64,000 nt of DNA from positions 64,001 through 128,000 of the IMG/VR virus record IMGVR_UViG_3300030109_005647; one strand, 5' to 3'. This stretch comes from a virus. The translations under genes were made by a program, and so were the position numbers. Shown piece by piece: positions 1 through 64,000 of the stretch. Under the pieces are notes generated by a model that was not told the DNA's origin, did no database searches, and saw only the letters and a program-made list of their open reading frames with translations. Numbering within the stretch: the stretch's first letter is position 1; each line of letters starts with the position of its first letter.

Positions 1-144
1 GGAAACTGCTCCGAGTTCTCCATTGTTGTTGAATTGTAATTGATTGTCTGAGCCAGCGGGTTTAGCTAAAACTGTTGTTGCAGAGTCATCTTTTACTATT
101 TTAAGCAATCTTCTTCTGGACCACTTTCTTCTACCTCTACCCAC
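1..144 (-). CDS. Partial (5' end only) tail-fibre-like protein running off the left edge
   Basis: Not in the ORF track. A GTG at 144 overlaps the upstream TAG; it translates MGRGRRKWSRRRLLKIVKDDSATTVLAKPAGSDNQLQFNNNGELGAVS with no stop. PAGSDNQLQFNNNG resembles the GSxxQxQFN motif of phage fibre proteins. Confidence 0.55.
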   Translation of the reverse strand, partial: MGRGRRKWSRRRLLKIVKDDSATTVLAKPAGSDNQLQFNNNGELGAVS

Positions 145-602
145 TACTTATTCACTCCTGCGTCCACCGCAAAAACAACGGCTAAGGTTAAACCTATGCC
201 GACCACTACACCACCCACTGCCCACCAAGTAGAGTAATCTTCTTTACCAGTCGCTATGTCTGATAATCTTTTTATTTCTTCATCTTTGATATCTATTAAT
301 GTGGTGTGCTTTTCTTGTAAAGCGTCTAGACTAGCTTTTTGAGATTGTATGGTGAGATCTAGTCTTGCCTTTTGTTTACCCAACTCATATTGAAGTTTTA
401 AATCAAATTGTTCTTCAAGGTATTTTTTATCTGAAAAAACTCTTGCTGCGGCAATATTATCCAACAGCACACCAGTGTAAGGTGCGTGTTCGCCTTTTGA
501 CAGTCCAGTTATTTTACCTTTTGGAAGGGGATCTTCCGCTAAACAAACTGGGGTATATGCCAATGAAAAGCATAAAACTAGTGCTGTTATTTTACTCAAC
601 AT
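144..602 (-). CDS. Exported coiled-coil protein with C-terminal TM helix (spanin-like)
   Basis: N-terminal signal peptide (MLSKITALVLCFSLAYTPVCLA), central coiled coil, C-terminal hydrophobic helix WWAVGGVVVGIGLTLAVVFAV; downstream of a holin-like gene. Confidence 0.5.
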   Translation of the reverse strand: MLSKITALVLCFSLAYTPVCLAEDPLPKGKITGLSKGEHAPYTGVLLDNIAAARVFSDKKYLEEQFDLKLQYELGKQKARLDLTIQSQKASLDALQEKHTTLIDIKDEEIKRLSDIATGKEDYSTWWAVGGVVVGIGLTLAVVFAVDAGVNK

Positions 603-996
603 AGTTTAGCCCATATCTTTCTGCTAAAACTTTTGCTAAATCATCAGGTCTGTCGTTATACTCTTTCACTATCTTTTTTATTTCCTGTTTTTTCTTTTTG
701 CTTATTGCCATGTTTTTATCTTTATAGTCTTTCTCTAGCTGTAATAAGATAGTGTCATACTTTTTTAAAATGTTGTCTCTTGTCTCAATTTCTTTTCTAT
801 GTGTGTCTTCTATCGCTTTTATCTGATCTTCATAACTTTTAGAACGAATCTCTAATACGTCTAATGCTTTTGTCTTATTTCTAAACAAAAACCATAAAAC
901 CAGGGTGTAAATAATAACGGCTGGAACATACCAGTTGTGCTTTAACCAAGCCCAAGTTTTCTTTAAAGTTGATTTTAAAGTCAATAAAGTTAACAT
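592..996 (-). CDS. N-terminal TM plus coiled-coil protein (i-spanin/Rz-like topology)
   Basis: TM segment WYVPAVIIYTLVLWFLF followed by a charged coiled coil. Start placed at ATG 996 (TAATG overlap) rather than 1014. Confidence 0.5.
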   Translation of the reverse strand: MLTLLTLKSTLKKTWAWLKHNWYVPAVIIYTLVLWFLFRNKTKALDVLEIRSKSYEDQIKAIEDTHRKEIETRDNILKKYDTILLQLEKDYKDKNMAISKKKKQEIKKIVKEYNDRPDDLAKVLAERYGLNYVE

Positions 997-1214
997 TACT
1001 TTCCATGCTTCCATGTTGCAGCTATATCCGCGATGCCTTGGATACCAATATAAGCAAGTGAAACGGCTACCCAGTCTTCACTGGTTAGAGCACCACCTAC
1101 TAACATAAAATAAGTAGCAGTCATCCAGACCATAAGCTTTCTTGAAAGCAATCTTCCTATTGTTTTATCTAAAAAAGGTTTTACTTGTTTTGCTTGCTCT
1201 TGAATCTCTGTCAT
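996..1214 (-). CDS. Holin-like small membrane protein
   Basis: 72 aa, two hydrophobic helices after SRKL, basic C-terminus; AGGAG RBS. Confidence 0.55.
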   Translation of the reverse strand: MTEIQEQAKQVKPFLDKTIGRLLSRKLMVWMTATYFMLVGGALTSEDWVAVSLAYIGIQGIADIAATWKHGK

Positions 1215-1224
1215 CTTTTATCTC

Positions 1225-2517
1225 CTATGTTTCTGCTTTATATGGTTTTCCATCTGGAGTTTTTCCTCTTATATTTGCTGGTCCGGGGATTGTTACATAG
1301 TAAGGTGCTTGTCTATTTGACTCTGATCTCGGAAAAGCCCTAGTGAATAATTTATTTGCGGTGGAGTGTATTGTAAAACTCCCACCAAATTTTCTAGAAA
1401 AATCTTCCCCATTGTCATCATCTTGCCAATAGGGAATTGGTATAAATTCAAAAGCACCCATGTCGTATGCAGCACCCTGCGGTCTGCTTGTTCCATTAAA
1501 GTCGACTGTAACAGAAGCGATTGTTTTACCTGTGTCAATACAAGGAGATCCCTCTTGAAGTTGAAGCCCCTCGGGAAAACTTGATTCATTAACAAATTGC
1601 GGATCAGCTATGACCTCGCCCCTTCCATCTGTTGCTCCCGCACCGGTGTTGTCTTTTATTGGTCCATTATCCGTACCAAAGGTACCAGCGACACAATTAT
1701 TTGAATACGAAAGGTCTGCATCTATTCCTGTTAAGGCAACGTTTACACTACCACCGTTTATATTTTTGATAATTGTATTTTCAACTACGCCGGCGCGAAT
1801 GATTGTGGTGCCGCTGTTCCCGCGATCCACCAATATCGTACAATTTCTTACTATAAAGTTATGATCGTTTCCGCTGCTGTCGTCAATATAGTTATTAGAT
1901 GTTGTTGATGCAGTGTTATGAAAAATAGAATTTTTAAATAATACGTGTTGGTCGTCACCACCGTTATTAACAATTATCGTGTCTGCACATGTAGCCTTAA
2001 CTTCACAGCGATTCAATAGATTAGGTATATCAGCCGTGGCTCGTCCCGGATCATTGAAAATGTTAACATTTGTCATTTGTTGAAATGTACAATCGGTAAA
2101 TTGTATTGTCGGATTGCCATTGCTGACGGTGTTGGTTGTGCATATATCATTGCCACTTCCATTAAAGTCACGAAAAGTAATGCCTTGAAAAGCGATTACT
2201 GTACTGGCTGGTGCGTTTGCCCCATTAAAAGCTGGTCCTGTGCTAGAGGCTCGGGCGCCTGCACCTGTAAATGCGGGGGTTTGTCCTTCGGCTGCAACGA
2301 AGTTAATGCTTCTAGATGCGAAACATCTACTTTGGGTGTTGCTAAGTCCTGAAAGCGTTTCGCCTGGATTGTAAGTATTAGAGTCTAATATTCGTATTGT
2401 GCCCCCGTCTGAAGGATCCAAGCGAGCTATTCCCGCTCGTAGACTTTTTACAGGTCGGGCTTCGGCACCATCAAAGCTATCATTACCACTAGTATCTGAA
2501 ACAAATATTGTAGTCAT
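1225..2517 (-). CDS. Right-handed beta-helix (pectin-lyase-like) protein with choice-of-anchor-Q-like domain
   Basis: N-terminal FVSDTSGNDSFDG..RPVKSL, Asn-rich beta-helix rungs, C-terminal ADPQFVN..LQLQEGSPCIDTG..DFNGTSRPQGAAYDMGAFE. Confidence 0.75.
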   Translation of the reverse strand: MTTIFVSDTSGNDSFDGAEARPVKSLRAGIARLDPSDGGTIRILDSNTYNPGETLSGLSNTQSRCFASRSINFVAAEGQTPAFTGAGARASSTGPAFNGANAPASTVIAFQGITFRDFNGSGNDICTTNTVSNGNPTIQFTDCTFQQMTNVNIFNDPGRATADIPNLLNRCEVKATCADTIIVNNGGDDQHVLFKNSIFHNTASTTSNNYIDDSSGNDHNFIVRNCTILVDRGNSGTTIIRAGVVENTIIKNINGGSVNVALTGIDADLSYSNNCVAGTFGTDNGPIKDNTGAGATDGRGEVIADPQFVNESSFPEGLQLQEGSPCIDTGKTIASVTVDFNGTSRPQGAAYDMGAFEFIPIPYWQDDDNGEDFSRKFGGSFTIHSTANKLFTRAFPRSESNRQAPYYVTIPGPANIRGKTPDGKPYKAET

Positions 2518-2525
2518 TTAGAACC

Positions 2526-5500
2526 TCAAATCATAATGTGTGCGAACCCCTCTTTTTTATCAATCGTGATTTGTTGGTCCACACAATCTTTAAGATGGTC
2601 AAGGTGAGAAATCAAAATGACCGTTTTAAAGTATGTCTTAATTAGTTCTAAAATTGAAATAAAACCATCCATATTCTCGGCATCTAACGCAGTCCCCGGC
2701 TCATCAAGAATAAAGACGTTAGACTTTGGAAGAGATGATACAGATAGAAGGGCAAGACGAATAGCCATTGCTGCTAGCGTCTTCTCTGCGCCTGAGCCCA
2801 TTTCAATAGGGCGACGATCATATTTTGGATGCTTAATAAATATATTAAGTCTTTTTTCTTCTGCCTCAAAGAAAATCTCAAAGTCTACAACGTTGGCTAA
2901 GATGCGAGACATTTCATCATTGATAATAGGCAGCTTCTTTTTGATAATGTCATAAGCAATGCCGTTAGGGTGCATACACTTCATTAGAAGGTCAAAGGCT
3001 GTCATCTCGTTTTGTAGATTATGTAGCCATTCTTTCTTTTCTTGTAGTGTCTTAACCTTTTGAGCTAGTGAGCCATTCTCTCTGTGGAGTTTTAGCAACT
3101 CGTCTTGGCAGCATTTTATATCCTTTTGTTTTGTTAATAAAGCTTTCGCTACTTTTGCCAACTCCAAAGTAAACAATTCTTTATTTTCTATAAGGTCTTT
3201 GTTTTTATTATAGTCATTAATCAAAAGGTTGAGCTTCTGAACTTCGTTCTGTGCTGTAAGTATGGAGTTCTCCCACTTACCCTTTTCAAGATCGGTTTTA
3301 AGAACAACTTTTTCAGCTTCTCTTCGCTTCTCCATTAGTTTTTTGTATTTTTCTAGATGTGAGTTTATTTTTTCTTCGTCAGTCTTATTCAGTAGACTTT
3401 CTGCTTTATGCTTTTGCTCGTTTATCGATTGAACTTGTCCCACGAGATCTACTAGGGTTTCTTTCGAAGCGTGAGCGTCTTTGATAAACTTACAAGACTT
3501 GAACTTATCTCCACAAGGAACATCGCCAAGAAGCTTTACTTTTTTCTCGTTTAGTTTTTTAAGATTCTCTGCGTTTTCTAGCTCCATTAGAAGATTGCTT
3601 ATTTTGAGAAGTTTTTCGTCTATTTCGTCTTTTTGATTTTTCACGGAGACTATATCAAAAGATTCCTCAAACTTCCCAATCTTGTCTAAAAGTTCTTTCT
3701 TTTCAGCAAGTATTATATCACACTGACTAACACTGGTGTTGTAAGTCTGGATATTCTGTTCTTGTTTAGTTTTTTTCTGTAGAACTTCGTCAATGTTAAT
3801 GACTTCTGCCGGAATAGAACTTATCTTTGTTTCAAGATCTTTTTTGTCCATTTGTAGAGACATTAACTCGCCGTTTAGTTTCTCACAGGTTTGGTTTTGC
3901 TCCTGTATGTTGTTTTCAGAAAACATCATTTGTTTTTCTATTTCATAGATTTCGCTATCATAGTCAATATCTTCTGCTTTACGGAGTGCGCCGCGAAGAT
4001 CTGTTGCCTCGTCTTTGATCAACTTATACTTTTTCTCAAAGAACTGGAGGTCTAGAAACTTTGCGAGTGCTTCTTTCCTTTTTGTAGAACCATCGTTGAT
4101 AAAACGAAGAGAGTCAATCTGCGAAGACATAGAAGTCATTAGGAAATCATCGACGTTGCCAAAATGATTTCTGATAATAGCGTCAGTTTCATTTCTAGTC
4201 GTGCCGTTGAGAATGGTTTCTTCTTCCGTTACAATATCTTTTACCTTAAATAAAATATCTGTTTTGGCTTCTACTGTTTCGTCGCCTCTAAGTTTTTTGA
4301 TATACTTTTCGCTTTTGCGTTCGATTGTATAACTTTTAGGTCCAACATCGATTGTAACTGAACCAAGAGCTTCTTCTTTGTTTTGATTGATAATGTTGAG
4401 GTTTTTACGTTCGTTCTTGCTTGTTGAGTTGAAGATAGTGTAGAGCATACTATCGACAACTGAGGACTTACCAGAAAAGTTTTTACCAAAAATGCCGATG
4501 ATACCGTTTAACTTATCAAAGTTTATAGAGTTGTCCTCGCCATAGTTAAATAAGTTATTCCACTGCATAGAGCGCAAGTTCCAGTTTATATTGCGCTGAA
4601 CGTCTTCTTTTTCCGCTAAGGCGGTATTACATTTGCGATTTAGTTCATATACCGCTTCTAACTGCTCGTCTGTCGCCTCAAAGTCTTTTAAATACTCTTT
4701 GATAAGTTTTTCTTGAACTGTGACGTCACGTAGATTGTCTTCTACATCGTCAGTTGCCAGATCTTCGACGCTGCCTCTTTGACCAGCAGAGCGGTTTAGA
4801 TAACCAATGCTTTCTGGTTTAAATCTGTGTTTGGCTGCGTCAATAGCTCGTCTCATCGTGCTAACAGGCAGACTATTTTCTGAAACAAGACGAATACGAG
4901 CACCCAAAGGGCAATCTGTATTTTTGGGCAATCGACCAGTTCTAGTTAGATTGATAGTGACGAAAGGCTTTGGATTTGGAATTACGACATGCTTCACCGT
5001 AAAGTTTTCTTTGTCTTGGATATCCCAAATAAGAAAACCTTTATCATTCGTCTCTCCGAAGTTCTGCTGAACAGTAGAACCTGGATACCGTATTTTTCCT
5101 GCGTCGTCTAGTGCTTGATTTGTTTTATGGATGTCGCCTAAAAAGGCGTAGTCGAATTCGTCAAAGATCGATATCTCGTTTTCTCCGTGCTGCATTGTCC
5201 AGCCGACATCCGTGCGGCAATTTGAAATAGACCCGTGATACAGACCAATGTTAATAACATTATAGTCGGTAGGATCTCTCCAATTATCCCTATCAAATAC
5301 GCTAAGAACGTTGAGACATATTTCTTCATTTATTTTTACCTCTCCGCTATTCTTCAACAAGAAGAGGTTTGGAAGATCCAAAGCTTCAACTATTGGAGTA
5401 ATAGCATCTTCTCGGCTACTATTTTTCAAGTTGCCGTCATGGTTTCCAAGTATTATATAGGTCGGTGCGACAGAACTTAACCCACTTAGGAATTCTGAAC

Positions 5501-5684
5501 ACATTTTTACAAACTCAGGAGAGATGTTTGTCTTGGAGTGTGCGATATCTCCACAATGAATAATATAATCTACCTTTTCTTCGCGTAAGTGCTCGTAAAG
5601 TTTAGAGAAAACCTCACGATACTCTGTGTGATATTTCAGATTTTTTATGTGCGTATCCGCGATATGGGCGATTTTATAACTCAT
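2526..5684 (-). CDS. Fused SbcD/Mre11 nuclease - SbcC/Rad50 ATPase (T4 gp47-gp46-like)
   Basis: Phosphoesterase motifs IADTH, GDIAH, GNHD, GDIH; Walker A GKNFSGKSS; long coiled coil; signature GSGAEK; Walker B FILDEP; H-loop ISH. Confidence 0.93.
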   Translation of the reverse strand: MSYKIAHIADTHIKNLKYHTEYREVFSKLYEHLREEKVDYIIHCGDIAHSKTNISPEFVKMCSEFLSGLSSVAPTYIILGNHDGNLKNSSREDAITPIVEALDLPNLFLLKNSGEVKINEEICLNVLSVFDRDNWRDPTDYNVINIGLYHGSISNCRTDVGWTMQHGENEISIFDEFDYAFLGDIHKTNQALDDAGKIRYPGSTVQQNFGETNDKGFLIWDIQDKENFTVKHVVIPNPKPFVTINLTRTGRLPKNTDCPLGARIRLVSENSLPVSTMRRAIDAAKHRFKPESIGYLNRSAGQRGSVEDLATDDVEDNLRDVTVQEKLIKEYLKDFEATDEQLEAVYELNRKCNTALAEKEDVQRNINWNLRSMQWNNLFNYGEDNSINFDKLNGIIGIFGKNFSGKSSVVDSMLYTIFNSTSKNERKNLNIINQNKEEALGSVTIDVGPKSYTIERKSEKYIKKLRGDETVEAKTDILFKVKDIVTEEETILNGTTRNETDAIIRNHFGNVDDFLMTSMSSQIDSLRFINDGSTKRKEALAKFLDLQFFEKKYKLIKDEATDLRGALRKAEDIDYDSEIYEIEKQMMFSENNIQEQNQTCEKLNGELMSLQMDKKDLETKISSIPAEVINIDEVLQKKTKQEQNIQTYNTSVSQCDIILAEKKELLDKIGKFEESFDIVSVKNQKDEIDEKLLKISNLLMELENAENLKKLNEKKVKLLGDVPCGDKFKSCKFIKDAHASKETLVDLVGQVQSINEQKHKAESLLNKTDEEKINSHLEKYKKLMEKRREAEKVVLKTDLEKGKWENSILTAQNEVQKLNLLINDYNKNKDLIENKELFTLELAKVAKALLTKQKDIKCCQDELLKLHRENGSLAQKVKTLQEKKEWLHNLQNEMTAFDLLMKCMHPNGIAYDIIKKKLPIINDEMSRILANVVDFEIFFEAEEKRLNIFIKHPKYDRRPIEMGSGAEKTLAAMAIRLALLSVSSLPKSNVFILDEPGTALDAENMDGFISILELIKTYFKTVILISHLDHLKDCVDQQITIDKKEGFAHIMI

Positions 5685-6600
5685 TCATGCTCCAATAAAT
5701 ATTAAAAATACTTTCTAAATTAATTTGCGATGCATCTGATTTCAACTCTTCTGCCTCTGTTTTTGTTATGGAACCGATATCATCTATTTCTGAAGTATCT
5801 AGCTTGTATACGTCTAGTCCGTATTCTAATAACAGAGATATAATTTTCATTGACTTATTTAATGCATCTTCGTCCAAGCCAATATAAACTTTTGTTTGTT
5901 TTTCTACAATCTTTTTAAATAACTTTGTCGTTTCCTTCAAGGTTGAACCAAGAATGGGAATAGAGTTTTTCATTTTGATAGAATCAAACGGACCCTCTAC
6001 AAGAGTTATCGGTTTGTTCCAATCAATCAAAAGATCATTAAAAATAATATTTTTTGACGCTGGTGGATTTTTATAAGACAGCCAATCACCGCTATAAGAC
6101 CGTGCTGTAAAATAATTACAATTACCCTCATCGTCAAAGGACGGTATTATTATACGCTTTTTATACTTACCTGTCAAGCAAAATCCTATCTTATGATATA
6201 ATATATCTTTTTGTCCTATACCTCTGGACCATAAGTAAGATATAGCTTCGTCAGCAGCAGGGGGCAAACCTTTCTTTGCTAGACACATATATTCTGGTGG
6301 GATATCCACAGGTTGCAACTTTTCTTCTGGCTGATTAAAAATCAAGTCCATTGTGGAAAAGTCGACCTCTTGATCTAGCAGAGCCCAATCATGACGGTCA
6401 TCAATTGATCCAAAGCGTTTTATGAGATAGGATATCGCGCCTTTTGTATCGCAAACCCAACATTTAAAAAAACCTTTGGTCACATTGACTGACAGTTTCT
6501 TTTTGTGGTGTTTACAAAAGGGGCAATGATGGAGTGTCTCGTCTCTTGAGTCATATCCAGATCCAAGGACTTCTTTTAGAATAGTTTTTTTATTTCTCAT
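5674..6600 (-). CDS. DnaG-type DNA primase
   Basis: Zn finger CPFC...CWVC, RIIIPSFD, TOPRIM motifs LVEGPFD and GLDED. Confidence 0.9.
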   Translation of the reverse strand: MRNKKTILKEVLGSGYDSRDETLHHCPFCKHHKKKLSVNVTKGFFKCWVCDTKGAISYLIKRFGSIDDRHDWALLDQEVDFSTMDLIFNQPEEKLQPVDIPPEYMCLAKKGLPPAADEAISYLWSRGIGQKDILYHKIGFCLTGKYKKRIIIPSFDDEGNCNYFTARSYSGDWLSYKNPPASKNIIFNDLLIDWNKPITLVEGPFDSIKMKNSIPILGSTLKETTKLFKKIVEKQTKVYIGLDEDALNKSMKIISLLLEYGLDVYKLDTSEIDDIGSITKTEAEELKSDASQINLESIFNIYWSMNEL

Positions 6601-7058
6601 TTAGAATGTTTGTCTGCGACTACTGAAGCTGCAAAAGAATCAGGCTTGATCTTACAAGCGAATCCAGATCCAACTGCGTAGCCTACTAGCATTTTAGCCA
6701 TAGGTGAGGTTCTATTATTACATTCTTCTGGTGAAATGTCAATATGTATTTCTACATTTGTTGTTGGGCATAATTCTGTTATCTTCATTGCCATATTTAT
6801 TGACTTCTCAGCTTCCTTAAGAATGCGGTTGTAAAATCTATCAGGGTCATTATACTTTTCTATTTTATAAAAGTAAAGACCTCCTTTTTGATTTTGGGCA
6901 CCAACAAGGACGATAGTGGTTGTAAATGTGCATTTTCCCGTTTTTACATGAGAATCTGTTCCTACAATAACCTGTCCTTTGTTTTTATTATGAGTTTTTA
7001 TTTTTTGTGTGATATCGAAAAAGTTAATGGATTTACCTGCACCGGTAGTCCAGTTCAT
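6597..7058 (-). CDS. RNase H-like YkuK (DUF458) family protein
   Basis: VIVGTDSH, EAEKSI, EIHIDIS, KPDSFAASVVADKH. Confidence 0.8.
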   Translation of the reverse strand: MNWTTGAGKSINFFDITQKIKTHNKNKGQVIVGTDSHVKTGKCTFTTTIVLVGAQNQKGGLYFYKIEKYNDPDRFYNRILKEAEKSINMAMKITELCPTTNVEIHIDISPEECNNRTSPMAKMLVGYAVGSGFACKIKPDSFAASVVADKHSK

Positions 7059-7567
7059 TTTAGCCCTGCCTTTGCTACTACTATTGCATCAGCAATATCA
7101 AAGTATTTTGGTCTAGGATTACCTTTGTGTGTATATTCTACACTAAAGTCAGGGTAGTTGTCAAGCACCCATTGTAGGATTTGTTTTTTTGTATCTTTAC
7201 CCTTTTGAACCTTTATTTCGTTAAGTTTTCGTGCTTGCTGGGCAGTAAAGTAGGTTGGTTGATGCTTGAACGTCTCATAACATATCCACGACACTGTGCC
7301 ATTAAACTTTTGCAATGCTGCCATAGTTTTTGCTGTAGAGCCTCCAGAACCAAAAAACATAAAAGGTTTCTCTATAAATACCTTCTGGATGGGGTATTGT
7401 GCTTTTAGTTCTTGTAGTCCGTCTTTAACGTGTTGAATTTTATCAAAAAATGTTTCAAACTTATTTTTATTTCTTGTGTCCCAAACGCCAGAGCGGATTA
7501 TTTCACCTTCCCCGTCTAAGATACAAAACCCAGTTATACTGGTGCTTATATCTAATCCTAAAATCAT
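7055..7567 (-). CDS. RuvC-like Holliday junction resolvase
   Basis: ILGLDISTSITG, VFIEKP, K in DTKKQI, DIADAIVVA acidic tetrad pattern. Confidence 0.85.
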   Translation of the reverse strand: MILGLDISTSITGFCILDGEGEIIRSGVWDTRNKNKFETFFDKIQHVKDGLQELKAQYPIQKVFIEKPFMFFGSGGSTAKTMAALQKFNGTVSWICYETFKHQPTYFTAQQARKLNEIKVQKGKDTKKQILQWVLDNYPDFSVEYTHKGNPRPKYFDIADAIVVAKAGLK

Positions 7568-7581
7568 TGTAGTTATTTCCT

Positions 7582-8787
7582 TTAAATGTCTAGTTTTAAT
7601 CTAAACGTGTAGTCTATATCTTCTTTCTTTTTAACTGGTTTCGATAGGTTTGCTATAGCAATAAGATTTTTGTTTTCGTCGTAAATGCCCACTTTACTAA
7701 TAAATGTTTGCGGTTTAAATTCTTCATTGTAGTCATGAAAAGAGGAGCTTATGGTGTTTTTTACCCCAACTGTATTATTTTGAAAATAGCCGCCTGCGCC
7801 AGAACTTGGAGATTTATCATCGTTATACTTTACATATGTTGGATTTGGAGAGAAATTTAGATCTCCCAGTGGGGCATCGCAATTCATAGTTATTGTATTT
7901 ATGTAATTTGTGCCTTGAAAGTTTAATGCAAAACTCGCAGAAGGTGTTATGTCCGCTGGAGCAAGACCGTCATTTGCACCAGCACAAAAATCTCTCCAGC
8001 TACCTCGTCTCGTGCCAATGCCAAAATCAAAGTTATCTTCAGTTAGATTCCAACTACCTGTCAATAAGATAAAACCTTCATTGTATAGAACCACACCGGC
8101 AACTTTATCAGCACCATTTGCTTGAGCAAAAGCAGTGCCACTAGTTTGTATTAGTTCACCATTACGATAAATATCCTCACAACGTGAAACCAAAGTTCCT
8201 GATATGTAAAAATCTAATTTAACAGAATTTCTACGAATCTCTGAACTATAGAAAATACTAGGTATACTTATCAAGGTAACATTTTGTGATTCCTTGTCTC
8301 CCAATGATGAAGAAAACGCATAATGATTACTTACTGGCTTGTAATAGTTTAAAGTATTTTTTAAAGCCAACAAGTGAGAACCTGTCGGATTCGTTGCCGA
8401 CTCAAACGTTTCTCTCACAATTGAAGAAGAAAGTGGATAACTACCTGTTATTATATCACCATATAGGAATTGATTAAAGGCATTATCACTAATTGTGGCA
8501 AAAGAGTTCAAAGAAGAGTCTTTTGTTATAAAAGGAAAGATCCTTGCTTTTACTCCGGCATCAGTGTCTGGGTCATATGTGTGGTCTGCGAGATTTCTAT
8601 CTACGTTTAATTCGTATAGACTAACATGCCCAACTGGTACATTAGTAACATTATTGGTATTTGCACCAATTATTTTATTTTTATTGTTATAATAGATTTC
8701 CGCATTATTAACAAAAAATACATTGTCTGGATAGGTTTTGATCCTATTCTTCAATACATCTTTTGGACCAAACTTATAATAAGACAT
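7582..8787 (-). CDS. Virion structural protein with tail-collar/fibre-attachment-like C-terminus
   Basis: C-terminal ISKVGIYDENKNLIAIANLSKPVKK..FRLKLDI, like DUF3751-type fibre-attachment domains; paralogue of 8789..9871. Confidence 0.65.
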   Translation of the reverse strand: MSYYKFGPKDVLKNRIKTYPDNVFFVNNAEIYYNNKNKIIGANTNNVTNVPVGHVSLYELNVDRNLADHTYDPDTDAGVKARIFPFITKDSSLNSFATISDNAFNQFLYGDIITGSYPLSSSIVRETFESATNPTGSHLLALKNTLNYYKPVSNHYAFSSSLGDKESQNVTLISIPSIFYSSEIRRNSVKLDFYISGTLVSRCEDIYRNGELIQTSGTAFAQANGADKVAGVVLYNEGFILLTGSWNLTEDNFDFGIGTRRGSWRDFCAGANDGLAPADITPSASFALNFQGTNYINTITMNCDAPLGDLNFSPNPTYVKYNDDKSPSSGAGGYFQNNTVGVKNTISSSFHDYNEEFKPQTFISKVGIYDENKNLIAIANLSKPVKKKEDIDYTFRLKLDI

Positions 8788-8788
8788 T

Positions 8789-9871
8789 TTAGTAGTCTAA
8801 TCTAACCCTCAACGTTATTTCGTTTGAAGGAGTCTTCTTAAGAGGCTCTGACAATTTGGCAACAGCTAGAAGCTCATTGTCAGCAGAATAAAGACCTACA
8901 GTTGTAATATACGAAACTGGTTCGGCTTTTGGATTATCATTTTTTACTCTAATCTTGCTAGCAGTTAAGTAAGTCGGATTGGCACTGTAGTTATAATCTT
9001 GCGTGTTGGCACGACAGAAATAAATAGTTGAGTTAAGCTCTGTTGTGTTGTTGAAGTCAAGATTATCATAAGCGTAACGGAAGCCATTAGCTACTGAGTT
9101 TATAGTGGAACCAGTTAATCTGTTGTCTACAGGTCTTTGAGTTCCAGCCAACTCTGCTCCAGTCGGAGCGCGACCATCAGCAACAGTTGGATCACCAAAA
9201 GCGCCGGTAAAGTAAGATGCGGTTATAACAGCAATTCCTGCTTGGTAATAAACGTGTCCAACAACAGTTTCCGATGTTGCATTAAGCTTAAGTAAACCAT
9301 ATTCTCCCGCTGGTGAGTTGACTTTGTAGTCTGTAGCTGCGCCATAATCACCAATTGTGTTTAATTGATCGCGGACGTTAGAATTTCTTGAATCACTTGA
9401 AGTGGCATACAACTTTAATCTAAAAGAGTTTTTCTTAATTTCGTCTTTTGTAAGCAATCGACTAAAGTTTACAAAGAAGCACTCTCGCATTTTTTCTCCA
9501 CCTGCTGCGATATTACCATCCAAATCAAACTCTTGAATTGACCCAGTGGCATCATACCCATAAAGCACTTGAGCATGTTGGTTGTAGATATTGATCTTCT
9601 TAGCATTTTGTGTATTTGACGCTGCAGAAAGTGGACTTTTCGCTGAGTAGCCCGCAGATATATCAAAAATGTGATTTGCAGAGGAGCTTAGATAGGGGTA
9701 GTCAAACACAGCTTCAAACATTCCGTGGGCGAAAGTTTTAATATTAGTTTCACTACCAGCCTCTTTATATGTACCAGAAACAATGGTACCAGTAATTGGA
9801 ATTGCCTCGTGAAGAAGTGTTCTTGTGTTTGCGATATCGCTATTAACTAAAGTTTTAAATGTAGTAGCCAT
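8789..9871 (-). CDS. Virion structural protein with tail-collar/fibre-attachment-like C-terminus
   Basis: C-terminal ITTVGLYSADNELLAVAKLSEPLKK..LRVRLDY; position in the baseplate block. Confidence 0.65.
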   Translation of the reverse strand: MATTFKTLVNSDIANTRTLLHEAIPITGTIVSGTYKEAGSETNIKTFAHGMFEAVFDYPYLSSSANHIFDISAGYSAKSPLSAASNTQNAKKINIYNQHAQVLYGYDATGSIQEFDLDGNIAAGGEKMRECFFVNFSRLLTKDEIKKNSFRLKLYATSSDSRNSNVRDQLNTIGDYGAATDYKVNSPAGEYGLLKLNATSETVVGHVYYQAGIAVITASYFTGAFGDPTVADGRAPTGAELAGTQRPVDNRLTGSTINSVANGFRYAYDNLDFNNTTELNSTIYFCRANTQDYNYSANPTYLTASKIRVKNDNPKAEPVSYITTVGLYSADNELLAVAKLSEPLKKTPSNEITLRVRLDY

Positions 9872-9883
9872 TTATTTTTCCTT

Positions 9884-10828
9884 TTAATCCTGTATCTTGA
9901 GAATTCTAAGCGGTACATCCACCCTGTAACCCGTTGTAACCCCTGTTATTCTAACTGTTGTATCAATAAATAAGAATGTGCTGCCGCCAGAGGCAACACT
10001 AGAACCTAGAGTGTTAAATAAGAAATCAGATGAAACAACATCGGTTGCTGCTTGAAGACCTATTTTGAGTCTGTTGCCGCGTGGACCTTGAATATTGTCA
10101 TCTCTCTCCTGATCTGCAGCAGCGTCTGTATTATCCAAATTGTTCATCGATTTAATGTACTGACCAGTGTTTTGAGTTATATAATATGATGCTATTTGAT
10201 CATCATCAATAAATGATGGGTTTGCAACTGCGCCGTTACCCATAGTGTCATATACTTTTGCGAATCTAGAATCTATTTCAATTAAATATTGAGTCTCTTT
10301 TAGTTCTGGATCTAGTGTCAACGTAGGAGAAACTTGATTTGTATCTAAGCCTTGATCGATTCGAATATGGTGTGCAGTGAGTGGAGTGTTATATCCCTGC
10401 AAAAATCCATTATTTCCAAGCGATACTGCTGATGCATTGGCAGTGTCACTATCAACAACCAGAACATATGTACCAGAATGCATAAACGAAGTTGAAGTAG
10501 CTGTAGGTTTTCCATCTGCTGCTAGTTGATTTATTTTTAGCACAGGCAAATAAAGTAAATTATTGTTTGTTAAACTTATCAATTTAGATTTCATATTCGA
10601 GGTATTGTTTGTAAACGCCTCAAACACCGGTGTTTGTAATATCTCCAAATCATAATATGCTGACCCTGATGGGTGGTTTCCATTATAAGAGGAATAATCA
10701 ATCTCATCATCACCAAATGCAAATTTTGTAATCTTAAATGAACCGTCACCTCTCGCCAAACGTAGACGACCAGTATCGGTTAAAACCGCGTCTAAAATTA
10801 TATCACCTGAATTGTCTAAGAAAGCCAT
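9884..10828 (-). CDS. Putative baseplate/tail structural protein
   Basis: N-terminal DAVLTDTGRLRLARG..FKITKFAFGDDEIDY (LTxxG...F.xGD pattern of fibre/baseplate N-domains); AGGAG RBS. Confidence 0.6.
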   Translation of the reverse strand: MAFLDNSGDIILDAVLTDTGRLRLARGDGSFKITKFAFGDDEIDYSSYNGNHPSGSAYYDLEILQTPVFEAFTNNTSNMKSKLISLTNNNLLYLPVLKINQLAADGKPTATSTSFMHSGTYVLVVDSDTANASAVSLGNNGFLQGYNTPLTAHHIRIDQGLDTNQVSPTLTLDPELKETQYLIEIDSRFAKVYDTMGNGAVANPSFIDDDQIASYYITQNTGQYIKSMNNLDNTDAAADQERDDNIQGPRGNRLKIGLQAATDVVSSDFLFNTLGSSVASGGSTFLFIDTTVRITGVTTGYRVDVPLRILKIQD

Positions 10829-10847
10829 ACGTGTTCTCCTCTTTAAC

Positions 10848-10855
10848 TAAATAGT
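10848..10855 (-). promoter_or_regulatory. Candidate phage promoter ACTATTTA
   Basis: Intergenic; ends 20 nt before the 10828 start. Same motif and spacing at 32236. Confidence 0.5.
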
Positions 10856-10856
10856 A

Positions 10857-13800
10857 TTATAGATCATTTATGATGTTTTTTGGTGTTTTGACTGTAAAAT
10901 TAATATCTATTTTCTTGCCTGTTTGCTTTGATGTAATTCTTAATTTATATTTTTTACCAAAAACTGTATTTCCACTTGGATCGCCTAGTTCAACCTTTGT
11001 AGAAATAAAATTGCCGGTGCCAGTGCCGGTTTCTTGATTTATCTCAAGATTGTCGTAACGCACTGTGTTTTGTAATTGGCTTGGTTGTATTAGTAAATAC
11101 TTTTCAAAATTCTTAAATGAAGAAAATTTTTCATTATTTTGTTTTTTAATCGTATCTTCTATATCATACACCTCTATTTTTGTATACGGCGCCACTCCTA
11201 TGTTTTGCACAATTTTAATTTTATATATTGAAGAAGGATTAGAAAGTTTATCATGAATGTCTCTAAATCTAAAAGTATAATAGTAATCTACATTTGGAAT
11301 AATTGTATCTTGTAGGCTGGTATTTCCTTGCTCTAAAATATAAGATGTAAGACTGACATCTGTTTGAAAATCCGAGTATGAAGCAGGGGCGTTTAAAACC
11401 CTGTATACCTCATAACTACCGATAGAGTCATCAGACTTAAAGGTTATTTTTTTACCATACTCTACATCTTGCGTTATAGAGGCTAATTTAAAAACCTCTT
11501 CATCGTTTGCAAATATAGGTTTTGGTATTTGTTGCAATTCACCTGTTGACAGCCCAAACAAAAACAATATTTTATCGTTAACATTTCTGTAAGGTATCGC
11601 ATTAACCTGTGGTGGTAACGGTGGCGAATCCTCCACACGAGTGTAATTTAACTCGTCAGTCTCAATATTGACCTCTTTCGTGTTGTAATATGGCACCCTT
11701 ACAAATTGCATGTAAGGTGCTACTTGATATCTTAATCTAAAATGTTTTTTAGACTCATCAGATGCAACATAAGGTGGCACAAAGTTAAGTAAAGTAACAG
11801 CTTTGTTTTCTTCAGGGGTGTCTTTTATCATTTTATACTCTGTCCCAACAACAACCTTGTGAGCAAAGATTTTATAAAAATAATTTTTATATGGTATTAT
11901 TTGTGTATCGTAATAAGAAGTATTTTCTTTTTCGGTTATTGGCAAAAATATGCTTTGTAGATACCGCTCAACGCCGTCAGAGTCAATCTTATACTTGGCT
12001 ATTTCATACATTAAAGTTTCTTGATGAGCTAGCTTACCAGTATTTATATCGTATGGTGATCTTAAAAGCTTTTCTTCAAGTAATAATTCTTCTAGTTGCT
12101 TGTTGTAGACTTCTATTTTCAACTTTTGTATTAGATCTGCCAGTTCGCCTTCTATGTTCATATTGTCATCAGCGTCTTTATACACAAATAGATTCTTTGA
12201 AGTGTTTGAAAATTTAAAAGCCATTGTGTCAAGAAACACATCGGAATCATATGATGGTGTTATGGGCATCAAATCAGGATTAATATTAGCCTGTGGAAGA
12301 AACTGGTCTCTAAAATAGAGCTTGAAGGTTGGAAGATTAACTCCTGAATAGATATTATAATTTGTAGTATCTACACCATTTATTAAAGCGCCATAAAACT
12401 TAGCAAATGTTTTTTGACTATCCTCTGTTACGTTGTTCTCTGAGGTTATGTTTGGAATGGTGACGGATGCTGCGTATGTGTTAACTCCATCCAATAGGTT
12501 ATTTTTTGAAAATAATTTGGCAATTGGTCCTTTAGTTTCATTTGGTATATTGATCTTGACTAGATAAGGAAAAATATTATTTTTATCTAGAGCCTGATTA
12601 AAGATGTCAATTGATTTTTCAGAAAAATATATGCCAGTTTTCATTTGTTGTATCCATCTAGGAACAGTTTGGCTTTTATCGTTTATAAGTTGCAAAGGAA
12701 AATTTTGTTTATCATTTTCCAAAAGAAGCATAAAGTTTTGTTTTGATACATCATTTACATTAGCAGCCTCATTTTTAGGAGCAAGCTGTCCCAGTGTATC
12801 ATCAGTTGGGGATATAGTTTTGGCACCGATTAAGCCATCGTCAGTGACAAAATATTTTTCTTTTACACTTTGAATTGTCTCTATTGGGGAGTCTTCTATC
12901 AAATACTTCTCATACAACTGAGAGTAGTTATCTAGATAATCATTTAAATTAGATAACGTAATGTCCTCAATATCAAAGCTTGGTAAGCCTAAAAAAGTTC
13001 TTATTGACTCTTTTTGAGTCTCTAAAAATAAAAAGTCATATATACTTGGTAAAGATTTTTCATCTACAATAAAGTTTTCTATAATTCCTATCGATACCGG
13101 TTCATACTGCGGATCATAGTAGTTATAAATTTTATCATAAGTTGGCTGCACGGCTGTCTTAACACCTAAAGATTTATTATTTATATTCTCTTTAAGATCC
13201 GTCTTAAAATCATAAGGCACGCCATATTTTGTTGCAGCATTAAATTGCACACCTTGACCATCTAAGGTTTGTAAATTATCAAAGTAAGGTTGAAATATTT
13301 TAGAATTTACTGTAGCTTCAAACGTTTCATCGTTAGCTAATCCAATAGCAGTGTTAAATAAAGGCAGAACTTGATTAAAATCAGCAGTAACATAATCTTT
13401 ACTTGTGTATACAAACTTGCTATTTGTTTTTTTTAAGTCATAATCTAAATCAAACTTCTTTTGCGCATCTACGCTTGTCGGCATAATTTTTTTAAAAAAC
13501 ACATTTAGGCTATATGTCGTGTTGTCGGGAATATTTAATCTGTATTCACCAGTAACTTTTATATTTCTATATTCTATCGTTTTATTATCAAAAACAAATA
13601 TGTTTCTTTGTCTTGGATCGTCACCAGGATCGTTACTAGATACTTTTAAATCAATGTCTAGTTTATTTATATTTGCAGAAGAGTTCTCTACAAACCCATT
13701 TTCTGTCTCAGTTCTTTCAATTGATTGTAGAGAAGATGGAAAGTCAAAAGAATCTGGTCCAAAAACTTGATATTTTACTTGATTTGGCGCTACTAATTCT

Positions 13801-13946
13801 ATTAGTGCCGATACCGCTGTGACATTTTTGAAATCCTCACCCAATACAGCATCTACATCATCTAGACTTGCTGCGGCGGTGGCTCGAATACTGTTTGGAT
13901 TATCAAAAAGATAAATATAGTTTGTGTAGTTGGCACTAGTAAACAC
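10857..13946 (-). CDS. Large structural protein with fibronectin-III-like C-terminal domains
   Basis: ~1030 aa; PPLPPQV, YEVYR, DTIIPNVDYYYTFRFRD..SNPS FN3-like patterns. Start moved to GTG 13946, 8 nt after GGAGG. Confidence 0.6.
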   Translation of the reverse strand: MFTSANYTNYIYLFDNPNSIRATAAASLDDVDAVLGEDFKNVTAVSALIELVAPNQVKYQVFGPDSFDFPSSLQSIERTETENGFVENSSANINKLDIDLKVSSNDPGDDPRQRNIFVFDNKTIEYRNIKVTGEYRLNIPDNTTYSLNVFFKKIMPTSVDAQKKFDLDYDLKKTNSKFVYTSKDYVTADFNQVLPLFNTAIGLANDETFEATVNSKIFQPYFDNLQTLDGQGVQFNAATKYGVPYDFKTDLKENINNKSLGVKTAVQPTYDKIYNYYDPQYEPVSIGIIENFIVDEKSLPSIYDFLFLETQKESIRTFLGLPSFDIEDITLSNLNDYLDNYSQLYEKYLIEDSPIETIQSVKEKYFVTDDGLIGAKTISPTDDTLGQLAPKNEAANVNDVSKQNFMLLLENDKQNFPLQLINDKSQTVPRWIQQMKTGIYFSEKSIDIFNQALDKNNIFPYLVKINIPNETKGPIAKLFSKNNLLDGVNTYAASVTIPNITSENNVTEDSQKTFAKFYGALINGVDTTNYNIYSGVNLPTFKLYFRDQFLPQANINPDLMPITPSYDSDVFLDTMAFKFSNTSKNLFVYKDADDNMNIEGELADLIQKLKIEVYNKQLEELLLEEKLLRSPYDINTGKLAHQETLMYEIAKYKIDSDGVERYLQSIFLPITEKENTSYYDTQIIPYKNYFYKIFAHKVVVGTEYKMIKDTPEENKAVTLLNFVPPYVASDESKKHFRLRYQVAPYMQFVRVPYYNTKEVNIETDELNYTRVEDSPPLPPQVNAIPYRNVNDKILFLFGLSTGELQQIPKPIFANDEEVFKLASITQDVEYGKKITFKSDDSIGSYEVYRVLNAPASYSDFQTDVSLTSYILEQGNTSLQDTIIPNVDYYYTFRFRDIHDKLSNPSSIYKIKIVQNIGVAPYTKIEVYDIEDTIKKQNNEKFSSFKNFEKYLLIQPSQLQNTVRYDNLEINQETGTGTGNFISTKVELGDPSGNTVFGKKYKLRITSKQTGKKIDINFTVKTPKNIINDL

Positions 13947-14157
13947 TACTACCACCTCCCGTAAGGTTTTGTGGCACGAGTGGAGTAATCTCATTTACAC
14001 TTAGAGATTCGGCGCTTTGAGGATCCTGAAGTTCACTTGGAAGAGGCTGGTTTTGTTGGTTTTGATCTGTCACCTGAACACCAGAAAAGGTATTAGAGGT
14101 TACGTTTTTTAAGTCTTGTAATATCATATTAAAAGAAGTGTTTACAAAATCTTCCAT
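13936..14157 (-). CDS. Small hypothetical protein (Q/P-rich)
   Basis: 73 aa; fills the gap with TAATG coupling to the upstream gene. Confidence 0.5.
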   Translation of the reverse strand: MEDFVNTSFNMILQDLKNVTSNTFSGVQVTDQNQQNQPLPSELQDPQSAESLSVNEITPLVPQNLTGGGSSVY

Positions 14158-17100
14158 TATGTCCCGCCTCCTGGTAGCAATCCAGGTAACGGACCACCTG
14201 GAGCTTGTAAATTAGATGGATCTTGAGCGATTACTTGCACTGGTCCGGTATTTAATTGTGTTTGACCTATGGCTTGTCCTGGGGTTATCACATTGTCTCC
14301 TGTGTCTGTAGACTGTTGGCTCAATATAAAGTAATTATTAACCAAAGGAAGATTTGCTTCGTTCACTAATTTCTTATTTATGTAATATGAATAGTTATAT
14401 CTTACCAACCTACAAAGTGTTTTTTTAACAGAAGAAGTTGGGTCTGACAAGCTATCTAAGAGTTCTTTGTTTACAACCTTCCACACTGGCTTGTTTACAT
14501 TTCTTCTAGTTATTGTTTTCTGCGGTCCCTGTTCATAAGGATTGGACTTATCTTTTAAGTATACGGTTTCGTTTGACTCTTCAAAACCACTTAGATACTC
14601 TACTCTAACTATGTTTTGATGCTTAAACCAGAAAAATGAAAGCAATAGAGGGTTGATCACGCCATTTCTAATATAGTTTTGATCAGTAGCGGAGTAATCT
14701 CTAAATGGTCCTATGTTATCAGTGGTAGTTGCCAAGCTTAAAACCTGTAATGGTGGCAGAGTTGGTAGACCGCCGATAGAGTGAACAAAAAAGAAAGTTA
14801 AATTGCCAAAAATTCCTGATGGGTAGGGTAGAAAATCTTCTTTAGACATGTTCAATTTGAAAGATCCTGCTTCAGAAAACAACTTTCTATTTACAAAAGA
14901 TGATATTAAAAAATTGTCGGCTGCAGTGAAAATCTGTAAATCTGGCTTTGGTAAAAAAGTATTTCCTATCAAATTTTGTATGCCGGGTGATATTAAACTC
15001 TGGATGCCCTCATTTTCAGAACTGCTCTCTTGGTTGGTATCTTCTTCTACTAGACCGTTACTATCTGATAGATTGATCTTTGTGAGATTGACAATATCAA
15101 AACCAGATTTCTTAAGAAAAGACAAGTTATCCTTCTGCAGAGATAGGTTTTGCTTTTTTTGAGCCGATCCGACCTGTTCTGGGTTGATTGAGTTTTCGAT
15201 ATTAACGTCACTCTTAAATTTTAAAATATTTGTAAAAACACGTTGAGCAATTGTTTCAACTGGTGTTGAATTATTGAAAAATGAATAATCCAAAACAGTT
15301 GTGGGAAGCATAACACAAGACTTGATAAACTTTATTGGTAAATTTAAGTATGAATAAACTGATGTTTCTGGTATAGCCGTAGATAGTCCTTTCGACGTAA
15401 ACGCCTCTTTCAAAGATTCTGATGTGGTATTTCCATCAGTAGCAGACTTTGGAATTATTTTTGAAAATAAAAATAAACAAGAGTTTTTATAATCATCAAC
15501 AAGAACCTCTGTAAAATTAAAGGTTCTTCTTCCCGAGACCCCCTCTAGTGTAAGAGTGCTGTCTTGAAAGTTTTTATCTAGATATCCGAGAAAATCATAG
15601 CCATGATCAGTAGCAATAAATTTGTTATTATCTTTACTACTAACTTGTATAATTTTAGTGCCTAAAGAAGCTTCTATGTTGCCTTGCTGTTTTAATTGAC
15701 CGTAAAATTGTGGATTTGTAGATTTTGCCGGTTTAGATCCAAAGCTGCTAAGAGTTTGTAACAACTTGGACTTTAAATCGGTCAAGAAATCCTCCAACAA
15801 AAGTAAATCAGTTAATGTCGCAGTGTATAGGTTTGATAACTTTAAAAAGTAATTAACAAAATCAATGACAGATACATCTGGAGAATAAAAGAAAGTAAAC
15901 ACACTAAAGTCTGGAGATGCAAAATAATCGTAAACATCCTTTATGACTGTGTAGCTATCTGCTAGTTCCGTAACGGGAACTTGATCGTAGGGTGATTGAT
16001 TATTTACAATTTTTTGGATAGTTAAACTTTTTAACTTCTCGGTTGTGATATCAAATCCGCTTTTTTTATCGTTAGAGGCAAAACTGACCAATCTACTGAC
16101 TGATTCAATGGCTGGAGTGAGACCAAGTACTAATTCTCTAACATAATTAATTGTTGGATCTTTATATTCAACTTCTATTCTATACTTATTCTCACTTCCA
16201 ACAAGCGCTGGAGTAAAATGTTTAAATGAAAAATATTCTAGTCCAGTCGTGCTTTCTGTTTCTGGTAAATCAAAGTTGTTTTTATTTATTACTATCTTCT
16301 CTTTGTTAGACATGTAGCCAGCTTGATTTTGATTTTTACCTTTTACATCAAAGCTTATAAAAGTTTCGTTTTGAGTTATCTGACCAAGCAGTTCATCTTT
16401 TTCATAAATTAAAAGCTTTTCTAGCGTCGTTAGCTGCATCATATTATTTAAGAACGATTTATATCCAGATTGTGTAAGTGACTGTTTTGCATTATCAAAA
16501 AGAAAAGGATAAGCGGTTAAGTTTTTTATAATTTCTAATTTATCTACAACAAATGCGCCTTGTATGTTGGCTTGTTTGTCTTGCGATAAATAGATATCAC
16601 TAATATAGGTTTTATTTTTTGTTTCGGAAAAATCTAAAATGTTTTTGCTAGCTTGAAACCTAGCCGTTAAAGAATTTAACGTTTCAAAAGATTTTGTTAT
16701 GTTTACAATATTTCTTTTAACTTTGTCTTTGACGCGATTGTCGATGTATTTCGTCATCGCAACAATTTTATAATCTAAAGAAGGGTGTGGTTCATTAGGA
16801 GTATGTTCTGCCCCGACCATAAAAGACTTTGATTCTTCGTGATAATGAACTGGACCAGCCCACACATCACCAGCTTTACCAAACTTTCCTGTAAATTGAT
16901 TAACTTTATCTGGTGGATACTGTGCTAAAGTAAATACTAAACCTTCATTTTGTAAAGACTTATCTAGAATTACTATTTCTCTAGATGGATCTGCTATAAA
17001 GACATCATTAATACTTTCGTGCTGTATAGCGGTCACAATTATGTAAGCTAAAAACTCCGTGCCTGCTGAGAAATCAAACTCTACTTCTGATATTAATTCT

Positions 17101-17570
17101 GATAATATTGTGCCATCATCTAGAGTTTCCTCTGGTAATTCTATAACATTTCCACTACTTTTAAAGTTTCCATCCCCAATAAGATTTAAAATCTTTGTTT
17201 GTATATGCGGGTTTAAGCCTGTGTTGTCGGTTGTTAGCTCTACTTTTGTAGCAGTGCTTACCAAGCTATTATAAAACTCTTTATCTGTTATCTGATGGAC
17301 ATACGTTTTTACAAATTGTGATAATTCTGAGTCTAGTAATAGTGCCAACTCTGATTGAATATTATAATTTTTTAATATTTTTGCTGATAAAACTAACCTA
17401 CTTGTTGATGAGTCGCCAGGGGTTAAAACGGTTTGAGACGAATTATCATAGTAACCAGGATTGTTGCTTTTAGACTTCACAACCTTCTGTTTATAATTTG
17501 AATCTAATGTTATCTTTTTAACATAAGTTTTTGGCAATAATTCCTGTGATAAGCTGTTTAATGATATCAT
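14157..17570 (-). CDS. Large hypothetical protein, likely virion/baseplate
   Basis: ~1137 aa in the structural block; His-rich motif GPVHYH..MVGAEH..PH; Pro/Gly C-tail. Start at ATG 17570 (TAATG). Confidence 0.6.
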   Translation of the reverse strand: MISLNSLSQELLPKTYVKKITLDSNYKQKVVKSKSNNPGYYDNSSQTVLTPGDSSTSRLVLSAKILKNYNIQSELALLLDSELSQFVKTYVHQITDKEFYNSLVSTATKVELTTDNTGLNPHIQTKILNLIGDGNFKSSGNVIELPEETLDDGTILSELISEVEFDFSAGTEFLAYIIVTAIQHESINDVFIADPSREIVILDKSLQNEGLVFTLAQYPPDKVNQFTGKFGKAGDVWAGPVHYHEESKSFMVGAEHTPNEPHPSLDYKIVAMTKYIDNRVKDKVKRNIVNITKSFETLNSLTARFQASKNILDFSETKNKTYISDIYLSQDKQANIQGAFVVDKLEIIKNLTAYPFLFDNAKQSLTQSGYKSFLNNMMQLTTLEKLLIYEKDELLGQITQNETFISFDVKGKNQNQAGYMSNKEKIVINKNNFDLPETESTTGLEYFSFKHFTPALVGSENKYRIEVEYKDPTINYVRELVLGLTPAIESVSRLVSFASNDKKSGFDITTEKLKSLTIQKIVNNQSPYDQVPVTELADSYTVIKDVYDYFASPDFSVFTFFYSPDVSVIDFVNYFLKLSNLYTATLTDLLLLEDFLTDLKSKLLQTLSSFGSKPAKSTNPQFYGQLKQQGNIEASLGTKIIQVSSKDNNKFIATDHGYDFLGYLDKNFQDSTLTLEGVSGRRTFNFTEVLVDDYKNSCLFLFSKIIPKSATDGNTTSESLKEAFTSKGLSTAIPETSVYSYLNLPIKFIKSCVMLPTTVLDYSFFNNSTPVETIAQRVFTNILKFKSDVNIENSINPEQVGSAQKKQNLSLQKDNLSFLKKSGFDIVNLTKINLSDSNGLVEEDTNQESSSENEGIQSLISPGIQNLIGNTFLPKPDLQIFTAADNFLISSFVNRKLFSEAGSFKLNMSKEDFLPYPSGIFGNLTFFFVHSIGGLPTLPPLQVLSLATTTDNIGPFRDYSATDQNYIRNGVINPLLLSFFWFKHQNIVRVEYLSGFEESNETVYLKDKSNPYEQGPQKTITRRNVNKPVWKVVNKELLDSLSDPTSSVKKTLCRLVRYNYSYYINKKLVNEANLPLVNNYFILSQQSTDTGDNVITPGQAIGQTQLNTGPVQVIAQDPSNLQAPGGPLPGLLPGGGT

Positions 17571-18631
17571 TAGTCGCAAACGTCCCTTGTGTCATCTTCA
17601 TCTGCATAGACATTTTCTATCTCTACAGAGTTATTTAGATCCTCACAGTTAAATATTTTAGTATTGTATATTTGTTCTGTTTTATCGCTAGAGATAATCG
17701 GACATATAATCGATTCGTCTATTTCAGAGTCGACCAAGAAATCAAATAAATAATCAACAGTCTGAGTGTCTATTTTTTCGTCCAAGTTGTCACTAAACAA
17801 ATCCTCTTTACTTTTGTAAAAATCTATTGGTGATAATACTTCCTCTATCGAAGCTTGACCATTTTTGCCAATAGTTTCCACATCGGTTACTTCAAACATC
17901 TCAACTTCAAAGTTTTCCTTACCATAAAATATATTGGACTCTTCTAGTCTAATGATTAAAGCGTCTTTAAATGTTTTTATAGTATCACCATTATTAAAAT
18001 CTAGACCATCCAAGAAAAAAGGATCAGTAGCTTGATTAACCTGTTCTGGATATATTTTATTATATTTGTTGTTGTTTCTTACAATCTCATATTCAATGTT
18101 ACTATCTAGTTGCGGGATGTTTAAAAACTTTTCTCCCTTAGAACTGCTAATACTAGTATAATTTACTGAAGCTGATAGTGGTGCCTTTAAAAAAGCGGCA
18201 TTCCATGCTGGAGCGTATCCGGCTGACGGATCATAAACAGCCAAAGGCTGTTGTAGTACCTCTGTTTGTTCTGGTCCATCTTGTAAAATTAAATCCCCTC
18301 TTTCTACTGGCGCCTCGAATATACTATTTTCTGTTAAGAATTCAGCGCCTATAATAAGGTCATTAACAATGTTTGGATTCTTATTAAAGATTGCAATATC
18401 TCTACCAGAATAAACAGGTTGTGCTGTCATTCTAGGAGTGTTCTCTTGAATTCTAGGTTCGATTTCACTTTGAGTTTCAGTTGTTACTCCTGCGAAAGCA
18501 TTATCATAAATAATGTCGTCATCAAAAAAGGCATAATAAACAGGCTTTAACTTACCTACGGCAAGCAAATATTTACCGTAAGATGTGAGTTCTAAATTTA
18601 TTACTTGTTCTTTTGGATCTAAATAACTCAA
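17570..18631 (-). CDS. Putative baseplate/tail structural protein (N-terminal paralogue of 9884..10828)
   Basis: LELTSYGKYLLAVG..YYAFFDDDIIYD; TTG start 7 nt after AGGAG. Confidence 0.6.
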   Translation of the reverse strand: MSYLDPKEQVINLELTSYGKYLLAVGKLKPVYYAFFDDDIIYDNAFAGVTTETQSEIEPRIQENTPRMTAQPVYSGRDIAIFNKNPNIVNDLIIGAEFLTENSIFEAPVERGDLILQDGPEQTEVLQQPLAVYDPSAGYAPAWNAAFLKAPLSASVNYTSISSSKGEKFLNIPQLDSNIEYEIVRNNNKYNKIYPEQVNQATDPFFLDGLDFNNGDTIKTFKDALIIRLEESNIFYGKENFEVEMFEVTDVETIGKNGQASIEEVLSPIDFYKSKEDLFSDNLDEKIDTQTVDYLFDFLVDSEIDESIICPIISSDKTEQIYNTKIFNCEDLNNSVEIENVYADEDDTRDVCD

Positions 18632-18641
18632 TTAATAACTC

Positions 18642-21600
18642 CTATTGCCCAAAGGGATCGGAACCGCCAAGGTTGCCAAGCTGCGCTAATGACTGCCCTA
18701 CTGCTGTAGCGCTGTCCACTGTTGTCGATGGACCTCCATCTGGTGTGCTTACACCTGCTCCAGTACTACTACCAAAACCGCCTGGACCAGAAGGATCTAT
18801 GAAATCTGTAGTGCCGCCTGCGCCGACTCCAGGTAATGCCGATGCTGGTGTCTCTGGTAGTGGAGCATATTCATTCTGGTCGGCATCAGACTTAGACGGT
18901 GCGCCAAACTTTTCTTGTATTTCTTGCGTCGGAACTTTAACAGAACCATCTTGCGGGGTCATTGTAATTTCCGCATCTAATTTTACTAGCTCTACCATAC
19001 TAAAGAAATCATATGGCCAGTTATATGTGATATTTGGAAACTGCTGTTGATTTGCAAATTTAAAATCAAACTGACCGCCATCATTAATATTGGTTGTTCT
19101 CTCAAAGTAATTAGTCGCTGCTCGTTTCTTAGCCTTGAATACCATCCATTGTATATCACTAGTATACTCTCGTGATTTAGATATTTGTTCTTCGTTCCCT
19201 AATATCTTTTTGCCATTGATCAAATTCAACTTAAGAGAGTTAAATACTTCGTGTGATATTGTAACTTCATCGCTGTCATGGTAAAATGGTGATGCTCCAA
19301 TTGACACTGGGGGTAGGTTTTGCCAAATGTTAGCCAAGTCTTCTTGTGTTAGAGTGCGTGTAAATTCAAAAATATACATGGCAAATGGACCACCAGGAAT
19401 TTGTTCAATACCAAGTTTACCAGGAACATTGTTTTTGTAAGTTATAAAGTCCATGTGTGGTGGAATAACATATCTCTGCATTTTGTCTACCATATCCACA
19501 ATACTTTGATCTGCTAATGGATTTTCTGGTAGCGTCCCGTCTCCTGGCTGGTTTCCTTGTAGTATTAATTCTGCCTGATTAACAGCATCTCTGGATATTT
19601 TAAATGTAACTTTATTACCGCCTACAACTCTAAATGGAATAGCGACCACAGCTTCGCTAATTTCTTTACTTGATCCCACTTTTCCTATGCGTTGTGGTAC
19701 TTTACCGTTTGTTTTGTCGAACCCAAGAAGGTCAGCGAGTGAACCAGTGAGGCTTGTATCGTTAACACTAGATGGGTCGGCTATAGAAAGAAACGCACCA
19801 TTTGCCTCGTCAATTTCTCCATATTGGTGCCACATGCCAACTCTTCCAGTGTCACCAGTGCTGGCTATTGTTGATTGTGTTACGTTTTTAAAATTCAACA
19901 TGGGGCATTCCCATTTTGGCTCAATAATCATAACATCAATTTCATTAATATCTTTTTTAACCGTTTTTGGTTGACCGGTAATCGCATCAAAATCTGTCTC
20001 TAATATTCTTGCCTTTCCAATGTTAAAAGAAGAAGTAAAATGCTGTGCGTATTTTGTGGCGGCTTGGTCAAACGCAGAGCCTTGGGCTCCTTGAAAGCTA
20101 GCGGTTAAATTATTCATTATTTCATCTAAATCGAAATAAGTAAAATCGTCTGGATCGAGCGGTCTATAGGTTAAAGTTAATATTCCTGCGCCCGTCTTGC
20201 TGTCTAGGGTAGCATGTTTATATACAGGAGCGAAAGCTGAGAAGTCGACTGCTGTTCCTACCGGTACGCCATATGCTGATCCTTGTTCATAGTTAAAGAA
20301 TGTAGTGTTTTCATTTTTAAAGTTAGGACTATTTGAAATTCTTACCTGCATTGTATACTCTTTAAACGATTCTCCTCCTGGCTGAATTAATTTTTTAGTA
20401 TTGCTTGCAAAATCAGGATGATTTGATGGCAACGAGGTCAGTCTTGTCATCCTTCCTTGTGGTAAGAAAAAGTTAATCGATTCTGCGAAGAAATTATTTG
20501 CCGCTAAGGTATAAAGTAGTGTGCTTTGATTATCTGAAACTTTAAACGTGTATTGTGAGGTACTTTGTAATCCTTCAAACTTCTCTCCAGCATATGAAGT
20601 ACCAAAACCAGAGGCTTGGTTAGCAATTCTAGCATCATTTATATGTAAATCATACCATGTTAAACTTCCAACGTTGCCACCTATATTCCCATCAGGATCT
20701 ATAATTGCTTCAAATGGTATTCTTGTAAACGGCTGTGTTCTTTCATAGAAAGGATTAGTGCCTGTAGATGATGTCACATAAGCAACGCTTCTTCTTGTGT
20801 CATTAACAGAATTACTGGGCATTGGAAAGTCAACCGCCAAGCCTGCTTTAATAGAATTATACATTATGCCTGGTGCGTAGAAAGGTGTAAGTCCAGCGCG
20901 TGCTGAACCGCTCGTTAAGTTATTCCCCTCAAATGGTCCTAGATATGAAGCGCTAAATAAGTTTGCCAACTGCGTTGTTCTTTGAGCAGGGTAAAAACCG
21001 TCATAGGGCAAGAACTTTATCAACGATTTACAACGCATAGTAACTCTATCTATCACTGTATCATCTGTTGCGTCCTCTGTGATTTCAAAGAACTTTAATA
21101 AATCAGTAGTGTTATAAACTTTGTAAAATTCTGGATTGGTGGCATCTAAAACAGATGACCCGGTTAAATCTAAGAATGGCTTTGTTGGGTTAATCTGTGG
21201 ATTTCGTGCGTTAATATCGAAACCAGTGTTGATGTAATCTGTCATATACTCTGATATTCTAAACTCTGGTATAATAGAATAATCTTTTCCTAGTGTTCGA
21301 ATCTCATTAGCATATTCAGCATATGTTGTGTAAGAAGGATTTAGTCCTGATTGTAAGCCGGCATCCCAAGCGGTATCGTTGACGATGCCAATCGTTGAAG
21401 AACTAACCGGCAGCGTGTAAAGAGGGCTAACAAAGTGATCACCGGCAGAGTTCATAAATACTGTACAGTTATTTTGAAGCTCACCTGCGCCATCCGTACC
21501 CTCAAGATTTGCTGCGGCGCTCTTTACGTTTAGTCTCGCATCAAGTGCAAAAATACTTTGCTTTGGAATGGTGAACCCAATAGAATTAACTGCGTTTTCT

Positions 21601-24600
21601 TCTTCTCTCAACTCTTGAGAGTCATCTTTTGAAGCGTCACCTTTCCAGAATAAATTTTCAAAATTCTCGCGACCTCTAACTTTAGAAAGGTAAGTGTTTT
21701 GTTCTTTCGGGAAAACTGTTTCTCTAACAGTGTATGAAAGTAATTCATCTATCGGGTTTAACTCTGATACACCAGCAAAATCACCAGCACTGTATAGATA
21801 ATAGTTTATGACATCTAGTGTCTGCTGTTCTGATTTTTTATTTCTTTCAGCGAGTATATCACTATCTAGATCTATTCCATCGGCTCCGTGATCCGTAAAG
21901 TAGCCCAAATTATTAAGGTATGAGTGGTTTATTGTAATCCCTTTGGTTGTAAAGTCTTCTGGATTGGAAGATATTCCAAGCTTTACTGATAGCTTATGAC
22001 GTAGCTGCTTATATTTACTTGTAATTGGAGGCTCTATAACTGATGTAATACTGCCTTTAGCTCCGTCAATTACAATTGGATCTCCCTCTGAATTTGTTGC
22101 CTTTTGAGGTTTTAGATAACTTAGCCTGTTTTCACCTCGATGTGTTCTTACAATTGGATGATTGTCTTTTCTATATAGTTTCCAGTTTGAGCCGCCTACT
22201 GGACCTCCACGAGAAGATAAAATACCTTGTAGCACTCTAGAAGGTGGCGCAAATACATTAACTGAAAAATTATCAACCAACCCTCCCTTGTACACTCTTA
22301 AATCTGCTTCTGGAGGAGTACTGTCCATCTCCCCGACATTTGGAAATCCTAGTTGATTTGCGCTAGATGTCAAGGGGTTAACAATATTCGTATTAAGACC
22401 AGCAAAATCAACAGGAATAAACTCAGCGCTAGACGCTGCAGCCAACTCAAGTAAACCAAAGACCCTAATTCCACTCGAATTAACAAAACTACCAACAACA
22501 CTAGAGGTAATAAAAGTTAAATCAGTAGAGGCAAGACTTGCATTACTAAAATCTGGCTGTTCAAAACCATAAAGAGCGGAGCCAGTATAGTCATTTATCA
22601 AGCTAGCTGTGATCCATGCATATTGAACATCTGTTTGCGGTATTTGATGTGTAACAAAGAAATTATCAAATACAGTTTCGGTCGAAACAGTCCCAAAGTC
22701 ACCAGTAAACTCATTAGAATATTTTATCTGTTTCCTACCATTTCTATTGACCTTGTGAAAAGAACCAGTGCCAATGTATTTCAAATTAGCCCCAGGATCG
22801 TTTATAGAAGAAGAGCCGCCAGGATATGTTCCCCAGGATGCTCTTTCGTAATCTGCTATAGTTCTTGCGTCACTAAATAAACCAAATTGATTTGTATGAT
22901 CTGACAACAACTCTTGAAGAGGAAGTCTCACACTTAAATTTCTAAAAGGTAGCGCATTATAAACACTATATTCCGCCGCGGCGACATCTAACATTCCTTC
23001 GCACATCGTCGCAGGATCACCGGGAGCGGAGAATCGATTCACAATAATCGCTTTGTTCTTACCGGTTAAATCTCTTCTAGGCAGCGCAAAGTCAACAACA
23101 CCTGACACGTATAAAGAATCAGTCACCGTTGTCGCCAAATCGCCATCAGATTCCGCTAAATAACGATTATTCAATGAACGACCATTAGTCATTACAATTT
23201 CATAAGTTTTAGAATAGTTTCCAATGTTCGTGCTACTATCAGAGTCAATACCGGTGCCATCTGAAGACGCCGTTATTTGTTGAATATTTTTTATATTTAC
23301 AGGTCTTTTGGCATACTCTTCACGGAAGAACACAGACTTTGGATTCTCTACTGCAACATTAACTAAATCTAATGCGGTAGAAGATACTTTTAATCTCCAG
23401 CCCTCTAGTCTTTCACCTTCTCTTTGAGGTTCTTCATTGTCTGTCACAAGATTAGTCATGACATGGCGATAGGCGCGACCACCCACATATTTTTCTGTAA
23501 ATGGACCCTGCATTGGGACATCGCCAAAAGGACCGTAACTATCGTGATGTAAGTTTGTAATTGCCAACTCTGGTTTAAAGTCTGCTAAGTCTGTCATAGC
23601 AGGGTTTGCGACGACAGAAGAGCTATAAAGACTAAATGGAAACACCAAATCTCCTTTATAAACTTCGGAAAATGACTCAGCATTATCTTGAGATACCCCT
23701 ACAGAAAATTTATATTTTCTCTTACCCTTGTTTAAGATCAAATTATCATCACAAGATTTAAACGATTCAAGTTCTGATTCTGCAGGCTCTATAGAAATTA
23801 ACGCACCCTCTGTTGCGCCGGGGGCTGTTGGACGCTTCCGAAGTGAGTCCCAAAAGCCCACTTTTTTATTTTCATATGCGTTGCCGCCGCCGTGAATTTC
23901 AGGCTCTTTTATCGCATTAATTTTATAAGGTCTTGCAAATCTTCGTAAAGCATACGTGGATCCCTGGTAAGTTCCACTTGAACCTTTAAAACTTGGAGCG
24001 CTGGCATCATTTAAATTATTTACAACATTTAATATCGCTTGTCGATCTGAATCTATAATGGAATCACCACTTGTCAACGCCGATCTTTCTGCTCTTTCTT
24101 TAGCCCATAAACAATTTTCAGCTTCAGTTTCAGATAAAGGCTTGTGACCCTCTTTCCAGGGGTATAGCATCTCATTTATTCCAAATATCGAAGCCTCTGG
24201 ATCTGACTGTTTAAACTCATATGTAGGAAACTTTGATTGATATTTATTTCTCTCTAAAATATGCGATTCAATAACGTTTCTAAGAGGTCTTTCATCTAAA
24301 CCAGAAGACATTGGCGCTAACTTTTGAATCATAGAGGAAACTGCTAGATCAAACCATTTAAAATATTCAATATATTTATCAACATCCGGTGTTGTTGTTC
24401 TTTGGAAAAACAACTGCCTTAGCATTTTAAGTGCTTTGTATTCTCCACGATATCTATCAACACCTTGACCAATAAGATTATTAAAATCAACCACTGTTGA
24501 CATAAAATTTAACATATCTTCTGATATGTTTTGATAGGGGCTTTTTTCTACATATAAATCAAAAAAAGTAGGTCTGCTATCTCTTGTAAAGTAGATGTCG

Positions 24601-27600
24601 TCGTTTTGTAAAACCTTGACGGTGTTTTCACTAGCCATAGTCTCTGGTATGTTTTGCTTTGCAATGATTATGTCATCAGTTAAAACAACGTCAGTGCTAG
24701 ATGCCTTAAACTCGTGTCCAATGCCGGTGTGTTGTTTATTTGAAAGATTACTTAAAAATCCATATCTATTTATTTGTTCCACAGAGCCTGACGTAAAATC
24801 ATCTACGATGAAACTACCTGCTGTGTCTGAGCCTGTTACATTATCAAAATTCCAGTGCAGCAATAATGTTTCTTTATTTGGAACATAAACGTTATTTATA
24901 GAAGTATTAAAAAGATAAGCATTTTGCTCTGGGTTCTTAATGCTATAATTGTTTGGGTTTGAGGCGTGTAACGATAAGTCATTAATTGTTAACTTATTCT
25001 GCCATGCTCTGATAGTGTTAAATTTAACGTCAGATTGCTGTAAGACTGATCCAGTAAAGTTTGTTTTATGGGAACCGACAAATAAACGCTTTGGAGATGC
25101 CAAGAAATTGATTGCCTGCTGTTGCGTTATAGATCCTGTTAGGGTGAATTGATTCATTGTGACATCTAAAACTTTACTAATACCAGAAAATTGAACAACA
25201 TATCCGGTATTTTCAGTTGCGCCGTTTGATAAAGTTGCAGGTGAGGCACCAGTAGCGCCATCTTCAACAAAAGTCCCCTCGATATCGGTTAATGTAATTG
25301 AATTCCCTATTGGACCAGCTACGTTTGCTGTAATTGTTATATCATCTGGTGTAGAGCCGATAGCAGCAGTGATACCTTTAATTCCACTTGTTGCATTACC
25401 TGATCCGGCGCCGTATTGAATAATTGAAGTATCGCTGCTTCCATTAATTGCCGCCACAAGTCGAGTAGCAGTTGAGTTAGCCGCAATGGGCGAAGTGCCT
25501 TTTACTTGTATTTCGTTGGCAGTGCCTGCAGATGGCGTGGCAGCTTCAAGTATCCTGATAGTGATATCATTTCCGGTTCCACCTGCAGCAACTGGAACAT
25601 TAATTTTAAATCTATCGTTTTGTGCCTGACCAGCAAAACTTAATAATATATTAACACCGGATGCTTTTGAATCACTTAGTGTTCCTGATACTTGATTTGC
25701 GTTTGGATATGCCTCTGGATATAACGATACCAAAAAACTCCAATTGGTGTCACTGTAAACATCGTCATAATAAGAGGACACTAATTCTGGTAAAAAACCT
25801 CCAGCGGTTCCAGTTAGAACAAATCTTGCTTTATCAGAGTATGTATTTAATTTTTCTGATTTTACAACAAAGTTAGCGTAGTCGTTTGTGTTCCAAGTTG
25901 TATGCTGGGGGATGCTATCTTCTGCGGTATGTTGACCGAACAGCGATGCGGTTATCATAATCGGATATTGATTGGCATAACTCGCGAACCCATGTTTAAA
26001 CGTGTTAAGGTTTGATTGATCTACTCTATTTGGAAAAGTAATGTTTGCTTCGACACTAAATGGGAGACTAGCTTCTTGAGATGTTCTTGCATTGAAGTCC
26101 TTGCTAGCAGACATAAAAGTAACAGAATTGCTATTTAAGCTGCTAGAATATTGGTGAACACTTGCGTCGGCATTTGGTATAGTATTAAAATTGATTAACT
26201 TAAACTTACCAGATGCAGTCCTAAAGTTATCTTCCAAAACATAATCAACATTGTTTGAATAGATGTTTAATTTATATACTTGATCATCAATTCCAAAACA
26301 TCTTATTAGGTTTCTAAAAGATTTCTCTGTTCCTTTGGATTTGTTTATATAAGTCAAGTTGTTGTAAATGTTTTTATATATGATGTTTTTAACATCATTA
26401 AACTTTTCAGTATATTTTATATTATTATCTCTATTCTCAAAATACTCTAAACTATCAATGGCGTTAAATATCTCTGGTGTGATAAACCCTTTTGACTGTA
26501 AAATCCTATTCATAAAGGGTATTGGTTTTTGAGAACCACTAACATAATCGTTTTGCGGAAGAGAAGGCATTGATTTAGCAAAGTTTGTTGCACTATCAAA
26601 GTAACTACTTATGATTTGTGTTAAATTCCATAACGAATTAGCAATGATGCCTTCATCATCTGGATTATTAGCGTCGTGTTCTTCTAGAATCCAACCTGGT
26701 AGTGTATAGTATATTGTTGATGGATTTGTATAATCATATTGTTTACCCTCTTTTCTTCTATCAGAAAGATATGAAACAACATCAGGGTGAGATGAATATA
26801 TAATTGGATCTCTGAACTCTACTCCAGAATAAGAAGCTAGTCCTGATTCATTGATTGCGGACCCAGTGTCCCTAGAATATAAAGAAGAGTAGCCAGTCCA
26901 CGATCCATTACTAATTCGACCAGAGTAATCTAAAACTTTTGCGTCTGTGGATGCTGTAAGAGTCAACCCTTCGTTAAACTTATAGTATAAACCAAGATGA
27001 GTATTGGCATCGTCAGTATTGGTGCCTCCACCAACTTGATCAAACCATCGTGTTTGTATTTGTTTTGAAGTTCTCCAGTTTTTCCAAAATCTAAATTCAT
27101 CAACAGAGCCAGATAACTTACCCCAGCCTCTGCCCGCCTGTGGTGATCCATCGTTTGTACCCGATGGGTGTGTAGCAAGGGCGCCAATGGTACCGACTAT
27201 GGTGCCACTTACATAGTCAACAGTTGTTCCTGTTTTTATTGTATGATTGTAGCCGCCATCAACAAAAAGATCCACTGCGGTGTTTGAGCCATCATTTTTA
27301 AATCTAAATGAGTAATGGTGCCAATTATCATCAGCAACGGATGATGTGGTAAGTGAAGAACCTATATTTTCTTTTGATATGCCAGACGTACCTGACATGT
27401 AGGTTACATAAAATGGAGACAGAGTGTTTGTCGCTGCGCCATGTCCCGACATCTCAATTGTCATTCGACCATAATCTAAACTTGAAGAGATTGAACTTGT
27501 AGTGAATATATCGAATACAACCTCAGTTTGGGTAGCCGCAGGATTAAAAGCTGCTTTTTTAAGCCAAAACTCTACGGTATTTCCATCGTTTCCGCCTATC

Positions 27601-28163
27601 TTTAAGTTACACTCGCGATCTTTTGAAAGATCGTAAAGATTTGCTTTTTCTCTATAGTGTGCTTCGCCGGTGTCAGGATCAATGTAAACGTTTGTGCCAA
27701 AGCCCGCATGTGGACCTCCGTTAAACGATACAAATTCATAGGTGCCTGAGCCGGCGGCTCCGTATGAACCCCAGGTGCTATAATCAGTAGATGTATCGGT
27801 CGCTGATAGACTAGCTGTTGAAAAAACAGCGTATCCGGTGCTTCTTGGGTACCCGTTTTCAAAAAGATATAAATCTAGACCAGAGGAGGAGAGTTCCCAA
27901 AGTATTTTTTCTTTTTTAGATCCATCATAAGGATACGTCTCATAAACTCTTGTAATGGAATCATAGTAATACTTTTCTGCAGAGCCAAATTTAGCAAAAT
28001 TTTCTGGTTTTGAATAATCAACTAAAGGAATAAATCTATCGCGATCTTCAATGAATACTTTTACATAATCAGGTGATTCCACCCCACTAGCAGTAAGAGA
28101 AGATAAGTTAGTGTTCGAAATATATTTGTATTTTTGTTCTTTAAATAAATCTTTTAAGGACAT
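18642..28163 (-). CDS. Giant baseplate wedge-like protein with LamG/concanavalin A-like domains
   Basis: 3173 aa; TVEFWLK..WHHYSF..LFVDG..GSVDEFRFW LamG motifs and a second LamG-like unit; KSKGTEKSFRNLIRCFG resembles the KGT motif of P2 gpI/T4 gp7-type wedge proteins; follows the gp25/gp6 homologues. Confidence 0.75.
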   Translation of the reverse strand: MSLKDLFKEQKYKYISNTNLSSLTASGVESPDYVKVFIEDRDRFIPLVDYSKPENFAKFGSAEKYYYDSITRVYETYPYDGSKKEKILWELSSSGLDLYLFENGYPRSTGYAVFSTASLSATDTSTDYSTWGSYGAAGSGTYEFVSFNGGPHAGFGTNVYIDPDTGEAHYREKANLYDLSKDRECNLKIGGNDGNTVEFWLKKAAFNPAATQTEVVFDIFTTSSISSSLDYGRMTIEMSGHGAATNTLSPFYVTYMSGTSGISKENIGSSLTTSSVADDNWHHYSFRFKNDGSNTAVDLFVDGGYNHTIKTGTTVDYVSGTIVGTIGALATHPSGTNDGSPQAGRGWGKLSGSVDEFRFWKNWRTSKQIQTRWFDQVGGGTNTDDANTHLGLYYKFNEGLTLTASTDAKVLDYSGRISNGSWTGYSSLYSRDTGSAINESGLASYSGVEFRDPIIYSSHPDVVSYLSDRRKEGKQYDYTNPSTIYYTLPGWILEEHDANNPDDEGIIANSLWNLTQIISSYFDSATNFAKSMPSLPQNDYVSGSQKPIPFMNRILQSKGFITPEIFNAIDSLEYFENRDNNIKYTEKFNDVKNIIYKNIYNNLTYINKSKGTEKSFRNLIRCFGIDDQVYKLNIYSNNVDYVLEDNFRTASGKFKLINFNTIPNADASVHQYSSSLNSNSVTFMSASKDFNARTSQEASLPFSVEANITFPNRVDQSNLNTFKHGFASYANQYPIMITASLFGQHTAEDSIPQHTTWNTNDYANFVVKSEKLNTYSDKARFVLTGTAGGFLPELVSSYYDDVYSDTNWSFLVSLYPEAYPNANQVSGTLSDSKASGVNILLSFAGQAQNDRFKINVPVAAGGTGNDITIRILEAATPSAGTANEIQVKGTSPIAANSTATRLVAAINGSSDTSIIQYGAGSGNATSGIKGITAAIGSTPDDITITANVAGPIGNSITLTDIEGTFVEDGATGASPATLSNGATENTGYVVQFSGISKVLDVTMNQFTLTGSITQQQAINFLASPKRLFVGSHKTNFTGSVLQQSDVKFNTIRAWQNKLTINDLSLHASNPNNYSIKNPEQNAYLFNTSINNVYVPNKETLLLHWNFDNVTGSDTAGSFIVDDFTSGSVEQINRYGFLSNLSNKQHTGIGHEFKASSTDVVLTDDIIIAKQNIPETMASENTVKVLQNDDIYFTRDSRPTFFDLYVEKSPYQNISEDMLNFMSTVVDFNNLIGQGVDRYRGEYKALKMLRQLFFQRTTTPDVDKYIEYFKWFDLAVSSMIQKLAPMSSGLDERPLRNVIESHILERNKYQSKFPTYEFKQSDPEASIFGINEMLYPWKEGHKPLSETEAENCLWAKERAERSALTSGDSIIDSDRQAILNVVNNLNDASAPSFKGSSGTYQGSTYALRRFARPYKINAIKEPEIHGGGNAYENKKVGFWDSLRKRPTAPGATEGALISIEPAESELESFKSCDDNLILNKGKRKYKFSVGVSQDNAESFSEVYKGDLVFPFSLYSSSVVANPAMTDLADFKPELAITNLHHDSYGPFGDVPMQGPFTEKYVGGRAYRHVMTNLVTDNEEPQREGERLEGWRLKVSSTALDLVNVAVENPKSVFFREEYAKRPVNIKNIQQITASSDGTGIDSDSSTNIGNYSKTYEIVMTNGRSLNNRYLAESDGDLATTVTDSLYVSGVVDFALPRRDLTGKNKAIIVNRFSAPGDPATMCEGMLDVAAAEYSVYNALPFRNLSVRLPLQELLSDHTNQFGLFSDARTIADYERASWGTYPGGSSSINDPGANLKYIGTGSFHKVNRNGRKQIKYSNEFTGDFGTVSTETVFDNFFVTHQIPQTDVQYAWITASLINDYTGSALYGFEQPDFSNASLASTDLTFITSSVVGSFVNSSGIRVFGLLELAAASSAEFIPVDFAGLNTNIVNPLTSSANQLGFPNVGEMDSTPPEADLRVYKGGLVDNFSVNVFAPPSRVLQGILSSRGGPVGGSNWKLYRKDNHPIVRTHRGENRLSYLKPQKATNSEGDPIVIDGAKGSITSVIEPPITSKYKQLRHKLSVKLGISSNPEDFTTKGITINHSYLNNLGYFTDHGADGIDLDSDILAERNKKSEQQTLDVINYYLYSAGDFAGVSELNPIDELLSYTVRETVFPKEQNTYLSKVRGRENFENLFWKGDASKDDSQELREEENAVNSIGFTIPKQSIFALDARLNVKSAAANLEGTDGAGELQNNCTVFMNSAGDHFVSPLYTLPVSSSTIGIVNDTAWDAGLQSGLNPSYTTYAEYANEIRTLGKDYSIIPEFRISEYMTDYINTGFDINARNPQINPTKPFLDLTGSSVLDATNPEFYKVYNTTDLLKFFEITEDATDDTVIDRVTMRCKSLIKFLPYDGFYPAQRTTQLANLFSASYLGPFEGNNLTSGSARAGLTPFYAPGIMYNSIKAGLAVDFPMPSNSVNDTRRSVAYVTSSTGTNPFYERTQPFTRIPFEAIIDPDGNIGGNVGSLTWYDLHINDARIANQASGFGTSYAGEKFEGLQSTSQYTFKVSDNQSTLLYTLAANNFFAESINFFLPQGRMTRLTSLPSNHPDFASNTKKLIQPGGESFKEYTMQVRISNSPNFKNENTTFFNYEQGSAYGVPVGTAVDFSAFAPVYKHATLDSKTGAGILTLTYRPLDPDDFTYFDLDEIMNNLTASFQGAQGSAFDQAATKYAQHFTSSFNIGKARILETDFDAITGQPKTVKKDINEIDVMIIEPKWECPMLNFKNVTQSTIASTGDTGRVGMWHQYGEIDEANGAFLSIADPSSVNDTSLTGSLADLLGFDKTNGKVPQRIGKVGSSKEISEAVVAIPFRVVGGNKVTFKISRDAVNQAELILQGNQPGDGTLPENPLADQSIVDMVDKMQRYVIPPHMDFITYKNNVPGKLGIEQIPGGPFAMYIFEFTRTLTQEDLANIWQNLPPVSIGASPFYHDSDEVTISHEVFNSLKLNLINGKKILGNEEQISKSREYTSDIQWMVFKAKKRAATNYFERTTNINDGGQFDFKFANQQQFPNITYNWPYDFFSMVELVKLDAEITMTPQDGSVKVPTQEIQEKFGAPSKSDADQNEYAPLPETPASALPGVGAGGTTDFIDPSGPGGFGSSTGAGVSTPDGGPSTTVDSATAVGQSLAQLGNLGGSDPFGQ

Positions 28164-28164
28164 A

Positions 28165-29997
28165 TTATTCTACTCTAAACCTAAACCTTTCTGGTTGCTC
28201 AACGTAACTTCCATTAATTAGATAAGAAAAGCTTAATTCATAGACAGTATCGCTATCAAATAAGTTCATTTCTAAGTCAAAGTAGCTACCACTCGCATCA
28301 TAAGATAACCGAGTGTGGTTTAGCGAACCGGTCCCAAAAGGAATAACTTCTAGATTATCGCTCACGCGGGTGAAGCGATAGTAAGTATTGTCAATTATAC
28401 TTGTTTCTATTTCGTTATTCGCTACTGTATAAATAGTTGGGGACCAATCTTTTTGACGAGTATAGAGTCTAAATCTTACCTTTTCACCTTGATTATAAAC
28501 TGCACGTAAGTTGGTGACTTTAGAGACATATCTTTGGTCAAAATTATAATTTTGACTGTTAAAGGTTTGTACAGTTACCGCTGAACCGGTGTGGTACTCA
28601 ATCCCGTCTTTATTCCAAACATCAAATATTTTTGTGATGCTTGAAGAGGCGTAAGCAAATGAACATGAGTAAATACCCGTTTCGACGTGAGAGCCTGTAA
28701 TGGTTAGAGTGTCTGGTGAGTTTACGCCGCCGCCGAAAGGTAAAGAAAGTTTATTTCCAGTAGGGGCGGTGCTGCCGCTATAAATATTAACGAAAATATT
28801 TCCTGTCCCTATCGCTGGGATATCTTTAAGCTGTCCTCTGACCACGTTGTATAGATATAGATTCATTAAATTATCAGAAGCTGGAACAAGAGAGGAACTT
28901 AAGAAAAAATCTCCACGATTATCTTTTTTGCTGTCATCCCATCGGGCTTCGATAATGGGTCGTTTGTGAAAAAACTGTGATCCACGCGCAAAGAACATTT
29001 TAGTATAATAAGATTGTTCTTCAGTTTCATTGGCGGCGGTAAGACGCACACCAAAGCCATGATTACTTAAATCACCAGAAACCCAATCCTCCACGAGATG
29101 GCTTACATCAACCTCTAAGTTTTCGAAACCAGAGTCAAAAGATTGTGTGAAAGTATATTCTGCACTGTCGATATAACTGCCACCTTCAACATTGGCGCCG
29201 CCAGTAAAGTTAGCCACTGTAACACCATTGACGCTATCTGTATTATCTTTATCACCTATTGTGCCAGCAGTTGTCTGAGTAACTGTAACTTTAGTGCTAT
29301 CTGTAACTACAGCAGTAAACCCAGCATTTGTGGTCGCAGTAATTGACGCGGCAATTGCCGTTGCTATGTTCGCATTGCTCGTGGCGCCGCCATAGCCTAA
29401 TTCTACAGTGCCCCCCGCAGTGCCTCCTGGTTGTGACCCAAAGGGAGTAGTATCTTTAAACTGATACGTTGTGGCAACGCCAGCCGCATCGACCAAAATA
29501 AATGTTTCATTATTTCCTATCGATCCGTGACCAGTGACCGTAATTAGAGCGGTTGATCTTCCTGAATTCTCTGCCCACGGAACGCCACTAGAAGCAGAAA
29601 GATAGTTAGATGCATCTTCATCTGTATAATTTTCCATGTCCAGACCAAGACCTTCATTCCAAGATTGAGATATCGGCTGTACTAATAAAGCGTAATCCTT
29701 CGGCGTAGTTTGTGTATGCTCCGCGTCATACATGGTTAAGAAGAAATTAACACTACCAGATGCTGGAATTATGCCACTTGTTCTATCTGTATTTATTGCA
29801 GTTGTGTCGAATTCAATAAGAACTCGCGCTAATTCTGAGGATAGACCAGTGCTTGAACTTACTTGGGCATATATGCTAAAAACTTCAAGGATATCAGATT
29901 GACCCATATTTCCGCTGACACCACGGGTATCAAGGTTTGATTTGAAAGCGTTTGTTATGGTGTTATCTTTTGTCGCGTAGTATCTTTTTATAGCCAT
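28165..29997 (-). CDS. Virion protein with DNRLRE-like domain and an inserted module
   Basis: ATKDNTI..NMG..RVLIEFD..PISQSWNEG..W..GG pattern; Ig-like C-terminus. Confidence 0.6.
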   Translation of the reverse strand: MAIKRYYATKDNTITNAFKSNLDTRGVSGNMGQSDILEVFSIYAQVSSSTGLSSELARVLIEFDTTAINTDRTSGIIPASGSVNFFLTMYDAEHTQTTPKDYALLVQPISQSWNEGLGLDMENYTDEDASNYLSASSGVPWAENSGRSTALITVTGHGSIGNNETFILVDAAGVATTYQFKDTTPFGSQPGGTAGGTVELGYGGATSNANIATAIAASITATTNAGFTAVVTDSTKVTVTQTTAGTIGDKDNTDSVNGVTVANFTGGANVEGGSYIDSAEYTFTQSFDSGFENLEVDVSHLVEDWVSGDLSNHGFGVRLTAANETEEQSYYTKMFFARGSQFFHKRPIIEARWDDSKKDNRGDFFLSSSLVPASDNLMNLYLYNVVRGQLKDIPAIGTGNIFVNIYSGSTAPTGNKLSLPFGGGVNSPDTLTITGSHVETGIYSCSFAYASSSITKIFDVWNKDGIEYHTGSAVTVQTFNSQNYNFDQRYVSKVTNLRAVYNQGEKVRFRLYTRQKDWSPTIYTVANNEIETSIIDNTYYRFTRVSDNLEVIPFGTGSLNHTRLSYDASGSYFDLEMNLFDSDTVYELSFSYLINGSYVEQPERFRFRVE

Positions 29998-31793
29998 TAT
30001 TGAACAGTCCCTATGATGTCTGTGTTTGGAAATTTAATTTCAAAAACTGAATCGAATGGGCAAATTATTTTTCTACCATCTCTGCTTAAATTCCCGTCAA
30101 CAGAAAAGTTTGTATCTGAATATAAAGAGCCAGTTTTTGTTTCAACCTGTACGTCAATAACATCCAACACTAAAGGTGAATTTTTCAAGACAGAGAATAT
30201 ATCTGTTATAAAAAATGATTCTCCAATTTCATATTTGCCTCTACTATTAAAGAAATTAGCAATGCTATTTTTTGAAGAGTCTAAAGCGGCAAATTTATCT
30301 ACGTCTGGGTATGCTATTATTTTGTAATTTACTTGTAAGTTTATTATTTTAGCATCCAATATATCAATTGTATCGTTAATCATTTTAAACTTAGAAATGT
30401 AAGTTCTTAAATTATTTTTAATCGTAGCGCTGCTAACCTCTAAATTTCCTAAATTATTCTGGGAGACAACATACAAATTAATATTTCTCTGGTTAAATGA
30501 GTCTGAGTCTTGATAGACGCCCACTTTCTTAATAGTGCCGAATTTTGGAGGCATGTTGTATGCGGCTGTCATCATGTCTTCTTTTGTTACTATTCTATTC
30601 TGCATAGAATAACTTCCAAAGGCTCTTTCTTTTATTTCTTCTTGAGATGGGAAAGGATTATCACCTACGAAAGCCTCTTCGTTTATCACCTCTAAGCTAT
30701 CTCTTGTGGTAGTAACAGAGTTGGCATTGAGAACAGCCTCGCTCTCAAAAGAGAAAATAGGATCATATACAACGTTAACTGTATTTTGAGCAGTGTTTGT
30801 ATCTTCAGAAGAATTAATTCTATAGATTATTGTTAATACTGTGTTACTTGGGCTTACACCAAGAGAGTCTGTTTTTATTAAAGAAGCCGGGTCAAAAGAA
30901 TCATCTATTATGTGCGTTCTGCCGTGCGTGTTTATCAAAACCTTGCTCGGGTCCAAAACCTCTTCAACGTTTTCTTCTGATCCCGCACCAAATTGTAAAA
31001 AAACTGAATTTCTTTCTTTTATAACGGTATATCGGCGTGGAACAGAAATTGGTTTCATAATACTTGCAACAGTCTGACTGTCGGACCCATTATTGTCAAC
31101 TCCAACAAATACAGTGTTCTGGCTTAGGTAGTCGACTTCAAAATATGGATTTCCATCTGAATCGATTACAGAAACAATTTCTGTAATGTTTTCTCCCGGT
31201 ACCTCAACTTGTCTATAACGAATATACGAACCTAGTACTTGCTCTGTAACAGCTAGTTCTCCTGAGATGGCTTGTCCTCTTGCGCGAATGGCGTAAGATG
31301 TTGGGACGCCAGTGTTATTATCAACCTCACCAACAACAACCTCATTTTGTTCTGTATCTTTAAAATTGACATCTTCCAAAAGAGTAAATGTTTTTCCACC
31401 ATTAGTTTTAAATTTGCTATTAGATTTTAATATTGGCGCATAATCATAATCTGGAGCACCAGTGAGATTAGCAGGAACTAAAATAAAAAATGTTAAAGTG
31501 CCGTATGAAGCGGGGGATAAATCTGCTTTATATCCCATCTGTCTAGATATTTTTAATATATTGTCGTACTCTGTTGCGGTTGTTAAAAAGCTTTCGTTTA
31601 CTTGATAATCCAAATAAAAAGAAAGAATATCGCCAACATAAGAAACAGTATCCAACATCAAAGATCCAAAAGAGTTAACAGAAAAGTCTCTAAATGTCTC
31701 TGGGTAGTATCTTCTGGCATAGTTTACCAAATCGTTCTTTATAGTGGTAAAGTCTCTACTTGTGTAGTCTATAGATGGTTTTTTTGGTGGCAT
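29997..31793 (-). CDS. Baseplate wedge subunit (T4 gp6 / baseplate-J-like)
   Basis: IDYTSRDFTTIKNDL, GSLMLDTVSYVGDILSFYLD..NESFLTTA, FLQFG, QNRIVTKED. Confidence 0.88.
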   Translation of the reverse strand: MPPKKPSIDYTSRDFTTIKNDLVNYARRYYPETFRDFSVNSFGSLMLDTVSYVGDILSFYLDYQVNESFLTTATEYDNILKISRQMGYKADLSPASYGTLTFFILVPANLTGAPDYDYAPILKSNSKFKTNGGKTFTLLEDVNFKDTEQNEVVVGEVDNNTGVPTSYAIRARGQAISGELAVTEQVLGSYIRYRQVEVPGENITEIVSVIDSDGNPYFEVDYLSQNTVFVGVDNNGSDSQTVASIMKPISVPRRYTVIKERNSVFLQFGAGSEENVEEVLDPSKVLINTHGRTHIIDDSFDPASLIKTDSLGVSPSNTVLTIIYRINSSEDTNTAQNTVNVVYDPIFSFESEAVLNANSVTTTRDSLEVINEEAFVGDNPFPSQEEIKERAFGSYSMQNRIVTKEDMMTAAYNMPPKFGTIKKVGVYQDSDSFNQRNINLYVVSQNNLGNLEVSSATIKNNLRTYISKFKMINDTIDILDAKIINLQVNYKIIAYPDVDKFAALDSSKNSIANFFNSRGKYEIGESFFITDIFSVLKNSPLVLDVIDVQVETKTGSLYSDTNFSVDGNLSRDGRKIICPFDSVFEIKFPNTDIIGTVQ

Positions 31794-31810
31794 AATCTAA
31801 ATTAATCCTT

Positions 31811-32215
31811 TTAATTCTGTATAGTTTCGACTAGTGTTACCGAATCTGTATTTTTCGTGCCTTTTATAAGATATTCAAATCTCACAGACAATAGATTTCT
31901 TTGTCCTGTTGTTGATATTTCGCGGTTAGAACCTCTATTAACCTGTAGATCAATTATTTGTATTTCTGGTAAATAGGTTGCAACTTGACTTCTTATTCTT
32001 TCCTCTATATCGAATTCAGGTGTGTTTTCAAATAGATAGTTTCTTAATCCAACCCCATAATCTGGAATCATAATACGTTCACCAGGAGCAGTAAGCATTA
32101 ACATTTTTACCTTTTGTTTTGTATTTTCTTTGGCAGTTTTTGTTAAACCGTAAAAAAGATCTGTTCTGTCTTCGAGTAAAGGTAACTTTGCATCTAACCC
32201 TATAGTGCCTTGCAT
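31811..32215 (-). CDS. Baseplate gp25/GPW-like sheath initiator
   Basis: VKMLMLTAPGERIMIPDYGVGL..LFE hallmark. Confidence 0.9.
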   Translation of the reverse strand: MQGTIGLDAKLPLLEDRTDLFYGLTKTAKENTKQKVKMLMLTAPGERIMIPDYGVGLRNYLFENTPEFDIEERIRSQVATYLPEIQIIDLQVNRGSNREISTTGQRNLLSVRFEYLIKGTKNTDSVTLVETIQN

Positions 32216-32235
32216 TTATTGACCCCCAATACAAA

Positions 32236-32243
32236 TAAATAGT
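32236..32243 (-). promoter_or_regulatory. Candidate phage promoter ACTATTTA
   Basis: Intergenic; ends 21 nt before the gp25 start. Confidence 0.5.
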
Positions 32244-32257
32244 TTATTTAATAAATA

Positions 32258-35200
32258 CTAATCTTCGCAATCCAAAGTATTTTCGGAGCCCTGTATTATG
32301 TTATTGGCTTCTTGAGTGCCATCAGACAGCGTGCTTTGGTCTGAATCGTCCGGTATGCCATCTAGAATTTTTGCTACGATTCCAATTGGAGTTAGTGGTC
32401 CAGGTAAAAGCCAAGGCGTTCTCCAGGTTGGATCGACCATGTTTGCTGCGCCTTTTAATAAAGTTTCTAGAAAAAGATTAATTAAATTAAAATCAAAAGA
32501 ATCAGCAGGAAGTTGGGCTTCAGGTGTATACTTATAAAAATCTTGATTATTTTCTCTATCTGCCGTAGCAGCAACATTGTTTTTAGAGGAATTTAGAGTT
32601 TGTAACGTGTTCCTAAATAAATTATCCATATTAGGGTAATTTTTTTGAACCGATTCTGTAAGCAATACAGCAACAAAAGATAAAATATTTTTATACTGCA
32701 TTGAGTCCACGAGCGCTCGAAAAGTATCAGAATTTGCGAAACTAGCCTCAAAGCCTGCCCCTTCACCGCAAACTTCAGGAAAGAAGCTAAACTGACTGTC
32801 GCCCTTAAACGCTGTTGGTTTTACTGTACAAGTTTGAATTTTAACAAGAGGTAGTTTGAAATACTTTTTACCATCAGTGCCCTCTTGAACGAAGTATTTT
32901 CTTTGAAGGGCAGCGTTAACGAAATCTTTCCTACTTAGTTTATCTATTTGATTATTTAAATCAGAACTGTCTTCGGCATTTAAAATTAAACTAAATGAAT
33001 TTGCTAAATCAGCAAATAAACTTAAATAATTTGTGTCAGATAGTTCATCAACAGGTATTAATATATTTAAAGTCTTATAGCCACTCAAAGAAGAAAAGTA
33101 TTTACTTTGATCTTTTAGTTCCTGTTCTATAGCGTTTATTGCGTGAACTGGCAATGGGCTAAACTGTAAATTAGTCACAACTAAAGATATAAAATCACTA
33201 ACACTATTGAATACATTTTCGGGCGATGCGAGAGTGCTGCGATAAGTTTGGTATTCTGTAGAGTCATATGATATATAACCATTAATTTTAGACAATTCTT
33301 TGACTTGATCGCTCGTTAAATACTGAAAAGCTTGGTTATCAAAGTACACGTCTTGAATATCATAAGAGGGCACTTTGTTGCCAGTGCTAGACACTGAACC
33401 AAACAAATACTTAGAAATTATGCTGCCGCCAAAGACATCCTGATTAAAGTTTCCCCTAAGATATATTCCAGATTGTTGAACTTCCGAAGGTGTTAAAAGA
33501 GTTTTTGTCGCATCAATCATCGGCGCAGTCTCTGGTAGCGCGAGAAAGATCGTGTCATACAAGCTTTTTTCAAATACTCCACTCTCGCCAAAGCGCTTGT
33601 GTTGTACTTCAAATCCATTTTCTAAAAAGAATCCACCGTTAAATAATCTGCTTGGTTTACCTTCAGCATCTTTAGAATAAAAACCATTTGGTATTTTTGT
33701 TATGTGATTGTCAAAATCAATCTCAATTACAGGGGGAGGATTATAATTTTGACTAGTGGCAAGTATGTTATTCAGACAAGTTTGATATACATTTTGTAAA
33801 GGATCTGTAAATTCTTGAGCAAACTCTCCCTCTTCAAAAAATGTGCCCTTCGTTGCAAACCCAGAATTAACTATTTTTTCCACAACTACCGGTTGTATTT
33901 GTTTTATAGATGTAGAGATTATTTCTCTTAATGAGTTAGATTTTATTTGTTCATCTGTCAACCCAGGGTTGTCCAAGTCTAAATTGTTTCTAGCTATATA
34001 AACCTGTCTTATTGACTCCTGCAAGACGTTTTCAAAAAAGAATATATCATTTTGTTCAAAAATTAACACTTTTCGTTTTACCTGATCCACAAGGTATGTA
34101 AAATAAAATGAATCAAAGTCTTTTTTATCTTCGGAGTCAGGAGGGATAATAGCATCGATACCATAAGATGCAAAAGTAAAAAAGCTTTTTAAAAACTCAT
34201 TTATTGTAAGTACCCTCACATATGCTTCATAAAAAGAATATATCTTTGCTTTTTCTACTGCAGTTGGTACCGCATTGAGACCTAGAATACAGCCTAATTT
34301 ATCAGAATTTTCTTTAAATCTAGTGACTATATCTTCGTATCCAAACAATGATTTATCACAAGAGTTTTTCTTGTTTACTTGAAGTTTATCAAAGTTTTCT
34401 TTTTTAAATAAATCGTTACCAGAAGAAACATACTCTGCGTGCTCTTTAATCATTTGTTCTATCAACGCGCCGAAAAATGATATACTTTTAACTGTTGATA
34501 AAATGTTGTTTGAATACTCCGATTGATCTTCCGTGCTGTTTAGATTATTAATACTGTCAAAAAAGTCTTGATAGGAGTGAGATTCCAAACTAGAAAAGAA
34601 AGATGTTGATCCAACTACTAATGCGGCAGTGCTTGGAGGAATATTATCTGTTTCAAAGTCTCCGTAATTTAGTCGATATTGTATTGGAGATCCCTCTGGT
34701 TGATCGCTTAATATAGTACTCAAATATATTTTGATATATTGAGTTAAAAGTGTGGTTTCTGTTATAATGCCGTTTTTTGATGCCGCTACAATATTGTTAT
34801 AAACTTTTTTACCGACAGTGTTAAATTGATTCACTAAGCCATTTAAAGTTGCTTTATTGACATCCTGAAGACCTTGAATGCTAGAATTATTAGGGTCCGC
34901 AAACTTGTAAAGGCTATTCATCGCATTGGTTAAATTCGCAGGAGCTAGTGGTCCTTGAAAGAATTTTGCTAGGCTTTCTGGACCTGTGCCAAACTGATTT
35001 GTAAAAATCATTTTGAACCCGACTAATTCTCTCTCAAAAATCTCTTGAATAGAAAGAAAAGAATCATTAAGAAATTTTTCATCTATGTATTGAGATGTGT
35101 CATGCTGCAATGTTTTGAATATTGGAGGATTATCTGATCCGTCCGCATCTGGACCGCAAAAAACTGGCGTATTAAATAAACTTGGGTTCTGCAGTTGATA

Positions 35201-37351
35201 GATTGAATCCATAACCTTTTCTAGTATCTGATTTTCTGAATCATTCAATGCCTTTAAAGCATCCTCTGTGAGTTTTTGCCTTAAATCTTCAGCTAAAAAA
35301 TCATCACTGACGGGACTACATAACGCATTTAAAACTTTTTTCGTATTCTCTAGGGCATCTATTTTTTCTTTACATAGTTTTGAATCAATGCTTCCAGCAA
35401 ATAAGAGAAACAATTCTTTAACACCCTGTTCATCTCCCAGGGCGTCTCGCAGAGACTTAAAGCGTTCTAAAGACAAAAGACCATAGAAGATTTTGTTAAT
35501 TATTGAATTGTAATTCAATCCAGTTGAAAATGTTGAAAACAGAGAGCACATTTCAGATACAGTCAGAAGATCATTTAAACTGTCAAAAAAGTCATCTAAA
35601 ACATTCCTGCTCACTTTGTTTTCCAGGTAAGCCTCTATTTCGTCAAATATCTCCGGGTTCGTAACTATTTCTTGAAGATTATCTTGCTCATATGGAAATT
35701 GTAGGTCCCCTAAATCATCCAACTCTTCTGATTCTTGGGCTGCTCCATCAGGACTTTTGAGGTTGGAAAAATCTGCAGCACTCGTACCATCACACAAGCC
35801 AGCTAATTCTCTCAATATCGCTCCAATTGTCTCGACAACTATTTGTGTTACTAGGCTGTATATCGCTTCTTTTAATGTTTGACTTGAATCGGAACCCATA
35901 CGCATCCCTTGATATTGATCAAGGGTGCCTGCTATGTTCTCCATAGCCTCTCTAGCTGGGTTGGCTAAACTATCTGCCTGTCTACGAATGAGTTCACCGG
36001 CTTTTATATTTGCATCTTGTATGTCTTCTAGTGCCTCTTTTGATATGTTCTTGATTTCATTTACAGTATTTTCTAATTGTTGTTGACCGGATAAAGCAGA
36101 TAAAAGAGATAGTGCGGCGGGTATAGCACCCAAGACAACAACACAAATTATATCTCTCTCCTGTGGATTTGCTTGTCGATATGTTTGTATTAAAAAATCT
36201 CTTACTATAGCTACAGTTGTTGAACTAGGGGTCGGTTGATTTAAATCACTATCTTGAAGACTTGTTTCTGTCTTTATTAGTGAAGCTAAAATGGCGGCTT
36301 CTGGATTTACACTATTGTATAAATACAATATTATGTTTTGTACATCTCTATTGGTCAGGTTTCTCATAATTGTATTACAAACCTGAGATAGAGGAGAAGA
36401 CTTGATCAGCTTAACTGTACATTTTGCTGCTTGTCGTATTAAATATTCTACAGGTATTGAATTCAATACTTTTTTATAAACATCGTCAATTGTCTTTATC
36501 TCGGTGGCATTTCGTAAAATATTAAGAACCACTGGATCACCAACTTGAAGAAGTGTTTTACGGACATCATCATTTATAATTCTTTTATCAGTGATACCCA
36601 ATCTCAATAATTCTTGATCCACCTGCTCAGTGGTCTTATAAGCGGTGGAGCCGTCATTATAAATTTTTCTCAATAGTTTATTTGGCTTGTTTAATCTATC
36701 TTCTCCATCTCCTATACCAACAACGCCTCTTTTTTCATCCTTATCTACTATAGGAGAATCTAGTGCTTCTGTTTCCTCTTCAATCCCAAGATTGTTTATT
36801 GGGTTTTCTATTAAATCTATAGTATCTGACAATGTAACATCAACAAATAATAGAACCTGAAAGTAGATTAGAGATCCAGCGTCTTTGTTGCCTGGGTCGA
36901 CATAAAAGTTTCGAGTAATGAGCATTTGCTGCGGAAGTCTTTCTGATACTTCCTCGCTTGCTATATCATCTTCACTATCTTCGGCAAAACCCAATACAAA
37001 ATTAAAAGTTTTATCTGTTTTAAAACTTTGGGCAAAAACACTTAAAGCTTCGCTTTTAATAGTAACAATTAATTCTTCATTAAAATCATTAGAGCTAAAC
37101 TTTTCTTTCCCTAGAATGTCTAAAACTTGCTTTATTGAAAATTGAGTTGTTATGTGATAAACATTTGTCTCTTTTCTTATTGTTTCATCAAAAGTTTGAA
37201 ATATAATTTCATCTTGACTGTTCTTGATGTTAGTATTTTCATCAAGAAAGCTCTCAGCATTTGGAGAAGCAAAAGCAATGCCTTCTGCTTCGTCATAGCT
37301 TATTTCTGTAGAGCCAATTTGTTTATACCATCTTGTTATTTGATTTGCCAT
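32258..37351 (-). CDS. Large acidic helical hypothetical protein (between spike and gp25)
   Basis: 1697-aa uninterrupted ORF; no motif recognised. Confidence 0.6.
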   Translation of the reverse strand: MANQITRWYKQIGSTEISYDEAEGIAFASPNAESFLDENTNIKNSQDEIIFQTFDETIRKETNVYHITTQFSIKQVLDILGKEKFSSNDFNEELIVTIKSEALSVFAQSFKTDKTFNFVLGFAEDSEDDIASEEVSERLPQQMLITRNFYVDPGNKDAGSLIYFQVLLFVDVTLSDTIDLIENPINNLGIEEETEALDSPIVDKDEKRGVVGIGDGEDRLNKPNKLLRKIYNDGSTAYKTTEQVDQELLRLGITDKRIINDDVRKTLLQVGDPVVLNILRNATEIKTIDDVYKKVLNSIPVEYLIRQAAKCTVKLIKSSPLSQVCNTIMRNLTNRDVQNIILYLYNSVNPEAAILASLIKTETSLQDSDLNQPTPSSTTVAIVRDFLIQTYRQANPQERDIICVVVLGAIPAALSLLSALSGQQQLENTVNEIKNISKEALEDIQDANIKAGELIRRQADSLANPAREAMENIAGTLDQYQGMRMGSDSSQTLKEAIYSLVTQIVVETIGAILRELAGLCDGTSAADFSNLKSPDGAAQESEELDDLGDLQFPYEQDNLQEIVTNPEIFDEIEAYLENKVSRNVLDDFFDSLNDLLTVSEMCSLFSTFSTGLNYNSIINKIFYGLLSLERFKSLRDALGDEQGVKELFLLFAGSIDSKLCKEKIDALENTKKVLNALCSPVSDDFLAEDLRQKLTEDALKALNDSENQILEKVMDSIYQLQNPSLFNTPVFCGPDADGSDNPPIFKTLQHDTSQYIDEKFLNDSFLSIQEIFERELVGFKMIFTNQFGTGPESLAKFFQGPLAPANLTNAMNSLYKFADPNNSSIQGLQDVNKATLNGLVNQFNTVGKKVYNNIVAASKNGIITETTLLTQYIKIYLSTILSDQPEGSPIQYRLNYGDFETDNIPPSTAALVVGSTSFFSSLESHSYQDFFDSINNLNSTEDQSEYSNNILSTVKSISFFGALIEQMIKEHAEYVSSGNDLFKKENFDKLQVNKKNSCDKSLFGYEDIVTRFKENSDKLGCILGLNAVPTAVEKAKIYSFYEAYVRVLTINEFLKSFFTFASYGIDAIIPPDSEDKKDFDSFYFTYLVDQVKRKVLIFEQNDIFFFENVLQESIRQVYIARNNLDLDNPGLTDEQIKSNSLREIISTSIKQIQPVVVEKIVNSGFATKGTFFEEGEFAQEFTDPLQNVYQTCLNNILATSQNYNPPPVIEIDFDNHITKIPNGFYSKDAEGKPSRLFNGGFFLENGFEVQHKRFGESGVFEKSLYDTIFLALPETAPMIDATKTLLTPSEVQQSGIYLRGNFNQDVFGGSIISKYLFGSVSSTGNKVPSYDIQDVYFDNQAFQYLTSDQVKELSKINGYISYDSTEYQTYRSTLASPENVFNSVSDFISLVVTNLQFSPLPVHAINAIEQELKDQSKYFSSLSGYKTLNILIPVDELSDTNYLSLFADLANSFSLILNAEDSSDLNNQIDKLSRKDFVNAALQRKYFVQEGTDGKKYFKLPLVKIQTCTVKPTAFKGDSQFSFFPEVCGEGAGFEASFANSDTFRALVDSMQYKNILSFVAVLLTESVQKNYPNMDNLFRNTLQTLNSSKNNVAATADRENNQDFYKYTPEAQLPADSFDFNLINLFLETLLKGAANMVDPTWRTPWLLPGPLTPIGIVAKILDGIPDDSDQSTLSDGTQEANNIIQGSENTLDCED

Positions 37352-37363
37352 AGTTTTCTCTTG

Positions 37364-38332
37364 TTAAGTTGTGTATACGGTTTTACTAGCGCTATTCTCA
37401 TAGCCAAAAGGTTCTGCCGTTGTAAGACCATCAAGTGTTGTTTTTAATTCGTTCATTATAACATCAGCTTGAGCAATTCCAGTGTTGCTAGCGCATTTTA
37501 TACCGCTAACAATAAGATCTATACTTGGTGAAACTTTGCCGCCTGCTACCGCTGCAGGACCTCCACCGGCTGCGACACCTACAGCTTGAATAGCTACACT
37601 ATCGTGCTGGTGTTTTGATATTTCAAGATTAAACTCACTTTGTGCTATTAGAAAGTTTCTAACTATCAATTGAAGTTCGTTTATTCTTTCTACCAATTTT
37701 TTTATGTTTTTGTTGTTTTGCTCTGCTTTCGTTACAGGCTGTAGTAACTCGCCTTTATTAGCGGCAATAAACTCTATTCTGGAGTGGCTTGCAATATCAG
37801 TACCGTGCGAAGAATTTAAATCTGTCCTAGTCGCTATAACTAATTTTTGCCTAGATAAAAGCCTGACAGAATCAGCCTTTGCGATGAAAGACGACACACC
37901 GCGTGCCTGAGATGTGGTGCCTTTTGATATATTCTCGTTTCCATCAGGATCATTAAGCTGGGAGATATTAATATATGCCGCGTCCTTAGCTAGATTTGGT
38001 TCTGTGACCAAAGACGCTTGAGATTTCACACCGGTGACATATCTACGAATGTCACTAGAAGACGGACCAGCACAAATAGAAATTTCTCCAGCGCCCATAT
38101 ATCTTCCATAACCAGAATCAGGATCACCTGGGCGATTTCTTCCTTGTCTAATATATGTCCCATTTTGACCGTAATCTACTTTTTCCCCTGGTAGCCTTCT
38201 AAGTCTTGCGACCCGTTCAACTAATGGATCACCATTGATTCCACACTTATTAAAATAAGTTGAATCTAAATTTGCCGCTCTTTGAGCCTCTGGTGAAAGA
38301 TCGTCAGGATTAAAAACCGATTTAAGAGACAT
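37364..38332 (-). CDS. Putative baseplate central spike (gp5-C/gpV-like)
   Basis: Beta-strand repeats FIAKADSVRLLSRQKLVIAT, short coiled coil, then an HQH (HxH) motif; adjacent to the muramidase gene. Confidence 0.5.
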   Translation of the reverse strand: MSLKSVFNPDDLSPEAQRAANLDSTYFNKCGINGDPLVERVARLRRLPGEKVDYGQNGTYIRQGRNRPGDPDSGYGRYMGAGEISICAGPSSSDIRRYVTGVKSQASLVTEPNLAKDAAYINISQLNDPDGNENISKGTTSQARGVSSFIAKADSVRLLSRQKLVIATRTDLNSSHGTDIASHSRIEFIAANKGELLQPVTKAEQNNKNIKKLVERINELQLIVRNFLIAQSEFNLEISKHQHDSVAIQAVGVAAGGGPAAVAGGKVSPSIDLIVSGIKCASNTGIAQADVIMNELKTTLDGLTTAEPFGYENSASKTVYTT

Positions 38333-38353
38333 ATATGTTTCCTTTTATATTAT

Positions 38354-40630
38354 TTAGCATTTTTGTTGTAATGAGTTGTTACTTCCCACTCCCTCCACTG
38401 TTTTTACTTTTTTACCTGCTTTTACTTCTTCTTCGCTTGGTCTTGTACCGGGAAGCAGACTAAGAACTAAATCTCTATAAGCCTTCTTCTCTTTTCCAGT
38501 TCTATAGTGTACTTTATGACCACCGGTTGGATTAAGTCCTGCAGCAATAGCAGCTAGTTTAATTTTTCTTGTTTGTTCAAAAACAGAGAAATATCTGATT
38601 TTGTATTGAGCAGCCTTTCGTATTTGAGCTTTATCCATAGCCTCGCGGCGTTTTTTTAAACCGCTATTATCACCACCAGCATCAGGATTTTGACCATAAG
38701 GAGGACCAAGGACAACAACATTAGTGCCCCCTGACTGTAGGGATGCTAACTTTTTATAAAGTTTTTCCAGTTCTTGATCCCAAGCTCCACCAGGCTTTAA
38801 ACTTTTTGAATTAGCTTTAGCAGAACTGGCGTCGTTTCCTCCACAAGATCCAAAAATGACTGCGACAGCTTTTTGAGACGTCACAGAAGTCAATGCTGTG
38901 CCGCCCTTATTAGATTTTGAAGTTGGACCATTTAAATTACTTGACTGAGGACCGACTGCCTTTCTTCCATCTACCGCCTGCCAGCTTATTTTTGAACCAG
39001 GATAGTTCTTTTTTGCCCAAGCCAATATCGCGCCTTTGTTGGCATTTGTATTTGAATCTCCATATATATAAACTACTTTTCCATTCGCTTTAGCGGAATC
39101 TACTGCTGCTTGTGCTTTTTCATTAGCCTTTGCCACAACATTAGGAGTCTGTTCGGTTGTCTCTACTTCATTTGGTTTTTTTAAATTTTCATCGTTTTTG
39201 CTTGCTTCTGTTTTGGATTTATACCAACTGGGGTAATAGGACTCTTTCGCTTTCTTAGCTTTCGCTTTCTTAGCTGCCGCTTCAACTTCCTCGGCTGATG
39301 GATCAGGAGAATCAACCTCAACTACTGTTGTTGCTGTTGTTGTGCTTGGCACTGATACTTGCGAGCCGGTTTGTCTTTGTTTATCCAAGTCGGATATAGC
39401 TTTCATTTTTGCGCCATATTTACAAATAGATCTTGGTTGACCGTTGTAAAATTTTCCCATTGAACACCAATCAAAAGTTTGCATAGCTTTTAAAAGGTAT
39501 TGATTTCCACTTTTTGATTTTTTAACAACCGTACAAAACTTAATAAGCGCGTCGGCTTGTGCCTCTACTGATCTTGTCATGCCTATGGCACAGTCTTTTG
39601 GATCTTTATAGCCTAAAGCTTTTGGGACACCTCCCCACGGATGAATTTGGAAAATACCCCATGATGTGTTTGCGTACGCACCTTTGTCCCAAAGCGATCT
39701 CCCTTGTCCCCAAATTCCAGTGCTATTGGTAAATCTTTTACCAGCCCAAGTTACATTTGGCTGTTTTTTAAAAACTGCTCGATACTTTTTAGTCCAATGG
39801 TTGCTTATCATAAAAAGAAAATGCGGCATTTTATTTAAATCGGCTTCACCGTTCCAGTTATTTGCTTTTGGCTTACGACCACCAGTTTCAGTAATTATAA
39901 ATCCCCTAATGAGTGAGATGTCGCAATTCAATGTTTGTGATATATGTTTTAATACAGGAAGAGGAATATTTCTATCTAACGCTTCTAATTTACCAAGTAA
40001 GCTGCGAGTACCAAATTTATGACCATTGGTTCCACCGCCGGTGGCACCTTTCATGGCGCACTCGCCAAAGTGACCCGATGCTGCTAACCTTCTTGCTACA
40101 GCGTCAAATCCTGCACCAGCTAAAGGAAACTCAAATAATGGATCAGTTAACGTTACAGGATCTCCAAAACTTACAGCGACTTTAGCTCCAGGGGTCGGAG
40201 TTTCACCTAGATAATCATATGATTTAAAAATACCTAAATTTGCTACAATATCTTCAATTTTTTTAACATAATCATCATAACCAGCTTCTCCAGGCTGTTT
40301 AAGATCTGGGGTTTCTATATGTGTTAACGAGGGTACATTGACGATTGCCAAAAACGGTTCAAAATTTTCACTTTGTATGTTTTCTTCAGATAGTTTTACG
40401 CTAGCCAATAGTGGATCAAAAAACAAGTTCCCCGCTGTGGATAAGCCATCTGGAAATACTTGTGCTATGAAGTCCCCATAAAATATATTTTTTGATTTAT
40501 AGCTATCGCTCTGTGCTTGGCTTTGCGCTTGATTTTTTAACCATCCAACAAAATCTCCATTTATCTTGTCAAAAGGGACTGAATCTACGGGGGTGCTAGT
40601 ATTATTTAAGAAAGAACGATTTTTTGCCAT
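38354..40630 (-). CDS. Tail-associated N-acetylmuramidase (DUF3380-like) fused to an SGNH hydrolase
   Basis: Muramidase: IITETGG, TSWGIFQI, DWCSMGKFYNG..KY. SGNH: IYGDSNT, VDGR, GGNDA, VVLGPP, HKVH. N-terminal PTPGAKVAVSFGDP resembles the gp5 OB-fold. Confidence 0.72.
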   Translation of the reverse strand: MAKNRSFLNNTSTPVDSVPFDKINGDFVGWLKNQAQSQAQSDSYKSKNIFYGDFIAQVFPDGLSTAGNLFFDPLLASVKLSEENIQSENFEPFLAIVNVPSLTHIETPDLKQPGEAGYDDYVKKIEDIVANLGIFKSYDYLGETPTPGAKVAVSFGDPVTLTDPLFEFPLAGAGFDAVARRLAASGHFGECAMKGATGGGTNGHKFGTRSLLGKLEALDRNIPLPVLKHISQTLNCDISLIRGFIITETGGRKPKANNWNGEADLNKMPHFLFMISNHWTKKYRAVFKKQPNVTWAGKRFTNSTGIWGQGRSLWDKGAYANTSWGIFQIHPWGGVPKALGYKDPKDCAIGMTRSVEAQADALIKFCTVVKKSKSGNQYLLKAMQTFDWCSMGKFYNGQPRSICKYGAKMKAISDLDKQRQTGSQVSVPSTTTATTVVEVDSPDPSAEEVEAAAKKAKAKKAKESYYPSWYKSKTEASKNDENLKKPNEVETTEQTPNVVAKANEKAQAAVDSAKANGKVVYIYGDSNTNANKGAILAWAKKNYPGSKISWQAVDGRKAVGPQSSNLNGPTSKSNKGGTALTSVTSQKAVAVIFGSCGGNDASSAKANSKSLKPGGAWDQELEKLYKKLASLQSGGTNVVVLGPPYGQNPDAGGDNSGLKKRREAMDKAQIRKAAQYKIRYFSVFEQTRKIKLAAIAAGLNPTGGHKVHYRTGKEKKAYRDLVLSLLPGTRPSEEEVKAGKKVKTVEGVGSNNSLQQKC

Positions 40631-40633
40631 CCT

Positions 40634-40930
40634 TTATTTTTCCCCTTGGATTACGTCAAAAAGCTCTCTTTTGTCGTCTTCCGATAGTTCTACACTAGAA
40701 TCAGTTTTCTTAGCCATAATGGACGTAAGTTTTACTAATTGTTCATTGGATCTTTGTAAAGTTTCTACATACTTGGCTGCGATCAAACCTAAATCTTTGT
40801 GAGTTTCTTGACCATTGGTGATTTCTGCAAAAACTTGTGTGAGGAGTGTGGCTGTGATATCGCGATCGTCGCGAATATTGTCTATTGCTTCTTTAATGTA
40901 GACCTCTAGGTCCTTTACTGATCGTCCCAT
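40634..40930 (-). CDS. Small helical hypothetical protein
   Basis: 98 aa; overlaps the sigma-like gene's end. Confidence 0.6.
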   Translation of the reverse strand: MGRSVKDLEVYIKEAIDNIRDDRDITATLLTQVFAEITNGQETHKDLGLIAAKYVETLQRSNEQLVKLTSIMAKKTDSSVELSEDDKRELFDVIQGEK

Positions 40931-41613
40931 TCTTTTTTAAACTCCGCGTATCTCTTACGCACCTTGTTTAGAGAACTTACAACCTGCTTTGTGTTAAGCC
41001 CAGTTATCTCTCTAATATACAAGTAAATAGCTTTTTTGTTAAAAATTTCTATATTACTCGCTTCGTTAAAAAGAATCTCGATTGCTTTAATAGTCTTCAC
41101 TTCATTTTCGCGGAGGGGCATCTTTTTCCAACCTTCAATTTCTTTATTAAGGTGTGAGAAAAATTCATGCTTGTTTCTATCTTCAATATAGGTATTGTGA
41201 ACTACTAATTGTTGTATAGTGGTTGTATTTGACTGACCGGAGTGAGTTAGAAAATATTCTTCAAGATGGGTTTCTCTTTTAGCCTTTTTGGAGGTTTTTT
41301 TAACTTCCGCAATGAACCAATTTTTTGAAACAACACTAAAATAGGTGAACGCTTTGGAGCCTTTATCTGGATCGAAGTTGTTTAAAACAGTAATGAGCCA
41401 GTTTTTACAATCGTCTTTGAGTGAGTCAATATTAGGGAGAGATGTGAACTTATAAGTGTAAACTATCTTGTCAACCATTTCGTCAAACACTGGTCCAATG
41501 TATTCTTTGTAAAGCTCGTTGCGGCGCTTGGGCTCTTGCGTTTGACAATACTCCACAATAGCATCTTGATGCTCTCTGCGAAAATAATGGTTTTTAGTTC
41601 TCTTCCTTGGCAT
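40915..41613 (-). CDS. Phage sigma-70-like factor (T4 gp55-like late sigma)
   Basis: NNFDPDKGSKAFTYFSVVSKN matches sigma region 2.3-2.4; HTH-like C-terminus IREITGLNTKQV. Start at ATG 41613 (MPRKRTKNHYF). Confidence 0.7.
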   Translation of the reverse strand: MPRKRTKNHYFRREHQDAIVEYCQTQEPKRRNELYKEYIGPVFDEMVDKIVYTYKFTSLPNIDSLKDDCKNWLITVLNNFDPDKGSKAFTYFSVVSKNWFIAEVKKTSKKAKRETHLEEYFLTHSGQSNTTTIQQLVVHNTYIEDRNKHEFFSHLNKEIEGWKKMPLRENEVKTIKAIEILFNEASNIEIFNKKAIYLYIREITGLNTKQVVSSLNKVRKRYAEFKKEWDDQ

Positions 41614-41884
41614 ACTCTTCTTCCTCTTGTCTAAGGACACGCTGAAAACTTTGGCATTCCTCAACGAGAGATTTTGAGTGACGAAGTAGGTTTCCTAGTG
41701 TTTCGTCGCCATAAAAACGCTCAAGACCATTAACAATGTTAATATGATCTCTGTATTCTTCTAGTGTTTCACTGAAGCCGTCTAATTCTTCTTGAAAAGT
41801 TAAAAACCTCCTTAAGAGTTGAACGATATACCAGACAAAAACAATATTAAGAATGGTTGAGAGAGTCAAGAAAAGGTGTGTCAT
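41594..41884 (-). CDS. Membrane-anchored coiled-coil protein
   Basis: N-terminal TM LFLTLSTILNIVFVWYIV; conserved-looking FYGDETL. Confidence 0.6.
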   Translation of the reverse strand: MTHLFLTLSTILNIVFVWYIVQLLRRFLTFQEELDGFSETLEEYRDHINIVNGLERFYGDETLGNLLRHSKSLVEECQSFQRVLRQEEEEYAKEEN

Positions 41885-42129
41885 CTGCTACTATCTAGTT
41901 CCTTTTTTTGATTTTTGAGATCTTCTTTTGAGTTTTCAATAAACTCATTCGTTAAATCACCAGTTTTTTTCTTTTTTTGCTGTTTATTAGCATTATAGGA
42001 GAAGTTTGTTGGCTTTCGTCCAATGTTTTTAGAACTACACCAAGGGCATTCATCTATTGATTCGGACATTAAATGGTTTTCTTTCCACTCTCCTAAACAG
42101 TCTCCACACTGATAAACATAAATTGGCAA
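41881..42129 (-). CDS. FmdB-type zinc-ribbon protein
   Basis: MPIYVYQCGDC...CPWCSS; TTG start after AAGGAG. Confidence 0.8.
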   Translation of the reverse strand: MPIYVYQCGDCLGEWKENHLMSESIDECPWCSSKNIGRKPTNFSYNANKQQKKKKTGDLTNEFIENSKEDLKNQKKELDSSR

Positions 42130-42141
42130 TTTAGCTCTCCT

Positions 42142-42375
42142 TTATAGCGTGTCGGGTTGATCGGTAATGACATCCCAATCTGTTGACGACGTTGTGTTGT
42201 CATTAAGTTTCACTAGCGGCGGATTTAAAACAACTAATCCTTCTGGTGAGCTTGTCATCTTAAAATTCTCCAACATTGGAACAATATCAGATTGCTCCAT
42301 TAGAGATTTTTGCAGTGCCATCATTAGCGCACCAATAGCTTGTTTTGATAAATTTGTATGTTTTACTTCAGTCAT
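42142..42375 (-). CDS. Hypothetical protein
   Basis: 77 aa; AAGGAG RBS. Confidence 0.6.
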   Translation of the reverse strand: MTEVKHTNLSKQAIGALMMALQKSLMEQSDIVPMLENFKMTSSPEGLVVLNPPLVKLNDNTTSSTDWDVITDQPDTL

Positions 42376-42384
42376 GTTTACTCC

Positions 42385-43224
42385 TTATTCTTCACTAACT
42401 GCGCGACCTTTAAGCTGTTCCCAGTCTTTTTCTGGTCTTACTTCTAAATTTTTATTCCAAACCGATTTTAACACTGCAGGGTTCATACCTGCTGATTCAG
42501 CAAAACTGATCAAAGCGTTGATATCTTTTGGAAAACACGAGCCTCCAAATCCAAATTTGCCATCAGGACCAGGGGAGCTAAAATGTGTTTTACCTATTCT
42601 TTGGTCGTAAAGACCATACTCTACTACTTTATCATAGTCTACGTTTATTTTTTCACATACTTGTCTAATTTCATTAGAAAAACTAACCTTTGTAGCCAGA
42701 AAACAATTAGTAAAGTATTTTACCATCTCTGCTGTGTTTGATCCTGTTTTGATTATGGATGCCGTAGGATAACACTTTCTATAAAGATTCTTAACTTTTG
42801 TAGTTCCAGGTCTTGGACCACCAATTATAACTCTATTTTGATTTTTAAAATCATTAATAAAATTAGCCTCGGTTAAGAACTCTGGATTAAATAACACTTG
42901 TAAATTGTTACATTCTTTGTTAAATTTTTCAGTTGTTCCTGGTAAAACTGTAGATTTTATAACTGCAATGTTGTCGTTGCCAAAAGAGTCTAGCTTGTAA
43001 ACCGTTTCAGAGACGATAGATAAGTCACAGTCTCCACTTTTTCTCATCGGAGTGGGAAGGCAAACAAAAATAATCTCTGCCCTCTGGCTTAATTGTTCAA
43101 GAGAATCACAGGTTGATTGTTTAAATTTATCATAAGTTTCAATCTGAACAAAGTCCTTAAAGCCTTCTCTTATGGCAGTTCCAACAAAACCTTGTCCTAC
43201 CACTCCAATCGTATTATTTTTCAT
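42385..43224 (-). CDS. ugd: UDP-glucose/GDP-mannose dehydrogenase family (short form)
   Basis: GQGFVG, CLPTP, IKSTVLPG, NPEFL, AEMVKYFTNCFLATKVSFSNE, catalytic GFGGSCFPKD. Confidence 0.9.
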   Translation of the reverse strand: MKNNTIGVVGQGFVGTAIREGFKDFVQIETYDKFKQSTCDSLEQLSQRAEIIFVCLPTPMRKSGDCDLSIVSETVYKLDSFGNDNIAVIKSTVLPGTTEKFNKECNNLQVLFNPEFLTEANFINDFKNQNRVIIGGPRPGTTKVKNLYRKCYPTASIIKTGSNTAEMVKYFTNCFLATKVSFSNEIRQVCEKINVDYDKVVEYGLYDQRIGKTHFSSPGPDGKFGFGGSCFPKDINALISFAESAGMNPAVLKSVWNKNLEVRPEKDWEQLKGRAVSEE

Positions 43225-44077
43225 TTTTCAACCTCTCAAAGCACTTATTTATTCCTTCTTTAATTGCAACTGATGTTTGCCAGCCAAGTTGTTTTATTTT
43301 ATCAGTCTTAGCACACGTAAATAAAACATCTCCCTTTCTCTTTCCAACATAATCGAACCTAACACTTGGTAGGTTTTTTTGTACTATTTCTTTAATTTCA
43401 TTTAAAGAAATATTTGTCCCGGTGCCAATGTCGTAATGCTCGCCATTAAAATCACCCTTTCTTGTCATCGCAAAAATGTTTGCACGCACAGCATCAGAGA
43501 CATGAAGCATGTCTCTACACTGATCTCCCTCTCCTGTGATATACGGATTTACGCCCTTTCTTATACTGTCCATCCAGTTGGCAATTGCAGTGCAATAAGG
43601 ACCGTCTACAGTCTGATCTTCCGAGTATACATTAAAATATCTAAGAGATACTGTATCTAAATCATATAAATCTGAATATAGTTTGCATTCCATCTCGGAT
43701 ACTAATTTTTGTAAAGCATAGGGACTCGTAGGTCCATTACCATTACCCACAACAGAAGAAGAGCTAGAATAGATAACCCTTTTTGCTCCAACTTGTTTAG
43801 CAAAATCTAAAACACAGCTTGTGCATAAAACATTATTTTCCATCGTTATAACAGGGTTTTCTACACTATAAGCAACGCGTGGGAAACAAGCTAAATGAAA
43901 AACATATTCTGGTTTGAAATTATAGTAATGAGGGTGAAATTTATCCTTGAGGTCTTTTTTTATGTCATGACCTTCTACCAGATCGATACCTAATACCTCG
44001 TGACCCGCTTCTTCTAGCGCTTTAACGAGATGGCTTCCTATGTATCCGCGATGACCAGTAACCAAACATCTACTCAT
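43214..44077 (-). CDS. NAD-dependent nucleotide-sugar epimerase/dehydratase (extended SDR)
   Basis: LVTGHRGYIG, SSSSV, YALQK (YxxxK), LRYFNVY, RDMLHVSD. Confidence 0.9.
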   Translation of the reverse strand: MSRCLVTGHRGYIGSHLVKALEEAGHEVLGIDLVEGHDIKKDLKDKFHPHYYNFKPEYVFHLACFPRVAYSVENPVITMENNVLCTSCVLDFAKQVGAKRVIYSSSSSVVGNGNGPTSPYALQKLVSEMECKLYSDLYDLDTVSLRYFNVYSEDQTVDGPYCTAIANWMDSIRKGVNPYITGEGDQCRDMLHVSDAVRANIFAMTRKGDFNGEHYDIGTGTNISLNEIKEIVQKNLPSVRFDYVGKRKGDVLFTCAKTDKIKQLGWQTSVAIKEGINKCFERLKNEK

Positions 44078-44095
44078 TTAACTCTCCGTGTTTCT

Positions 44096-44103
44096 TAAAT
44101 ATT
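44096..44103 (-). promoter_or_regulatory. Candidate promoter variant AATATTTA (overlaps a TATAAT)
   Basis: Intergenic; TATTTA ends 19 nt before the 44077 start. Confidence 0.4.
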
Positions 44104-44125
44104 ATACATCATCTCATTTAATAAT

Positions 44126-44950
44126 TTAATTAATTTTAAATTGATGTGGCTTATCCCAAAAACCTTTAGCTTCGACCATTCTCTCTTCTTCGTACACCAG
44201 CTTCTTATTCAAAACATACTCTTCAAAATTTATTATTGGATAAACATCTAGCTTTGTTTTTTTAGATGCATTAAAAAATTTAACGCTTTTGTCTTTTTCT
44301 AAAAACTTTTTATATGCAAGAGAATGTATATTTCTCATCTGATTATTTGCTTTGTATACTTTATTTTCTGGTATATCAGCCCTATAAGATTTATCAAAGT
44401 GGTTAGGATCGCTGGTTGAGCCTCTATCTGCCGTCCAGCCTAAATCGGCGCCTACAAAAATAATTTCATTAAAGCCCATATAATAAGATAACTGTAGTGC
44501 TAAACTTATAGTAGTTGCGCTCTTGTCAATCCTGTCAACAACATTGGTTGAAAAGCAGCTTTCTAGAATATTTCCAGATGTATCCGGCTTGTTTTCTGAC
44601 ATAGAATCAAACCATTTTATTTGTGGATATTTATTTTTAGGATCGATAGTTGGTTTAAAGATTCGTGCTATAAAGGATGTTGTTTTTGGATCAGACGCGG
44701 ACCTTCTTACTGATTCTGTCCAAGCAGAACCCCACACTGGGTTTCTAACATTAGTAGAAGAAAATAAATAATAAGTTGGTTTCCATTTTGGATTCTTATC
44801 ATAAATAAGAGAAATTCTATTCATAGCTATTGTTGTTTCATTTTTTAACAAATCTAAATTAGTTTCAGCTAGACTTGGACCATTTGCTATGATAAAAACC
44901 CTCTGTGCAGTGTGCCTGTCTTTAAATTGTTCAAATACTGTATTTTTCAT
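44126..44950 (-). CDS. DUF115/Maf-GT42-like (CMP-ulosonate-type) glycosyltransferase domain protein
   Basis: FIIANGPSL, IAMNRI, ALQLSYYMGFNEIIFVGADL, DPNHF. Confidence 0.72.
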   Translation of the reverse strand: MKNTVFEQFKDRHTAQRVFIIANGPSLAETNLDLLKNETTIAMNRISLIYDKNPKWKPTYYLFSSTNVRNPVWGSAWTESVRRSASDPKTTSFIARIFKPTIDPKNKYPQIKWFDSMSENKPDTSGNILESCFSTNVVDRIDKSATTISLALQLSYYMGFNEIIFVGADLGWTADRGSTSDPNHFDKSYRADIPENKVYKANNQMRNIHSLAYKKFLEKDKSVKFFNASKKTKLDVYPIINFEEYVLNKKLVYEEERMVEAKGFWDKPHQFKIN

Positions 44951-44951
44951 T

Positions 44952-45647
44952 TTAACTTTCCTCTGTGAACAACATTACTGTTCTTTTATAGTTTAAACCA
45001 CTTTTTCTATCCTCATAAGTGTGATAACCGTTTATCCCATTTTTTTTCATTCTATCGATTACATACTTTTTTGTTGGCGTATAATGCAATCCGTTCCACT
45101 CATTAGATTTAGAATTGCCACCATGGTATTTGTATGTTGATTCTTCACTATCTAAAGTTTTAAATTCTAATATTATGTTTTTGCCTATTGCAGCTAGCTT
45201 ATCTAAACAAGCATCCATATTTGGTACACGATGTATTAAACCCAAACCAAGAACTATATCAAATTTATTCTTTTCGTCTAATTTGTATAAGTCAAACACT
45301 TCAAATTTAGTGTTTTCAAGACCATAAACATCTTTAGCAAAATTTGCTCTTTCTATTCTTGTATGATCGGGGTCGATGCCGTAAACCTTTGACATTTCTT
45401 TTTTCGCTGACATTATAGAAAAATATCCGTCACTGCATCCTACATCAATCATTGTCTTTCCTTTTGGAGATAGGCTTTCTACAATTGGATCTAATCTTTT
45501 CCATTTGTTTGTATTGAACCCAGGGCTGTTCACTTTATTGCTGACGGTTTTTATTCCCCCTGGAAACTCGTATAAATGATTCCAAGATTTTTCTAATTTA
45601 AATTTTTTTACTTTTTCTTTTATTTCTTCCTTTGTGTATTTAGACAT
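44952..45647 (-). CDS. Class I SAM-dependent methyltransferase (CmoB/DUF1698-like)
   Basis: MIDVGCSDGYFS, GIDPD, FDIVLGLGLIH. Confidence 0.85.
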   Translation of the reverse strand: MSKYTKEEIKEKVKKFKLEKSWNHLYEFPGGIKTVSNKVNSPGFNTNKWKRLDPIVESLSPKGKTMIDVGCSDGYFSIMSAKKEMSKVYGIDPDHTRIERANFAKDVYGLENTKFEVFDLYKLDEKNKFDIVLGLGLIHRVPNMDACLDKLAAIGKNIILEFKTLDSEESTYKYHGGNSKSNEWNGLHYTPTKKYVIDRMKKNGINGYHTYEDRKSGLNYKRTVMLFTEES

Positions 45648-46353
45648 TTAAATAAACCTCCATAATTTTTTGTGCCTCGGCAGATGTTAGAAATCCACTT
45701 CTGACGGACGCCCAAGACGATGCATCTTTACTATCGTATACTTCCAAAAAGTCACTCTTTTCTCTACCTTGTAACTCTCTTGGTTTTGCAAATTTTACGC
45801 TCTCATAAGATACAGGTAACTCTTGATCTGGAAACAAAGCAAAGAACACAGAAGTGCGATGATTACCACTAACAATATAAAATTTTTTTAAATTATTTTT
45901 TTTAATAAAGTATCCAGTGATATTTCCTTGTTTGCGATCAGGAAATTGTTTTGGACTATATCCGTTTTCTCTAAAAGAATCAATTAGTTGCTTTATCTTT
46001 AAAACTTGTTTATAAACAAAATCTTCTGTTTCAAAGCTTATAAACGCAATATCAGTCATTGTTTTTAAGGGTTTTTTGTAAATCCAAGGTAAAAATGGAT
46101 TAGTCACTGTATAATTTTTCAGTTTATCAACCGCATTGTATAAACTATAAATTGAATCTGGAGAATATGAAATGTAATGTTTATACAGTGGGCTTTCCTT
46201 GTAATAAGAAGCGGCATTAAACTTAGTTTCTGCGCTCTCCATATCGATAATTTGTTTTGCTGTTCTATAACAGGGGTTTTTTTCAACACCGATCGGTATT
46301 CTACTTAAATTACAAACATCGGATTTTTTTATTTTAATTAATTGACTATTCAT
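45640..46353 (-). CDS. Hypothetical protein with a ParB/Srx-like motif
   Basis: LIDSFRENGY..FYIVSGNHR (cf. DGxHR). Confidence 0.55.
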   Translation of the reverse strand: MNSQLIKIKKSDVCNLSRIPIGVEKNPCYRTAKQIIDMESAETKFNAASYYKESPLYKHYISYSPDSIYSLYNAVDKLKNYTVTNPFLPWIYKKPLKTMTDIAFISFETEDFVYKQVLKIKQLIDSFRENGYSPKQFPDRKQGNITGYFIKKNNLKKFYIVSGNHRTSVFFALFPDQELPVSYESVKFAKPRELQGREKSDFLEVYDSKDASSWASVRSGFLTSAEAQKIMEVYLNV

Positions 46354-46357
46354 TTTT

Positions 46358-47422
46358 TTATTTTAGATAACTACTAAGCTTGTCATTTCTTTTTATAGAA
46401 ATTGCGGCGCAAGATGGATATGGATTAGTGGCAGCAAAATCATTAATTATAATCCTCTTACTATGATTACAATTAGAAATAATTGTCTTGTATGTTATAC
46501 CTTTTTCTTTTAAGTATTCTTTAACCACGCTTAAGTATTTTTCTGGTCGAGCCGTCATAAATATAATTTCGTTTCCTGTATCTGACAAGCGTTTTAAGAT
46601 TTCAACATTTTCTTCTATAGGTTTGAAGTAGTTGGACCAGTTCCTAGAGCCATATTTGCCACAATTTTCCAGTATAACACCGTCTATATCAAAAACATAT
46701 GTATTATGTTTTTCCATTTCTTTGTACCACTCATTTGCAGTTCCCCAATCTACATAACGATCAGCTTCAACATATTCAAAAATATGAGAATTACAAATTA
46801 TCAAATAAGATATGACATGGCTGACGTATATTTCATTTTCATGCTTATATACATCACTGGAACATATATTTTCATATGCTCGAACAAAATCTATTGAGTC
46901 AACACAATATACACCCAAGCAAATTATGTTAGATACCATCTCTTTTTCTAGAATATCAACAATAACATCATCATCGTTTTTAATGATAAAACTCTTTTGT
47001 TGCAATCTATCCACCTGTACATTGTGATCTATAGTTAAACCTACAATGTGATCTTTTTCTGGTAGGTAATTTATTTCGACTACGCAGTCAGAGTCTTTTA
47101 TTGTTAGCTGTCCAGATAGATTTGCCTGCTGAATGGTCTTATAAACCGTTTCAGCAGAGCAAGTGGTAGGCTTTTCTAGTATTATAATCTCAACCGTATC
47201 CCCAAAAGCCTGATTTAGAATAATATCTGCTTCATAAACATCACAGTGTTCTCTCAAAACCGTAATTATTGTTTTCTCATATCTTTGATAATTCGAAGAG
47301 GTCAAAACCTTTTCAATCATTAAATGTCCAGATGGATGTGTAAGCAACCATTTTGGTTTCATGTTGGGATACCTGCTTGACTTACCAGCGGCAGGAATAA
47401 GTAGGGTTTTTTGTTTTAACAT
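46358..47422 (-). CDS. Sugar-phosphate nucleotidyltransferase fused to a HAD phosphatase
   Basis: LLIPAAGKSSRY..KPKW, DSD, DWGT; C-terminal FDIDGV, MTAR, IIND. Start at ATG 47422. Confidence 0.82.
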   Translation of the reverse strand: MLKQKTLLIPAAGKSSRYPNMKPKWLLTHPSGHLMIEKVLTSSNYQRYEKTIITVLREHCDVYEADIILNQAFGDTVEIIILEKPTTCSAETVYKTIQQANLSGQLTIKDSDCVVEINYLPEKDHIVGLTIDHNVQVDRLQQKSFIIKNDDDVIVDILEKEMVSNIICLGVYCVDSIDFVRAYENICSSDVYKHENEIYVSHVISYLIICNSHIFEYVEADRYVDWGTANEWYKEMEKHNTYVFDIDGVILENCGKYGSRNWSNYFKPIEENVEILKRLSDTGNEIIFMTARPEKYLSVVKEYLKEKGITYKTIISNCNHSKRIIINDFAATNPYPSCAAISIKRNDKLSSYLK

Positions 47423-47423
47423 T

Positions 47424-48221
47424 TTATGGTATACCAAATATCTTACCAAGATATTGTAATCTATTTTGTAAGTATTTTAAAGTTGTTCCATTTGAATATG
47501 GAATAATTCTAAGTAGATTTAAGACTAAAAGTCTTTTTGAAGCTTCAATCTCTTCAAAGGACATTTCTTGTAGCATCTTGTCATACAAATGTATTGTCTT
47601 TATTAAAGGCTTGTCCATGTTATGACGCCATGACCAATCTAAGACGACATCTTGCATTATTTTTGAATAGTCAACATACTTTGTCTGTATAAAAGAGTCA
47701 AGAAAATCAATGAAATATATTTTATTTCTATAGATTAATATATTTTCAAAAGTAAGATCGCCATGATTTTGCGATACCGGCGTTTTTGACCAGTCATGCT
47801 CTTTACAATAACTATAATATTTATTTGTATAAGAGGGTAGTCGAGAAGTTAATGAACTTAACTTCTTGTTTATTAGGGGTGTTATATCTTTAGTGTTGTC
47901 AACTTTTTCTTGTAGATACTTGTAGATTTTATCAAAAATAGGCATTATGTTATTTATGCTGCTCAAGGATACATAGTTGTGCATCGGTGCGCCGCGAATA
48001 AATTCCATATCGAAATAAAAAAGATTGTTAGTATAGCCTGATTTGTAAACAATTGGCGTGTGGAAATCACTATGATTAAACGATTGTTGCTTTTCCATCT
48101 GTTTGAATAAACGAGAATTGTATTCCTGAGAGGAAGATACTTTTCGAATAAACTTTTTTCCGGCTTCCTCTTGAAGATAAATGTGGCATCCAGAGTGCCC
48201 GTTCATTTTTTTTATTATCAT
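47424..48221 (-). CDS. APH/choline-kinase-like phosphotransferase
   Basis: GHSG loop, IRK, HGDLTFENI, FIDF. Confidence 0.8.
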   Translation of the reverse strand: MIIKKMNGHSGCHIYLQEEAGKKFIRKVSSSQEYNSRLFKQMEKQQSFNHSDFHTPIVYKSGYTNNLFYFDMEFIRGAPMHNYVSLSSINNIMPIFDKIYKYLQEKVDNTKDITPLINKKLSSLTSRLPSYTNKYYSYCKEHDWSKTPVSQNHGDLTFENILIYRNKIYFIDFLDSFIQTKYVDYSKIMQDVVLDWSWRHNMDKPLIKTIHLYDKMLQEMSFEEIEASKRLLVLNLLRIIPYSNGTTLKYLQNRLQYLGKIFGIP

Positions 48222-48238
48222 CTGTGCCTTGTTTGATG

Positions 48239-49168
48239 CTATCTTCCTTGCGGTCTGTCATAATTAAGATAATTCAACGAATTTAGATCTAAATCTTTTT
48301 CAAAATATAGGTACCTTATTGCTGTTTTAACTTTTGATTTCTTAATATCAGGAGGATGGTTTACAATTTCATTACTCCAGTTTTTAATCCAGCCCTGCTT
48401 TTCAGAGGTATGAATAGGATCTCCGTGTTTCCAAGTGCCTTTCCATTTGTTATAGAAATAGTTCCAAGCAGTTTTTTTATATATACCACCTCTACTGTTA
48501 TGCCATATTTTTTGTTGTTCTGCGTCATCGGGCTTTCTTTTTATGATGCTTTCACCCTTTTGTTCTACTGTAACAAAATTACGATCCTCAAAAGACTCAA
48601 TCGGATAATCTGGCTCATGGTTTAATTTAATGCCATGGACTATATCGTTAATAGAAGATTTCTCTTTATTAAAGATCAACGCTCTCAAAAAATAGTCTGT
48701 CTCTTTGTATTGTGCAGGTAAGTTTTCATCCCACATGCCAATTTTTTTGATTGCCTCTGGTCTGTAAGCAGTGACCGTATCTCCACATAGCCCTGTGACA
48801 AAACTATAACCTTTTTTATTAAAAAGTGCATCTAGATTCGAACAAAAATTTGGGTGGACCACGGCATCATTTTGTAGTGTCACTAGTATCTCTGTATCTG
48901 GATTTTTTAAGTCCACAATGCCATTAATAAAAGCTTGATTATAATTCTCAGATACGTTTCCATTTGACCAATCAGGTCTTAGTACGTTATGAAGAACGTT
49001 AACTTTTTCTTTAAACTCTGGGTCTAGGTTAAATTCAGAGTGATTGTTTATGATATTAACTTCTGTATTTTTTACAGTTGAAAAGTCAGATTTAAACAAT
49101 TTACGCAGCGTATCATTGAGCACTTCACATCTTTTGTATGTAACAATATAAACTTTTATTTTTTTCAT
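48239..49168 (-). CDS. GT-A (GT2-like) glycosyltransferase
   Basis: VYIVTYKR, IINNHS, LQND, IGMWDE...ETDYFLR. Confidence 0.7.
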   Translation of the reverse strand: MKKIKVYIVTYKRCEVLNDTLRKLFKSDFSTVKNTEVNIINNHSEFNLDPEFKEKVNVLHNVLRPDWSNGNVSENYNQAFINGIVDLKNPDTEILVTLQNDAVVHPNFCSNLDALFNKKGYSFVTGLCGDTVTAYRPEAIKKIGMWDENLPAQYKETDYFLRALIFNKEKSSINDIVHGIKLNHEPDYPIESFEDRNFVTVEQKGESIIKRKPDDAEQQKIWHNSRGGIYKKTAWNYFYNKWKGTWKHGDPIHTSEKQGWIKNWSNEIVNHPPDIKKSKVKTAIRYLYFEKDLDLNSLNYLNYDRPQGR

Positions 49169-50142
49169 AAAATATTACTATCTTTTAGTTGTTCCAAACA
49201 GCCACTCCAGTCAGAGAAACGAAAAGCTTTGTCGTCAATATAAGCCACCGCTCTAGGCTTTTCAGCAGTAACTTTTGCGACATATTTTGATGCATTATGT
49301 TTTTCTAGCCACTCCCATATCATTTGCGTTCCAGTTTTTCCATTTACCAAGCCGCGATCAGATTTCGCTTTGCAGGTATAAATAATAACATTATATTTTT
49401 CAGCCAATGTTGCTAACGCCTCTATCGCTCCGTCAACCGGTGAATCATAAATTGTTCCATCATAATAACCCTTTGAGCATTGGTGGACCACTCCATCAAA
49501 ATCGACACCAATATTTACTTGCTCATCAGGATACGAGTATTCCCTGATTTTAGATCTCCAATGTTTAGCGTTTTTAATATCATCTGGAGAATTTTTGCCG
49601 ATAGGAGGGCACACGTTTCCAGATCCATGGGTGAGTTCATATGTCAGCAAAAGAGTTAGCACTTCTGAGGTATGATAATATTCTGCGCCTAAGATGACCT
49701 GTGTTAAGTTTGGGATCTGTATTTTGATAGGTCTGCTAGTGATCATTGCTATATGCATATTGTTATCACCAGCCCACTGTAGGGCTTTAATAATGTCAGT
49801 TGAGCTTCCAGAAGAAGAAACACCCAAAACCAAAGATTTTTTCATTTGAGTTTTAGTTTTTGTAGTGGTTCTTGCTCTGAGCCAGTCAACCATCCACTGT
49901 TCAAAACTCGTATCATTAATTAAAGAAGTTGCGACGATAGCAGAGCCAGGGCAAATTGCGTTTTTTGTGCCATTTGACAATCTAGTCATATCTACTGCTG
50001 CGTGATCCGCAATGGCTAAATTACCGCCATGTCCTAATACATATATATCATTAGACGAATTGAATTTTTTTTGAAGCTCAGTCCAATCGCCTGAATTAAC
50101 GACTTGTACAAATTTTTCTCCAATATTCTCAAAATCAAGCAT
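49165..50142 (-). CDS. GmhA-like SIS sugar-phosphate isomerase fused to a HAD phosphatase
   Basis: LGHGGNLAIADH, GVSSSGSS (SIS); GVDFDGV, YTC, KP...YIDD (HAD). Confidence 0.8.
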   Translation of the reverse strand: MLDFENIGEKFVQVVNSGDWTELQKKFNSSNDIYVLGHGGNLAIADHAAVDMTRLSNGTKNAICPGSAIVATSLINDTSFEQWMVDWLRARTTTKTKTQMKKSLVLGVSSSGSSTDIIKALQWAGDNNMHIAMITSRPIKIQIPNLTQVILGAEYYHTSEVLTLLLTYELTHGSGNVCPPIGKNSPDDIKNAKHWRSKIREYSYPDEQVNIGVDFDGVVHQCSKGYYDGTIYDSPVDGAIEALATLAEKYNVIIYTCKAKSDRGLVNGKTGTQMIWEWLEKHNASKYVAKVTAEKPRAVAYIDDKAFRFSDWSGCLEQLKDSNIL

Positions 50143-50815
50143 GTTGTATTTCCTTGTATGTTTCTATTAAAGCTATGGTGTCCATACCCATAGCAATTAT
50201 ACCATAACCGGTATACTTTTTAATTTGTTTTTTAACATCTTTTGGTATGTGAACAGCCATTTTTTCTATTGGAATTTGCTTTTTTATCTTTTCTACTGCC
50301 GACATATATTTGGGATTATCAAAATCCGCAGGACAGCCTAAACTAGCTGAGAGGTCGTAAGGACCAATCATATAGTAATCAAAGCCAGTTATGTCTTTAA
50401 TGTTTTTTACGCCGAGCGAAGTTTCTATCTGGGCAATCAATATTGGAGATTCAGAAACAATATCCTTGTTTAGACCCCATCTATTTTGTCTCACCAAACC
50501 CAAGCCTCTTAAACCTCCATATTTTGGGTATTTACACAAACTATGGATCTCTTCAACTTCAGATTTTTGTTCGACTGTGGAAAATATTATACCTGATGCT
50601 CCTGCGTCCAAACAATATTTTGCCATGAACTTATCTTGTTTACCAAGCCTAACGAAACATTTTTTATTATTTGAAGTTATAACCTGTATACAGCTATACA
50701 AGGTTTCTTTATTATAACAAGCATGTTCAGTGTCTAGAACAACGCCATCTAGATCATTTTGACAAAGAATATCGGATATAATTGTGGAGGGTATCTGCTG
50801 CCAAGCTAATTTCAT
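50135..50815 (-). CDS. HpcH/HpaI class II pyruvate aldolase
   Basis: LDTEHA, FVRL, LDAGA, QIET, IGPYDLS. Start at ATG 50815 (ATGA overlap). Confidence 0.88.
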   Translation of the reverse strand: MKLAWQQIPSTIISDILCQNDLDGVVLDTEHACYNKETLYSCIQVITSNNKKCFVRLGKQDKFMAKYCLDAGASGIIFSTVEQKSEVEEIHSLCKYPKYGGLRGLGLVRQNRWGLNKDIVSESPILIAQIETSLGVKNIKDITGFDYYMIGPYDLSASLGCPADFDNPKYMSAVEKIKKQIPIEKMAVHIPKDVKKQIKKYTGYGIIAMGMDTIALIETYKEIQHA

Positions 50816-51465
50816 ATGTTCACCATAATATTTGCTAGCTTCCAATCATCTTCTATATCTATATCTAAACTTTCTTTTTGTTCTGTTGTATAGAAATATG
50901 GTTGAGATCCTATTCTGTTCCCTGTTTTTGTCATTTGACCAGCAAAAAACATATAAAATAAAGAGTTCTCCTCATAATAACAAGGAAGATCTTGAGTTTG
51001 CTCAAGTTTCATTGGATTATGATTTACAGGGCACATTCCATAACCTTCTTTCCTCCACAATCTAGTATGTAAAGCGTTGCATGAAACGACAGAATCATAA
51101 TTACCATCTATTAAAATTCTTTTGGCATCATTTAGTGTATTTACGTTTAAAAATGGAGAAGTTACGTGAACTTGGCATATGATATCATTCTGTTGACAAT
51201 ATTTTTTTACAAAATTTGCTATCAAATCGCAAACTGGTGTTTCATCTCCCAAAAGGTGAGACTGTCTAGCATACGCGGTGACATGTTGTAGTTCTTTATC
51301 TGCTGAGACCTGTTCAAGTATTTCTTCACTGTCAGTGTCAACAAAAACTTCAAAACTTTTTAATTTATAGAGTGTGTGTTTATATAATGGTAAATCTTTA
51401 AATATTCTAAAGTTTTTACCAGGCACACGTTGTGAGTTTTTTTTTATAGGAATAAAAATTTTCAA
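50812..51465 (-). CDS. CMP-ulosonate synthetase (NeuA/KdsB-like cytidylyltransferase)
   Basis: IPIKKNSQRVPGKN, VDTDSE, VTSPF, EENS, LDIDIEDDW. Confidence 0.88.
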   Translation of the reverse strand: MKIFIPIKKNSQRVPGKNFRIFKDLPLYKHTLYKLKSFEVFVDTDSEEILEQVSADKELQHVTAYARQSHLLGDETPVCDLIANFVKKYCQQNDIICQVHVTSPFLNVNTLNDAKRILIDGNYDSVVSCNALHTRLWRKEGYGMCPVNHNPMKLEQTQDLPCYYEENSLFYMFFAGQMTKTGNRIGSQPYFYTTEQKESLDIDIEDDWKLANIMVNI

Positions 51466-52226
51466 TTAACAGCCTCTTTAAATAAGCTCTTATCTAGATC
51501 TTTTAAGTTTAATATTTTTTCTAAAGTGCCATCTAGTTTTACAATTGGATGATCAATTAAGGTCTCTTTAGCGTGTTTCCACATATTTTTTTGATTGTGT
51601 CTTTTTGAAGAAAAAGCCATGTGTGCAAACTCATCTTCCGTAACTTTTTTTTCTTTTTCTATTCCTGACTTACACCCAGGTATAAAACCGTCGAGATAAA
51701 AACTAAATCCATATATGGACAAAGATTTTGGTTTAAAGCTAAGTAGGTCATATATTGCTAAGTAACCAGTATTTGGTCTGCTTTTTACTTTCTTAGCAAG
51801 TTTTGTATGAAAGTCATGTGATACGATTCTTACAGGCATAACTGATTGTATCTTTTTTACTGTTTTTTTATTCACCATGTAATGAAATTTTGTTTTCTTG
51901 GAAACACCAGAATAAGACGACTCTGGAGGAGCCACCAAAAAATCAACGCCATATTCATTTTTTAATTCGCTTGCATTTATTTTTCCTGCGTTCTGCGCTG
52001 TTTCAATCAAGCAAGAATATAGAATATCACACTTAACACCTATGTCATTGGGGTATTGTCTGGTTGTTTCTATACTCCTATTGATTCTAACGACTAAATC
52101 ATTTTTATCAATCTCATCGCCTAAATTTTTACCCATCATATATTTGGCAGGACCAACAATAGCTATATTCTTATCGCGAACAAGCTCACTGAATTTAAAA
52201 TTATTATCTTCGTTTGATATTTTCAT
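51462..52226 (-). CDS. GT29 sialyltransferase-like glycosyltransferase
   Basis: Sialylmotif L-like IAIVGPA..GDEIDKNDLVVRIN..DIGVKCD; motif S-like RPNTGYLAI..IYGFSF; VS-like His in KRHNQ. Confidence 0.75.
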   Translation of the reverse strand: MKISNEDNNFKFSELVRDKNIAIVGPAKYMMGKNLGDEIDKNDLVVRINRSIETTRQYPNDIGVKCDILYSCLIETAQNAGKINASELKNEYGVDFLVAPPESSYSGVSKKTKFHYMVNKKTVKKIQSVMPVRIVSHDFHTKLAKKVKSRPNTGYLAIYDLLSFKPKSLSIYGFSFYLDGFIPGCKSGIEKEKKVTEDEFAHMAFSSKRHNQKNMWKHAKETLIDHPIVKLDGTLEKILNLKDLDKSLFKEAVN

Positions 52227-52800
52227 TTTTTTTAAAAATTCCAATTTTGTTTTCTACCAATTGTCCAGAAATTAAATTTTCTTTGCCAAAGAAATGGTAT
52301 GCGTATTTACTCTCAATATGTCTACCCATATCATCCATAACACATATGCCACCATCTTTTAATAAATTCCAAGCAGCAAAAATACTTTTCATCCTACCAG
52401 GACCCTTATAAGGTCTTGGTGGGTTATGACCTAACGGTCCATCTACGAATATCATGTCCCAGTTTTCTGATTTAATGCTTTTTGGTAATGCCATTTTTAA
52501 TTTTCTTAAATCAAATCCTATTTTCTCATGGTCTTTTGCCTCTGTGTTGTATTTTACAGTATGTATCTCCAATCCAGATCCGTTGAATTTTGAGATCCAC
52601 TCCTCATCATCTTCTAGGAAAGCTGTACGACCACCCTCATTTATCTTTTGCCAAACAAATGCGTCGTGTCCTAATCCAAAAACTAAAAAGTTACAGGGAG
52701 ATAATAAATTTAACTCTTTTGCGACAGCTAAGTACTGATTTGTCGACATCAAACCATAACCTTTTATCTTCATCTGCTTAATTAATTGATTATAACTCAT
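52204..52800 (-). CDS. DUF579 (GXM/IRX15-like) polysaccharide O-methyltransferase
   Basis: SPCNFLVFGLGHD..W..IN.GGRTAFLEDDEEWI, WDMIFVDGP, PGRMKSIFAA closely follow plant glucuronoxylan methyltransferase motifs. Confidence 0.82.
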   Translation of the reverse strand: MSYNQLIKQMKIKGYGLMSTNQYLAVAKELNLLSPCNFLVFGLGHDAFVWQKINEGGRTAFLEDDEEWISKFNGSGLEIHTVKYNTEAKDHEKIGFDLRKLKMALPKSIKSENWDMIFVDGPLGHNPPRPYKGPGRMKSIFAAWNLLKDGGICVMDDMGRHIESKYAYHFFGKENLISGQLVENKIGIFKKNENIKRR

Positions 52801-52802
52801 TG

Positions 52803-53546
52803 TTAATATTCCATAAAATTCTTTTTTACTACTTCTAAGGCTTGTTCTAGCGTTTGTATTTCATAAGTACCCTGGTTGATTCTAGTGTCTGCGTGCATAT
52901 GATATATTCTAGGGGTTAGGTGCTCTTCGCCAAAAGTGTGATGAAACTTTCTTTGCTTTTCTCTGTTTGCCTTACTTCTAATGTTATATTCTACAGGAAA
53001 AACATAAAATTGAAGACCGTTTTGTATAGCCTCCCACAGTGATACTCTAAAGGATGGTTGATCCCATGGACAATGTTGATAATATTTGTAAAAATTTTCT
53101 CTCCATTTTTTAAACAAAGTGGTGACTTTATCGCTTTTATTAAACACCATAACACCAGTATTTACCTCAGAAAAAGAATAAGGAATGTCTCCATACTCTG
53201 GTATGGCTTCTGAATACTTTTTTCTTTTCCTAGCTAGATCATGAGTAGCCGCAAGATCAAAGTTGTCTAATAAATCATACATATCTTCTATATTATAATC
53301 AATAATCGTATCTGTATCCAGGAACAGTGTTTTTTCATATGGTGACATTATAATATAATCAATTTTAGGTCTAAGATGTTTTGCTCTTATTAAAACACAC
53401 TTATCTACATATTCAGAATCGACTGGTTTATCTACAAATGCCGTAATATGTAACTCTGGATTGTGTTTTTTTACAGATTCTGCAGATATCAACATTTCTT
53501 TTAAAAAATTTTCTCCAAAAGCAATATACAATACGCCTCTTTTCAT
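52803..53546 (-). CDS. GT-A glycosyltransferase (GT8/nucleotide-diphospho-sugar transferase-like)
   Basis: LFLDTD (DxD), VNTGVM, WDQPSF, EYN. Confidence 0.78.
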   Translation of the reverse strand: MKRGVLYIAFGENFLKEMLISAESVKKHNPELHITAFVDKPVDSEYVDKCVLIRAKHLRPKIDYIIMSPYEKTLFLDTDTIIDYNIEDMYDLLDNFDLAATHDLARKRKKYSEAIPEYGDIPYSFSEVNTGVMVFNKSDKVTTLFKKWRENFYKYYQHCPWDQPSFRVSLWEAIQNGLQFYVFPVEYNIRSKANREKQRKFHHTFGEEHLTPRIYHMHADTRINQGTYEIQTLEQALEVVKKNFMEY

Positions 53547-54541
53547 TTTTTTATGCTCCTAATGTTAAAATAAAGTCTCTCTGCCCAAGAAATAGGATTA
53601 TATAATCTATCAAATTCTTCTTTTGCGTTCTTCGCAACTTTTGTTCTGACTTTTGGGTCTTTATATTTTAATATCCCTTTTATCCAGCTTTGCTTATTAA
53701 AAGCAATGGTCCCGCATCTTGGGTCTCCCAATATGTGGAAATTACTTGGGGTTAAATCAGTCACTATAGGTATTCCTAGTTGATGAAAAACAAATGACCT
53801 GCCGGCATTTGATTTATTTTTCATACGAATTACGTGATCAGTAGAGTGCATACCATAATGGTCATTTATTGGAAAGTTATGATTTTTCATATCAATGTAA
53901 GTTACATTTGGTACAATTCCAACGTCACAAGTCATTAAGTTTTGTTTGATTGTATCCAAGCCCCACTTCTTGATAGCGATATTTTTAATGTTTGGTCTGC
54001 CATATTGCCAATTTATATTCTCGTGAGTCGTGACGACTAATAATTCAATGTCACAAATCTTATCAATATACTCTAAAGCCGATTTTAAATGGGGCTCGAA
54101 TTTACTTAGGTGAGGGTAATGCCCGTGATATCCAATTCTTAAGACATCTTTCTCAATATGTTCTTTTTGTTTACAATTTTGGAACATATTTTCTATGAGG
54201 GGAAATAAAAATACATTTTCATAAGTTGACAAACTATCCATTTCTTCTAATGAGCCAACTATGACAAAATCAATATTTAAATTTTTCTTTTCAGCAGATA
54301 AGTTAATAACGCCAACAGTTCTTTCAGGATATTTTGTTTTTATTTTTGAAGCAGCTTCTGCATCTTCTTTACCACAAATGATAATATCATGATCTTCAAC
54401 CCTGCTATTTGGATTGGCTATCTCTGATTGTATCCCTGCTTGTTTAAAATAATTGTTTAAATCGTGAACCCATATTCTATACGAGCCAACATTTATGAAA
54501 GGTGTGGTGCAATAAAATAATATTTTTTTTTCTTTTGACAT
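53543..54541 (-). CDS. GT-B glycosyltransferase (divergent)
   Basis: GSYRI, IGYHG, CDVGIVP, KSNAGR..LGIPIVT. Confidence 0.65.
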   Translation of the reverse strand: MSKEKKILFYCTTPFINVGSYRIWVHDLNNYFKQAGIQSEIANPNSRVEDHDIIICGKEDAEAASKIKTKYPERTVGVINLSAEKKNLNIDFVIVGSLEEMDSLSTYENVFLFPLIENMFQNCKQKEHIEKDVLRIGYHGHYPHLSKFEPHLKSALEYIDKICDIELLVVTTHENINWQYGRPNIKNIAIKKWGLDTIKQNLMTCDVGIVPNVTYIDMKNHNFPINDHYGMHSTDHVIRMKNKSNAGRSFVFHQLGIPIVTDLTPSNFHILGDPRCGTIAFNKQSWIKGILKYKDPKVRTKVAKNAKEEFDRLYNPISWAERLYFNIRSIKK

Positions 54542-54545
54542 GATT

Positions 54546-55436
54546 TTATTTTTTAATAAACTCTTTGTATTTATTTGATACTTCTTTCATATCATAACTC
54601 ACTTCATGTATATTTTTAATTTTTTTATCAAAACTAAGGACTGGTGGTTTGTATAATTCAACAGGCTTAAAATCCCAATCTTTTTCCTGTATTACAATGG
54701 CATCCAAACCAGCTATTTCTTTTGTGCCGCCGGCGGAAGAGCAGATAATTTGGCATCCACTAGCCCTTGCATCAACAACAACATTAGGGCAGTGATCAAG
54801 CCAAGCTAAATGCAGAAAATATTTTGATCTCTTGTATAAAGAAATTAAGTTAGGTACGGATATCTCTCCAACATAAAATATTCTTTCACTTTTTTGTATT
54901 TTTTTATCTGATTTTCCTGCGATTACTAGGCAATCTTTTTCAGAGGAGTGTTCTAAAAAATATCTAATATTGTCGTCTAATCTTTTATGTGGACGCCATG
55001 ATGCGGCGCAAGACCAAACATTTTCGAATTTATCTATTTTTGGATGACTCAGAGGTGTAACAGTTTCAATAAAATCTGTGTCAGCGCCATTGTGGATTAC
55101 AGCAGAATATTCATGCTCTCCGAAATATTCTGTTGTTAGCTTTTTATTAAAATTAGATTGAAATATAACACCGGTGGAATGGTGATATGTTTTTTCAATA
55201 TTTTGATTTTGTATTTTATACGGTTGAGATAAATTAAAGTATATCCCATCTAATCTCTGAAAAAGAGGAATTTTGCTTTGAAAATCTCTTGTTTCTATAA
55301 AGCATAGTCTAGCATCGGCGGTAGAGGTTTTGTTAAATGTGACACCATTTTTTTTGCCATATTTAACTAATTTTGATGCGAAATGGTTAGGTCCCGAAGC
55401 GCTTTGAAGGTTTACGTTTTCTAGTTGTATATTCAT
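54546..55436 (-). CDS. GT4 glycosyltransferase
   Basis: SGPNHF, IHNGAD, RPHKR, DHCPNVVVDARASGCQII..GGTKE. Confidence 0.85.
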   Translation of the reverse strand: MNIQLENVNLQSASGPNHFASKLVKYGKKNGVTFNKTSTADARLCFIETRDFQSKIPLFQRLDGIYFNLSQPYKIQNQNIEKTYHHSTGVIFQSNFNKKLTTEYFGEHEYSAVIHNGADTDFIETVTPLSHPKIDKFENVWSCAASWRPHKRLDDNIRYFLEHSSEKDCLVIAGKSDKKIQKSERIFYVGEISVPNLISLYKRSKYFLHLAWLDHCPNVVVDARASGCQIICSSAGGTKEIAGLDAIVIQEKDWDFKPVELYKPPVLSFDKKIKNIHEVSYDMKEVSNKYKEFIKK

Positions 55437-57052
55437 ATTCTTTTATATGGAGTTTTACTCCTGATTTTGTCTGCCAATTCAGATTGTTTTTTTGCCTTAA
55501 TCTTATCTACACTTAAGGGGTTTTGTCTATTGTAAACATAAAGCGCTTCTGGTATATATCGTGATCTCTCTGCAGACATCTCTAATAGTGGCAACATTAT
55601 AGCTTGATCATAAGTCATTTCGAAATATTTACCGCTCTCTTTAAGATCTTTTTGATCTAACTTTTCCCACAGGCAATATTTAAAAGTTCTAAGATGTGAT
55701 GCTCGCCAACTGTCTTTTCTAAACGAATTATTTTTGATAATCTCCTCTGGGTATTCAGAAGGCTCTACGCCTCTTTGACCGGTTGGGTTATATATATAAC
55801 TTCCATAAGTTAATAGTGTATCTGTCGTGTATTCATCACTTAACCTAGATAAAACCGCCGTAGATGATAACCAATCATCGCCATCCATCAATATTACGAT
55901 ATCCTGTTTTTTTATACTCTTCTCATTTAAGATGTAAGCAATGTTTCCCAAAGCATACTTTTTTTCTTTATTTTGTATTAATTCAAATCGGGTATCATCT
56001 CTTATCATTTGCTTGATTATATCTGAGGAGTTATCAGTCGACATATCATCAACCAAATAACACTTAAAATTAGTATAACTTTGACGCCTAATACTGTTTA
56101 TACATTTGTCAATCCACTTTTCACAATTATAAAAAGGAACAACAAAAATAAATTTATCATTTTCAATATGTGTTTCCTTTGGCTCCGGTAAAGATAAATT
56201 TTCAAATGCTAATTTTTCTATTTGTGTCCAGAATATTTCTGTTCGTTTTCTCAAATAATATAAAGTGTTTTCTCTTGTTTGGAACCAAGGCTCGTCTTTG
56301 TGTTGAACATTTTCATTTAAAATCAACTCACAGTCCAATAATTTGGCTTCTATTGTCATCCTTGGGCAAGTATCACCAGCATTTGGAAAAAATATAATTC
56401 CTTTGGAATTTGCTAGCTTTTGTAAAAGTTCCTTATGACTCAAACCCCAAACCAATTCATACTCTAAGTTATTCTCTTCAGCATATGCTTTGGATTCGCT
56501 TACGCCTTTAATCCAAGAAGGTGAATTTAAAATTAAATATTTATTATTTTTGTTTTTTGTATCTAGAGAACAAATGTAATCCAATGTTTCATTTGAAAAA
56601 ACAGAGCTTAAGACTTGACTCCTATCGTTATCTAAAAATGGAAATTTATTTCTATAATGATCAAATTGATTTCTAGACATCCACCAAGCCATCTTTGCAT
56701 TGTTTAAAAATATTGAGGTTATTTTTCCTTGACTTGTTAATTCGCAATTACAAGTTTCACCCTCTAATATGTGTTTACCTGGGGATCTATATTTACAATA
56801 TTTATAATCATACTCCAGAACAGAGTAATTTAAATTTTTAGCAGCAAATAAAAGGACTTGTTGCGATGCGTTGGCAAAATTGCCAAAAATCCAAAAAGCT
56901 TTGGTATTTTTTTTCATTAATGAAATTAAGCGTGGATCTGAGGACAGCACCTTATTGCAAGGAAAATAAGATGCTTTAATCAATGCTTCAGTTGTTAACT
57001 CGGCGCCTCCCTCATAATGTTCAACAAATAAATCGGATACAAAAAAAATCAT
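55433..57052 (-). CDS. Fused GT-B (GT4-like) and GT2 glycosyltransferase
   Basis: GGAE..KG..DTCPRMTIEAKLLDC, then VVPFYN, VDDMSTD, MDGDD, YVYNR. Confidence 0.85.
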   Translation of the reverse strand: MIFFVSDLFVEHYEGGAELTTEALIKASYFPCNKVLSSDPRLISLMKKNTKAFWIFGNFANASQQVLLFAAKNLNYSVLEYDYKYCKYRSPGKHILEGETCNCELTSQGKITSIFLNNAKMAWWMSRNQFDHYRNKFPFLDNDRSQVLSSVFSNETLDYICSLDTKNKNNKYLILNSPSWIKGVSESKAYAEENNLEYELVWGLSHKELLQKLANSKGIIFFPNAGDTCPRMTIEAKLLDCELILNENVQHKDEPWFQTRENTLYYLRKRTEIFWTQIEKLAFENLSLPEPKETHIENDKFIFVVPFYNCEKWIDKCINSIRRQSYTNFKCYLVDDMSTDNSSDIIKQMIRDDTRFELIQNKEKKYALGNIAYILNEKSIKKQDIVILMDGDDWLSSTAVLSRLSDEYTTDTLLTYGSYIYNPTGQRGVEPSEYPEEIIKNNSFRKDSWRASHLRTFKYCLWEKLDQKDLKESGKYFEMTYDQAIMLPLLEMSAERSRYIPEALYVYNRQNPLSVDKIKAKKQSELADKIRSKTPYKRI

Positions 57053-58332
57053 GCGTAGTTTGAAATTTTAGAGAATAGATCATCTATTTCTTCATCTGAA
57101 ATACTTTCGACAAAATACTCATCAATAATTTCTTTAAATTTATTAATTTGTTTTTCACTATTAAATTCTTCTAGAATCCAATCTTGAAGTTTTTTTGCTT
57201 GAGATTTAAATCGTCCATAATCTTTATAAACTTCTCTTAGCTTTATTTTACAAGAACCCTGCTGTGGATATGCCCACATAGAGTCTTTCTGTATCACTCC
57301 ATCCCAAACAGCGTCTGGGGGGACCGGCTGAAGGTCATAATCAATTCTAGCAAAATGAGGTTTGTTTTTCTCTCTACCTTTTTTATCTTTTGTCGGTTTA
57401 TAGAGAAAATCCAAGTGACCAGACCAATCTGTTGCTAAAACAGGTAATCCACAATATGCAGCCTCAAAAAGTGGTAGACCAAACCCCTCTCCGTGTGTTA
57501 AGCTTATTAACGCATTAATGCTCTTGTGAGAATACAAACAATGCATCTCTTCATCTGTTAGATCACCGTGAAGAAGATAAACTTTACATTCTCTATCTTT
57601 ATACTGTGGTCTAGAAAGAAGTTTTTCTAATTCTTGAGTTACTGCATTTTTATCTAATATACTGCCGCCTCTAACAAATGTTTTAACAACTAGTCCGACC
57701 TCTGGATTGTCTATAAATTCTTCAACAAACCACTTCACCGTCGAGCCTAAATTTTTGCGTGGACCCCACTGTGCGACTGTAAGAAAATTAAATTTAGTGT
57801 TTAAATCTAGATCAAGATCTGAAGTTAAATTATTTAGAATATCTTCTTTTACCGGGTAATGAACAATATCAACTTTTTTAGCACATTTTAATATTAAAGG
57901 TTGATTTGTATTTCTGTCTATTGCCTCGTATATAGTATTTACTAAACCAGCTTTTGAATGCTGAGATATGGTGACTACTCTATCCATCTCATTGCACTTT
58001 TGTAACCATATCGGTGCTACTTTTGTTGTTTCAATGCCCGCTGTAACTCCAATGTTGATGGGAGCCATTTTTTGCCACTCATTTGGAATTGTAACCTGCA
58101 CGGACATATCATATTGCCCTCTTTCTTGGCTATATAATGCTGTCTTTTTAATAATTTTATCCATCCAGTCTCTTTCTTCTGAATTTTCCCATATCCAAGA
58201 AGATTTGCCCCAGTTAACCGGGAGCAAATAGATGTCTAGACCTTTAATTTCCCTAAGAACGCGCAACACAAAACGACAATGTTCGCCGTATCCAGTTCGT
58301 GTTAATGCTGGTCCTCTTACTAGAACTTTCAT
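57049..58332 (-). CDS. GT4 glycosyltransferase
   Basis: RTGYG, PRKN, GEGFGLPLFEAAYCGLPVLAT..SGHLDF. Start at ATG 58332 after GGAGG. Confidence 0.9.
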   Translation of the reverse strand: MKVLVRGPALTRTGYGEHCRFVLRVLREIKGLDIYLLPVNWGKSSWIWENSEERDWMDKIIKKTALYSQERGQYDMSVQVTIPNEWQKMAPINIGVTAGIETTKVAPIWLQKCNEMDRVVTISQHSKAGLVNTIYEAIDRNTNQPLILKCAKKVDIVHYPVKEDILNNLTSDLDLDLNTKFNFLTVAQWGPRKNLGSTVKWFVEEFIDNPEVGLVVKTFVRGGSILDKNAVTQELEKLLSRPQYKDRECKVYLLHGDLTDEEMHCLYSHKSINALISLTHGEGFGLPLFEAAYCGLPVLATDWSGHLDFLYKPTKDKKGREKNKPHFARIDYDLQPVPPDAVWDGVIQKDSMWAYPQQGSCKIKLREVYKDYGRFKSQAKKLQDWILEEFNSEKQINKFKEIIDEYFVESISDEEIDDLFSKISNYA

Positions 58333-59600
58333 TAGGCTACCTCCTTGATGGTCCAACGTTTTGAGTATTTTCTAGTCGACCAAGAGCCTTTCTCTTCATG
58401 TAATTTAGTCATTACATCAACCCAAGTTTTTTTAAAGTTTTCAAAATTATAATTTTCCATAACGTGGGCGCGACCAAGAAGACCGATTTGCTTTCTCTCT
58501 TCTTCAGAAAGGTTGTAAATTTTTTCCATCGCGGCGACCACATCATCACCATTAAGTCGATCCTCATATATCCAAGGAATTTGTTGAGATCCGATAACAG
58601 CCCTGGATGATGGGTAAAGAGCTACTCCAAATTCTTTTTCATCAGCTTTAATTTGTTCTTGGAGACCTCCTGTCATATTAACAATGATAGGAGTGCCACA
58701 GGAAAGCGATTCTAAAGTTGCCAATCCAAAACCTTCAGCATCAGAGATGTTCACCGTGCAGTCAGATATATTGTACATAAAAGATAATCTCTTTAAATCA
58801 ACTTTTTGCTGACTGAACAGGATTTGACCCTCAGTTAGATTTAAATGTTCTATTATGGCTTGCAGATCTTGACCATTCGGGTCTTTTACATCAGTATGCA
58901 TAACTAAACATGCTTTATCGTGACCAACTTTATCTAGAAATTCCTTAAACCAAAAAATTAAAGAACCAGATTGTTTTCGTCGCGCATTTCGATTATTCCA
59001 AAAGAAAACAAATTTATTGGGATCATAATATTCCCCAAATACTTGTTTTTTAAACTCTTCCAGTTCTTCTTGATTATCAACAGGAGCAAAAATTTCACTA
59101 TTAACCGCATGTGGGATGTATTGAGATTCTACACTTGGTGCTACAGTTTTAACAATATCATCTGTCACTTTTGAAATTGTTGCGATAAAATCATTCGACT
59201 CGTAAAGTTGTTTATTATAAGTGGGATAAGGATAATTATCCCAAACATGGTAATAAACCATAGGCATAAGAGGACGGATTTCATTTTCCATTTCCCACAA
59301 CCAGCCCCAAAAACGGGGATCAGTCATAAACCAAATAATGTCTGGCTTTTCTTGTCTAATAATCGAGCGGACCATCTCCTGATTGCCGTATCCATCAACA
59401 GGGAACATAAGCCAATCGTCTCCGTATTGTTCAGTCTTGATTGGGTCATAGTTTGGGTGTTTGATTGCGCCACCAAAAGAACGAATTTGGAACTTACCAG
59501 TTTTTAATAACGCTTCACAAATATACCTAGTTTGAGTTCCAACGCCACTAGGACTAAGAGGCATATCACTAAGAGTGAAGACCTTAATTTTTTTATCCAT
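58332..59600 (-). CDS. GT4 glycosyltransferase
   Basis: PSGVG, IPHAV, NRNARRK, AEGFGLATLESLSCGTPII..GGLQE. Confidence 0.9.
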   Translation of the reverse strand: MDKKIKVFTLSDMPLSPSGVGTQTRYICEALLKTGKFQIRSFGGAIKHPNYDPIKTEQYGDDWLMFPVDGYGNQEMVRSIIRQEKPDIIWFMTDPRFWGWLWEMENEIRPLMPMVYYHVWDNYPYPTYNKQLYESNDFIATISKVTDDIVKTVAPSVESQYIPHAVNSEIFAPVDNQEELEEFKKQVFGEYYDPNKFVFFWNNRNARRKQSGSLIFWFKEFLDKVGHDKACLVMHTDVKDPNGQDLQAIIEHLNLTEGQILFSQQKVDLKRLSFMYNISDCTVNISDAEGFGLATLESLSCGTPIIVNMTGGLQEQIKADEKEFGVALYPSSRAVIGSQQIPWIYEDRLNGDDVVAAMEKIYNLSEEERKQIGLLGRAHVMENYNFENFKKTWVDVMTKLHEEKGSWSTRKYSKRWTIKEVA

Positions 59601-59607
59601 TTAAACC

Positions 59608-60408
59608 TCATGAGCAATGCTTTGTCTTGTAGTATTCACACACGCCATATTTGCCGTAGCAGGAAAGTCTATTTTTGACGTGGTTACTTTTATTAATATT
59701 ATATACGGCTTTGTTCAATAGTTTAAGGGCATTGCCTATTTTCTTTTCGCCGTTAGTGACTTTAAATAGTTCAACATTATTTTTATTAGCTGTTCTTTTC
59801 AACAAGGCAAAATGGGTAGTAATATCATTATAATTCTTCTCGTGTTTTTTAGCCCAGAAATGTTTATAAAGGGTAAGCTGATAGGTTATCATTTTATCTG
59901 ATTTTTTACGACTGTCCCAGCCCCAAGAGCAAGTTTTCCAATCAATTATGTGATACTTTTTAGTGTCTGGAGTGTAAACGACAAGATCTATAAAACCCTT
60001 AAAATTTTTATTTTTATTTTCAATATTTTCATAAAGCTGTTCTTCTACAGAAACCATCTTAAACTTACCAAAATATTTTTTCAGAGCGGGGAGAATAAAC
60101 TTTATAATGTGCTTTCCTTGAGTTCGCATAGAAGCAACAAGTTCCGGTTTAAACTCAATCTTAGGTGTGGACTTTTTTACTTTTTGTAAATTTTTTACAA
60201 ACTCTTGTTCAAAAAGTTTCTCTAAACCCTCAGATTTTTTATTTTCGTCGTTATCCTGTACAATTACTTCACAAACAGTGTGAAGAGCAGAACCGAACGA
60301 GGTGTGCTCGTTTCCTTTAAATTGCTTTATCTTGTCAATATAATTTAATTTATGTTTCCAAGCACAACCTGTCCATTCTTTAAGCTCGGAGTAAGATATG
60401 TGAGACAT
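59608..60408 (-). CDS. PD-(D/E)XK nuclease, Cas4/AddB-like with four Cys (Fe-S)
   Basis: ISYSEL..C, GSALH, GFIDL, IIDWKT, QLTLY, C-terminal C..C..C. Confidence 0.85.
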   Translation of the reverse strand: MSHISYSELKEWTGCAWKHKLNYIDKIKQFKGNEHTSFGSALHTVCEVIVQDNDENKKSEGLEKLFEQEFVKNLQKVKKSTPKIEFKPELVASMRTQGKHIIKFILPALKKYFGKFKMVSVEEQLYENIENKNKNFKGFIDLVVYTPDTKKYHIIDWKTCSWGWDSRKKSDKMITYQLTLYKHFWAKKHEKNYNDITTHFALLKRTANKNNVELFKVTNGEKKIGNALKLLNKAVYNINKSNHVKNRLSCYGKYGVCEYYKTKHCS

Positions 60409-60828
60409 TTATTCCTCTGTTGTTTTTCTTTGGGCTCTTTTTCTTCTTGTCGTATTTGCCCTTGGGGTTGCTTTTTTTACCGGGTTTTTCTTTAAACCAT
60501 AAGGTAAAGATTCCTTGAGTTCTGCTTTTGCTTGCTTTTTCACAGGAGTCTCTGTTACGGTTGCGGTTTTATCTATTTTAACATAATTGTTTGAAATGTC
60601 AATTTGTTTCTTTTCAAAAACATATACCCCTTTTCTTTTACTTTTCGACAAATTTCCACTGCTCTCTGTTGGTAAAAAAATATAATCTCCAAGCGTAAAC
60701 TTGGTTTGTATTTTTTTTATTATTATATCTAATTTTACATCTATTTTTTTAGCCCTAGAATCGGAATAGATTTCAATTTCAAAAAATCTTTTGTTATCGT
60801 TTTTACTTTTTATTTCACTGACGTGCAT
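60409..60828 (-). CDS. Basic hypothetical protein
   Basis: Lys/Arg-rich C-terminus; start at ATG 60828 after AAGGAG. Confidence 0.55.
   Translation of the reverse strand: MHVSEIKSKNDNKRFFEIEIYSDSRAKKIDVKLDIIIKKIQTKFTLGDYIFLPTESSGNLSKSKRKGVYVFEKKQIDISNNYVKIDKTATVTETPVKKQAKAELKESLPYGLKKNPVKKATPRANTTRRKRAQRKTTEE
60575..60602 (-). promoter_or_regulatory. Sigma-70-type promoter inside a CDS
   Basis: TTGACA-N16-TAAAAT with extended -10 TGn, ~170 nt upstream of the nuclease gene. Confidence 0.5.
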
Positions 60829-60838
60829 ATTGCTCCTT

Positions 60839-61507
60839 TTAGAAATCAAAAAATGAATCCAATATGCCATAAAGCACTGGACTCAACTCTTTGAGTTTAT
60901 TCTTGTTTCCTAATAAATAGTTCTCAAATCCATTTGCCCAATATTCTCGTAAAGCAGTTATTGCATAGGGAGAATAAAATAAATTAGAAGAAATAGTCCT
61001 TAATTTATCATAACCAATTTCTCTATATAAGTGTTGATCGAAGTTATAGTCATATTCAGAATTTTTATAATCTTCTAAACTGTATTTGCTATCATCTAGC
61101 AAATGATACAGAGTGCTTCTTTTGGAAATAAATTCTCTCTCTAGTCTACCATCTCCATAAATTTTTTCTTTATTTTTTTTCTCAACTGCATGAGCTAACT
61201 CGTGAAGAATATCGTCTAGTAGGTCTTCCTCATTGTCCTGATCTGGTGACAGATATATTGCTCCGTCTTGAAACATTGCATTATATTCTCTGCCATCTTT
61301 AAAAAATTCATCAACATAGCCAACAAAAAGCCCATCAACATTATCAAAGAAATAATCTGGGGTTAGCATTTCTATCTTTTTTTTAACAAAATTAATGTTA
61401 ATATCATTTTCAAATGGTTGTGCAAAAACAAGCGGCTTCCCATGGATTTTGTATTGTTTAAGCTTCTTTTTAGATTTTTCTACACCTTCAGAAATATATT
61501 GTTTCAT
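60839..61507 (-). CDS. HExxH zincin-like metallopeptidase-domain protein
   Basis: ILHELAHAVE with downstream REYWANGFE (candidate third ligand). Confidence 0.65.
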   Translation of the reverse strand: MKQYISEGVEKSKKKLKQYKIHGKPLVFAQPFENDININFVKKKIEMLTPDYFFDNVDGLFVGYVDEFFKDGREYNAMFQDGAIYLSPDQDNEEDLLDDILHELAHAVEKKNKEKIYGDGRLEREFISKRSTLYHLLDDSKYSLEDYKNSEYDYNFDQHLYREIGYDKLRTISSNLFYSPYAITALREYWANGFENYLLGNKNKLKELSPVLYGILDSFFDF

Positions 61508-61789
61508 TTAATCAACACTTCCAAACGCCCCATTTTCAGAGATACTAGGATTTGTCATTGTCTCGGAATCAACAAGCCCCTGTTTGTATCCACGGATGAA
61601 ATTCTCTTCTGCAATAACCAAAACAAACTCAGGAAATTCACTTGCCATCACTTGAATAATCATTTCAACATTTACCTCATCATTCTCAGGGTTTAATTTG
61701 TCACCGACATAGTTAATTAGCCACTTTTTCATTTCATTTACTGGATTTACTGCTTGTAGTAGTTCTGGATTTTCATTATTTAAAGACAT
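61508..61789 (-). CDS. Hypothetical protein
   Basis: 93 aa; AAGGAGG RBS. Confidence 0.65.
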   Translation of the reverse strand: MSLNNENPELLQAVNPVNEMKKWLINYVGDKLNPENDEVNVEMIIQVMASEFPEFVLVIAEENFIRGYKQGLVDSETMTNPSISENGAFGSVD

Positions 61790-61807
61790 ATAAGTCCTCC
61801 TTTTATG

Positions 61808-61815
61808 TAAATATA
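61808..61815 (-). promoter_or_regulatory. Candidate promoter variant TATATTTA
   Basis: Intergenic; TATTTA ends 19 nt before the 61789 start. Confidence 0.4.
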
Positions 61816-61833
61816 ACAGATATTTGGCATAGT

Positions 61834-63147
61834 TTAAAGGATTTTAGAAGCGATAGTAGCTACTTTGGAGCGCTCACCCTTTAAGAGAGTTACATGTCCA
61901 GAAATATCATAACTTTTAAACTTTTCGACGGCGTGTGTGAGACCGTTTGATGTTTCGTCTAGATATACATTATCAATCTGTTCTACGTCACCTGTTAAAA
62001 TAATTTTTGTTCCCTCGCCAACTCTGGTAAGAATAGTTTTGAGTTCGTGGGCTGTAAGATTTTGAGCTTCATCAATGATGATAAATGCATTCGCTATAGA
62101 GCGACCACGAATATAAGTTAAAGCCTCTACTTCTATTTTGCCTCTATCCATATAGCTTTCCAGAGTGGCTTTGTCATTTGCCATTAAATATTCTAAATTA
62201 TCACGAATGGGAGCAACCCAAGGAGACATTTTTTCTTCCATTGTTCCCGGTAAAAATCCAATATCTCTACCCATCGGCTGTATTGGTCTAGACACCACAA
62301 GCCTACTATAAGTTTCTTTTTCTACAACTTGGCTAAGACCGGCTGCGATCGCCATTAAAGTTTTACCACAACCAGCCTTGCCAACCAGTGTAACAACATT
62401 GATTTTTGGATCTTCCAATAAATCCATTGCAAATATTTGCTCTTTATTTCTAGGTTTTAACCCCCAAAGTCTTTTTTTATTACCCGGGTTGAGTAACTTT
62501 ATAGGCTTTTCGTAAGATTCAAATTTACCTAGAGCAGTCTTTTTTTCATTTTGATTAGAAATCAGCATGAGGAACTGATTTGGATTTAATCGTAAATCTT
62601 CTTCTTCGATATAAACCTCTTCGCCGGAATAAAACCGGTCAAGAACCGGTTCGTCTACCAAATGAGTAATGAAACCAGTGTATATTGTATCTGTATCTTT
62701 TACAACTTGATCTGAATCAAAATCCTCGGTCGTTAAACCCAAAGAATCGCACTTAACACGCATGTTAATATCTCGTGTGACCACGATTACTTTTCTTCTT
62801 GGGTTTTCATTTTTCTGGTTTAACGCAACGCTAATGATCTCGTTATCAGGAACAGAAAGATCAAAATCTTCTGGTAGACCTTCTCTTTTAACCATCTTCA
62901 CGCATATTAGACCCTTACCCTTATCTATTCTCACACCTTTAGATAAACTACCTTTTTCACGGAGAACATCAAGATTGCGAATAAGCATTCTTGCATTGGT
63001 TCCGGCGCCGTCTTGTCTTTTTTTGTTGTTATCTATTTCTTCAAGAACCTTGAGGGGAAGAACAATATCGTTATTACCATAAGAGCGAATACAACTCGCG
63101 TCTGTCAAACAAACGCTTGTATCAAGAATATAAATTTTTTTAGCCAT
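61834..63147 (-). CDS. phoH: PhoH-family ATPase with N-terminal PIN domain (PhoH2/YlaK type)
   Basis: PIN: ILDTSV, VLEEID, DNEII, VTRDINMRVK. PhoH: GKAGCGKT, IGFLPG, YIRGRS, IIDEAQN, GDVEQID. Confidence 0.93.
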   Translation of the reverse strand: MAKKIYILDTSVCLTDASCIRSYGNNDIVLPLKVLEEIDNNKKRQDGAGTNARMLIRNLDVLREKGSLSKGVRIDKGKGLICVKMVKREGLPEDFDLSVPDNEIISVALNQKNENPRRKVIVVTRDINMRVKCDSLGLTTEDFDSDQVVKDTDTIYTGFITHLVDEPVLDRFYSGEEVYIEEEDLRLNPNQFLMLISNQNEKKTALGKFESYEKPIKLLNPGNKKRLWGLKPRNKEQIFAMDLLEDPKINVVTLVGKAGCGKTLMAIAAGLSQVVEKETYSRLVVSRPIQPMGRDIGFLPGTMEEKMSPWVAPIRDNLEYLMANDKATLESYMDRGKIEVEALTYIRGRSIANAFIIIDEAQNLTAHELKTILTRVGEGTKIILTGDVEQIDNVYLDETSNGLTHAVEKFKSYDISGHVTLLKGERSKVATIASKIL

Positions 63148-63229
63148 GTTAACTCACTTTGTTAAACACTTGATCTTCTTCATCAAAACACCCACTTTCA
63201 ATAAGTATAATCTGAAAAAGCAGTCATTA

Positions 63230-63237
63230 TAAATAGT
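63230..63237 (-). promoter_or_regulatory. Candidate phage promoter ACTATTTA upstream of phoH
   Basis: In the divergent intergenic region, 83 nt before the phoH start. Confidence 0.4.
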
Positions 63238-63327
63238 CTTTTTGTTTATAAAAAAGGAAAAAGCGGTGCGGCGCCCTTATTTATTTATATGAGAGTAAAA
63301 ATCTCAGAGACATGGGAGGATAAAAAA

Positions 63328-64000
63328 ATGAGTAGGGTTATGATTGGTGCCCTAGCGTTCGTTATGCTGTTTGCTTTCTCTTGCGGCACGATGAATTCAA
63401 GTGTAAAAAATGATTTTCCAAGAGAAGGATTTGCGTTTATTAGTAAAACAGTTCAGTTAAAAAGATGTTTTGGTAAAGACAATTGCGCCACAATGGATTT
63501 ACGATCTTCAGGTTCTGGTTACGTCGTTAAGCTTTCCGACAAGGGCGCATACATAGTTACCGCCGCTCACGTTTGTGATGGCGAAAAAGGTTTGTTAGAA
63601 TCAGTTGAGCAAACTATTCACATGAGAGTCTCAACATTATCATTAAAAAGGTATGATGCTATTGTTCTAAAAAAAGATCAGTCAATTGACGCTTGTTTAC
63701 TTTTTGCAGAGGGTTTAACTGAAGGGGTGGAGGTTATACCTCTAGCCACGAAACCTCCGAAAAGAGGTGAAAAAGTTTATAATATAGCGGCTCCTTTAGG
63801 TATGTTTGATTATGATATGGTTCCAGTCTTCGAAGGTAGATATGCTGGTGAGGAAAATGGTCAAGATGTCTATTCCTTAGCTGCTACTTTTGGTTCTTCT
63901 GGATCTATGATTCTTAATTCTAAAGGTGAGTTAGTGGGAATGGTTCACTCTGTTTTAGTAAAGTTTAGAAATATTGCTATTTCTTCGCCTTATGAAAAAC
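63328..64000 (+). CDS. Trypsin-like serine protease, putative lipoprotein (3' truncated by the window)
   Basis: Not in the ORF track (no stop in window). GGAGG RBS; MSRVMIGALAFVMLFAFSC signal/lipobox; SGSG, TAAHVC, IDACL, GSSGS catalytic triad motifs. Confidence 0.85.
   Translation, partial: MSRVMIGALAFVMLFAFSCGTMNSSVKNDFPREGFAFISKTVQLKRCFGKDNCATMDLRSSGSGYVVKLSDKGAYIVTAAHVCDGEKGLLESVEQTIHMRVSTLSLKRYDAIVLKKDQSIDACLLFAEGLTEGVEVIPLATKPPKRGEKVYNIAAPLGMFDYDMVPVFEGRYAGEENGQDVYSLAATFGSSGSMILNSKGELVGMVHSVLVKFRNIAISSPYEK

What the first reader, a model, noticed from the sequence alone, without database searches (positions are those of the whole stretch)
7582..29997. Recurrent hydrophobic-[ST]-[GAS]-[ST] motif in a subset of tail proteins: candidate O-glycosylation sequon
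Counted by eye: the 3173-aa protein has at least 8 TGS (DTGS, LTGS x3, FTGS, VTGS, GTGS, YTGS) and 7 TAS, plus many SGS/SGT/SSS. The 610-aa protein has 3 TGS and 3 SGS, the 401-aa protein 3 TGS, and the 360-aa protein 2 TGS and 2 TAS. I found no TGS in the neighbouring ~1030-, ~1137- and 1697-aa proteins (~3900 aa). A rough composition estimate gives only 1-2 TGS per 3000 aa. The motifs are dispersed rather than tandem and usually follow L/I/V/F/Y. Inference: a selected modification site on exposed virion proteins, matching the soluble GT cluster in the same window.
Basis: partly seen in the sequence, partly recalled or inferred. Interest (0 to 1): 0.78.

Follow-up and report, generated by a model that had tools for sequence, protein, structure and literature searches.

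The report
Likely sugar-attachment motif on phage tails
A short serine/threonine motif recurs far above chance on the outer tail proteins of this phage and its relatives, and has decayed in the relatives that lack the neighbouring sugar-gene cluster, so it is probably where the phage attaches sugars to its own tail.

Summary
Hydrophobic-[ST]-[GAS]-[ST] occurs 31 times in that protein against 7.5 expected (0 of 2000 shuffles reach it). TGS is the most enriched of all 8000 tripeptides in the four proteins (16 vs 2.9).

The enrichment is not generic to tail proteins. None of 25 T4 structural proteins shows it, nor do neighbouring genes.

It is a family trait. Orthologues in 22 related viral contigs carry it at conserved positions.

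The decisive result is covariation.
- Ten genomes have a 10.8-20.2 kb soluble sugar/glycosyltransferase cluster at the syntenic site. Their observed/expected ratio is 3.3-5.8.
- Three genomes lack the cluster there. Their ratios are 1.0, 1.2 and 2.0.
- Those three keep 8%, 2% and 36% of 54 conserved motif columns, against 61-98% elsewhere. Ser/Thr is replaced by charged or polar residues while the flanks persist.

Best reading, at about 0.65: a phage-encoded cytoplasmic O-glycosylation sequon on exposed tail proteins. Glycosylation itself is not shown. The cluster losses number one or two. Surface exposure is inferred only indirectly.

The parts
18642..28163 (-). 3173-aa distal baseplate/tail protein (C3173). 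It is the main carrier of the motif, with 31 Phi-[ST][GAS][ST] instances.
   Evidence: There is no Pfam match. Of 36 homologous ORFs, 28 have z>=3. Its alignment holds 26 conserved motif columns.
28165..29997 (-). 610-aa protein directly downstream of the gp6-like wedge protein (D610). It is a weaker carrier of the motif in this genome.
   Evidence: 6 vs 2.3. Every listed homologue has T[GA]S >=2 against an expectation of <=1.4. One site, LSSSL at residue 367, carries the motif in 51 of 53 aligned homologues.
8789..9871 (-). 360-aa tail-module protein (B360), with 6 motifs vs 0.9 expected.
   Evidence: Homologues are enriched in 12 of 15 loci. Several sites are conserved: Phi-TG[TS]-I in 21 of 21 genomes and LSSSA in 21 of 21.
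7582..8787 (-). 401-aa tail-module protein (A401), with 6 motifs vs 0.8 expected. In all 6 the next residue is also hydrophobic.
   Evidence: Homologues are enriched in 12 of 15 loci. The LTGSW site is present in 16 of 21 genomes.
1..144 (-). Start (N-terminal part) of a 310-aa tail-fibre protein with a Peptidase_S74 chaperone domain. The gene spans G000 63212-64144 and runs off the window's left edge. It is also motif-enriched (4 vs 0.3).
42385..57052 (-). Variable sugar-biosynthesis and glycosyltransferase cluster. Its Pfam matches are UDP-sugar dehydrogenase, NAD epimerase/dehydratase, MptE-like (PF01973), methyltransferase, HAD, SIS, HpcH-type aldolase, CTP_transf_3 cytidylyltransferase, GT29-like, GXM-like methyltransferase, GT8-like, GT4 and GT2. 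All products are soluble.
   Evidence: Ten genomes have clusters of different content at the same site, and G003, G004 and G005 have none there.
55433..57052 (-). 539-aa protein with two parts. The N-terminal ~280 aa is a GT-B-fold domain with no Pfam match ('N280'). The C-terminal part is a GT2 domain. N280 is the most widely shared element of the variable clusters.
   Evidence: N280 occurs in 9 of 10 clusters and always sits next to GT4b. The model has pLDDT 89. Its fold matches GT-B glycosyltransferases, with 119 hits at E<=0.001.
57049..58356 (-). GT4 glycosyltransferase 'GT4b', part of a conserved adjacent pair.
   Evidence: PF00534 is found in 5 of 5 and then 4 of 5 records searched. G003 and G005 retain it and G004 lacks it.
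58332..59600 (-). GT4 glycosyltransferase 'GT4a', part of the conserved pair. Its best solved-structure relative by sequence is the entry titled 'Glycosyltransferase B736L'.
   Evidence: One search gives 3oy2 at E 3e-8.
40915..41664 (-). 249-aa conserved gene used as the syntenic anchor on the tail side of the sugar cluster.

Best explanation
**Proposed mechanism.** The window belongs to a T4-like myovirus, with a Gp23-type capsid protein and a contractile sheath. I propose that the phage glycosylates its own outer tail proteins in the host cytoplasm.

**Acceptor site.** The acceptor is a short sequon, Phi-[ST]-[GAS]-[ST]-Phi.
- The third position is about 80% Ser.
- The spacing fits a beta-strand. 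The two hydroxyl residues would face the solvent, and the small middle residue and hydrophobic flanks would face the core.

**Enzymes.**
- A conserved block of soluble GT-B enzymes (GT4a, GT4b, usually the N280 domain) would start the glycan.
- A hypervariable neighbouring cluster would build and elaborate it. That cluster holds nucleotide-sugar enzymes, methyltransferases and further glycosyltransferases. In this genome it includes a CMP-sugar route.
- The glycan would therefore differ between close relatives, much as O-antigen loci do.

**Result.** A sugar coat would cover the baseplate periphery, the fibres and the outer domain of the sheath.

**Shown here.** The enrichment, its positional conservation, its restriction to certain virion proteins, and its loss together with the cluster.

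**Inferred.** That the modification is O-linked sugar, which residue is the acceptor, which enzyme reads the motif, and what the coat is for. Possible roles are protease or defence shielding, solubility, or host interaction.
For: **1. The enrichment is robust and was found without bias.**

**2. It is specific to certain proteins.**
- Only 5 of 82 ORFs of >=200 aa in the whole 138.6-kb record are flagged. They are the sheath, an S74 tail fibre and three of the four reported proteins.
- The fourth reported protein, the 610-aa one, falls just under the threshold.
- None of 25 T4 structural proteins is enriched.
- None of the listed gp6-like wedge homologues exceeds z 1.1.

**3. It is a family trait at homologous positions.**
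- There are 54 columns where at least half of the enriched genomes carry the motif.
- Each of the 21 enriched genomes retains 61-98% of them.

**4. It covaries with the sugar cluster.**
- Ten genomes have a 10.8-20.2 kb cluster between the two anchors. Their summed observed/expected is 33/9.9 to 55/9.5, with z 8-16.
- G003 has a 0.7-kb gap and scores 6/6.2.
- G005 has a 0.8-kb gap and scores 24/11.9.
- G004 lacks both the cluster and the GT4 pair and scores 7/6.1.
- tblastn with 183 cluster proteins finds nothing sugar-related elsewhere on those three contigs. The one exception is a weak dehydrogenase-like hit in G003.

**5. The substitutions in G003 and G004 fit exposed sites.**
- Flanks are kept and Ser/Thr become polar or charged. 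Examples are ITGTI to VHGGI, LTGS to LQQE, FSSSL to FEGGE and ITAS to LSAD.
- Target proteins shift from S+T 17.3-18.9% and D+E 10.3-11.2% to S+T 13.3-13.8% and D+E 14.2-15.3%.
- Non-target proteins show no comparable shift (S+T 12.0-15.1% in all, highest in G003/G004/G005).

**6. The loss is derived, not ancestral.**
- G003+G004 and G005 nest inside enriched lineages in three trees: gp6, four concatenated non-target proteins, and the 360-aa protein with motif columns masked.
- The distant G018 and G019 are enriched.

**7. The enzymes are all soluble.**
- No ORF has a transmembrane segment, so no membrane-spanning flippase or polymerase could be among these ORFs.

**8. The motif flavour is the same in all genomes whatever the cluster content.**
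- The third position is Ser in 73-95% of instances.
- This fits one conserved reader enzyme with variable elaboration.

**9. Two cultured distant relatives have the same layout.**
- In Flavobacterium phage immuto and Microcystis phage Mel-JY01, a nuclease gene is followed by a GT pair and then sugar genes.
- Both have motif-rich distal tail proteins.

**10. Sheath motifs sit in the likely outer part.**
- All 6 lie at residues 133-599.
- That is outside the conserved domains at 8-67 and 692-972.
Against: - No chemical evidence exists that any sugar is attached.
- The association rests on one or two loss events. The best trees separate G003/G004 from G005, but an AU test does not reject joining them (p 0.21). 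The masked 360-aa tree leaves them unresolved.
- G003, G004 and G005 are incomplete contigs (57%, 27% and 33%). A cluster elsewhere in those genomes cannot be excluded.
- G003 and G005 still carry the GT4 pair although the motif is gone or halved. That pair alone therefore does not maintain the motif.
- N280 is missing from G002, a complete and enriched genome. No single enzyme tracks the motif perfectly.
- Some sites persist in G003 (LSSSA), so part of the signal may be structural.
- The 610-aa protein of this window is only marginally enriched on its own.
- The structural test of exposure failed.
- A scan of 80 more loci around the anchor gene found no further cluster-less genome, so the association could not be replicated further.
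Confidence: 0.65

Rival explanations
1. The motif is purely structural. On this view it is an amphipathic beta-strand or turn signature of the folds used in this phage family's distal tail, with no modification. Its loss in G003/G004 would reflect remodelling of those proteins for other reasons, such as a new host.
For: - Sites are positionally conserved.
- The Phi-x-small-x-Phi spacing is what a beta-strand gives.
- A few sites survive in G003, for example LSSSA.
- Motif regions fold with low confidence, as oligomer interfaces often do.
Against: - The motif occurs in proteins that look unrelated: the sheath insertion, S74 fibres, the 3173-aa protein, and an immuto protein annotated as 'tail spike' with 35 vs 9.5.
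- T4 baseplate and fibre proteins lack it.
- In G003/G004 the flanks and overall alignment persist while 92-98% of the motif columns change to charged or polar residues. A core-packing motif should not tolerate that.
- A structural account does not predict the link to cluster loss.
Confidence: 0.12
2. The covariation is coincidental or confounded. One lineage, or two related ones, changed host or habitat. It lost an accessory sugar island and independently changed the surface composition of its tail proteins. On this view the sugar cluster serves something else, such as DNA hypermodification or altering host surface glycans.
For: - There are only one or two loss events (AU p 0.21 for a single clade).
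- Phage glycosyltransferases are known to modify DNA. This is stated in PMC12619734 (passages read) and in the search-listing abstract of bioRxiv 10.1101/2023.12.21.572611.
- The GT4 pair sits next to a PD-(D/E)XK nuclease.
- The GT4 pair weakly matches PF20706, 'GT4 in conflict systems'.
Against: - The composition change is confined to the target proteins. Non-target proteins of G003/G004 show no loss of Ser/Thr and no consistent gain of Asp/Glu.
- The graded pattern fits progressive decay after loss: 36%, 8% and 2% retention for the pair-only G005, the pair-only G003, and G004, which lacks the GT4 pair too.
- No thymidylate-synthase-type hydroxymethylase (PF00303) was found in 0 of 5 genomes, three of them >=94% complete. 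The T4-type route to glucosylated DNA therefore lacks its first enzyme. Other routes were not checked.
Confidence: 0.12
3. The motif marks a different event tied to the cluster. One option is another modification of Ser/Thr, such as phosphorylation or acylation. The other is a lectin-like surface that binds, rather than bears, the glycan made by the cluster.
For: - Paired hydroxyls flanking a small residue could serve other enzymes or bind sugar.
- The cluster also encodes methyltransferases and a HAD phosphatase.
Against: - No kinase or acyltransferase family was found among the 20 cluster ORFs scanned.
- The dominant content is nucleotide-sugar synthesis and glycosyltransferases.
- About 50 dispersed sites per genome across many proteins suit a coat better than binding pockets.
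Confidence: 0.06

Closest known systems
Mycobacteriophage virion glycosylation (Freeman et al. 2023, Cell Host Microbe). The paper itself is not held. It is known here only from the passage citing it in PMC12619734.
   Same: Phage-encoded glycosyltransferases are taken to decorate the phage's own virion proteins.
   Different: In that system the glycans are reported at the C-termini of capsid and tail-tube subunits of siphoviruses of Actinobacteria. Here the candidate sites are about 50 internal, dispersed sequon-like sites per genome. They lie on baseplate, fibre and sheath proteins of aquatic T4-like myoviruses. They sit beside a 10-20 kb hypervariable sugar-biosynthesis island, and nothing has been shown chemically.
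Serine-rich-repeat adhesin glycosylation by GtfA/GtfB/GtfC in Gram-positive bacteria (mechanism recalled, not taken from any call).
   Same: Both are cytoplasmic O-glycosylation of Ser in S-small-S contexts by soluble GT-B enzymes that work as an adjacent pair, followed by further GT-B enzymes. The N280 model's fold hits include GtfC/Gtf3 chains (9htx, 4w6q, 3qkw).
   Different: Those acceptors are long tandem Ser-rich repeats. Here the sites are isolated and flanked by hydrophobic residues. The fold hits to GtfC are no better than hits to generic GT4 enzymes (TM 0.5-0.6). No sequence-level kinship was shown.
Maf-type flagellin O-glycosylation with CMP-nonulosonic acids (mechanism recalled, not taken from any call).
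   Same: Both involve a soluble transferase acting on exposed Ser/Thr of a secreted or assembled structural protein, fed by a CMP-activated sugar. This window has a PF01973 (MptE-like) match and a CTP_transf_3 cytidylyltransferase.
   Different: The PF01973 protein occurs in only 1 of the 10 clusters compared, so it cannot be the family-wide reader of the motif. No NeuB/PseI-type synthase was identified. The flagellin system has no defined sequon.
General O-glycosylation of Bacteroidota, sequon D-[ST]-[AILVMT] (recalled, not taken from any call).
   Same: Both are short Ser/Thr sequons, and the phage lineage has a cultured relative infecting a Flavobacterium.
   Different: Position -1 here is hydrophobic in 52% of instances, and Asp is not among the enriched residues. 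That system is periplasmic and lipid-linked. This cluster has no membrane protein.

Membership tests
Phage virion self-glycosylation (mycobacteriophage type) | The phage genome encodes its own glycosyltransferases. | tested here: met
   GT4 x3, GT2, GT8-like and GT29-like enzymes are present. The N280 domain has a GT-B fold.
Phage virion self-glycosylation (mycobacteriophage type) | Glycans are demonstrated on virion proteins by mass spectrometry or staining. | not testable with these tools
   This needs purified virions. The cultured relatives that could be used are MW353176 and PP395634.
Phage virion self-glycosylation (mycobacteriophage type) | Acceptor sites lie at the C-termini of capsid and tail-tube subunits. 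| tested here: not met
   Sites are internal and dispersed. They lie on baseplate, fibre and sheath proteins. The major capsid protein is only mildly enriched at 4 vs 1.5.
O-glycosylation sequon (operational definition) | The motif is over-represented relative to composition, in targets only. | tested here: met
O-glycosylation sequon (operational definition) | The motif depends on the presence of the glycosylation genes across relatives. | tested here: met
   The caveat is that there are only one or two independent losses.
O-glycosylation sequon (operational definition) | Acceptor residues are surface-exposed. | tested here: inconclusive
   The model of the 360-aa protein has pLDDT 55 and gave no fold hit. 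Indirect support comes from polar replacements and from the location of motifs in the sheath insertion.
Maf flagellin-type glycosylation | A Maf (PF01973) transferase is present wherever the modification occurs. | tested here: not met
   PF01973 matches at 37.7 bits against a cut-off of 34.6 in this window. That gene family is found in 1 of 10 clusters.
Bacteroidota general O-glycosylation | Asp precedes the acceptor, and assembly is membrane- and lipid-linked. | tested here: not met
   Position -1 is L/V/M/I/F-enriched. None of 24 ORFs has a transmembrane-like segment.
DNA-glycosylating phage GT systems (T4 type) | A pyrimidine hydroxymethylase of the thymidylate-synthase family is present. 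| tested here: not met
   PF00303 is found in 0 of 5 genomes. Other DNA-modification routes were not tested.

The most novel reading that the evidence does not exclude
A large family of aquatic T4-like myoviruses carries a self-contained cytoplasmic protein O-glycosylation system. It would have a defined five-residue sequon, Phi-[ST]-[GAS]-S-Phi, read by a conserved GT-B module. It would coat the tail (baseplate rim, fibres, outer sheath) with a glycan whose structure is diversified by a hypervariable gene island. In effect this would be a phage 'O-antigen'. When the island is lost, about 50 sequons per genome decay to charged residues.
Probability: 0.55. Interest if true: 0.9.

Novelty: new variant of a known kind. 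Interest (0 to 1): 0.8.

Why it matters
Glycosylation of phage particles by the phage's own enzymes has so far been reported, as far as my searches show, only for mycobacteriophages. Searches found no paper describing a sequon on phage tail proteins. The Freeman 2023 paper and all supplements could not be read.

If true, this finding would give three things.
- A defined, portable acceptor motif for a soluble bacterial-type O-glycosylation system, which would be useful for glyco-engineering.
- A way to predict glycosylated virion proteins from sequence alone.
- A function for the large sugar islands often annotated in aquatic phages as auxiliary metabolic or host-modifying genes.

The hypervariability of the island between phages with 70-85% identical structural proteins implies strong diversifying selection on the tail's glycan coat. 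That bears on adsorption, defence evasion and particle survival in water. Two cultured relatives make the idea directly testable.

Tried and rejected
- **Family searches on the four motif proteins.** Pfam and PHROGs gave nothing. The ESM Atlas returned only viral 'hypothetical protein' clusters.
- **Structure of the 360-aa protein.** A 14-sequence alignment gave pLDDT 55. Motif segments scored below 50, and the Foldseek PDB search had no hit at E<=0.001. The exposure test therefore failed.
- **PDB profile search with the 360-aa alignment.** It gave only chance hits at E>0.1 to Asn-rich HIV gp120 chains.
- **N280 domain by sequence.** There was no PDB hit and no credible Pfam match. hhalign against GT4a gave nothing. 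Only the fold search identified it.
- **GT4b.** phmmer against PDB gave no hit.
- **A single enzyme tracking the motif.**
  - GT4 (PF00534) is present even in the motif-less G003.
  - GT2 (PF00535) was found in only 5 of 23 records.
  - N280 is absent from the enriched G002.
- **Search for more cluster-less relatives.** I scanned 80 loci around the anchor gene. Sixty had >=5.5 kb upstream, and none had the GT4 pair or the nuclease closer than 6.5 kb. No replication was gained.
- **Motif flavour against cluster content.** Usage of G/A/S and S/T shows no pattern with cluster content.
- **Independence of the two losses.** It is not established (AU p 0.21).
- **Rows left out.**
  - The distant G018 and G019 were left out of the site-retention alignments.
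  - ORFs under 250 aa were dropped, and ORFs under 200 aa.
- **Unavailable.** Earlier-findings search was not open. The Freeman 2023 paper is not held. No paper mentions Mel-JY01.

Full report
**Setting**

The window is bases 64001-128000 of a 138.6-kb IMG/VR viral record, estimated 78% complete. All but one of the 43 ORFs of >=150 aa lie on the minus strand.

The phage is a T4-like myovirus.
- It has a Gp23-family major capsid protein, a portal, a large terminase and a 980-aa tail sheath.
- Window 29997-31793 encodes a gp6-like baseplate wedge protein.
- Window 38354-40630 encodes a muramidase/GDSL hub-type protein.

The four proteins in the finding lie in the distal tail module downstream of gp6. 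They have no Pfam or PHROG match.

Yes.
- Against 2000 whole-protein shuffles:
  - The 3173-aa protein has Phi-[ST][GAS][ST] 31 vs 7.5 +/- 2.7, TGS 8 vs 1.9 and TAS 8 vs 1.6. No shuffle reaches any of these.
  - The 401-aa protein has 6 vs 0.76 and the 360-aa protein 6 vs 0.88 (0 of 2000 each).
  - The 610-aa protein is marginal at 6 vs 2.3 (49 of 2000).
- Shuffling within blocks of 20-100 residues controls for locally Ser/Thr/Gly-rich stretches. It leaves the result intact.
- Without any prior choice of motif, TGS is the most over-represented of all 8000 tripeptides in the four proteins (16 vs 2.88, Poisson 7e-8). TAS is third and SSS fourth.
- A scan of the middle position of Phi-[ST]-X-[ST] picks out G (5.8x), A (3.4x) and S (2.9x). 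Q and C reach about 2x (C from only 2 instances) and all other residues are at or below 1x.
- The residue after the motif is hydrophobic in 52% of instances against a 32% background. The third position is mostly Ser.

**Is it generic to tail proteins?**

No.
- None of 25 T4 structural proteins is enriched. The set includes gp6-12, gp18, gp23 and the fibres gp34-37. The maximum z is 1.7, and T[GA]S is at most 2.
- In the phage's own record, 5 of 82 ORFs of >=200 aa are flagged. They are three of the four reported proteins, the tail sheath and an S74-chaperone tail fibre.
- The 610-aa protein and a second fibre fall just under the threshold.
- Neighbouring large proteins of 1045, 1140 and 1697 aa, the gp6-like protein and the SbcCD-like nuclease are at or below expectation.

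**A family trait**

The gp6-like protein recruited 80 related viral loci at 73% down to 27% identity.
- Of 36 homologues of the 3173-aa protein, 28 have z>=3.
- Every listed homologue of the 610-aa protein has T[GA]S >=2 against <=1.4 expected.
- No gp6-like homologue exceeds z 1.1.
- Homologues of the 401- and 360-aa proteins are enriched in 12 of 15 further loci.
- Two cultured but distant relatives show the same enrichment in their distal tail proteins. They are Flavobacterium phage vB_FspM_immuto and Microcystis phage Mel-JY01.
- Sites are largely homologous. Examples are Phi-TG[TS]-I and LSSSA in 21 of 21 aligned 360-aa orthologues, and LTGSW in 16 of 21 401-aa orthologues.

**The decisive comparison**

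I fetched 25 related contigs whole. I then tabulated two things for each.
- The summed motif count in the four orthologues.
- The distance between two conserved anchors that flank the sugar cluster in this window. One anchor is the 249-aa gene at 40915-41664. The other is the GT4 gene at 57049-58356.

| Group | Gap between anchors | Motif observed/expected |
|---|---|---|
| Ten genomes with a cluster | 10.8-20.2 kb | ratio 3.3-5.8 (z 8-16) |
| G003 | 0.7 kb | 6/6.2 |
| G005 | 0.8 kb | 24/11.9 (lowest of the rest) |
| G004 | cluster and GT4 pair both absent | 7/6.1 |

- In G004 the anchor gene is followed directly by the PD-(D/E)XK nuclease gene.
- Eleven contigs that do not span the site are all enriched (ratio 2.8-7.4).
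- Across 54 alignment columns where at least half of the enriched genomes have the motif, retention is 61-98% in 21 genomes. It is 36% in G005, 8% in G003 and 2% in G004.
- At those columns the flanks persist, but Ser/Thr become H, Q, E, D, K or N.
- Target proteins of G003/G004 have about 4-5 points less Ser+Thr and about 4 points more Asp+Glu than orthologues elsewhere. Their non-target proteins do not differ.
- tblastn with all 183 proteins of the ten clusters finds no relocated sugar genes on the three contigs. The exception is one weak dehydrogenase-like match in G003.

**Direction and number of events**

- G003+G004 form a clade (support 100).
  - In the gp6 tree this clade is sister to the enriched G007 (support 98).
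  - In a tree of four concatenated non-target proteins it sits in an unresolved trifurcation with G007.
- G005 groups with the enriched G022, and in the concatenated tree also with G025.
- The distant G018 and G019 are enriched.
- With the motif columns masked, the 360-aa protein tree still nests all three inside enriched lineages.

Absence is therefore derived. However, an AU test does not reject a single G003+G004+G005 clade (p 0.21), so there may be one loss or two. A scan of 80 more loci around the anchor found no further cluster-less genome. Sixty of these had enough upstream sequence, and the nearest GT4 gene was 6.6 kb away. Loss is rare, and I could not add replicates.

**The gene cluster**

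Window 42385-57052 encodes the following:
- a UDP-sugar dehydrogenase;
- an NAD epimerase/dehydratase;
- an MptE-like (PF01973) protein;
- methyltransferases;
- HAD, SIS and HpcH-aldolase proteins, and a CTP_transf_3 cytidylyltransferase;
- GT29-like, GT8-like, GT4 and GT2 enzymes.

From recalled knowledge, the SIS, aldolase, HAD and cytidylyltransferase set resembles a CMP-ketosugar route. None of 24 ORFs has a transmembrane-like segment.

Cluster content differs even between phages whose structural proteins are 70-85% identical. Only one family is shared by all ten clusters, the 539-aa protein at 55433-57052.
- Its N-terminal ~280 residues occur in 9 of 10 clusters and always sit next to GT4b.
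- They have no Pfam match.
- They fold confidently (pLDDT 89) into a GT-B glycosyltransferase. There are 119 PDB hits at E<=0.001, including BshA, PglA, WbnH and GtfC/Gtf3.

GT4a's nearest solved relative by sequence is the entry titled 'Glycosyltransferase B736L' (E 3e-8).

The motif's residue usage is uniform across genomes. This suggests a conserved reader enzyme and variable elaboration. No single gene tracks the motif perfectly.
- The GT4 pair persists in G003 and G005.
- N280 is absent from the enriched, complete G002.

**Rivals**

- **A purely structural motif.** This is hard to square with three facts. The motif is absent from T4. It is present in unrelated tail proteins. It is replaced wholesale by charged residues in otherwise alignable orthologues.
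- **A coincidental lineage effect.** This is limited by the target-specific composition change and the graded decay. It cannot be dismissed with only one or two events and incomplete contigs.
- **DNA glycosylation as the cluster's role.** This is weakened by the absence of a thymidylate-synthase-type hydroxymethylase in 0 of 5 genomes. It is not excluded.
- **Direct structural evidence for exposure.** This failed. The indirect evidence is the polar replacements and the fact that all six sheath motifs lie at 133-599, between the conserved sheath domains.

**Prior knowledge**

Five full-text searches found no description of a sequon on phage tail proteins.
- The one precedent for phage self-glycosylation is Freeman et al. 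2023 on mycobacteriophages. I saw it only as cited in PMC12619734 (passages read). The paper itself is not held, and supplements were closed.
- PMC12014285 is a proteomic survey of marine phages. In the passages I read, it mentions glycosylation only for animal viruses.

**Verdict**

The test of motif exposure on structures was inconclusive.
- I rate the glycosylation-sequon reading at about 0.65.
- It is a new variant of a known kind of system.
- It is directly testable on two cultured relatives.

Noticed in passing
window 42385-57052, compared with G001, G002, G006, G007, G009, G010, G011, G013 and G025: The sugar island is hypervariable. Phages whose structural proteins are 70-85% identical to this one (G009, G010, G013) carry largely different gene sets at the same site. 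Most gene families are shared by only 2-4 of the 10 clusters.
   Followed up: partly
window 32258-37351: The 1697-aa protein is depleted in [ST][GAS][ST]. It has 2 against 7.1 expected, and 1989 of 2000 shuffles reach at least 2. This is the opposite of its neighbours. Its identity is unknown, with no Pfam or PHROG match.
   Followed up: no
window 8789-9871, residues 273-298: The 360-aa protein has an invariant Asn-rich stretch (FNNTTELNS ... NYS.N). It is conserved in all 14 aligned homologues, including those from the cluster-less G003 and G004. It contains N-x-[ST] triplets and is unrelated to the cluster-linked motif. It caused chance PDB hits to HIV gp120.
   Followed up: no
window 2526-5684: A single 1052-aa ORF combines an SbcD-like metallophosphoesterase N-terminus with an SbcC/SMC-like ATPase. 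It is highly conserved (about 90% identical) in several relatives whose tail proteins are much more diverged.
   Followed up: no
window 57049-60408, and L212 17965-21884 (immuto) and L293 3376-8303 (Mel-JY01): A PD-(D/E)XK nuclease gene sits directly beside the GT4 pair in this phage and in both cultured distant relatives. Both GT4 proteins weakly match PF20706, 'GT4 in conflict systems'. The pair might have a second role related to DNA or defence.
   Followed up: partly
G004 (L153-L155) 38742-41061, against G003 (L103) 44717-49463: Two sister phages with about 72% identical proteins differ by the presence of the GT4 pair. G003 keeps it without the sugar island, and G004 has lost it as well. 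This looks like stepwise decay of the whole system.
   Followed up: yes
L082 35287-38448 (Flavobacterium phage immuto, annotated 'tail spike protein'): This is the densest case seen. It has 35 Phi-[ST][GAS][ST] against 9.5 expected, and T[GA]S 26 against 5.0, in 1053 aa. It would be a good first target for mass spectrometry.
   Followed up: no
window 63289-63999: This is the only plus-strand ORF of >=150 aa in the window. It runs off the right edge and was not examined.
   Followed up: no

What the first reader, a model, noticed from the sequence alone, without database searches (positions are those of the whole stretch)
38354..40630. Tail muramidase fused to an SGNH esterase: possible counter to O-acetylated peptidoglycan
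Seen: gp5-like N-domain, DUF3380-like muramidase (~39400-39960), a T/A/K-rich linker, and an SGNH domain (~38450-39080; GDS at 39053-39061, GGND, HKVH). Known: MurNAc 6-O-acetylation blocks muramidases, and the bacterial enzyme that removes it (Ape1) is an SGNH hydrolase. Inference: the baseplate enzyme de-acetylates the wall (or a capsule/LPS) and then cuts it. Caveat: block V reads HxxH instead of DxxH, so it may be a dyad enzyme or inactive.
Basis: partly seen in the sequence, partly recalled or inferred. Interest (0 to 1): 0.7.

Follow-up and report, generated by a model that had tools for sequence, protein, structure and literature searches.

The report
Phage baseplate muramidase fused to SGNH esterase
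An uncultured phage carries, next to its baseplate genes, a cell-wall-cutting enzyme fused to an esterase domain, and relatives pair that esterase only with sugar-chain-cutting wall enzymes, so it probably strips protective acetyl groups from the wall, though this is untested.

Summary
The 758-aa ORF at 38354..40630 (-) has four parts:
- an N-terminal helix plus OB-fold domain (residues 1-205);
- a PF11860/DUF3380 N-acetylmuramidase, above Pfam's cut-off, with its catalytic Glu248 conserved;
- an A/K/E-rich linker;
- a C-terminal SGNH-fold domain (AF2 pLDDT 88; VIA Z up to 14.6), with GDS, GGND and the block V His at exactly the stated coordinates.

It sits in a gene order that recurs in 9 of 10 related viral contigs: late sigma factor, p98, this gene, p322, p1697. 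gp25 follows wherever the fetched stretch reaches it (4 loci). In those contigs the N-domain is kept and the enzymatic cargo is swapped (GH25 or M74-like there; Amidase_2 in other relatives).

The SGNH domain belongs to a rare family of 37 sequences found here. In 28 it follows a peptidoglycan glycan-cleaving domain of one of three unrelated families (PF11860, GH24, SLT). It never follows an amidase, a peptidase or GH25.

The fold does not single out Ape1 (tied with PatB, OatA, Axe2). The canonical DxxH Asp is missing here. The "HxxH" is not a conserved motif. The host is unknown.

Verdict: a new variant of a virion-associated lysin, of moderately high interest.

The parts
38354..40630 (-). 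Whole ORF, 758 aa (P0001): OB-fold N-domain, PF11860 muramidase, linker, SGNH domain
   Evidence: 100% match in its own record. One 64%-identical full-length relative, P0003.
40016..40630 (-). N-terminal domain, residues 1-205: helix 27-39 plus OB-like beta-barrel. Conserved adaptor onto which different wall hydrolases are fused in relatives.
   Evidence: Found in about 25 other proteins. AF2 pLDDT 65.3. OB-fold matches at Z 5.6-7.6, including phage and eCIS central spikes. Weak BFVD rows are named gp5/Vgr OB or 'baseplate hub + tail lysozyme'.
39311..40015 (-). PF11860/DUF3380 N-acetylmuramidase domain, residues 206-440 (Pfam core 309-411 = 39398-39706)
39887..39889 (-). Glu248 (in ITETGG), the equivalent of catalytic Glu101 of AP3gp15
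   Evidence: E in 20 of 20 family rows that cover the column. Glu101 lies in 'VESKG', and E101A loses 99.4% of activity (PMC5674055, passages).
39107..39310 (-). Low-complexity A/K/E-rich linker, residues 441-508
   Evidence: Matches only P0003.
38357..39106 (-). SGNH-fold domain, residues 509-758 (well folded to about 732; the last 11 residues are disordered)
39053..39055 (-). Ser526, block I nucleophile (GDSNT)
   Evidence: S in 35 of 35 distinct family sequences that cover the column
38834..38836 (-). Asn599, block III (GGND), oxyanion hole
   Evidence: N in 33 of 35
38507..38509 (-). His708, block V base (V-H-Y)
   Evidence: H in 33 of 34
38633..38635 (-). Asp666 (RxxMD helix), a candidate relocated triad acid. 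Unverified.
   Evidence: Covariation: D666 with no Asp at the DxxH site in 15; N/S666 with DxxH in 18; both in 1; neither in 0.
40634..40930 (-). p98, a conserved small upstream gene. Its stop codon lies 3 bases before the start of this ORF.
40915..41664 (-). gp55-like late sigma factor
   Evidence: phrog_234, E 5.7e-08. Syntenic in 9 of 10 loci; L012 begins downstream of it.
37364..38332 (-). p322, a conserved downstream gene with an invariant HxH (H241, H243). Possible spike component; speculative.
   Evidence: No Pfam, PHROG or PDB match.
32258..37351 (-). p1697, a conserved giant protein of unknown function lying before gp25
31811..32215 (-). gp25-like baseplate wedge protein
   Evidence: PF04965, 45.4 bits against a cut-off of 27.2. 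phrog_261 and phrog_43.
29997..31793 (-). gp6-like baseplate wedge protein
   Evidence: phrog_219. 29-31% identity over the full length to Microcystis phage Mel-JY01 and to the Flavobacterium phage immuto 'baseplate wedge protein'.

Best explanation
The gene encodes a virion-associated (baseplate) peptidoglycan hydrolase of a T4-like, uncultured phage.

The N-terminal helix plus OB-fold domain is the structural adaptor that holds the protein in the baseplate centre (inferred). The PF11860 domain cuts the MurNAc-GlcNAc bond using Glu248 (inferred from family membership). The C-terminal SGNH domain is most likely an active serine esterase (Ser526, Asn599, His708). It would remove 6-O-acetyl groups from MurNAc, so that the tethered muramidase can cut a wall that would otherwise resist it (inferred from domain co-occurrence).

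The canonical block V Asp is absent. The enzyme would then work either as a Ser-His dyad, as CE2 esterases do, or with an acid recruited from elsewhere. Asp666 is a candidate.
For: Shown here:
1. The ORF and the motifs lie at the stated coordinates.
2. PF11860 is above Pfam's cut-off. A profile matches solved DUF3380 endolysins at E 4.9e-16. Catalytic Glu is present in 20 of 20 rows.
3. The SGNH fold is confident: pLDDT 88, 140 PDB matches at E<=1e-3 and Z 14.6. Ser is kept in 35 of 35, Asn in 33 of 35 and His in 33 of 34 family sequences.
4. Baseplate context. The order late sigma, p98, this gene, p322, p1697 recurs in 9 of 10 related IMG/VR loci. The tenth, L012, starts at this gene. gp25 follows in the 4 loci whose stretch reaches that far.
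5. Swapped cargo. In 9 of those loci scanned, the N-domain is kept and the cargo is GH25 in 4, weak M74-like in 2 and unassigned in 3. In other relatives it is Amidase_2, GH25 or M74-like.
6. Coupling. Of 37 sequences carrying this SGNH family, 28 have a glycan-cleaving domain directly N-terminal: 19 PF11860-like, 5 GH24 and 4 SLT. None has an amidase or a peptidase.
7. An SGNH-only profile search for longer proteins returned 20 proteins, all 20 with such a domain: 16 by precomputed Pfam and 4 more by a local profile.
8. In one homologous protein frame (SGNH plus an 'FGPEH' domain) the N-terminal glycosidase is PF11860, GH24 or SLT. PF11860 and SLT versions sit in the same gene neighbourhood.
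9. None of the 13 other N-domain proteins of 400 aa or more has the SGNH domain. None of L003-L012 has one within 8 kb.

From the literature:
- MurNAc 6-O-acetylation gives lysozyme resistance, and PatB and Ape1 are SGNH enzymes (PMC9487903, passages).
- Ape1 needs the lytic transglycosylase LtgA, its binding partner, for optimal function (PMC7083599, abstract).
- Characterised GH25 enzymes also have N,6-O-diacetylmuramidase activity. That fits the GH25 versions doing without an esterase (PMC7954357, start of abstract in the listing).
- Ser-His dyads occur in CE2 SGNH esterases (PMC9487903).
Against: - No activity was measured.
- The fold does not discriminate. CjPatB 14.6, Axe2 14.4, NgPatB and SpOatA 14.1, and CjApe1/NmApe1 13.5/13.4 all lie within about 1 Z unit.
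- The family profile finds no solved SGNH protein by sequence. NCBIfam gives nothing.
- P0001 is below the Pfam GDSL_2 cut-off. Only one relative, P0056, passes it.
- The canonical Asp of DxxH is missing in this protein and its subclade.
- P0014, the nearest SGNH relative outside P0003/P0004, has an OB-like N-part and the SGNH domain but no muramidase.
- P0017 and L013 join the SGNH domain to an N-terminal region of unknown function.
- The seeds of the SGNH profile came from a search with the whole protein. That favours PF11860-bearing hits; the GH24 and SLT hits do not suffer from this.
- The host is unknown, so whether its wall is O-acetylated is unknown.
- Virion incorporation is inferred from synteny only. 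No other wall hydrolase of six families tested was found in the 138.6-kb record, which is 78% complete. The protein could therefore also, or instead, serve in lysis.
Confidence: 0.5

Rival explanations
1. The SGNH domain is an active esterase or lipase, but its substrate is another envelope component: O-acetylated capsule or O-antigen, a nonulosonic acid, or outer-membrane (lyso)phospholipid. It would help the tail tip cross the outer layers, independently of the muramidase.
For: SGNH matches of similar Z include phospholipase A1 4hyq (13.8), TesA 4jgg (12.8), sialate O-acetylesterase 7pzh (12.7) and xylan and rhamnogalacturonan esterases. P0014 has the SGNH domain without a muramidase. SGNH esterases are reported in phage tail fibres and spikes (titles and abstracts in the listing, e.g. 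PMC11058221). The phage itself carries a sugar and nonulosonic-acid-like gene cluster.
Against: This leaves unexplained why the family sits behind glycan-cleaving wall enzymes of three unrelated families in 28 of 37 sequences and never behind an amidase, peptidase or GH25. There is no receptor-binding or beta-helix tailspike architecture. The domain lies at the end of a hub-type protein, not of a fibre.
Confidence: 0.22
2. The SGNH domain is catalytically weak or dead because it lacks the triad Asp. It would serve as a peptidoglycan-binding or positioning module for the muramidase.
For: The Asp of DxxH is absent here and in 15 of 34 family members. The Pfam score is sub-threshold. The block II Gly column varies: G in 17 of 36 covering rows.
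Against: Ser, Asn and His are kept almost without exception (35/35, 33/35, 33/34), which is not expected of a mere binding module. Ser-His dyads are active in CE2 enzymes (PMC9487903). Every member has an Asp at either position 705 or position 666.
Confidence: 0.1
3. The protein is the phage's endolysin, or a dual-use lysin released at the end of infection, rather than a baseplate component. The N-domain would then be a wall-binding or regulatory domain.
For: It is the only recognisable wall hydrolase in the 138.6-kb record: PF00959, PF01464, PF01510, PF01183, PF13539 and PF08291 were all absent. The PHROG matches are named 'endolysin'. The related glycosidase-SGNH-FGPEH proteins lie between a ribonucleotide reductase and a DNA polymerase, not in a tail module.
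Against: Its place is fixed directly upstream of p322, p1697, gp25 and gp6, in one tightly packed gene string. An OB-fold N-domain is conserved while the cargo is swapped, as expected of a structural anchor. The record is only 78% complete, so an endolysin may lie in the missing part. The two roles do not exclude each other.
Confidence: 0.15

Closest known systems
T4 gp5 (baseplate hub subunit and tail lysozyme)
   Same: An N-terminal OB-type domain followed by a wall glycosidase, encoded beside the baseplate wedge genes gp25 and gp6. The presumed role is local wall digestion during tail penetration. (The T4 architecture is recalled, not fetched.)
   Different: The glycosidase is PF11860, not GH24. 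There is no C-terminal beta-helix; an SGNH domain stands there instead. There is no sequence match to Gp5_OB or Phage_base_V. The OB assignment rests on a low-confidence model.
Ape1, peptidoglycan O-acetylesterase of Neisseria and Campylobacter (4k3u, 8gld)
   Same: SGNH fold with Z 13.4-13.5. The proposed reaction, removal of MurNAc 6-O-acetyl to admit glycan-cleaving enzymes, is the same. Ape1 works together with the lytic transglycosylase LtgA (PMC7083599 abstract), which parallels the covalent fusion here.
   Different: No detectable sequence similarity. There is no inserted CBM-type domain such as Ape1 has (PMC9487903 passage). The canonical DxxH Asp is absent. It is viral and fused to a muramidase rather than a free periplasmic enzyme.
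PatB / DUF459 and the OatA C-domain (peptidoglycan O-acetyltransferases; 8tlb, 7tlv, 5ufy)
   Same: Nominally the best structural matches (Z 14.6, 14.1, 14.1). DUF459 clusters appear among the Atlas structural neighbours. These enzymes act on the same MurNAc C6 position.
   Different: They transfer acetyl onto the wall and need a membrane donor partner. A virion enzyme has no such donor. The Z values tie with unrelated carbohydrate esterases.
DUF3380 endolysins AP3gp15 (5nm7) and Salmonella phage Gp110 type (7q4s)
   Same: The same muramidase family with its single catalytic Glu.
   Different: Those are endolysins, some with an N-terminal PG-binding domain. They have no OB-fold anchor and no esterase domain.
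Cyanophage A-1(L) baseplate: hub gp15 with two hydrolytic activities, and spike gp25
   Same: A myophage baseplate centre that carries more than one wall-degrading domain. The spike gp25 has an N-terminal helix plus OB fold (PMC10966104 passages). A chain of that entry, 8kea_D, is among the best matches of the N-domain model (Z 7.1, 97 aligned, rmsd 7.5). I did not check which protein chain D is.
   Different: The A-1(L) activities are endoglucanase and peptidase, on the hub barrel protein. No esterase is present.
SGNH esterase domains of phage tail fibres and tailspikes (capsule or O-antigen deacetylases)
   Same: An SGNH domain carried on a virion tail protein (listing). The example G7C gp63.1 is recalled.
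   Different: Those sit on receptor-binding fibres or spikes and act on surface polysaccharide. This one sits behind a muramidase on a hub-type protein.

Membership tests
SGNH/GDSL hydrolase superfamily | Three-layer alpha/beta/alpha SGNH fold | tested here: met
   AF2 pLDDT 88, pTM 0.87. 140 PDB matches at E<=1e-3. Z 12.5-14.6 over 170-199 aligned residues. Atlas TM 0.58-0.63 to GDSL_2 clusters.
SGNH/GDSL hydrolase superfamily | Block I GDS(x) with the Ser nucleophile | tested here: met
   G524-D525-S526. S in 35 of 35.
SGNH/GDSL hydrolase superfamily | Block II Gly | tested here: inconclusive
   G555 is present in this protein, but the column has G in only 17 of 36 covering rows. The region carries a subclade-specific insertion of low pLDDT.
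SGNH/GDSL hydrolase superfamily | Block III GxND with Asn | tested here: met
   GGND 597-600. N in 33 of 35.
SGNH/GDSL hydrolase superfamily | Block V DxxH: the His | tested here: met
   H708; H in 33 of 34.
SGNH/GDSL hydrolase superfamily | Block V DxxH: the Asp three residues before the His | tested here: not met
   H705 in this protein. Asp is present in 19 of 34 family members, none of them in this subclade.
SGNH/GDSL hydrolase superfamily | Pfam PF13472 gathering score | tested here: not met
   21.3 bits against 32.9. The relative P0056 reaches 36.6.
PF11860 / DUF3380 N-acetylmuramidase | Pfam gathering score | tested here: met
   43.5 bits against 22.3. 47.8 bits in the genome scan.
PF11860 / DUF3380 N-acetylmuramidase | Single catalytic Glu (AP3gp15 Glu101) | tested here: met
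   E248 in ITETGG; E in 20 of 20 rows. Reference residue from PMC5674055.
PF11860 / DUF3380 N-acetylmuramidase | Muramidase cleavage specificity | not testable with these tools
   Needs muropeptide analysis.
Ape1-type peptidoglycan O-acetylesterase | Sequence relatedness to Ape1 | tested here: not met
   The family profile finds no SGNH chain in the PDB at E<=10. NCBIfam gives no match.
Ape1-type peptidoglycan O-acetylesterase | Ser-His-Asp triad with the Asp in DxxH | tested here: not met
Ape1-type peptidoglycan O-acetylesterase | Structure closer to Ape1 than to other SGNH enzymes | tested here: inconclusive
   Z 13.4-13.5, tied with many others.
Ape1-type peptidoglycan O-acetylesterase | Releases acetate from O-acetylated peptidoglycan | not testable with these tools
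   Biochemical assay needed.
T4 gp5-type hub/tail lysozyme | Gp5_OB / Phage_base_V N-terminal domain by sequence | tested here: not met
   No Pfam match at E<=1. No PF06714 or PF04717 match in the whole record.
T4 gp5-type hub/tail lysozyme | OB fold of the central-spike type | tested here: inconclusive
   The model has pLDDT 65.3. Z 5.6-7.6 to both generic OB folds and spike proteins. Foldseek on the PDB gives nothing significant. BFVD rows are weak, E 0.07-0.26. Atlas hits at 0.85 are leads only.
T4 gp5-type hub/tail lysozyme | C-terminal triple beta-helix | tested here: not met
   The C-terminus is the SGNH domain.
T4 gp5-type hub/tail lysozyme | Encoded with the baseplate wedge genes | tested here: met
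   gp25 (PF04965) and the gp6-like gene lie downstream in the same strand and string.

The most novel reading that the evidence does not exclude
Phages carry their own family of peptidoglycan de-O-acetylases, always tethered to a glycan-strand-cleaving enzyme (DUF3380 muramidase, GH24 lysozyme or SLT lytic transglycosylase). This would be a viral counter-measure to wall O-acetylation, which is otherwise known as a defence against lysozymes. In half of the family the triad acid has moved from the DxxH site to a helix position (Asp666). The window's protein would be the version mounted on the baseplate for entry.
Probability: 0.4. Interest if true: 0.75.

Novelty: new variant of a known kind. 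Interest (0 to 1): 0.62.

Why it matters
O-acetylation of MurNAc is a widespread way for bacteria to resist lysozymes and to control their own lytic transglycosylases. Four full-text searches listed no paper whose title or abstract opening describes a phage enzyme that removes this modification. I did not open the listed papers beyond those cited here, and most subscription journals are not in the library. The SGNH carbohydrate-esterase review PMC9487903 has no occurrence of 'phage'.

If the fused SGNH domain is a wall de-O-acetylase, three things follow:
- It shows how phages get through modified walls.
- It explains a recurrent two-enzyme cassette in uncultured phages.
- It offers a natural design for lysins that act on O-acetylated, lysozyme-resistant walls.

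The cargo swapping on a conserved baseplate anchor is also a clear example of modular evolution of virion-associated lysins.

Tried and rejected
- tblastn of the protein against 50,697 phage records found no match. No cultured phage in that collection carries it.
- The word-based homologue search found only P0003.
- The N-domain profile against the PDB by sequence gave only a chance row. Foldseek on the PDB gave nothing at E<=1e-3 for the N-domain.
- NCBIfam gave nothing for P0001, p322 or p98.
- p322 has no PDB match, alone or as a profile. Its reading as a spike rests on an invariant HxH and a recalled analogy only.
- Complex prediction of p322 with the N-domain returned 'no answer' (score 0.01, mark 0.32). 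This counts neither for nor against binding.
- The T4 late-promoter word TATAAATA (recalled) is not enriched: 12 found against 9.4 expected.
- Alignment A1 was too diverse for a locus scan, so A3 and A6 were used instead.
- A search of five related records with the whole protein found no second muramidase-SGNH gene in G004 or G005. It found nothing in G001, although L014 in G001 holds an SGNH-like domain at profile level. That search was therefore not sensitive enough to show absence.
- An Ape1-specific assignment was considered and rejected as a membership claim (see Membership tests).
- A PatB-like acetyltransferase role was considered and rejected, because a virion enzyme has no acetyl donor (inference).
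Full report
**What is there**

The window is bases 64001-128000 of a 138.6-kb IMG/VR virus record estimated at 78% complete. The finding's coordinates are exactly one ORF on the minus strand, 38354..40630, 758 aa.

Pfam places a PF11860 (DUF3380) N-acetylmuramidase at residues 309-411, at 43.5 bits against a cut-off of 22.3. It gives a sub-threshold Lipase_GDSL_2 match at residues 523-688, at 21.3 bits against 32.9. PHROGs calls the middle part 'endolysin'.

- GDS = residues 524-526 = 39053-39061.
- GGND = residues 597-600.
- HKVH = residues 705-708.

The stretch between the two enzyme domains (residues 441-512) is low-complexity and rich in A, K and E. A short T run precedes it.

**Muramidase domain**

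A profile built from relatives matches the solved DUF3380 endolysins 7q4s (E 4.9e-16), 7rum and 5nm7 over nearly the whole domain. AP3gp15 uses a single catalytic Glu101 in the motif VESKG, and its E101A mutant loses 99.4% of activity (PMC5674055, passages read). The equivalent residue here is Glu248 in ITETGG. It is Glu in 20 of 20 family rows that cover the column. I take this domain as a likely active muramidase.

**SGNH domain**

An AlphaFold2 model of residues 509-758, made with an 18-row alignment, has mean pLDDT 88.0 and pTM 0.87. Only the last 11 residues are disordered. Foldseek finds 140 PDB matches at E<=1e-3, and all 50 listed rows are SGNH/GDSL proteins.

A second look with VIA-align gives these Z scores:

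| Chain | Protein | Z |
|---|---|---|
| 8tlb | C. jejuni PatB | 14.6 |
| 4jj4 | Axe2 | 14.4 |
| 7tlv | N. gonorrhoeae PatB | 14.1 |
| 5ufy | S. pneumoniae OatA C-domain | 14.1 |
| 8gld | C. jejuni Ape1 | 13.5 |
| 4k3u | N. meningitidis Ape1 | 13.4 |

The fold is certain. The peptidoglycan-acting SGNH enzymes are in the top tier. But rows within 1 Z unit are tied, so the fold does not name the substrate. The ESM Atlas's own model agrees on the fold (TM 0.58-0.63 to GDSL_2 and DUF459 clusters). By sequence the family finds no solved SGNH protein and no NCBIfam model.

**Catalytic residues across the family**

In a local iterative alignment of all SGNH-bearing sequences found:
- The block I Ser is present in 35 of 35 distinct sequences that cover it.
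- The block III Asn is present in 33 of 35.
- The block V His is present in 33 of 34.
- The Asp three residues before the His (DxxH) is present in 19 of 34. It is absent from the whole subclade that holds this protein.

Position 705 is H, Y, G, F, C, T or S in the subclade.

One further pattern stands out. Position 666, in a conserved RxxMD helix, is Asp in all 15 sequences that lack the DxxH Asp. It is Asn or Ser in 18 that have the DxxH Asp. One sequence has both, and none has neither. This could mean that the triad acid has moved. It could equally be a difference between two clades. I could not measure distances in the model. Ser-His dyads are known in CE2 SGNH esterases (PMC9487903, passages), so loss of the Asp does not imply a dead enzyme.

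**N-terminal domain and context**

Residues 1-205 form a module found in about 25 other proteins among only 44 hits in a library of 1.84 billion representatives.

In those proteins it is followed by different wall hydrolases (10 of the 13 such proteins of 400 aa or more were scanned):
- GH25 in P0005 and P0039.
- Amidase_2 in P0015, P0028 and P0041.
- An M74-like peptidase in P0030 (above the cut-off) and in P0010 and P0013 (below it).
- No assigned domain in P0025 and P0032.

Ten related IMG/VR loci were fetched. Nine show the gene order p96, late sigma factor, p98, N-domain protein, p322, p1697. The tenth, L012, begins at the N-domain gene and shows the downstream part. gp25 follows in the four loci (L003, L004, L009, L012) whose fetched stretch reaches beyond p1697.

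In 9 of those loci scanned, the cargo is GH25 in 4, weak M74-like in 2 and unassigned in 3. L011 duplicates L010 and was left out.

In the window the string continues with a gp25-like protein (PF04965, 45.4 bits) and a gp6-like wedge protein. The nearest cultured relatives of the latter are Microcystis phage Mel-JY01 and Flavobacterium phage immuto, at 29-31% identity.

The N-domain model is weak (pLDDT 65.3). It shows a helix followed by an OB-like barrel.
- VIA-align against 48,161 chains gives Z 5.6-7.6. The matches are generic OB folds and, among them, central spikes or hub parts: 8kea_D of cyanophage A-1(L) 7.1, Mu 9ki1_V 6.6, eCIS 7aef_q 6.6, P1 9vzk_q 6.2, VgrG1 4uhv 5.6 and phi812 9euf_B 5.6.
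- The A-1(L) spike is described as an N-terminal helix plus OB fold (PMC10966104, passages). Its Supplementary Fig. 7a, which I could not see, compares spikes.
- In BFVD, 13 of the 50 listed rows are named gp5/Vgr OB-fold, 'baseplate hub + tail lysozyme', baseplate protein or VgrG-type. All are at E 0.07-0.26.
- There is no Pfam Gp5_OB or Phage_base_V match in the protein or in the record.

I conclude that the protein is very probably a structural baseplate-centre protein with swappable enzymatic cargo. It is analogous to T4 gp5 but is not a demonstrable member of that family, and it lacks the beta-helix.

**The key comparative result**

I collected every sequence that carries this SGNH family from four sources:
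- the whole-protein search;
- an SGNH-only profile search for longer proteins (20 hits);
- the same profile search for proteins of similar length (3 hits, two of them evident fragments);
- viral loci.

This gave 37 sequences. In 28 of them, a peptidoglycan glycan-cleaving domain stands directly N-terminal of the SGNH domain:

| N-terminal domain | Count | How assigned |
|---|---|---|
| PF11860-like | 19 | Pfam for most; a local profile for P0056, P0060, P0061, P0062 |
| GH24 Phage_lysozyme | 5 | P0036, P0042, P0044, P0049, P0050 |
| SLT lytic transglycosylase | 4 | P0057, P0058, L014, L015 |

The other nine are:
- five short or truncated sequences (P0004, P0024, P0033, P0045, P0063);
- P0047, whose N-terminal 216 aa are unassigned;
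- P0017 and L013, whose N-terminal region matches phrog_36119 of unknown function;
- P0014, a 401-aa protein with an OB-like N-part and the SGNH domain but no muramidase.

None of the 37 carries an amidase or a peptidase.

Conversely, none of the 13 other N-domain proteins of 400 aa or more has the SGNH domain. No SGNH domain lies within 8 kb in L003-L012.

Within one homologous frame (SGNH plus a conserved 'FG[PD]EH' domain), the N-terminal glycosidase is PF11860, GH24 or SLT. The PF11860 versions (L016, L018) and the SLT versions (L014, L015) occupy the same neighbourhood, between a ribonucleotide reductase and a DNA polymerase. The glycosidase has thus been replaced by non-homologous ones while the SGNH domain stayed.

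**How this bears on the mechanism**

Lysozyme-type muramidases are hindered by 6-O-acetyl-MurNAc (PMC9487903, passages). Lytic transglycosylases need the free C6 hydroxyl (recalled). Amidases and peptidases do not touch that position. Characterised GH25 enzymes also have N,6-O-diacetylmuramidase activity (PMC7954357, start of abstract in the listing).

The observed pattern is an esterase with PF11860, GH24 and SLT, and none with GH25, amidase or peptidase. This is what the de-O-acetylase hypothesis predicts. In Neisseria, Ape1 needs its binding partner, the lytic transglycosylase LtgA, for optimal function (PMC7083599, abstract). That is a cellular precedent for coupling the two activities.

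Weaknesses:
- The sample is small and partly seeded from a PF11860-bearing query.
- P0014 and P0017/L013 are exceptions.
- The Asp is missing.
- The host and its wall are unknown.
- Nothing was assayed.

**Other points**

- P758 is the only recognisable wall hydrolase in the record. PF00959, PF01464, PF01510, PF01183, PF13539 and PF08291 were absent, and PF11860 and PF13472 hit only this ORF. A role in lysis cannot be excluded.
- No cultured phage in the 50,697-record collection has a relative.
- Four literature searches listed no paper whose title or abstract opening describes a phage-encoded peptidoglycan O-acetylesterase. Phage SGNH domains in those listings are tail-fibre or tailspike esterases.

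**Verdict**

- Novelty: a new variant of a known kind (a virion-associated lysin), carrying a member of a rare, apparently undescribed SGNH family tied to glycan-cleaving wall enzymes.
- Interest: 0.62.

Noticed in passing
window 42385-51465 (-) and onward: A run of sugar-modification genes follows: UDP-glucose dehydrogenase (phrog_9148), NAD epimerase/dehydratase, an MptE-like protein (PF01973), a SAM methyltransferase, a HAD-like protein, an HpcH/HpaI aldolase and a CTP_transf_3 cytidylyltransferase. This looks like a phage-borne nonulosonic-acid or other activated-sugar pathway.
   Followed up: partly
window 18642-28163, 32258-37351, 14157-17579, 10857-13994, 2526-5684 (all -): Giant ORFs of 3173, 1697, 1140, 1045 and 1052 aa lie in the tail and baseplate region. 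The four that were scanned (1697, 1140, 1045 and also the 610-aa ORF) have no Pfam or PHROG match. The 1697-aa protein is conserved in all 10 related loci.
   Followed up: partly
window 37364-38332 (-), p322; alignment A5: This is the conserved neighbour of the lysin. It has an invariant HxH (H241, H243), many invariant Gly/Asp positions and no known family. The HxH recalls the metal-binding apex of phage spikes (recalled, untested). Together with the lysin it might form a gp5 split into two genes.
   Followed up: partly
SGNH family alignment (P0001 positions 666 and 705): Asp at position 666 and Asp at the DxxH position are almost perfectly complementary across 34 sequences: 15, 18, 1 with both, 0 with neither. 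This could be a relocated catalytic acid or merely a clade marker.
   Followed up: partly
L014 6654-8483, L015 6609-8345, L016 8001-9824, L018 7701-9542: In a second phage group, a glycosidase-SGNH-'FG[PD]EH' protein lies between a class II-like ribonucleotide reductase and a DNA polymerase. The reductase is 65% identical to one in Microcystis phage Mel-JY01. The glycosidase is SLT in two loci and PF11860 in the other two.
   Followed up: partly
P0036 (865 aa), residues 606-699: A GH24-SGNH protein with an added thioredoxin domain, above Pfam's cut-off (59.9 bits). This is an unexpected partner for a wall hydrolase.
   Followed up: no
P0006, P0009, P0038, P0042, P0036, P0047 C-termini (alignment A3): These proteins end in a shared basic motif, roughly K-R-K-I-R-I-I-L, after a variable region. 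Its function is unknown.
   Followed up: no
L013 72-2432: A 786-aa protein joins an N-terminal phrog_36119 region (unknown function, with a weak NTP_transf_2 hint) to the same SGNH family. It is followed by Laminin_G_3 and VWA/MopE-motif proteins.
   Followed up: no

Follow-up and report, generated by a model that had tools for sequence, protein, structure and literature searches.

A membrane-free, glycosyltransferase-rich island with a conserved core and a variable cassette in an uncultured marine myovirus

The window analysed here, a stretch of 64,000 nt (positions 64,001 to 128,000 of IMG/VR record IMGVR_UViG_3300030109_005647), belongs to a contig of an uncultured marine myovirus (CheckV completeness 78%) with Flavobacterium phage immuto as a distant relative; the uncultured ocean phage group bearing the island is abundant. 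On the minus strand, positions 42385-59600 encode an uninterrupted run of 19 ORFs in one orientation, each 198-539 aa long, with a maximum gap of 48 bp and overlaps of 1-8 nt between most neighbours. A preliminary description had recognised the co-orientation and contiguity correctly, but had counted 17 genes. Its nine glycosyltransferase (GT)-like ORFs were all borne out by HMM, fold, hhalign or protein-atlas evidence (ten GT domains in all), as were two methyltransferases (44952-45647 and the DUF579/GXM-like 52204-52800) and its donor-synthesis enzymes, with eight ORFs that make or modify sugar donors. The island and its flanks read as follows:

60912-60921, minus: ACTAYTTATW, a motif resembling phage-type promoters; it lies 51 nt ahead of a 153-aa ORF, which in turn precedes the nuclease
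59608-60408, minus: PD-(D/E)XK nuclease (PF12705, E 3.6e-18), conserved neighbour upstream of GT4a
58332-59600, minus: GT4a, core retaining-type GT-B GT, 422 aa (PF00534, 49.5 bits; cut-off 26.4)
57049-58356, minus: GT4b, second core GT4 (PF00534, 31.9 bits)
55433-57052, minus: two-domain fusion, with a compact GT-B fold (X) over residues 1-285 and a C-terminal GT2 domain (about 300-539; PF00535, 68.6 bits)
54546-55436, minus: GT4c, 296 aa (PF00534, 32.5 bits), in 12 of 82 related loci
53543-54541, minus: GT-B fold GT outside Pfam families, 332 aa (fold pLDDT 96.3; 403 homologue representatives)
52803-53546, minus: GT8-like GT-A GT (PF03407, 26.2 bits, cut-off 22; PF01501, 23.5 bits, cut-off 24.3)
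52204-52800, minus: DUF579/glucuronoxylan-methyltransferase-like sugar O-methyltransferase (PF21729 IRX15/GXM, E 2.2e-30; TIGR01627, E 5e-29)
51462-52244, minus: GT29-like (sialyltransferase-type) transferase (PF00777, E 1.2e-8, 35.1 bits, cut-off 23; weak PDB matches to ST8Sia-III and ST6Gal1)
50812-51465, minus: CMP-ulosonic acid synthetase (PF02348, E 3.8e-15)
50135-50845, minus: HpcH/HpaI class II pyruvate aldolase (PF03328, E 1.9e-19)
49165-50142, minus: SIS sugar-phosphate isomerase, GmhA-like, with C-terminal extension (TIGR00441 gmhA, E 4e-7, below cut-off; PDB phosphoheptose isomerase, E 5.7e-5)
48239-49168, minus: GT2-like GT-A GT, weak (PF00535, 16.5 bits, below cut-off; protein-atlas score 0.99 to viral GT2 clusters)
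47424-48221, minus: APH/Bud32-like small kinase (weak matches only: Bud32, E 5e-5; CotS; APH(3'))
46358-47449, minus: putative nucleotidyltransferase N-domain with HAD phosphatase C-domain (HAD-family E 1e-5 to 3e-4, none reaching its cut-off)
45640-46353, minus: protein of 237 aa (no Pfam or NCBIfam match; in the atlas only unnamed clusters, mostly viral)
44952-45647, minus: class I SAM methyltransferase (PF13847, E 2.8e-15)
44126-44950, minus: MptE/Maf-like (DUF115) putative ulosonic-acid transferase (PF01973, 37.7 bits, cut-off 34.6; weak WaaZ Kdo-III transferase match, E 9e-6, far under cut-off)
43214-44077, minus: NAD-dependent NDP-sugar epimerase/dehydratase (SDR; PF01370, E 2e-44)
42385-43224, minus: short UDP-glucose/NDP-sugar 6-dehydrogenase (TIGR03026, 196.6 bits, above cut-off; PF03721 and PF00984 only)
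40915-41664, minus: late-sigma-like (gp55-like) gene at the downstream end of the island (phrog_234, E 5.7e-8)

Within the donor-making genes, the best PDB match of the aldolase is the 2-keto-3-deoxy sugar aldolase YfaU (E 7.5e-20), which suggests a role in the condensation leading to a 3-deoxy-2-ulosonic acid, and the adjoining synthetase is PseF-like (E 9e-21) and weakly KdsB-like, both under equivalog cut-offs. From motifs that we read in the translations, the extension of the GmhA-like ORF is putatively HAD-like (DxDG) and the N-domain of 46358-47449 a putative nucleotidyltransferase (G-x-G-x-R-like); the small kinase is a candidate sugar kinase. The 6-dehydrogenase has N-terminal and central domains and lacks the C-terminal UDP-binding domain; it shares 69% identity over 281 aligned columns (279-aa query) with its counterpart in the complete relative G001, where the SDR (68% identity) also keeps its distal position. 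The 53543-54541 ORF had no HMM match, and its fold matched at least 500 PDB entries (E<=1e-3), with SenB, PimA, MshA, GtfC and BshA heading those listed. The X domain likewise folds as GT-B (N-terminal 285 aa, pLDDT 96.4), with 97 PDB matches at E<=1e-3, all GT-B enzymes among the matches listed, and aligns with GT4c by hhalign (probability 79.5%, E 1.5e-5). For these two domains SenB and BshA lead the listed structural matches, and the fold matches include enzymes acting on proteins, lipids, small molecules and DNA.

The reported absence of membrane helices and export machinery stood up to scrutiny. In all 19 island ORFs, Kyte-Doolittle 19-aa windows reached at most 1.58, under the threshold of 1.6, and among 529 island ORFs from 80 related loci none was polytopic and a single one (127 aa) had two or more hydrophobic segments. 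HMM searches of five genomes, the contig and four complete relatives, with control genomes positive, found no priming-transferase, Wzx or Wzy family (Bac_transf, Glycos_transf_4, Polysacc_synt, Wzy_C) and no ABC ATPase above cut-off, within the island or elsewhere in these genomes (the contig being 78% complete); two complete relatives likewise had no Wzx/Wzy-like polytopic protein. Soluble sugar-building genes without export parts therefore point to a glycan built inside the infected cell. The preliminary description went further and took the acceptor to be cytoplasmic, most plausibly virion protein. The step from a missing exporter to a virion protein acceptor does not follow: neither LPS-core-type (Waa) assembly on lipid A nor prophage TarP-type decoration of host polymers requires a dedicated phage exporter, and LPS-core-like genes are present here.

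Across 82 related loci the backbone is conserved as PhoH, the PD-(D/E)XK nuclease (81/82), GT4a (82/82) and GT4b (76/82), usually followed by X, a homologue of which immediately follows GT4b in 44/66 loci (24 fused, 20 standalone). Downstream of X the loci are hypervariable, the 529 island ORFs falling into about 232 clusters. Ranked by conservation, GT4a is seventh of the 71 ORFs in common, in the company of portal, UvsX, DNA polymerase and terminase, and it has homologues in at least 7,571 protein clusters (E<=1e-5). Residues E289 and E297 of its E-x7-E motif are invariant, and W416 and E420 of its conserved C-terminal tail nearly so; in GT4b, E282 never varies and E290 almost never. The start of GT4b is likely the Met at 58332, giving a 1 nt overlap with the GT4a stop codon. 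The two proteins are predicted to bind as a heterocomplex through an interface involving the conserved GT4a tail, with an ipSAE of 0.86 vs 0.32 for the best of three controls, a mark reached by 58/80 solved complexes and 2/110 mismatched pairs, a calibration only rough for this pair because own alignments were used. Contact agreement between runs was at least 96% and partner pLDDT at least 89; part of the score may come from a resemblance to GT-B pairs already solved, GtfA/B for one. Among PDB sequences GT4a is best matched by chlorovirus glycosyltransferase B736L (E 3e-8), followed among named relatives by BshA (NCBIfam E 3e-12; PDB E 4e-7), MshA and sucrose-phosphate synthase. Across 185,579 species genomes GT4a had 11 matches, every one a MAG contig with the same phage backbone and none in a cellular polysaccharide locus.

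The GT pair also occurs in phages of Flavobacterium, Microcystis and Rhodothermus, hosts from three different phyla with very different LPS cores. Phage immuto carries it together with 11 other annotated genes as a cassette, while RM378 has the pair alone, beside ribonucleotide reductase, Erf and helicase; the nuclease adjoins it in immuto and Mel-JY01 too. The late-sigma-like gene and the baseplate wedge gene, as first described, and a muramidase lie directly downstream of the island, and in G001 and G004 the late-sigma-like gene (51-56% identity) directly follows both islands. This linkage to the tail module is not kept in immuto, Mel-JY01 and RM378, where the pair does not adjoin baseplate genes, and is a weak argument for a virion acceptor. 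The motif ACTAYTTATW has 18 copies on the gene strand vs 1 on the other (1.9 expected); a copy lies about 1,300 nt upstream of GT4a in 22/74 loci, and only one was found in 472.5 kb of island DNA. Motifs of this class precede tail-tube, head and baseplate genes, and also the non-structural PhoH and PurZ-like genes; the island is also preceded by a strong sigma70-like match (11/12) at 60602-60575 of the minus strand.

The locus is best explained as a two-part assembly line for a glycan, phage-autonomous and membrane-free, for which we infer sugar identities, step order and acceptor. GT4a and GT4b, with E-x7-E kept, translationally coupled and predicted to form a heterocomplex, and with X usually next, would form a lineage-conserved part that attaches the first sugars to a single invariant acceptor. 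The second part, a swappable cassette of 16 genes here, would supply UDP-glucuronate-type donors, a CMP-activated 3-deoxy-ulosonic acid (formed via the HpcH-type aldolase) and possibly an NDP-heptose-like donor, with six further GTs and two methyltransferases extending and methylating the chain and the GT8 and DUF579 pair giving an O-methyl-uronic acid element. If the acceptor were phage-encoded, most plausibly a virion protein, virions would exit with an acidic, methylated, strain-specific glycan coat.

We favour such a phage or virion protein as acceptor, though tentatively and with less than even confidence. Soluble island ORFs without export or priming families, the strong conservation of a phage-specific core, its predicted complex through the conserved tail, the viral B736L relative and the nearest upstream motifs, which share their class with structural genes, are all consistent with it, and retention of the GT pair in phages of three host phyla favours a phage-brought or universal acceptor. 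Against it, no contig ORF has a Ser/Thr-rich stretch (>=50% in 30 aa) as an obvious acceptor, within a contig only 78% complete; the pair sits among DNA-metabolism genes and loses tail proximity in distant relatives; the chemistry is partly LPS-core-like; the motif also precedes non-structural genes, with the sigma70-like match upstream; the GT-B fold matches mix acceptor classes; and the complex score may partly echo GtfA/B-like pairs.

A serious possibility, somewhat doubtful in our judgement and one that computation cannot separate from a phage-protein acceptor, is that the soluble GTs, working on the cytoplasmic side of the inner membrane, glycosylate a lipid-linked molecule of the host, whether lipid A-core or an undecaprenyl-diphosphate sugar supplied by a host priming enzyme, the host exporting the altered glycan through MsbA/Lpt or through Wzx/ABC and a ligase. 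The infected-cell surface would then change, for example excluding other phages or sparing progeny from binding to debris. LPS core/O-antigen families are present (GT4, GT8-like, weak WaaZ likeness, GmhA-like, CMP-ulosonate synthetase, UGDH, epimerase), the Waa and TarP routes need no dedicated exporter, and a PAP2 lipid phosphatase (5-TM) is encoded by complete relatives, evidence that the lineage touches envelope lipids. Host-envelope modification is also the published reading of the pelagimyophage and cyanomyophage islands (PMC7029224, PMC12801897), and Acinetobacter capsule sugars are reported to be altered by prophage enzymes without their own exporter (PMC12053666, PMC6586298). Set against this are a core pair kept across three phyla with very different LPS cores, a GT4a family on phage backbones only, the failure to co-capture wzx, wzy or wzz-like genes in 529 island ORFs, unexpected for pieces of host O-antigen loci, and the presumably slow gain for a lytic phage from altering newly exported LPS.

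It is rather improbable that the acceptor is a small metabolite or else a protein, either phage-encoded but non-virion or from the host cytoplasm, yielding an intracellular or released glycoconjugate. After B736L, the closest named relatives of GT4a use small soluble acceptors, the other two GT-B domains have SenB and BshA as leading fold matches, and the RM378 pair stands without a cassette; these matches, however, are weak and reflect general GT-B likeness, and nine GT ORFs with hundreds of alternative cassettes imply a long, variable oligosaccharide under diversifying selection, a hard fit for an intracellular metabolite.

Phage DNA, raised initially as an alternative, is an unlikely acceptor to which we give very little credence: despite a GT pair that adjoins a nuclease and further genes of DNA metabolism in all lineages examined, T4 alpha-GT and beta-GT among the GT-B fold matches, and known phage DNA GTs with di-/trisaccharides, heptose and UDP-arabinose pathways (10.1101/2023.12.21.572611, PMC13326640), glycosylation of a modified base as in T4, RB69 or MT/5mYOX gene clusters is weakened by the absence of ThyA-family hydroxymethylase/hydroxylase and TET/JBP genes (contig and five complete relatives) and of a C5-methyltransferase (contig). 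The lineage is already equipped with Mom-like and PurZ-like base-modification genes, and the available part of the published LC-UV-MS account of immuto virion DNA gives canonical dA, dC and dT, dG replaced by fdPreQ1 and no glycosylated nucleoside; immuto carries the homologous pair and a cassette.

BshA, MshA, SenB and sucrose-phosphate synthase use small-metabolite acceptors, and the hypervariability of the islands between conserved flanks is like that of O-antigen loci, in favour of host-envelope remodelling. Chloroviruses and mimiviruses encode the glycosylation of their own virions, and the same precedent is noted for mycobacteriophages (cited in PMC12619734). The islands already described in pelagimyophages and cyanomyophages (PMC7029224, PMC12801897) are likewise GT-rich and hypervariable, and comparable to the present one.

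The glycan locus comprises 19 back-to-back ORFs on the minus strand (window 42385-59600), mostly overlapping their neighbours by 1-8 nt and separated by 48 bp at the widest gap; the likely Met start of GT4b at 58332 leaves a 1-base overlap with the stop codon of GT4a. The preliminary description had counted 17 genes, which was too few, and had called them contiguous and co-oriented, as they are. HMM annotation of all 19, a check that it had proposed, returned glycosyltransferases (GTs), two methyltransferases and sugar-donor enzymes, and its nine GT calls were all borne out by HMM, fold and protein-atlas results.

58332-59600, minus strand: GT4a, a GT4 enzyme exceeding the Pfam cut-off
57049-58356, minus strand: GT4b, a GT4 enzyme exceeding the Pfam cut-off
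55433-57052, minus strand: X-GT2 fusion, its C-terminal half GT2 (68.6 bits) and its N-terminal 285 residues the domain X
54546-55436, minus strand: GT4c, a GT4 enzyme exceeding the Pfam cut-off
53543-54541, minus strand: 332-aa GT-B protein without a family (fold pLDDT 96.3; at least 500 PDB matches)
In the locus: GT8-like, GT29-like and MptE/Maf-like genes, each exceeding its HMM cut-off
In the locus: weak GT2-like gene (16.5 bits, under the cut-off; protein atlas 0.99, beside viral GT2 clusters)
In the locus: two methyltransferases, one of the DUF579/glucuronoxylan methyltransferase family (E 2e-30)
In the locus: donor genes for an SDR epimerase/dehydratase, a CMP-ulosonate synthetase and a GmhA-like SIS protein
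In the locus: HpcH-type aldolase (best PDB match YfaU 2-keto-3-deoxy-sugar aldolase, E 7.5e-20)
In the locus: cassette gene for a small kinase-like protein
In the locus: HAD-domain protein with a putative nucleotidyltransferase domain, our reading of an N-terminal motif
In the locus: 237-aa ORF, family not found
42385-43224, minus strand: short NDP-sugar 6-dehydrogenase (279 aa) without the C-terminal UDP-binding domain
42145-42375: 77-aa ORF directly after the dehydrogenase, with a ribosome-binding site and no family

Domain X had no match by HMM or PDB-sequence search; its predicted fold is GT-B (pLDDT 96.4), with 97 PDB matches at E<=1e-3, those listed all being GT-B enzymes, and profile alignment with GT4c gave 79.5% at E 1.5e-5. 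The short form of the dehydrogenase is kept in G001, a complete relative, with 69% of residues identical over 281 aligned columns (279-aa query). An apparent gap of 255 bp after this gene was considered as a transcription-unit boundary and discarded, because the 77-aa ORF and its ribosome-binding site fill it. A ParB-like identity for the 237-aa ORF (GNHR motif, atlas score 0.85) is retained as a lead only.

The window is bases 64001-128000 of one 138,595-bp IMG/VR viral contig (78% complete by CheckV), ~12% of which is devoted to the glycan locus and almost all of whose genes lie on one strand. Along the gene strand, PhoH, small ORFs and a PD-(D/E)XK nuclease precede the locus, and a late-sigma-like gene follows it, with the 77-aa ORF and a zinc ribbon in between; further along come muramidase, baseplate and very large fibre-like proteins, then terminase, portal and tail tube, then replication. 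No near-identical phage was found when 50,697 phage records were searched with the locus by megablast. The nearest deposited phages are distant (27-36% identity in GT4a), namely immuto (Flavobacterium), Mel-JY01 (Microcystis; no mention found in the literature searched), an uncultured 484-kb phage and RM378 (Rhodothermus), with baseplate wedge identities of 29-32% in the first three.

Just downstream of the late-sigma-like gene, a 758-aa protein (38354-40630) carries an N-acetylmuramidase domain (E 5.5e-11) and a weak GDSL/SGNH hydrolase match under the cut-off (E 4e-4), and may be a baseplate-hub lysin with a glycan esterase. The baseplate/fibre region also holds five very large ORFs at 18642-28163, 32258-37351, 14157-17579, 10857-13994 and 2526-5684 (3173, 1697, 1140, 1045 and 1052 aa, respectively). 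Neither the 758-aa nor the 1697-aa protein had a tblastn match in the related loci or two complete relatives, so this region is also highly variable. Elsewhere in the contig lie a GroEL-like chaperonin (contig 4727-6304; phrog_5725, E 2.5e-136), a Mom-like DNA modification protein (contig 6355-7269, L115:6355-7269, minus strand; phrog_1384, E 1.3e-19) that is 54-66% identical in two complete relatives and, outside the window, a PurZ-type ORF of 336 aa (contig 134501-135511, L119:6501-7511, minus strand; phrog_1211 '2-aminooxy adenylosuccinate synthetase', E 1.7e-72) with a copy of the motif ACTAYTTATW 35 nt upstream. The PurZ-type gene may replace adenine by 2-aminoadenine or may be a PurA-like metabolic gene.

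GT4a relatives were present in 150 of 156 candidate IMG/VR stretches, and 80 loci were retained and scored together with immuto and Mel-JY01 (n=82; tblastn, E<=1e-5, >=40% of query length). GT4a was matched in all 82, the nuclease in 81, x222 (the ORF between PhoH and the nuclease) and GT4b in 76 each, PhoH in 74 and the X-GT2 fusion in 54. Matches then became scarce, and since the loci end 10 kb past GT4a, some contigs sooner, the distal counts are lower bounds: at least 16 loci for the SDR, 12 for GT4c, 7 for the dehydrogenase, 5 each for the GT29-like gene and CMP-synthetase, 4 each for the 332-aa GT-B, GT8-like, DUF579 methyltransferase and HpcH aldolase genes and 2 for the SIS protein, with 0 of 82, again as lower bounds, for each of the GT2-like, kinase-like, nucleotidyltransferase-HAD, 237-aa, class I methyltransferase and MptE-like ORFs. 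An X homologue directly follows GT4b in 44 of the 66 loci with any ORF there, as a fusion with a second domain in 24 and on its own in 20.

Downstream of GT4b, 529 ORFs of >=100 aa fell into ~232 clusters (30% identity, 60% coverage). A Pfam scan of 150 of the 232 cluster representatives, commonest first and covering 441 of 523 cluster-in-locus occurrences, recovered 139 families, the top 25 of which are sugar chemistry as judged by these matches: Epimerase (10), RmlD_sub_bind (10), GDP_Man_Dehyd (9), GT2 (9) and DegT aminotransferases (7), along with several methyltransferases, formyltransferases, cytidylyltransferases, radical SAM and GT47. Phages whose GT4a is 85% identical to ours are without the present cassette (the variable genes after the core), and four loci with GT4a at 66% have eight cassette genes in common with it at 58-72% identity; cassette modules are therefore exchanged within the lineage. 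In G001 the SDR and dehydrogenase, at 68-69% identity, occupy the same distal end of an 18.1-kb island. Closed islands range from ~4.2 to 18.1 kb, and RM378 has the GT pair and no cassette. The site of the GT-rich island is fixed in genomes that are otherwise syntenic, and the island itself is non-syntenic. In one MAG contig (L111) the core itself is broken, by a ~2.9 kb insert between the nuclease and GT4a (7112-10001) and a ~3.3 kb insert between GT4a and GT4b (11320-14576).

Contigs from a second marine sample of the same study as the probable source carry the cassette nearly letter for letter, tiling 41024-60900 with 0-6 differences each, and parts of the cassette are present in other marine runs. 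In run X16 (3.1 million letters, under a coded organism name), seven contigs of 151-327 bp match 45660-48380 with 0-5 differences. In runs X2 and X3, from two marine samples, one contig each joins 42333 to 57014, omitting 14,680 cassette bases; this joint, with a shorter side of 21 letters and the letters between not known, weakly hints at a coexisting variant with another cassette or none.

The core behaves quite differently from its cassette. When the 71 ORFs common to the contig and two complete relatives are ranked by conservation, GT4a takes 7th place and GT4b 25th, the six ahead of GT4a being a 162-aa ORF, portal, UvsX, DNA polymerase, terminase and PhoH; the core looks like a phage hallmark gene set. 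Matches to GT4a at E<=1e-5 number at least 7,571 protein clusters (90% identity), most of them of marine metagenome origin, and the system is therefore widespread in the sea; the best 120 of these clusters are all >=70% identical and of marine metagenome origin. Among one genome per species from 185,579 prokaryote species, GT4a relatives occurred on 11 contigs, all of them MAG contigs with the PhoH-x222-nuclease-GT4a backbone, filed under unrelated taxa and without a cellular polysaccharide locus on any of the 11; most simply, they are phage contigs put into bins. The taxa of these contigs (L104-L114) are Pelagibacter (2), Woesearchaeota (3, two from one bin), Maricaulis, Flavobacteriales, Gammaproteobacteria, an uncultured proteobacterium, WOR-3 (a 2.85-Mb 'chromosome') and Neomarinimicrobiota, filings that are probably binning or assembly artefacts and no evidence of host.

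Both core enzymes keep the E-x7-E motif that marks active GT4 enzymes, with E289 and E297 invariant in GT4a, E282 invariant in GT4b and its E290 nearly so. A GT4a-GT4b complex model scored 0.86 against 0.32 for the best of three controls, with >=96% contact agreement between runs, partner pLDDT of >=89 and an interface that includes the conserved C-terminal tail of GT4a. Of 80 solved complexes 58 attain this score mark, as do 2 of 110 mismatched pairs, counts that are rough because our own alignments were used. The model supports a predicted binding of GT4a to GT4b, and part of its pass may reflect likeness to a similar pair already solved (GtfA/GtfB).

The preliminary description had seen no membrane or export machinery in the locus and had named export genes elsewhere in the genome as a point to check. 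None was found by HMM in the contig (78% complete) or four complete relatives, or by hydropathy in the locus, the contig or two complete relatives. No island ORF (n=19) attains the 1.6 Kyte-Doolittle threshold, no contig ORF >150 aa has more than two hydrophobic segments and, among the 529 related-island ORFs, a single one (127 aa) has two and none is polytopic. HMM searches of the contig and four complete relatives gave 0 of 5 records for PF02397 (Bac_transf), PF00953 (Glycos_transf_4/WecA/MraY), PF01943 (Polysacc_synt) and PF04932 (Wzy_C), and only sub-cut-off P-loop matches, for example in PhoH, for PF00005 (ABC_tran); in control genomes PF02397 was positive in 10 of 14, PF00953 in 12 of 14 and all families searched in 10-14 of 14. 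For Wzx/Wzy, PF01943 and PF04932 were covered by HMM and the remaining Pfam families by the hydropathy scan alone. Two complete relatives scanned end to end yielded two polytopic ORF types only: a protein of ~970-996 aa with hydrophobic segments in its C-terminal half, probably the tape-measure, and a 206-aa, five-segment PAP2 protein (PF14378, E 9e-16; L090:409-1029 in G001 and 155183-155806 in G004, both complete relatives), whose detection serves as a positive control for the scan. The PAP2 ORF is located well away from the island, was not matched by tblastn in our contig (78% complete) and may act on the host envelope as a lipid-phosphate phosphatase. With no priming transferase, flippase, polymerase or ABC exporter found in these records, the locus does not match the Wzx/Wzy- or ABC-dependent surface polysaccharide type.

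The cassette's gene content, if its family assignments hold, points to chemistry unusual for phages: a GT29-type transferase, a plant-xylan-like O-methyl-uronic acid module and an aldolase-based route to CMP-ulosonic acid. The dehydrogenase and SDR would supply donors of the UDP-uronic acid type. The adjacent GT8-like and DUF579 genes would be the counterpart of GUX and GXM, which in plants add glucuronic acid and methylate it at O-4. The SIS protein, HpcH aldolase and cytidylyltransferase could form a Kdo-type pathway, with a pyruvate aldolase replacing KdsA, and its product would be used by the GT29-like and MptE/WaaZ-like transferases. The GmhA-like domain, kinase-like protein and nucleotidyltransferase-HAD protein could together yield an NDP-heptose-like donor.

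What this glycan is attached to is the central question. We lean, tentatively and at somewhat less than an even chance, towards a phage or virion protein, because the core is phage-specific, with a degree of conservation equal to that of morphogenesis genes; because it is kept in phages of what we take to be three bacterial phyla; because the best solved sequence relative of GT4a is a chlorovirus GT; and because the upstream motif ACTAYTTATW also precedes tail-tube, head and baseplate genes. The failure of hundreds of cassettes ever to co-capture a wzx/wzy-type gene argues in the same direction, and against the main alternative, that the acceptor is a host envelope glycolipid.

The motif is phage-type and promoter-like; over the whole contig the gene strand carries it 18 times and the opposite strand once, against 1.9 expected (window copies at 63237, 60921, 32243, 28437 and 9028), and most copies precede a gene start by 11-90 nt. 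Conserved copies lie upstream of PhoH in 35 of 74 loci and ~1.3 kb upstream of GT4a in 22 of 74, and the motif occurs once in 472.5 kb of island DNA. Promoters resembling TTGACA-N17-TATAAT were limited to sites before genes of the replication end (contig 1-25.5 kb), a placement that suggests two promoter classes. The T4 late promoter TATAAATA was rejected, as its placement here is not before genes. Generic scans of the locus were within the range of shuffles for sigma70 (96 vs 83.5 +/- 7.9) and terminators (13 vs 9.0 +/- 3.4).

That ACTAYTTATW also precedes non-structural genes, and that a strong sigma70-like match lies upstream of the island at 60602-60575, speak for a host envelope acceptor. 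We regard this alternative as possible, if rather doubtful. GT4, GT8, WaaZ-like, GmhA-like and CMP-ulosonate synthetase are LPS-core families, and a PAP2 lipid phosphatase is encoded in the lineage. LPS-core assembly and TarP-type decoration proceed without a dedicated exporter; for this reason the step by which the preliminary description passed from a missing exporter, which is indeed missing, to a virion acceptor is not compelling. Nor is nearness to the tail module, on which it had also drawn, kept in distant relatives, where the GT pair adjoins DNA-metabolism genes rather than tail genes. A change of the host O-chain is, moreover, how the accessible parts of the published accounts read similar pelagi- and cyanomyophage islands (PMC7029224, PMC12801897).

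Some other soluble acceptor is unlikely. Fold matches were no guide to the acceptor, all types being mixed among them. DNA is highly improbable: the routes to glycosylated DNA described in the accessible parts of two sources (10.1101/2023.12.21.572611; PMC13326640) use a thymidylate-synthase-family enzyme, or a C5-methyltransferase with a TET/JBP dioxygenase, and neither ThyA-family PF00303 nor TET/JBP PF12851 was found in the contig (78% complete) or five complete relatives (100% by CheckV), nor the C5-methyltransferase PF00145 in the contig, while immuto, whose homologous GT pair is accompanied by a cassette of 11 other annotated genes, carries virion DNA for which the accessible part of the LC-UV-MS account gives canonical dA, dC and dT, dG replaced by 7-(formylamino)methyl-7-deazaguanine and no sugar-bearing nucleoside.

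Returning to a phage-borne acceptor, we propose, as a possibility that still falls well short of probable, that an abundant lineage of ocean myoviruses coats its virions with a strain-specific, acidic, methylated complex glycan, a viral 'O-antigen' built wholly in the cytoplasm. A conserved GT4a-GT4b(-X) priming complex would start the glycan on a virion protein and freely exchanged cassettes would complete it, all steps being cytoplasmic. The combination of a conserved priming core with interchangeable cassettes would imply strong diversifying selection on an exposed sugar structure.

Hypervariable GT-rich islands of marine myophages and virus-encoded virion glycosylation in other viruses are already in print, as the accessible parts of these sources indicate (PMC7029224 and PMC12801897; PMC12619734). 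The literature searched, itself limited, yielded no prior description of this lineage's GT4a-GT4b-X core, the predicted GT4a-GT4b complex, the lineage-wide lack of membrane parts or the particular chemistry of the present cassette, and no demonstration of virion glycosylation in a marine myovirus. A glycan on the virion would offer a new view of how phages adsorb and decay in the ocean, and of grazing and particle stickiness there, and would add phages of marine bacteria to the giant viruses and mycobacteriophages in which virus-encoded virion glycosylation is known; a glycan on the host would make the locus a superinfection or receptor-masking system that is both large and common. The acceptor is open to direct test in a cultured relative with the same core, immuto on Flavobacterium sp. 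LMO8, and the cassettes are a rich source of soluble GTs and sugar-nucleotide enzymes.

Among known systems, the GtfA-GtfB pair of serine-rich repeat adhesins likewise consists of two adjacent GT-B proteins, with a heterocomplex that here is predicted by a model, and the other GT-B domains of the locus have GtfA/B, GtfC and Gtf3 among their fold matches. In contrast to GtfA-GtfB, both partners here keep E-x7-E, leaving no non-catalytic partner, and the contig encodes no Ser/Thr-rich substrate, with no ORF reaching >=50% Ser/Thr in any 30-aa window. The LPS core (waa-type), whose assembly needs no dedicated flippase, resembles the locus in its exclusively soluble or peripheral GTs (GT4, GT8, Kdo transferases), and its Kdo- and heptose-type donors may have putative counterparts here. 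Unlike waa loci, the present one has an HpcH aldolase in place of KdsA, its GmhA, WaaZ and KdsB likenesses are all far under curated cut-offs (SIS protein against gmhA: E 4e-7, 30 bits, cut-off 209; cytidylyltransferase against kdsB: E 3e-3), its GT29-like and DUF579 genes are foreign to them, and none of the 19 island ORFs had a Pfam match at E<=0.01 to WaaA or a GT9 heptosyltransferase.

The pelagi- and cyanomyophage islands, as set out in the accessible parts of PMC7029224 and PMC12801897, are also non-syntenic stretches of GT and sugar-nucleotide genes near tail genes of marine myoviruses. They lie between VrlC and gp14 in Tevenvirinae-like phages, with tail-fibre genes inside, whereas the present island lies between a PD-(D/E)XK nuclease with the GT core and a late-sigma-like gene, contains no fibre gene, is anchored by a conserved core of two to three GT-B enzymes and belongs to another lineage, nearest to immuto, Mel-JY01 and RM378 and not T4-like.

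The locus encodes soluble GTs and donor synthesis with no membrane route, the arrangement found in virion glycosylation. In mycobacteriophages, as Freeman et al. reportedly described in 2023, GTs encoded by the phage act in the cytoplasm on capsid and tail-tube proteins, and, as in the present locus, no phage export genes accompany them; those systems have few genes against 19 in the present locus and a different host, and none of the 12 phage records matched by tblastn of GT4a was a mycobacteriophage. Chloroviruses and mimiviruses likewise encode soluble GTs together with sugar methyltransferases and enzymes for sugar nucleotides, a UDP-glucose dehydrogenase among them, and use no membrane export route, and the chlorovirus B736L is the best solved sequence relative of GT4a, through a weak match (E 3e-8, residues 189-395). 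Chlorovirus glycans of the PBCV-1 type have conserved inner and variable outer parts, a division suggested here by the gene pattern. Unlike those eukaryotic giant viruses, ours is a bacteriophage, known from its genes and not from a virion glycoprotein, and its cassette is swapped among close relatives far more freely.
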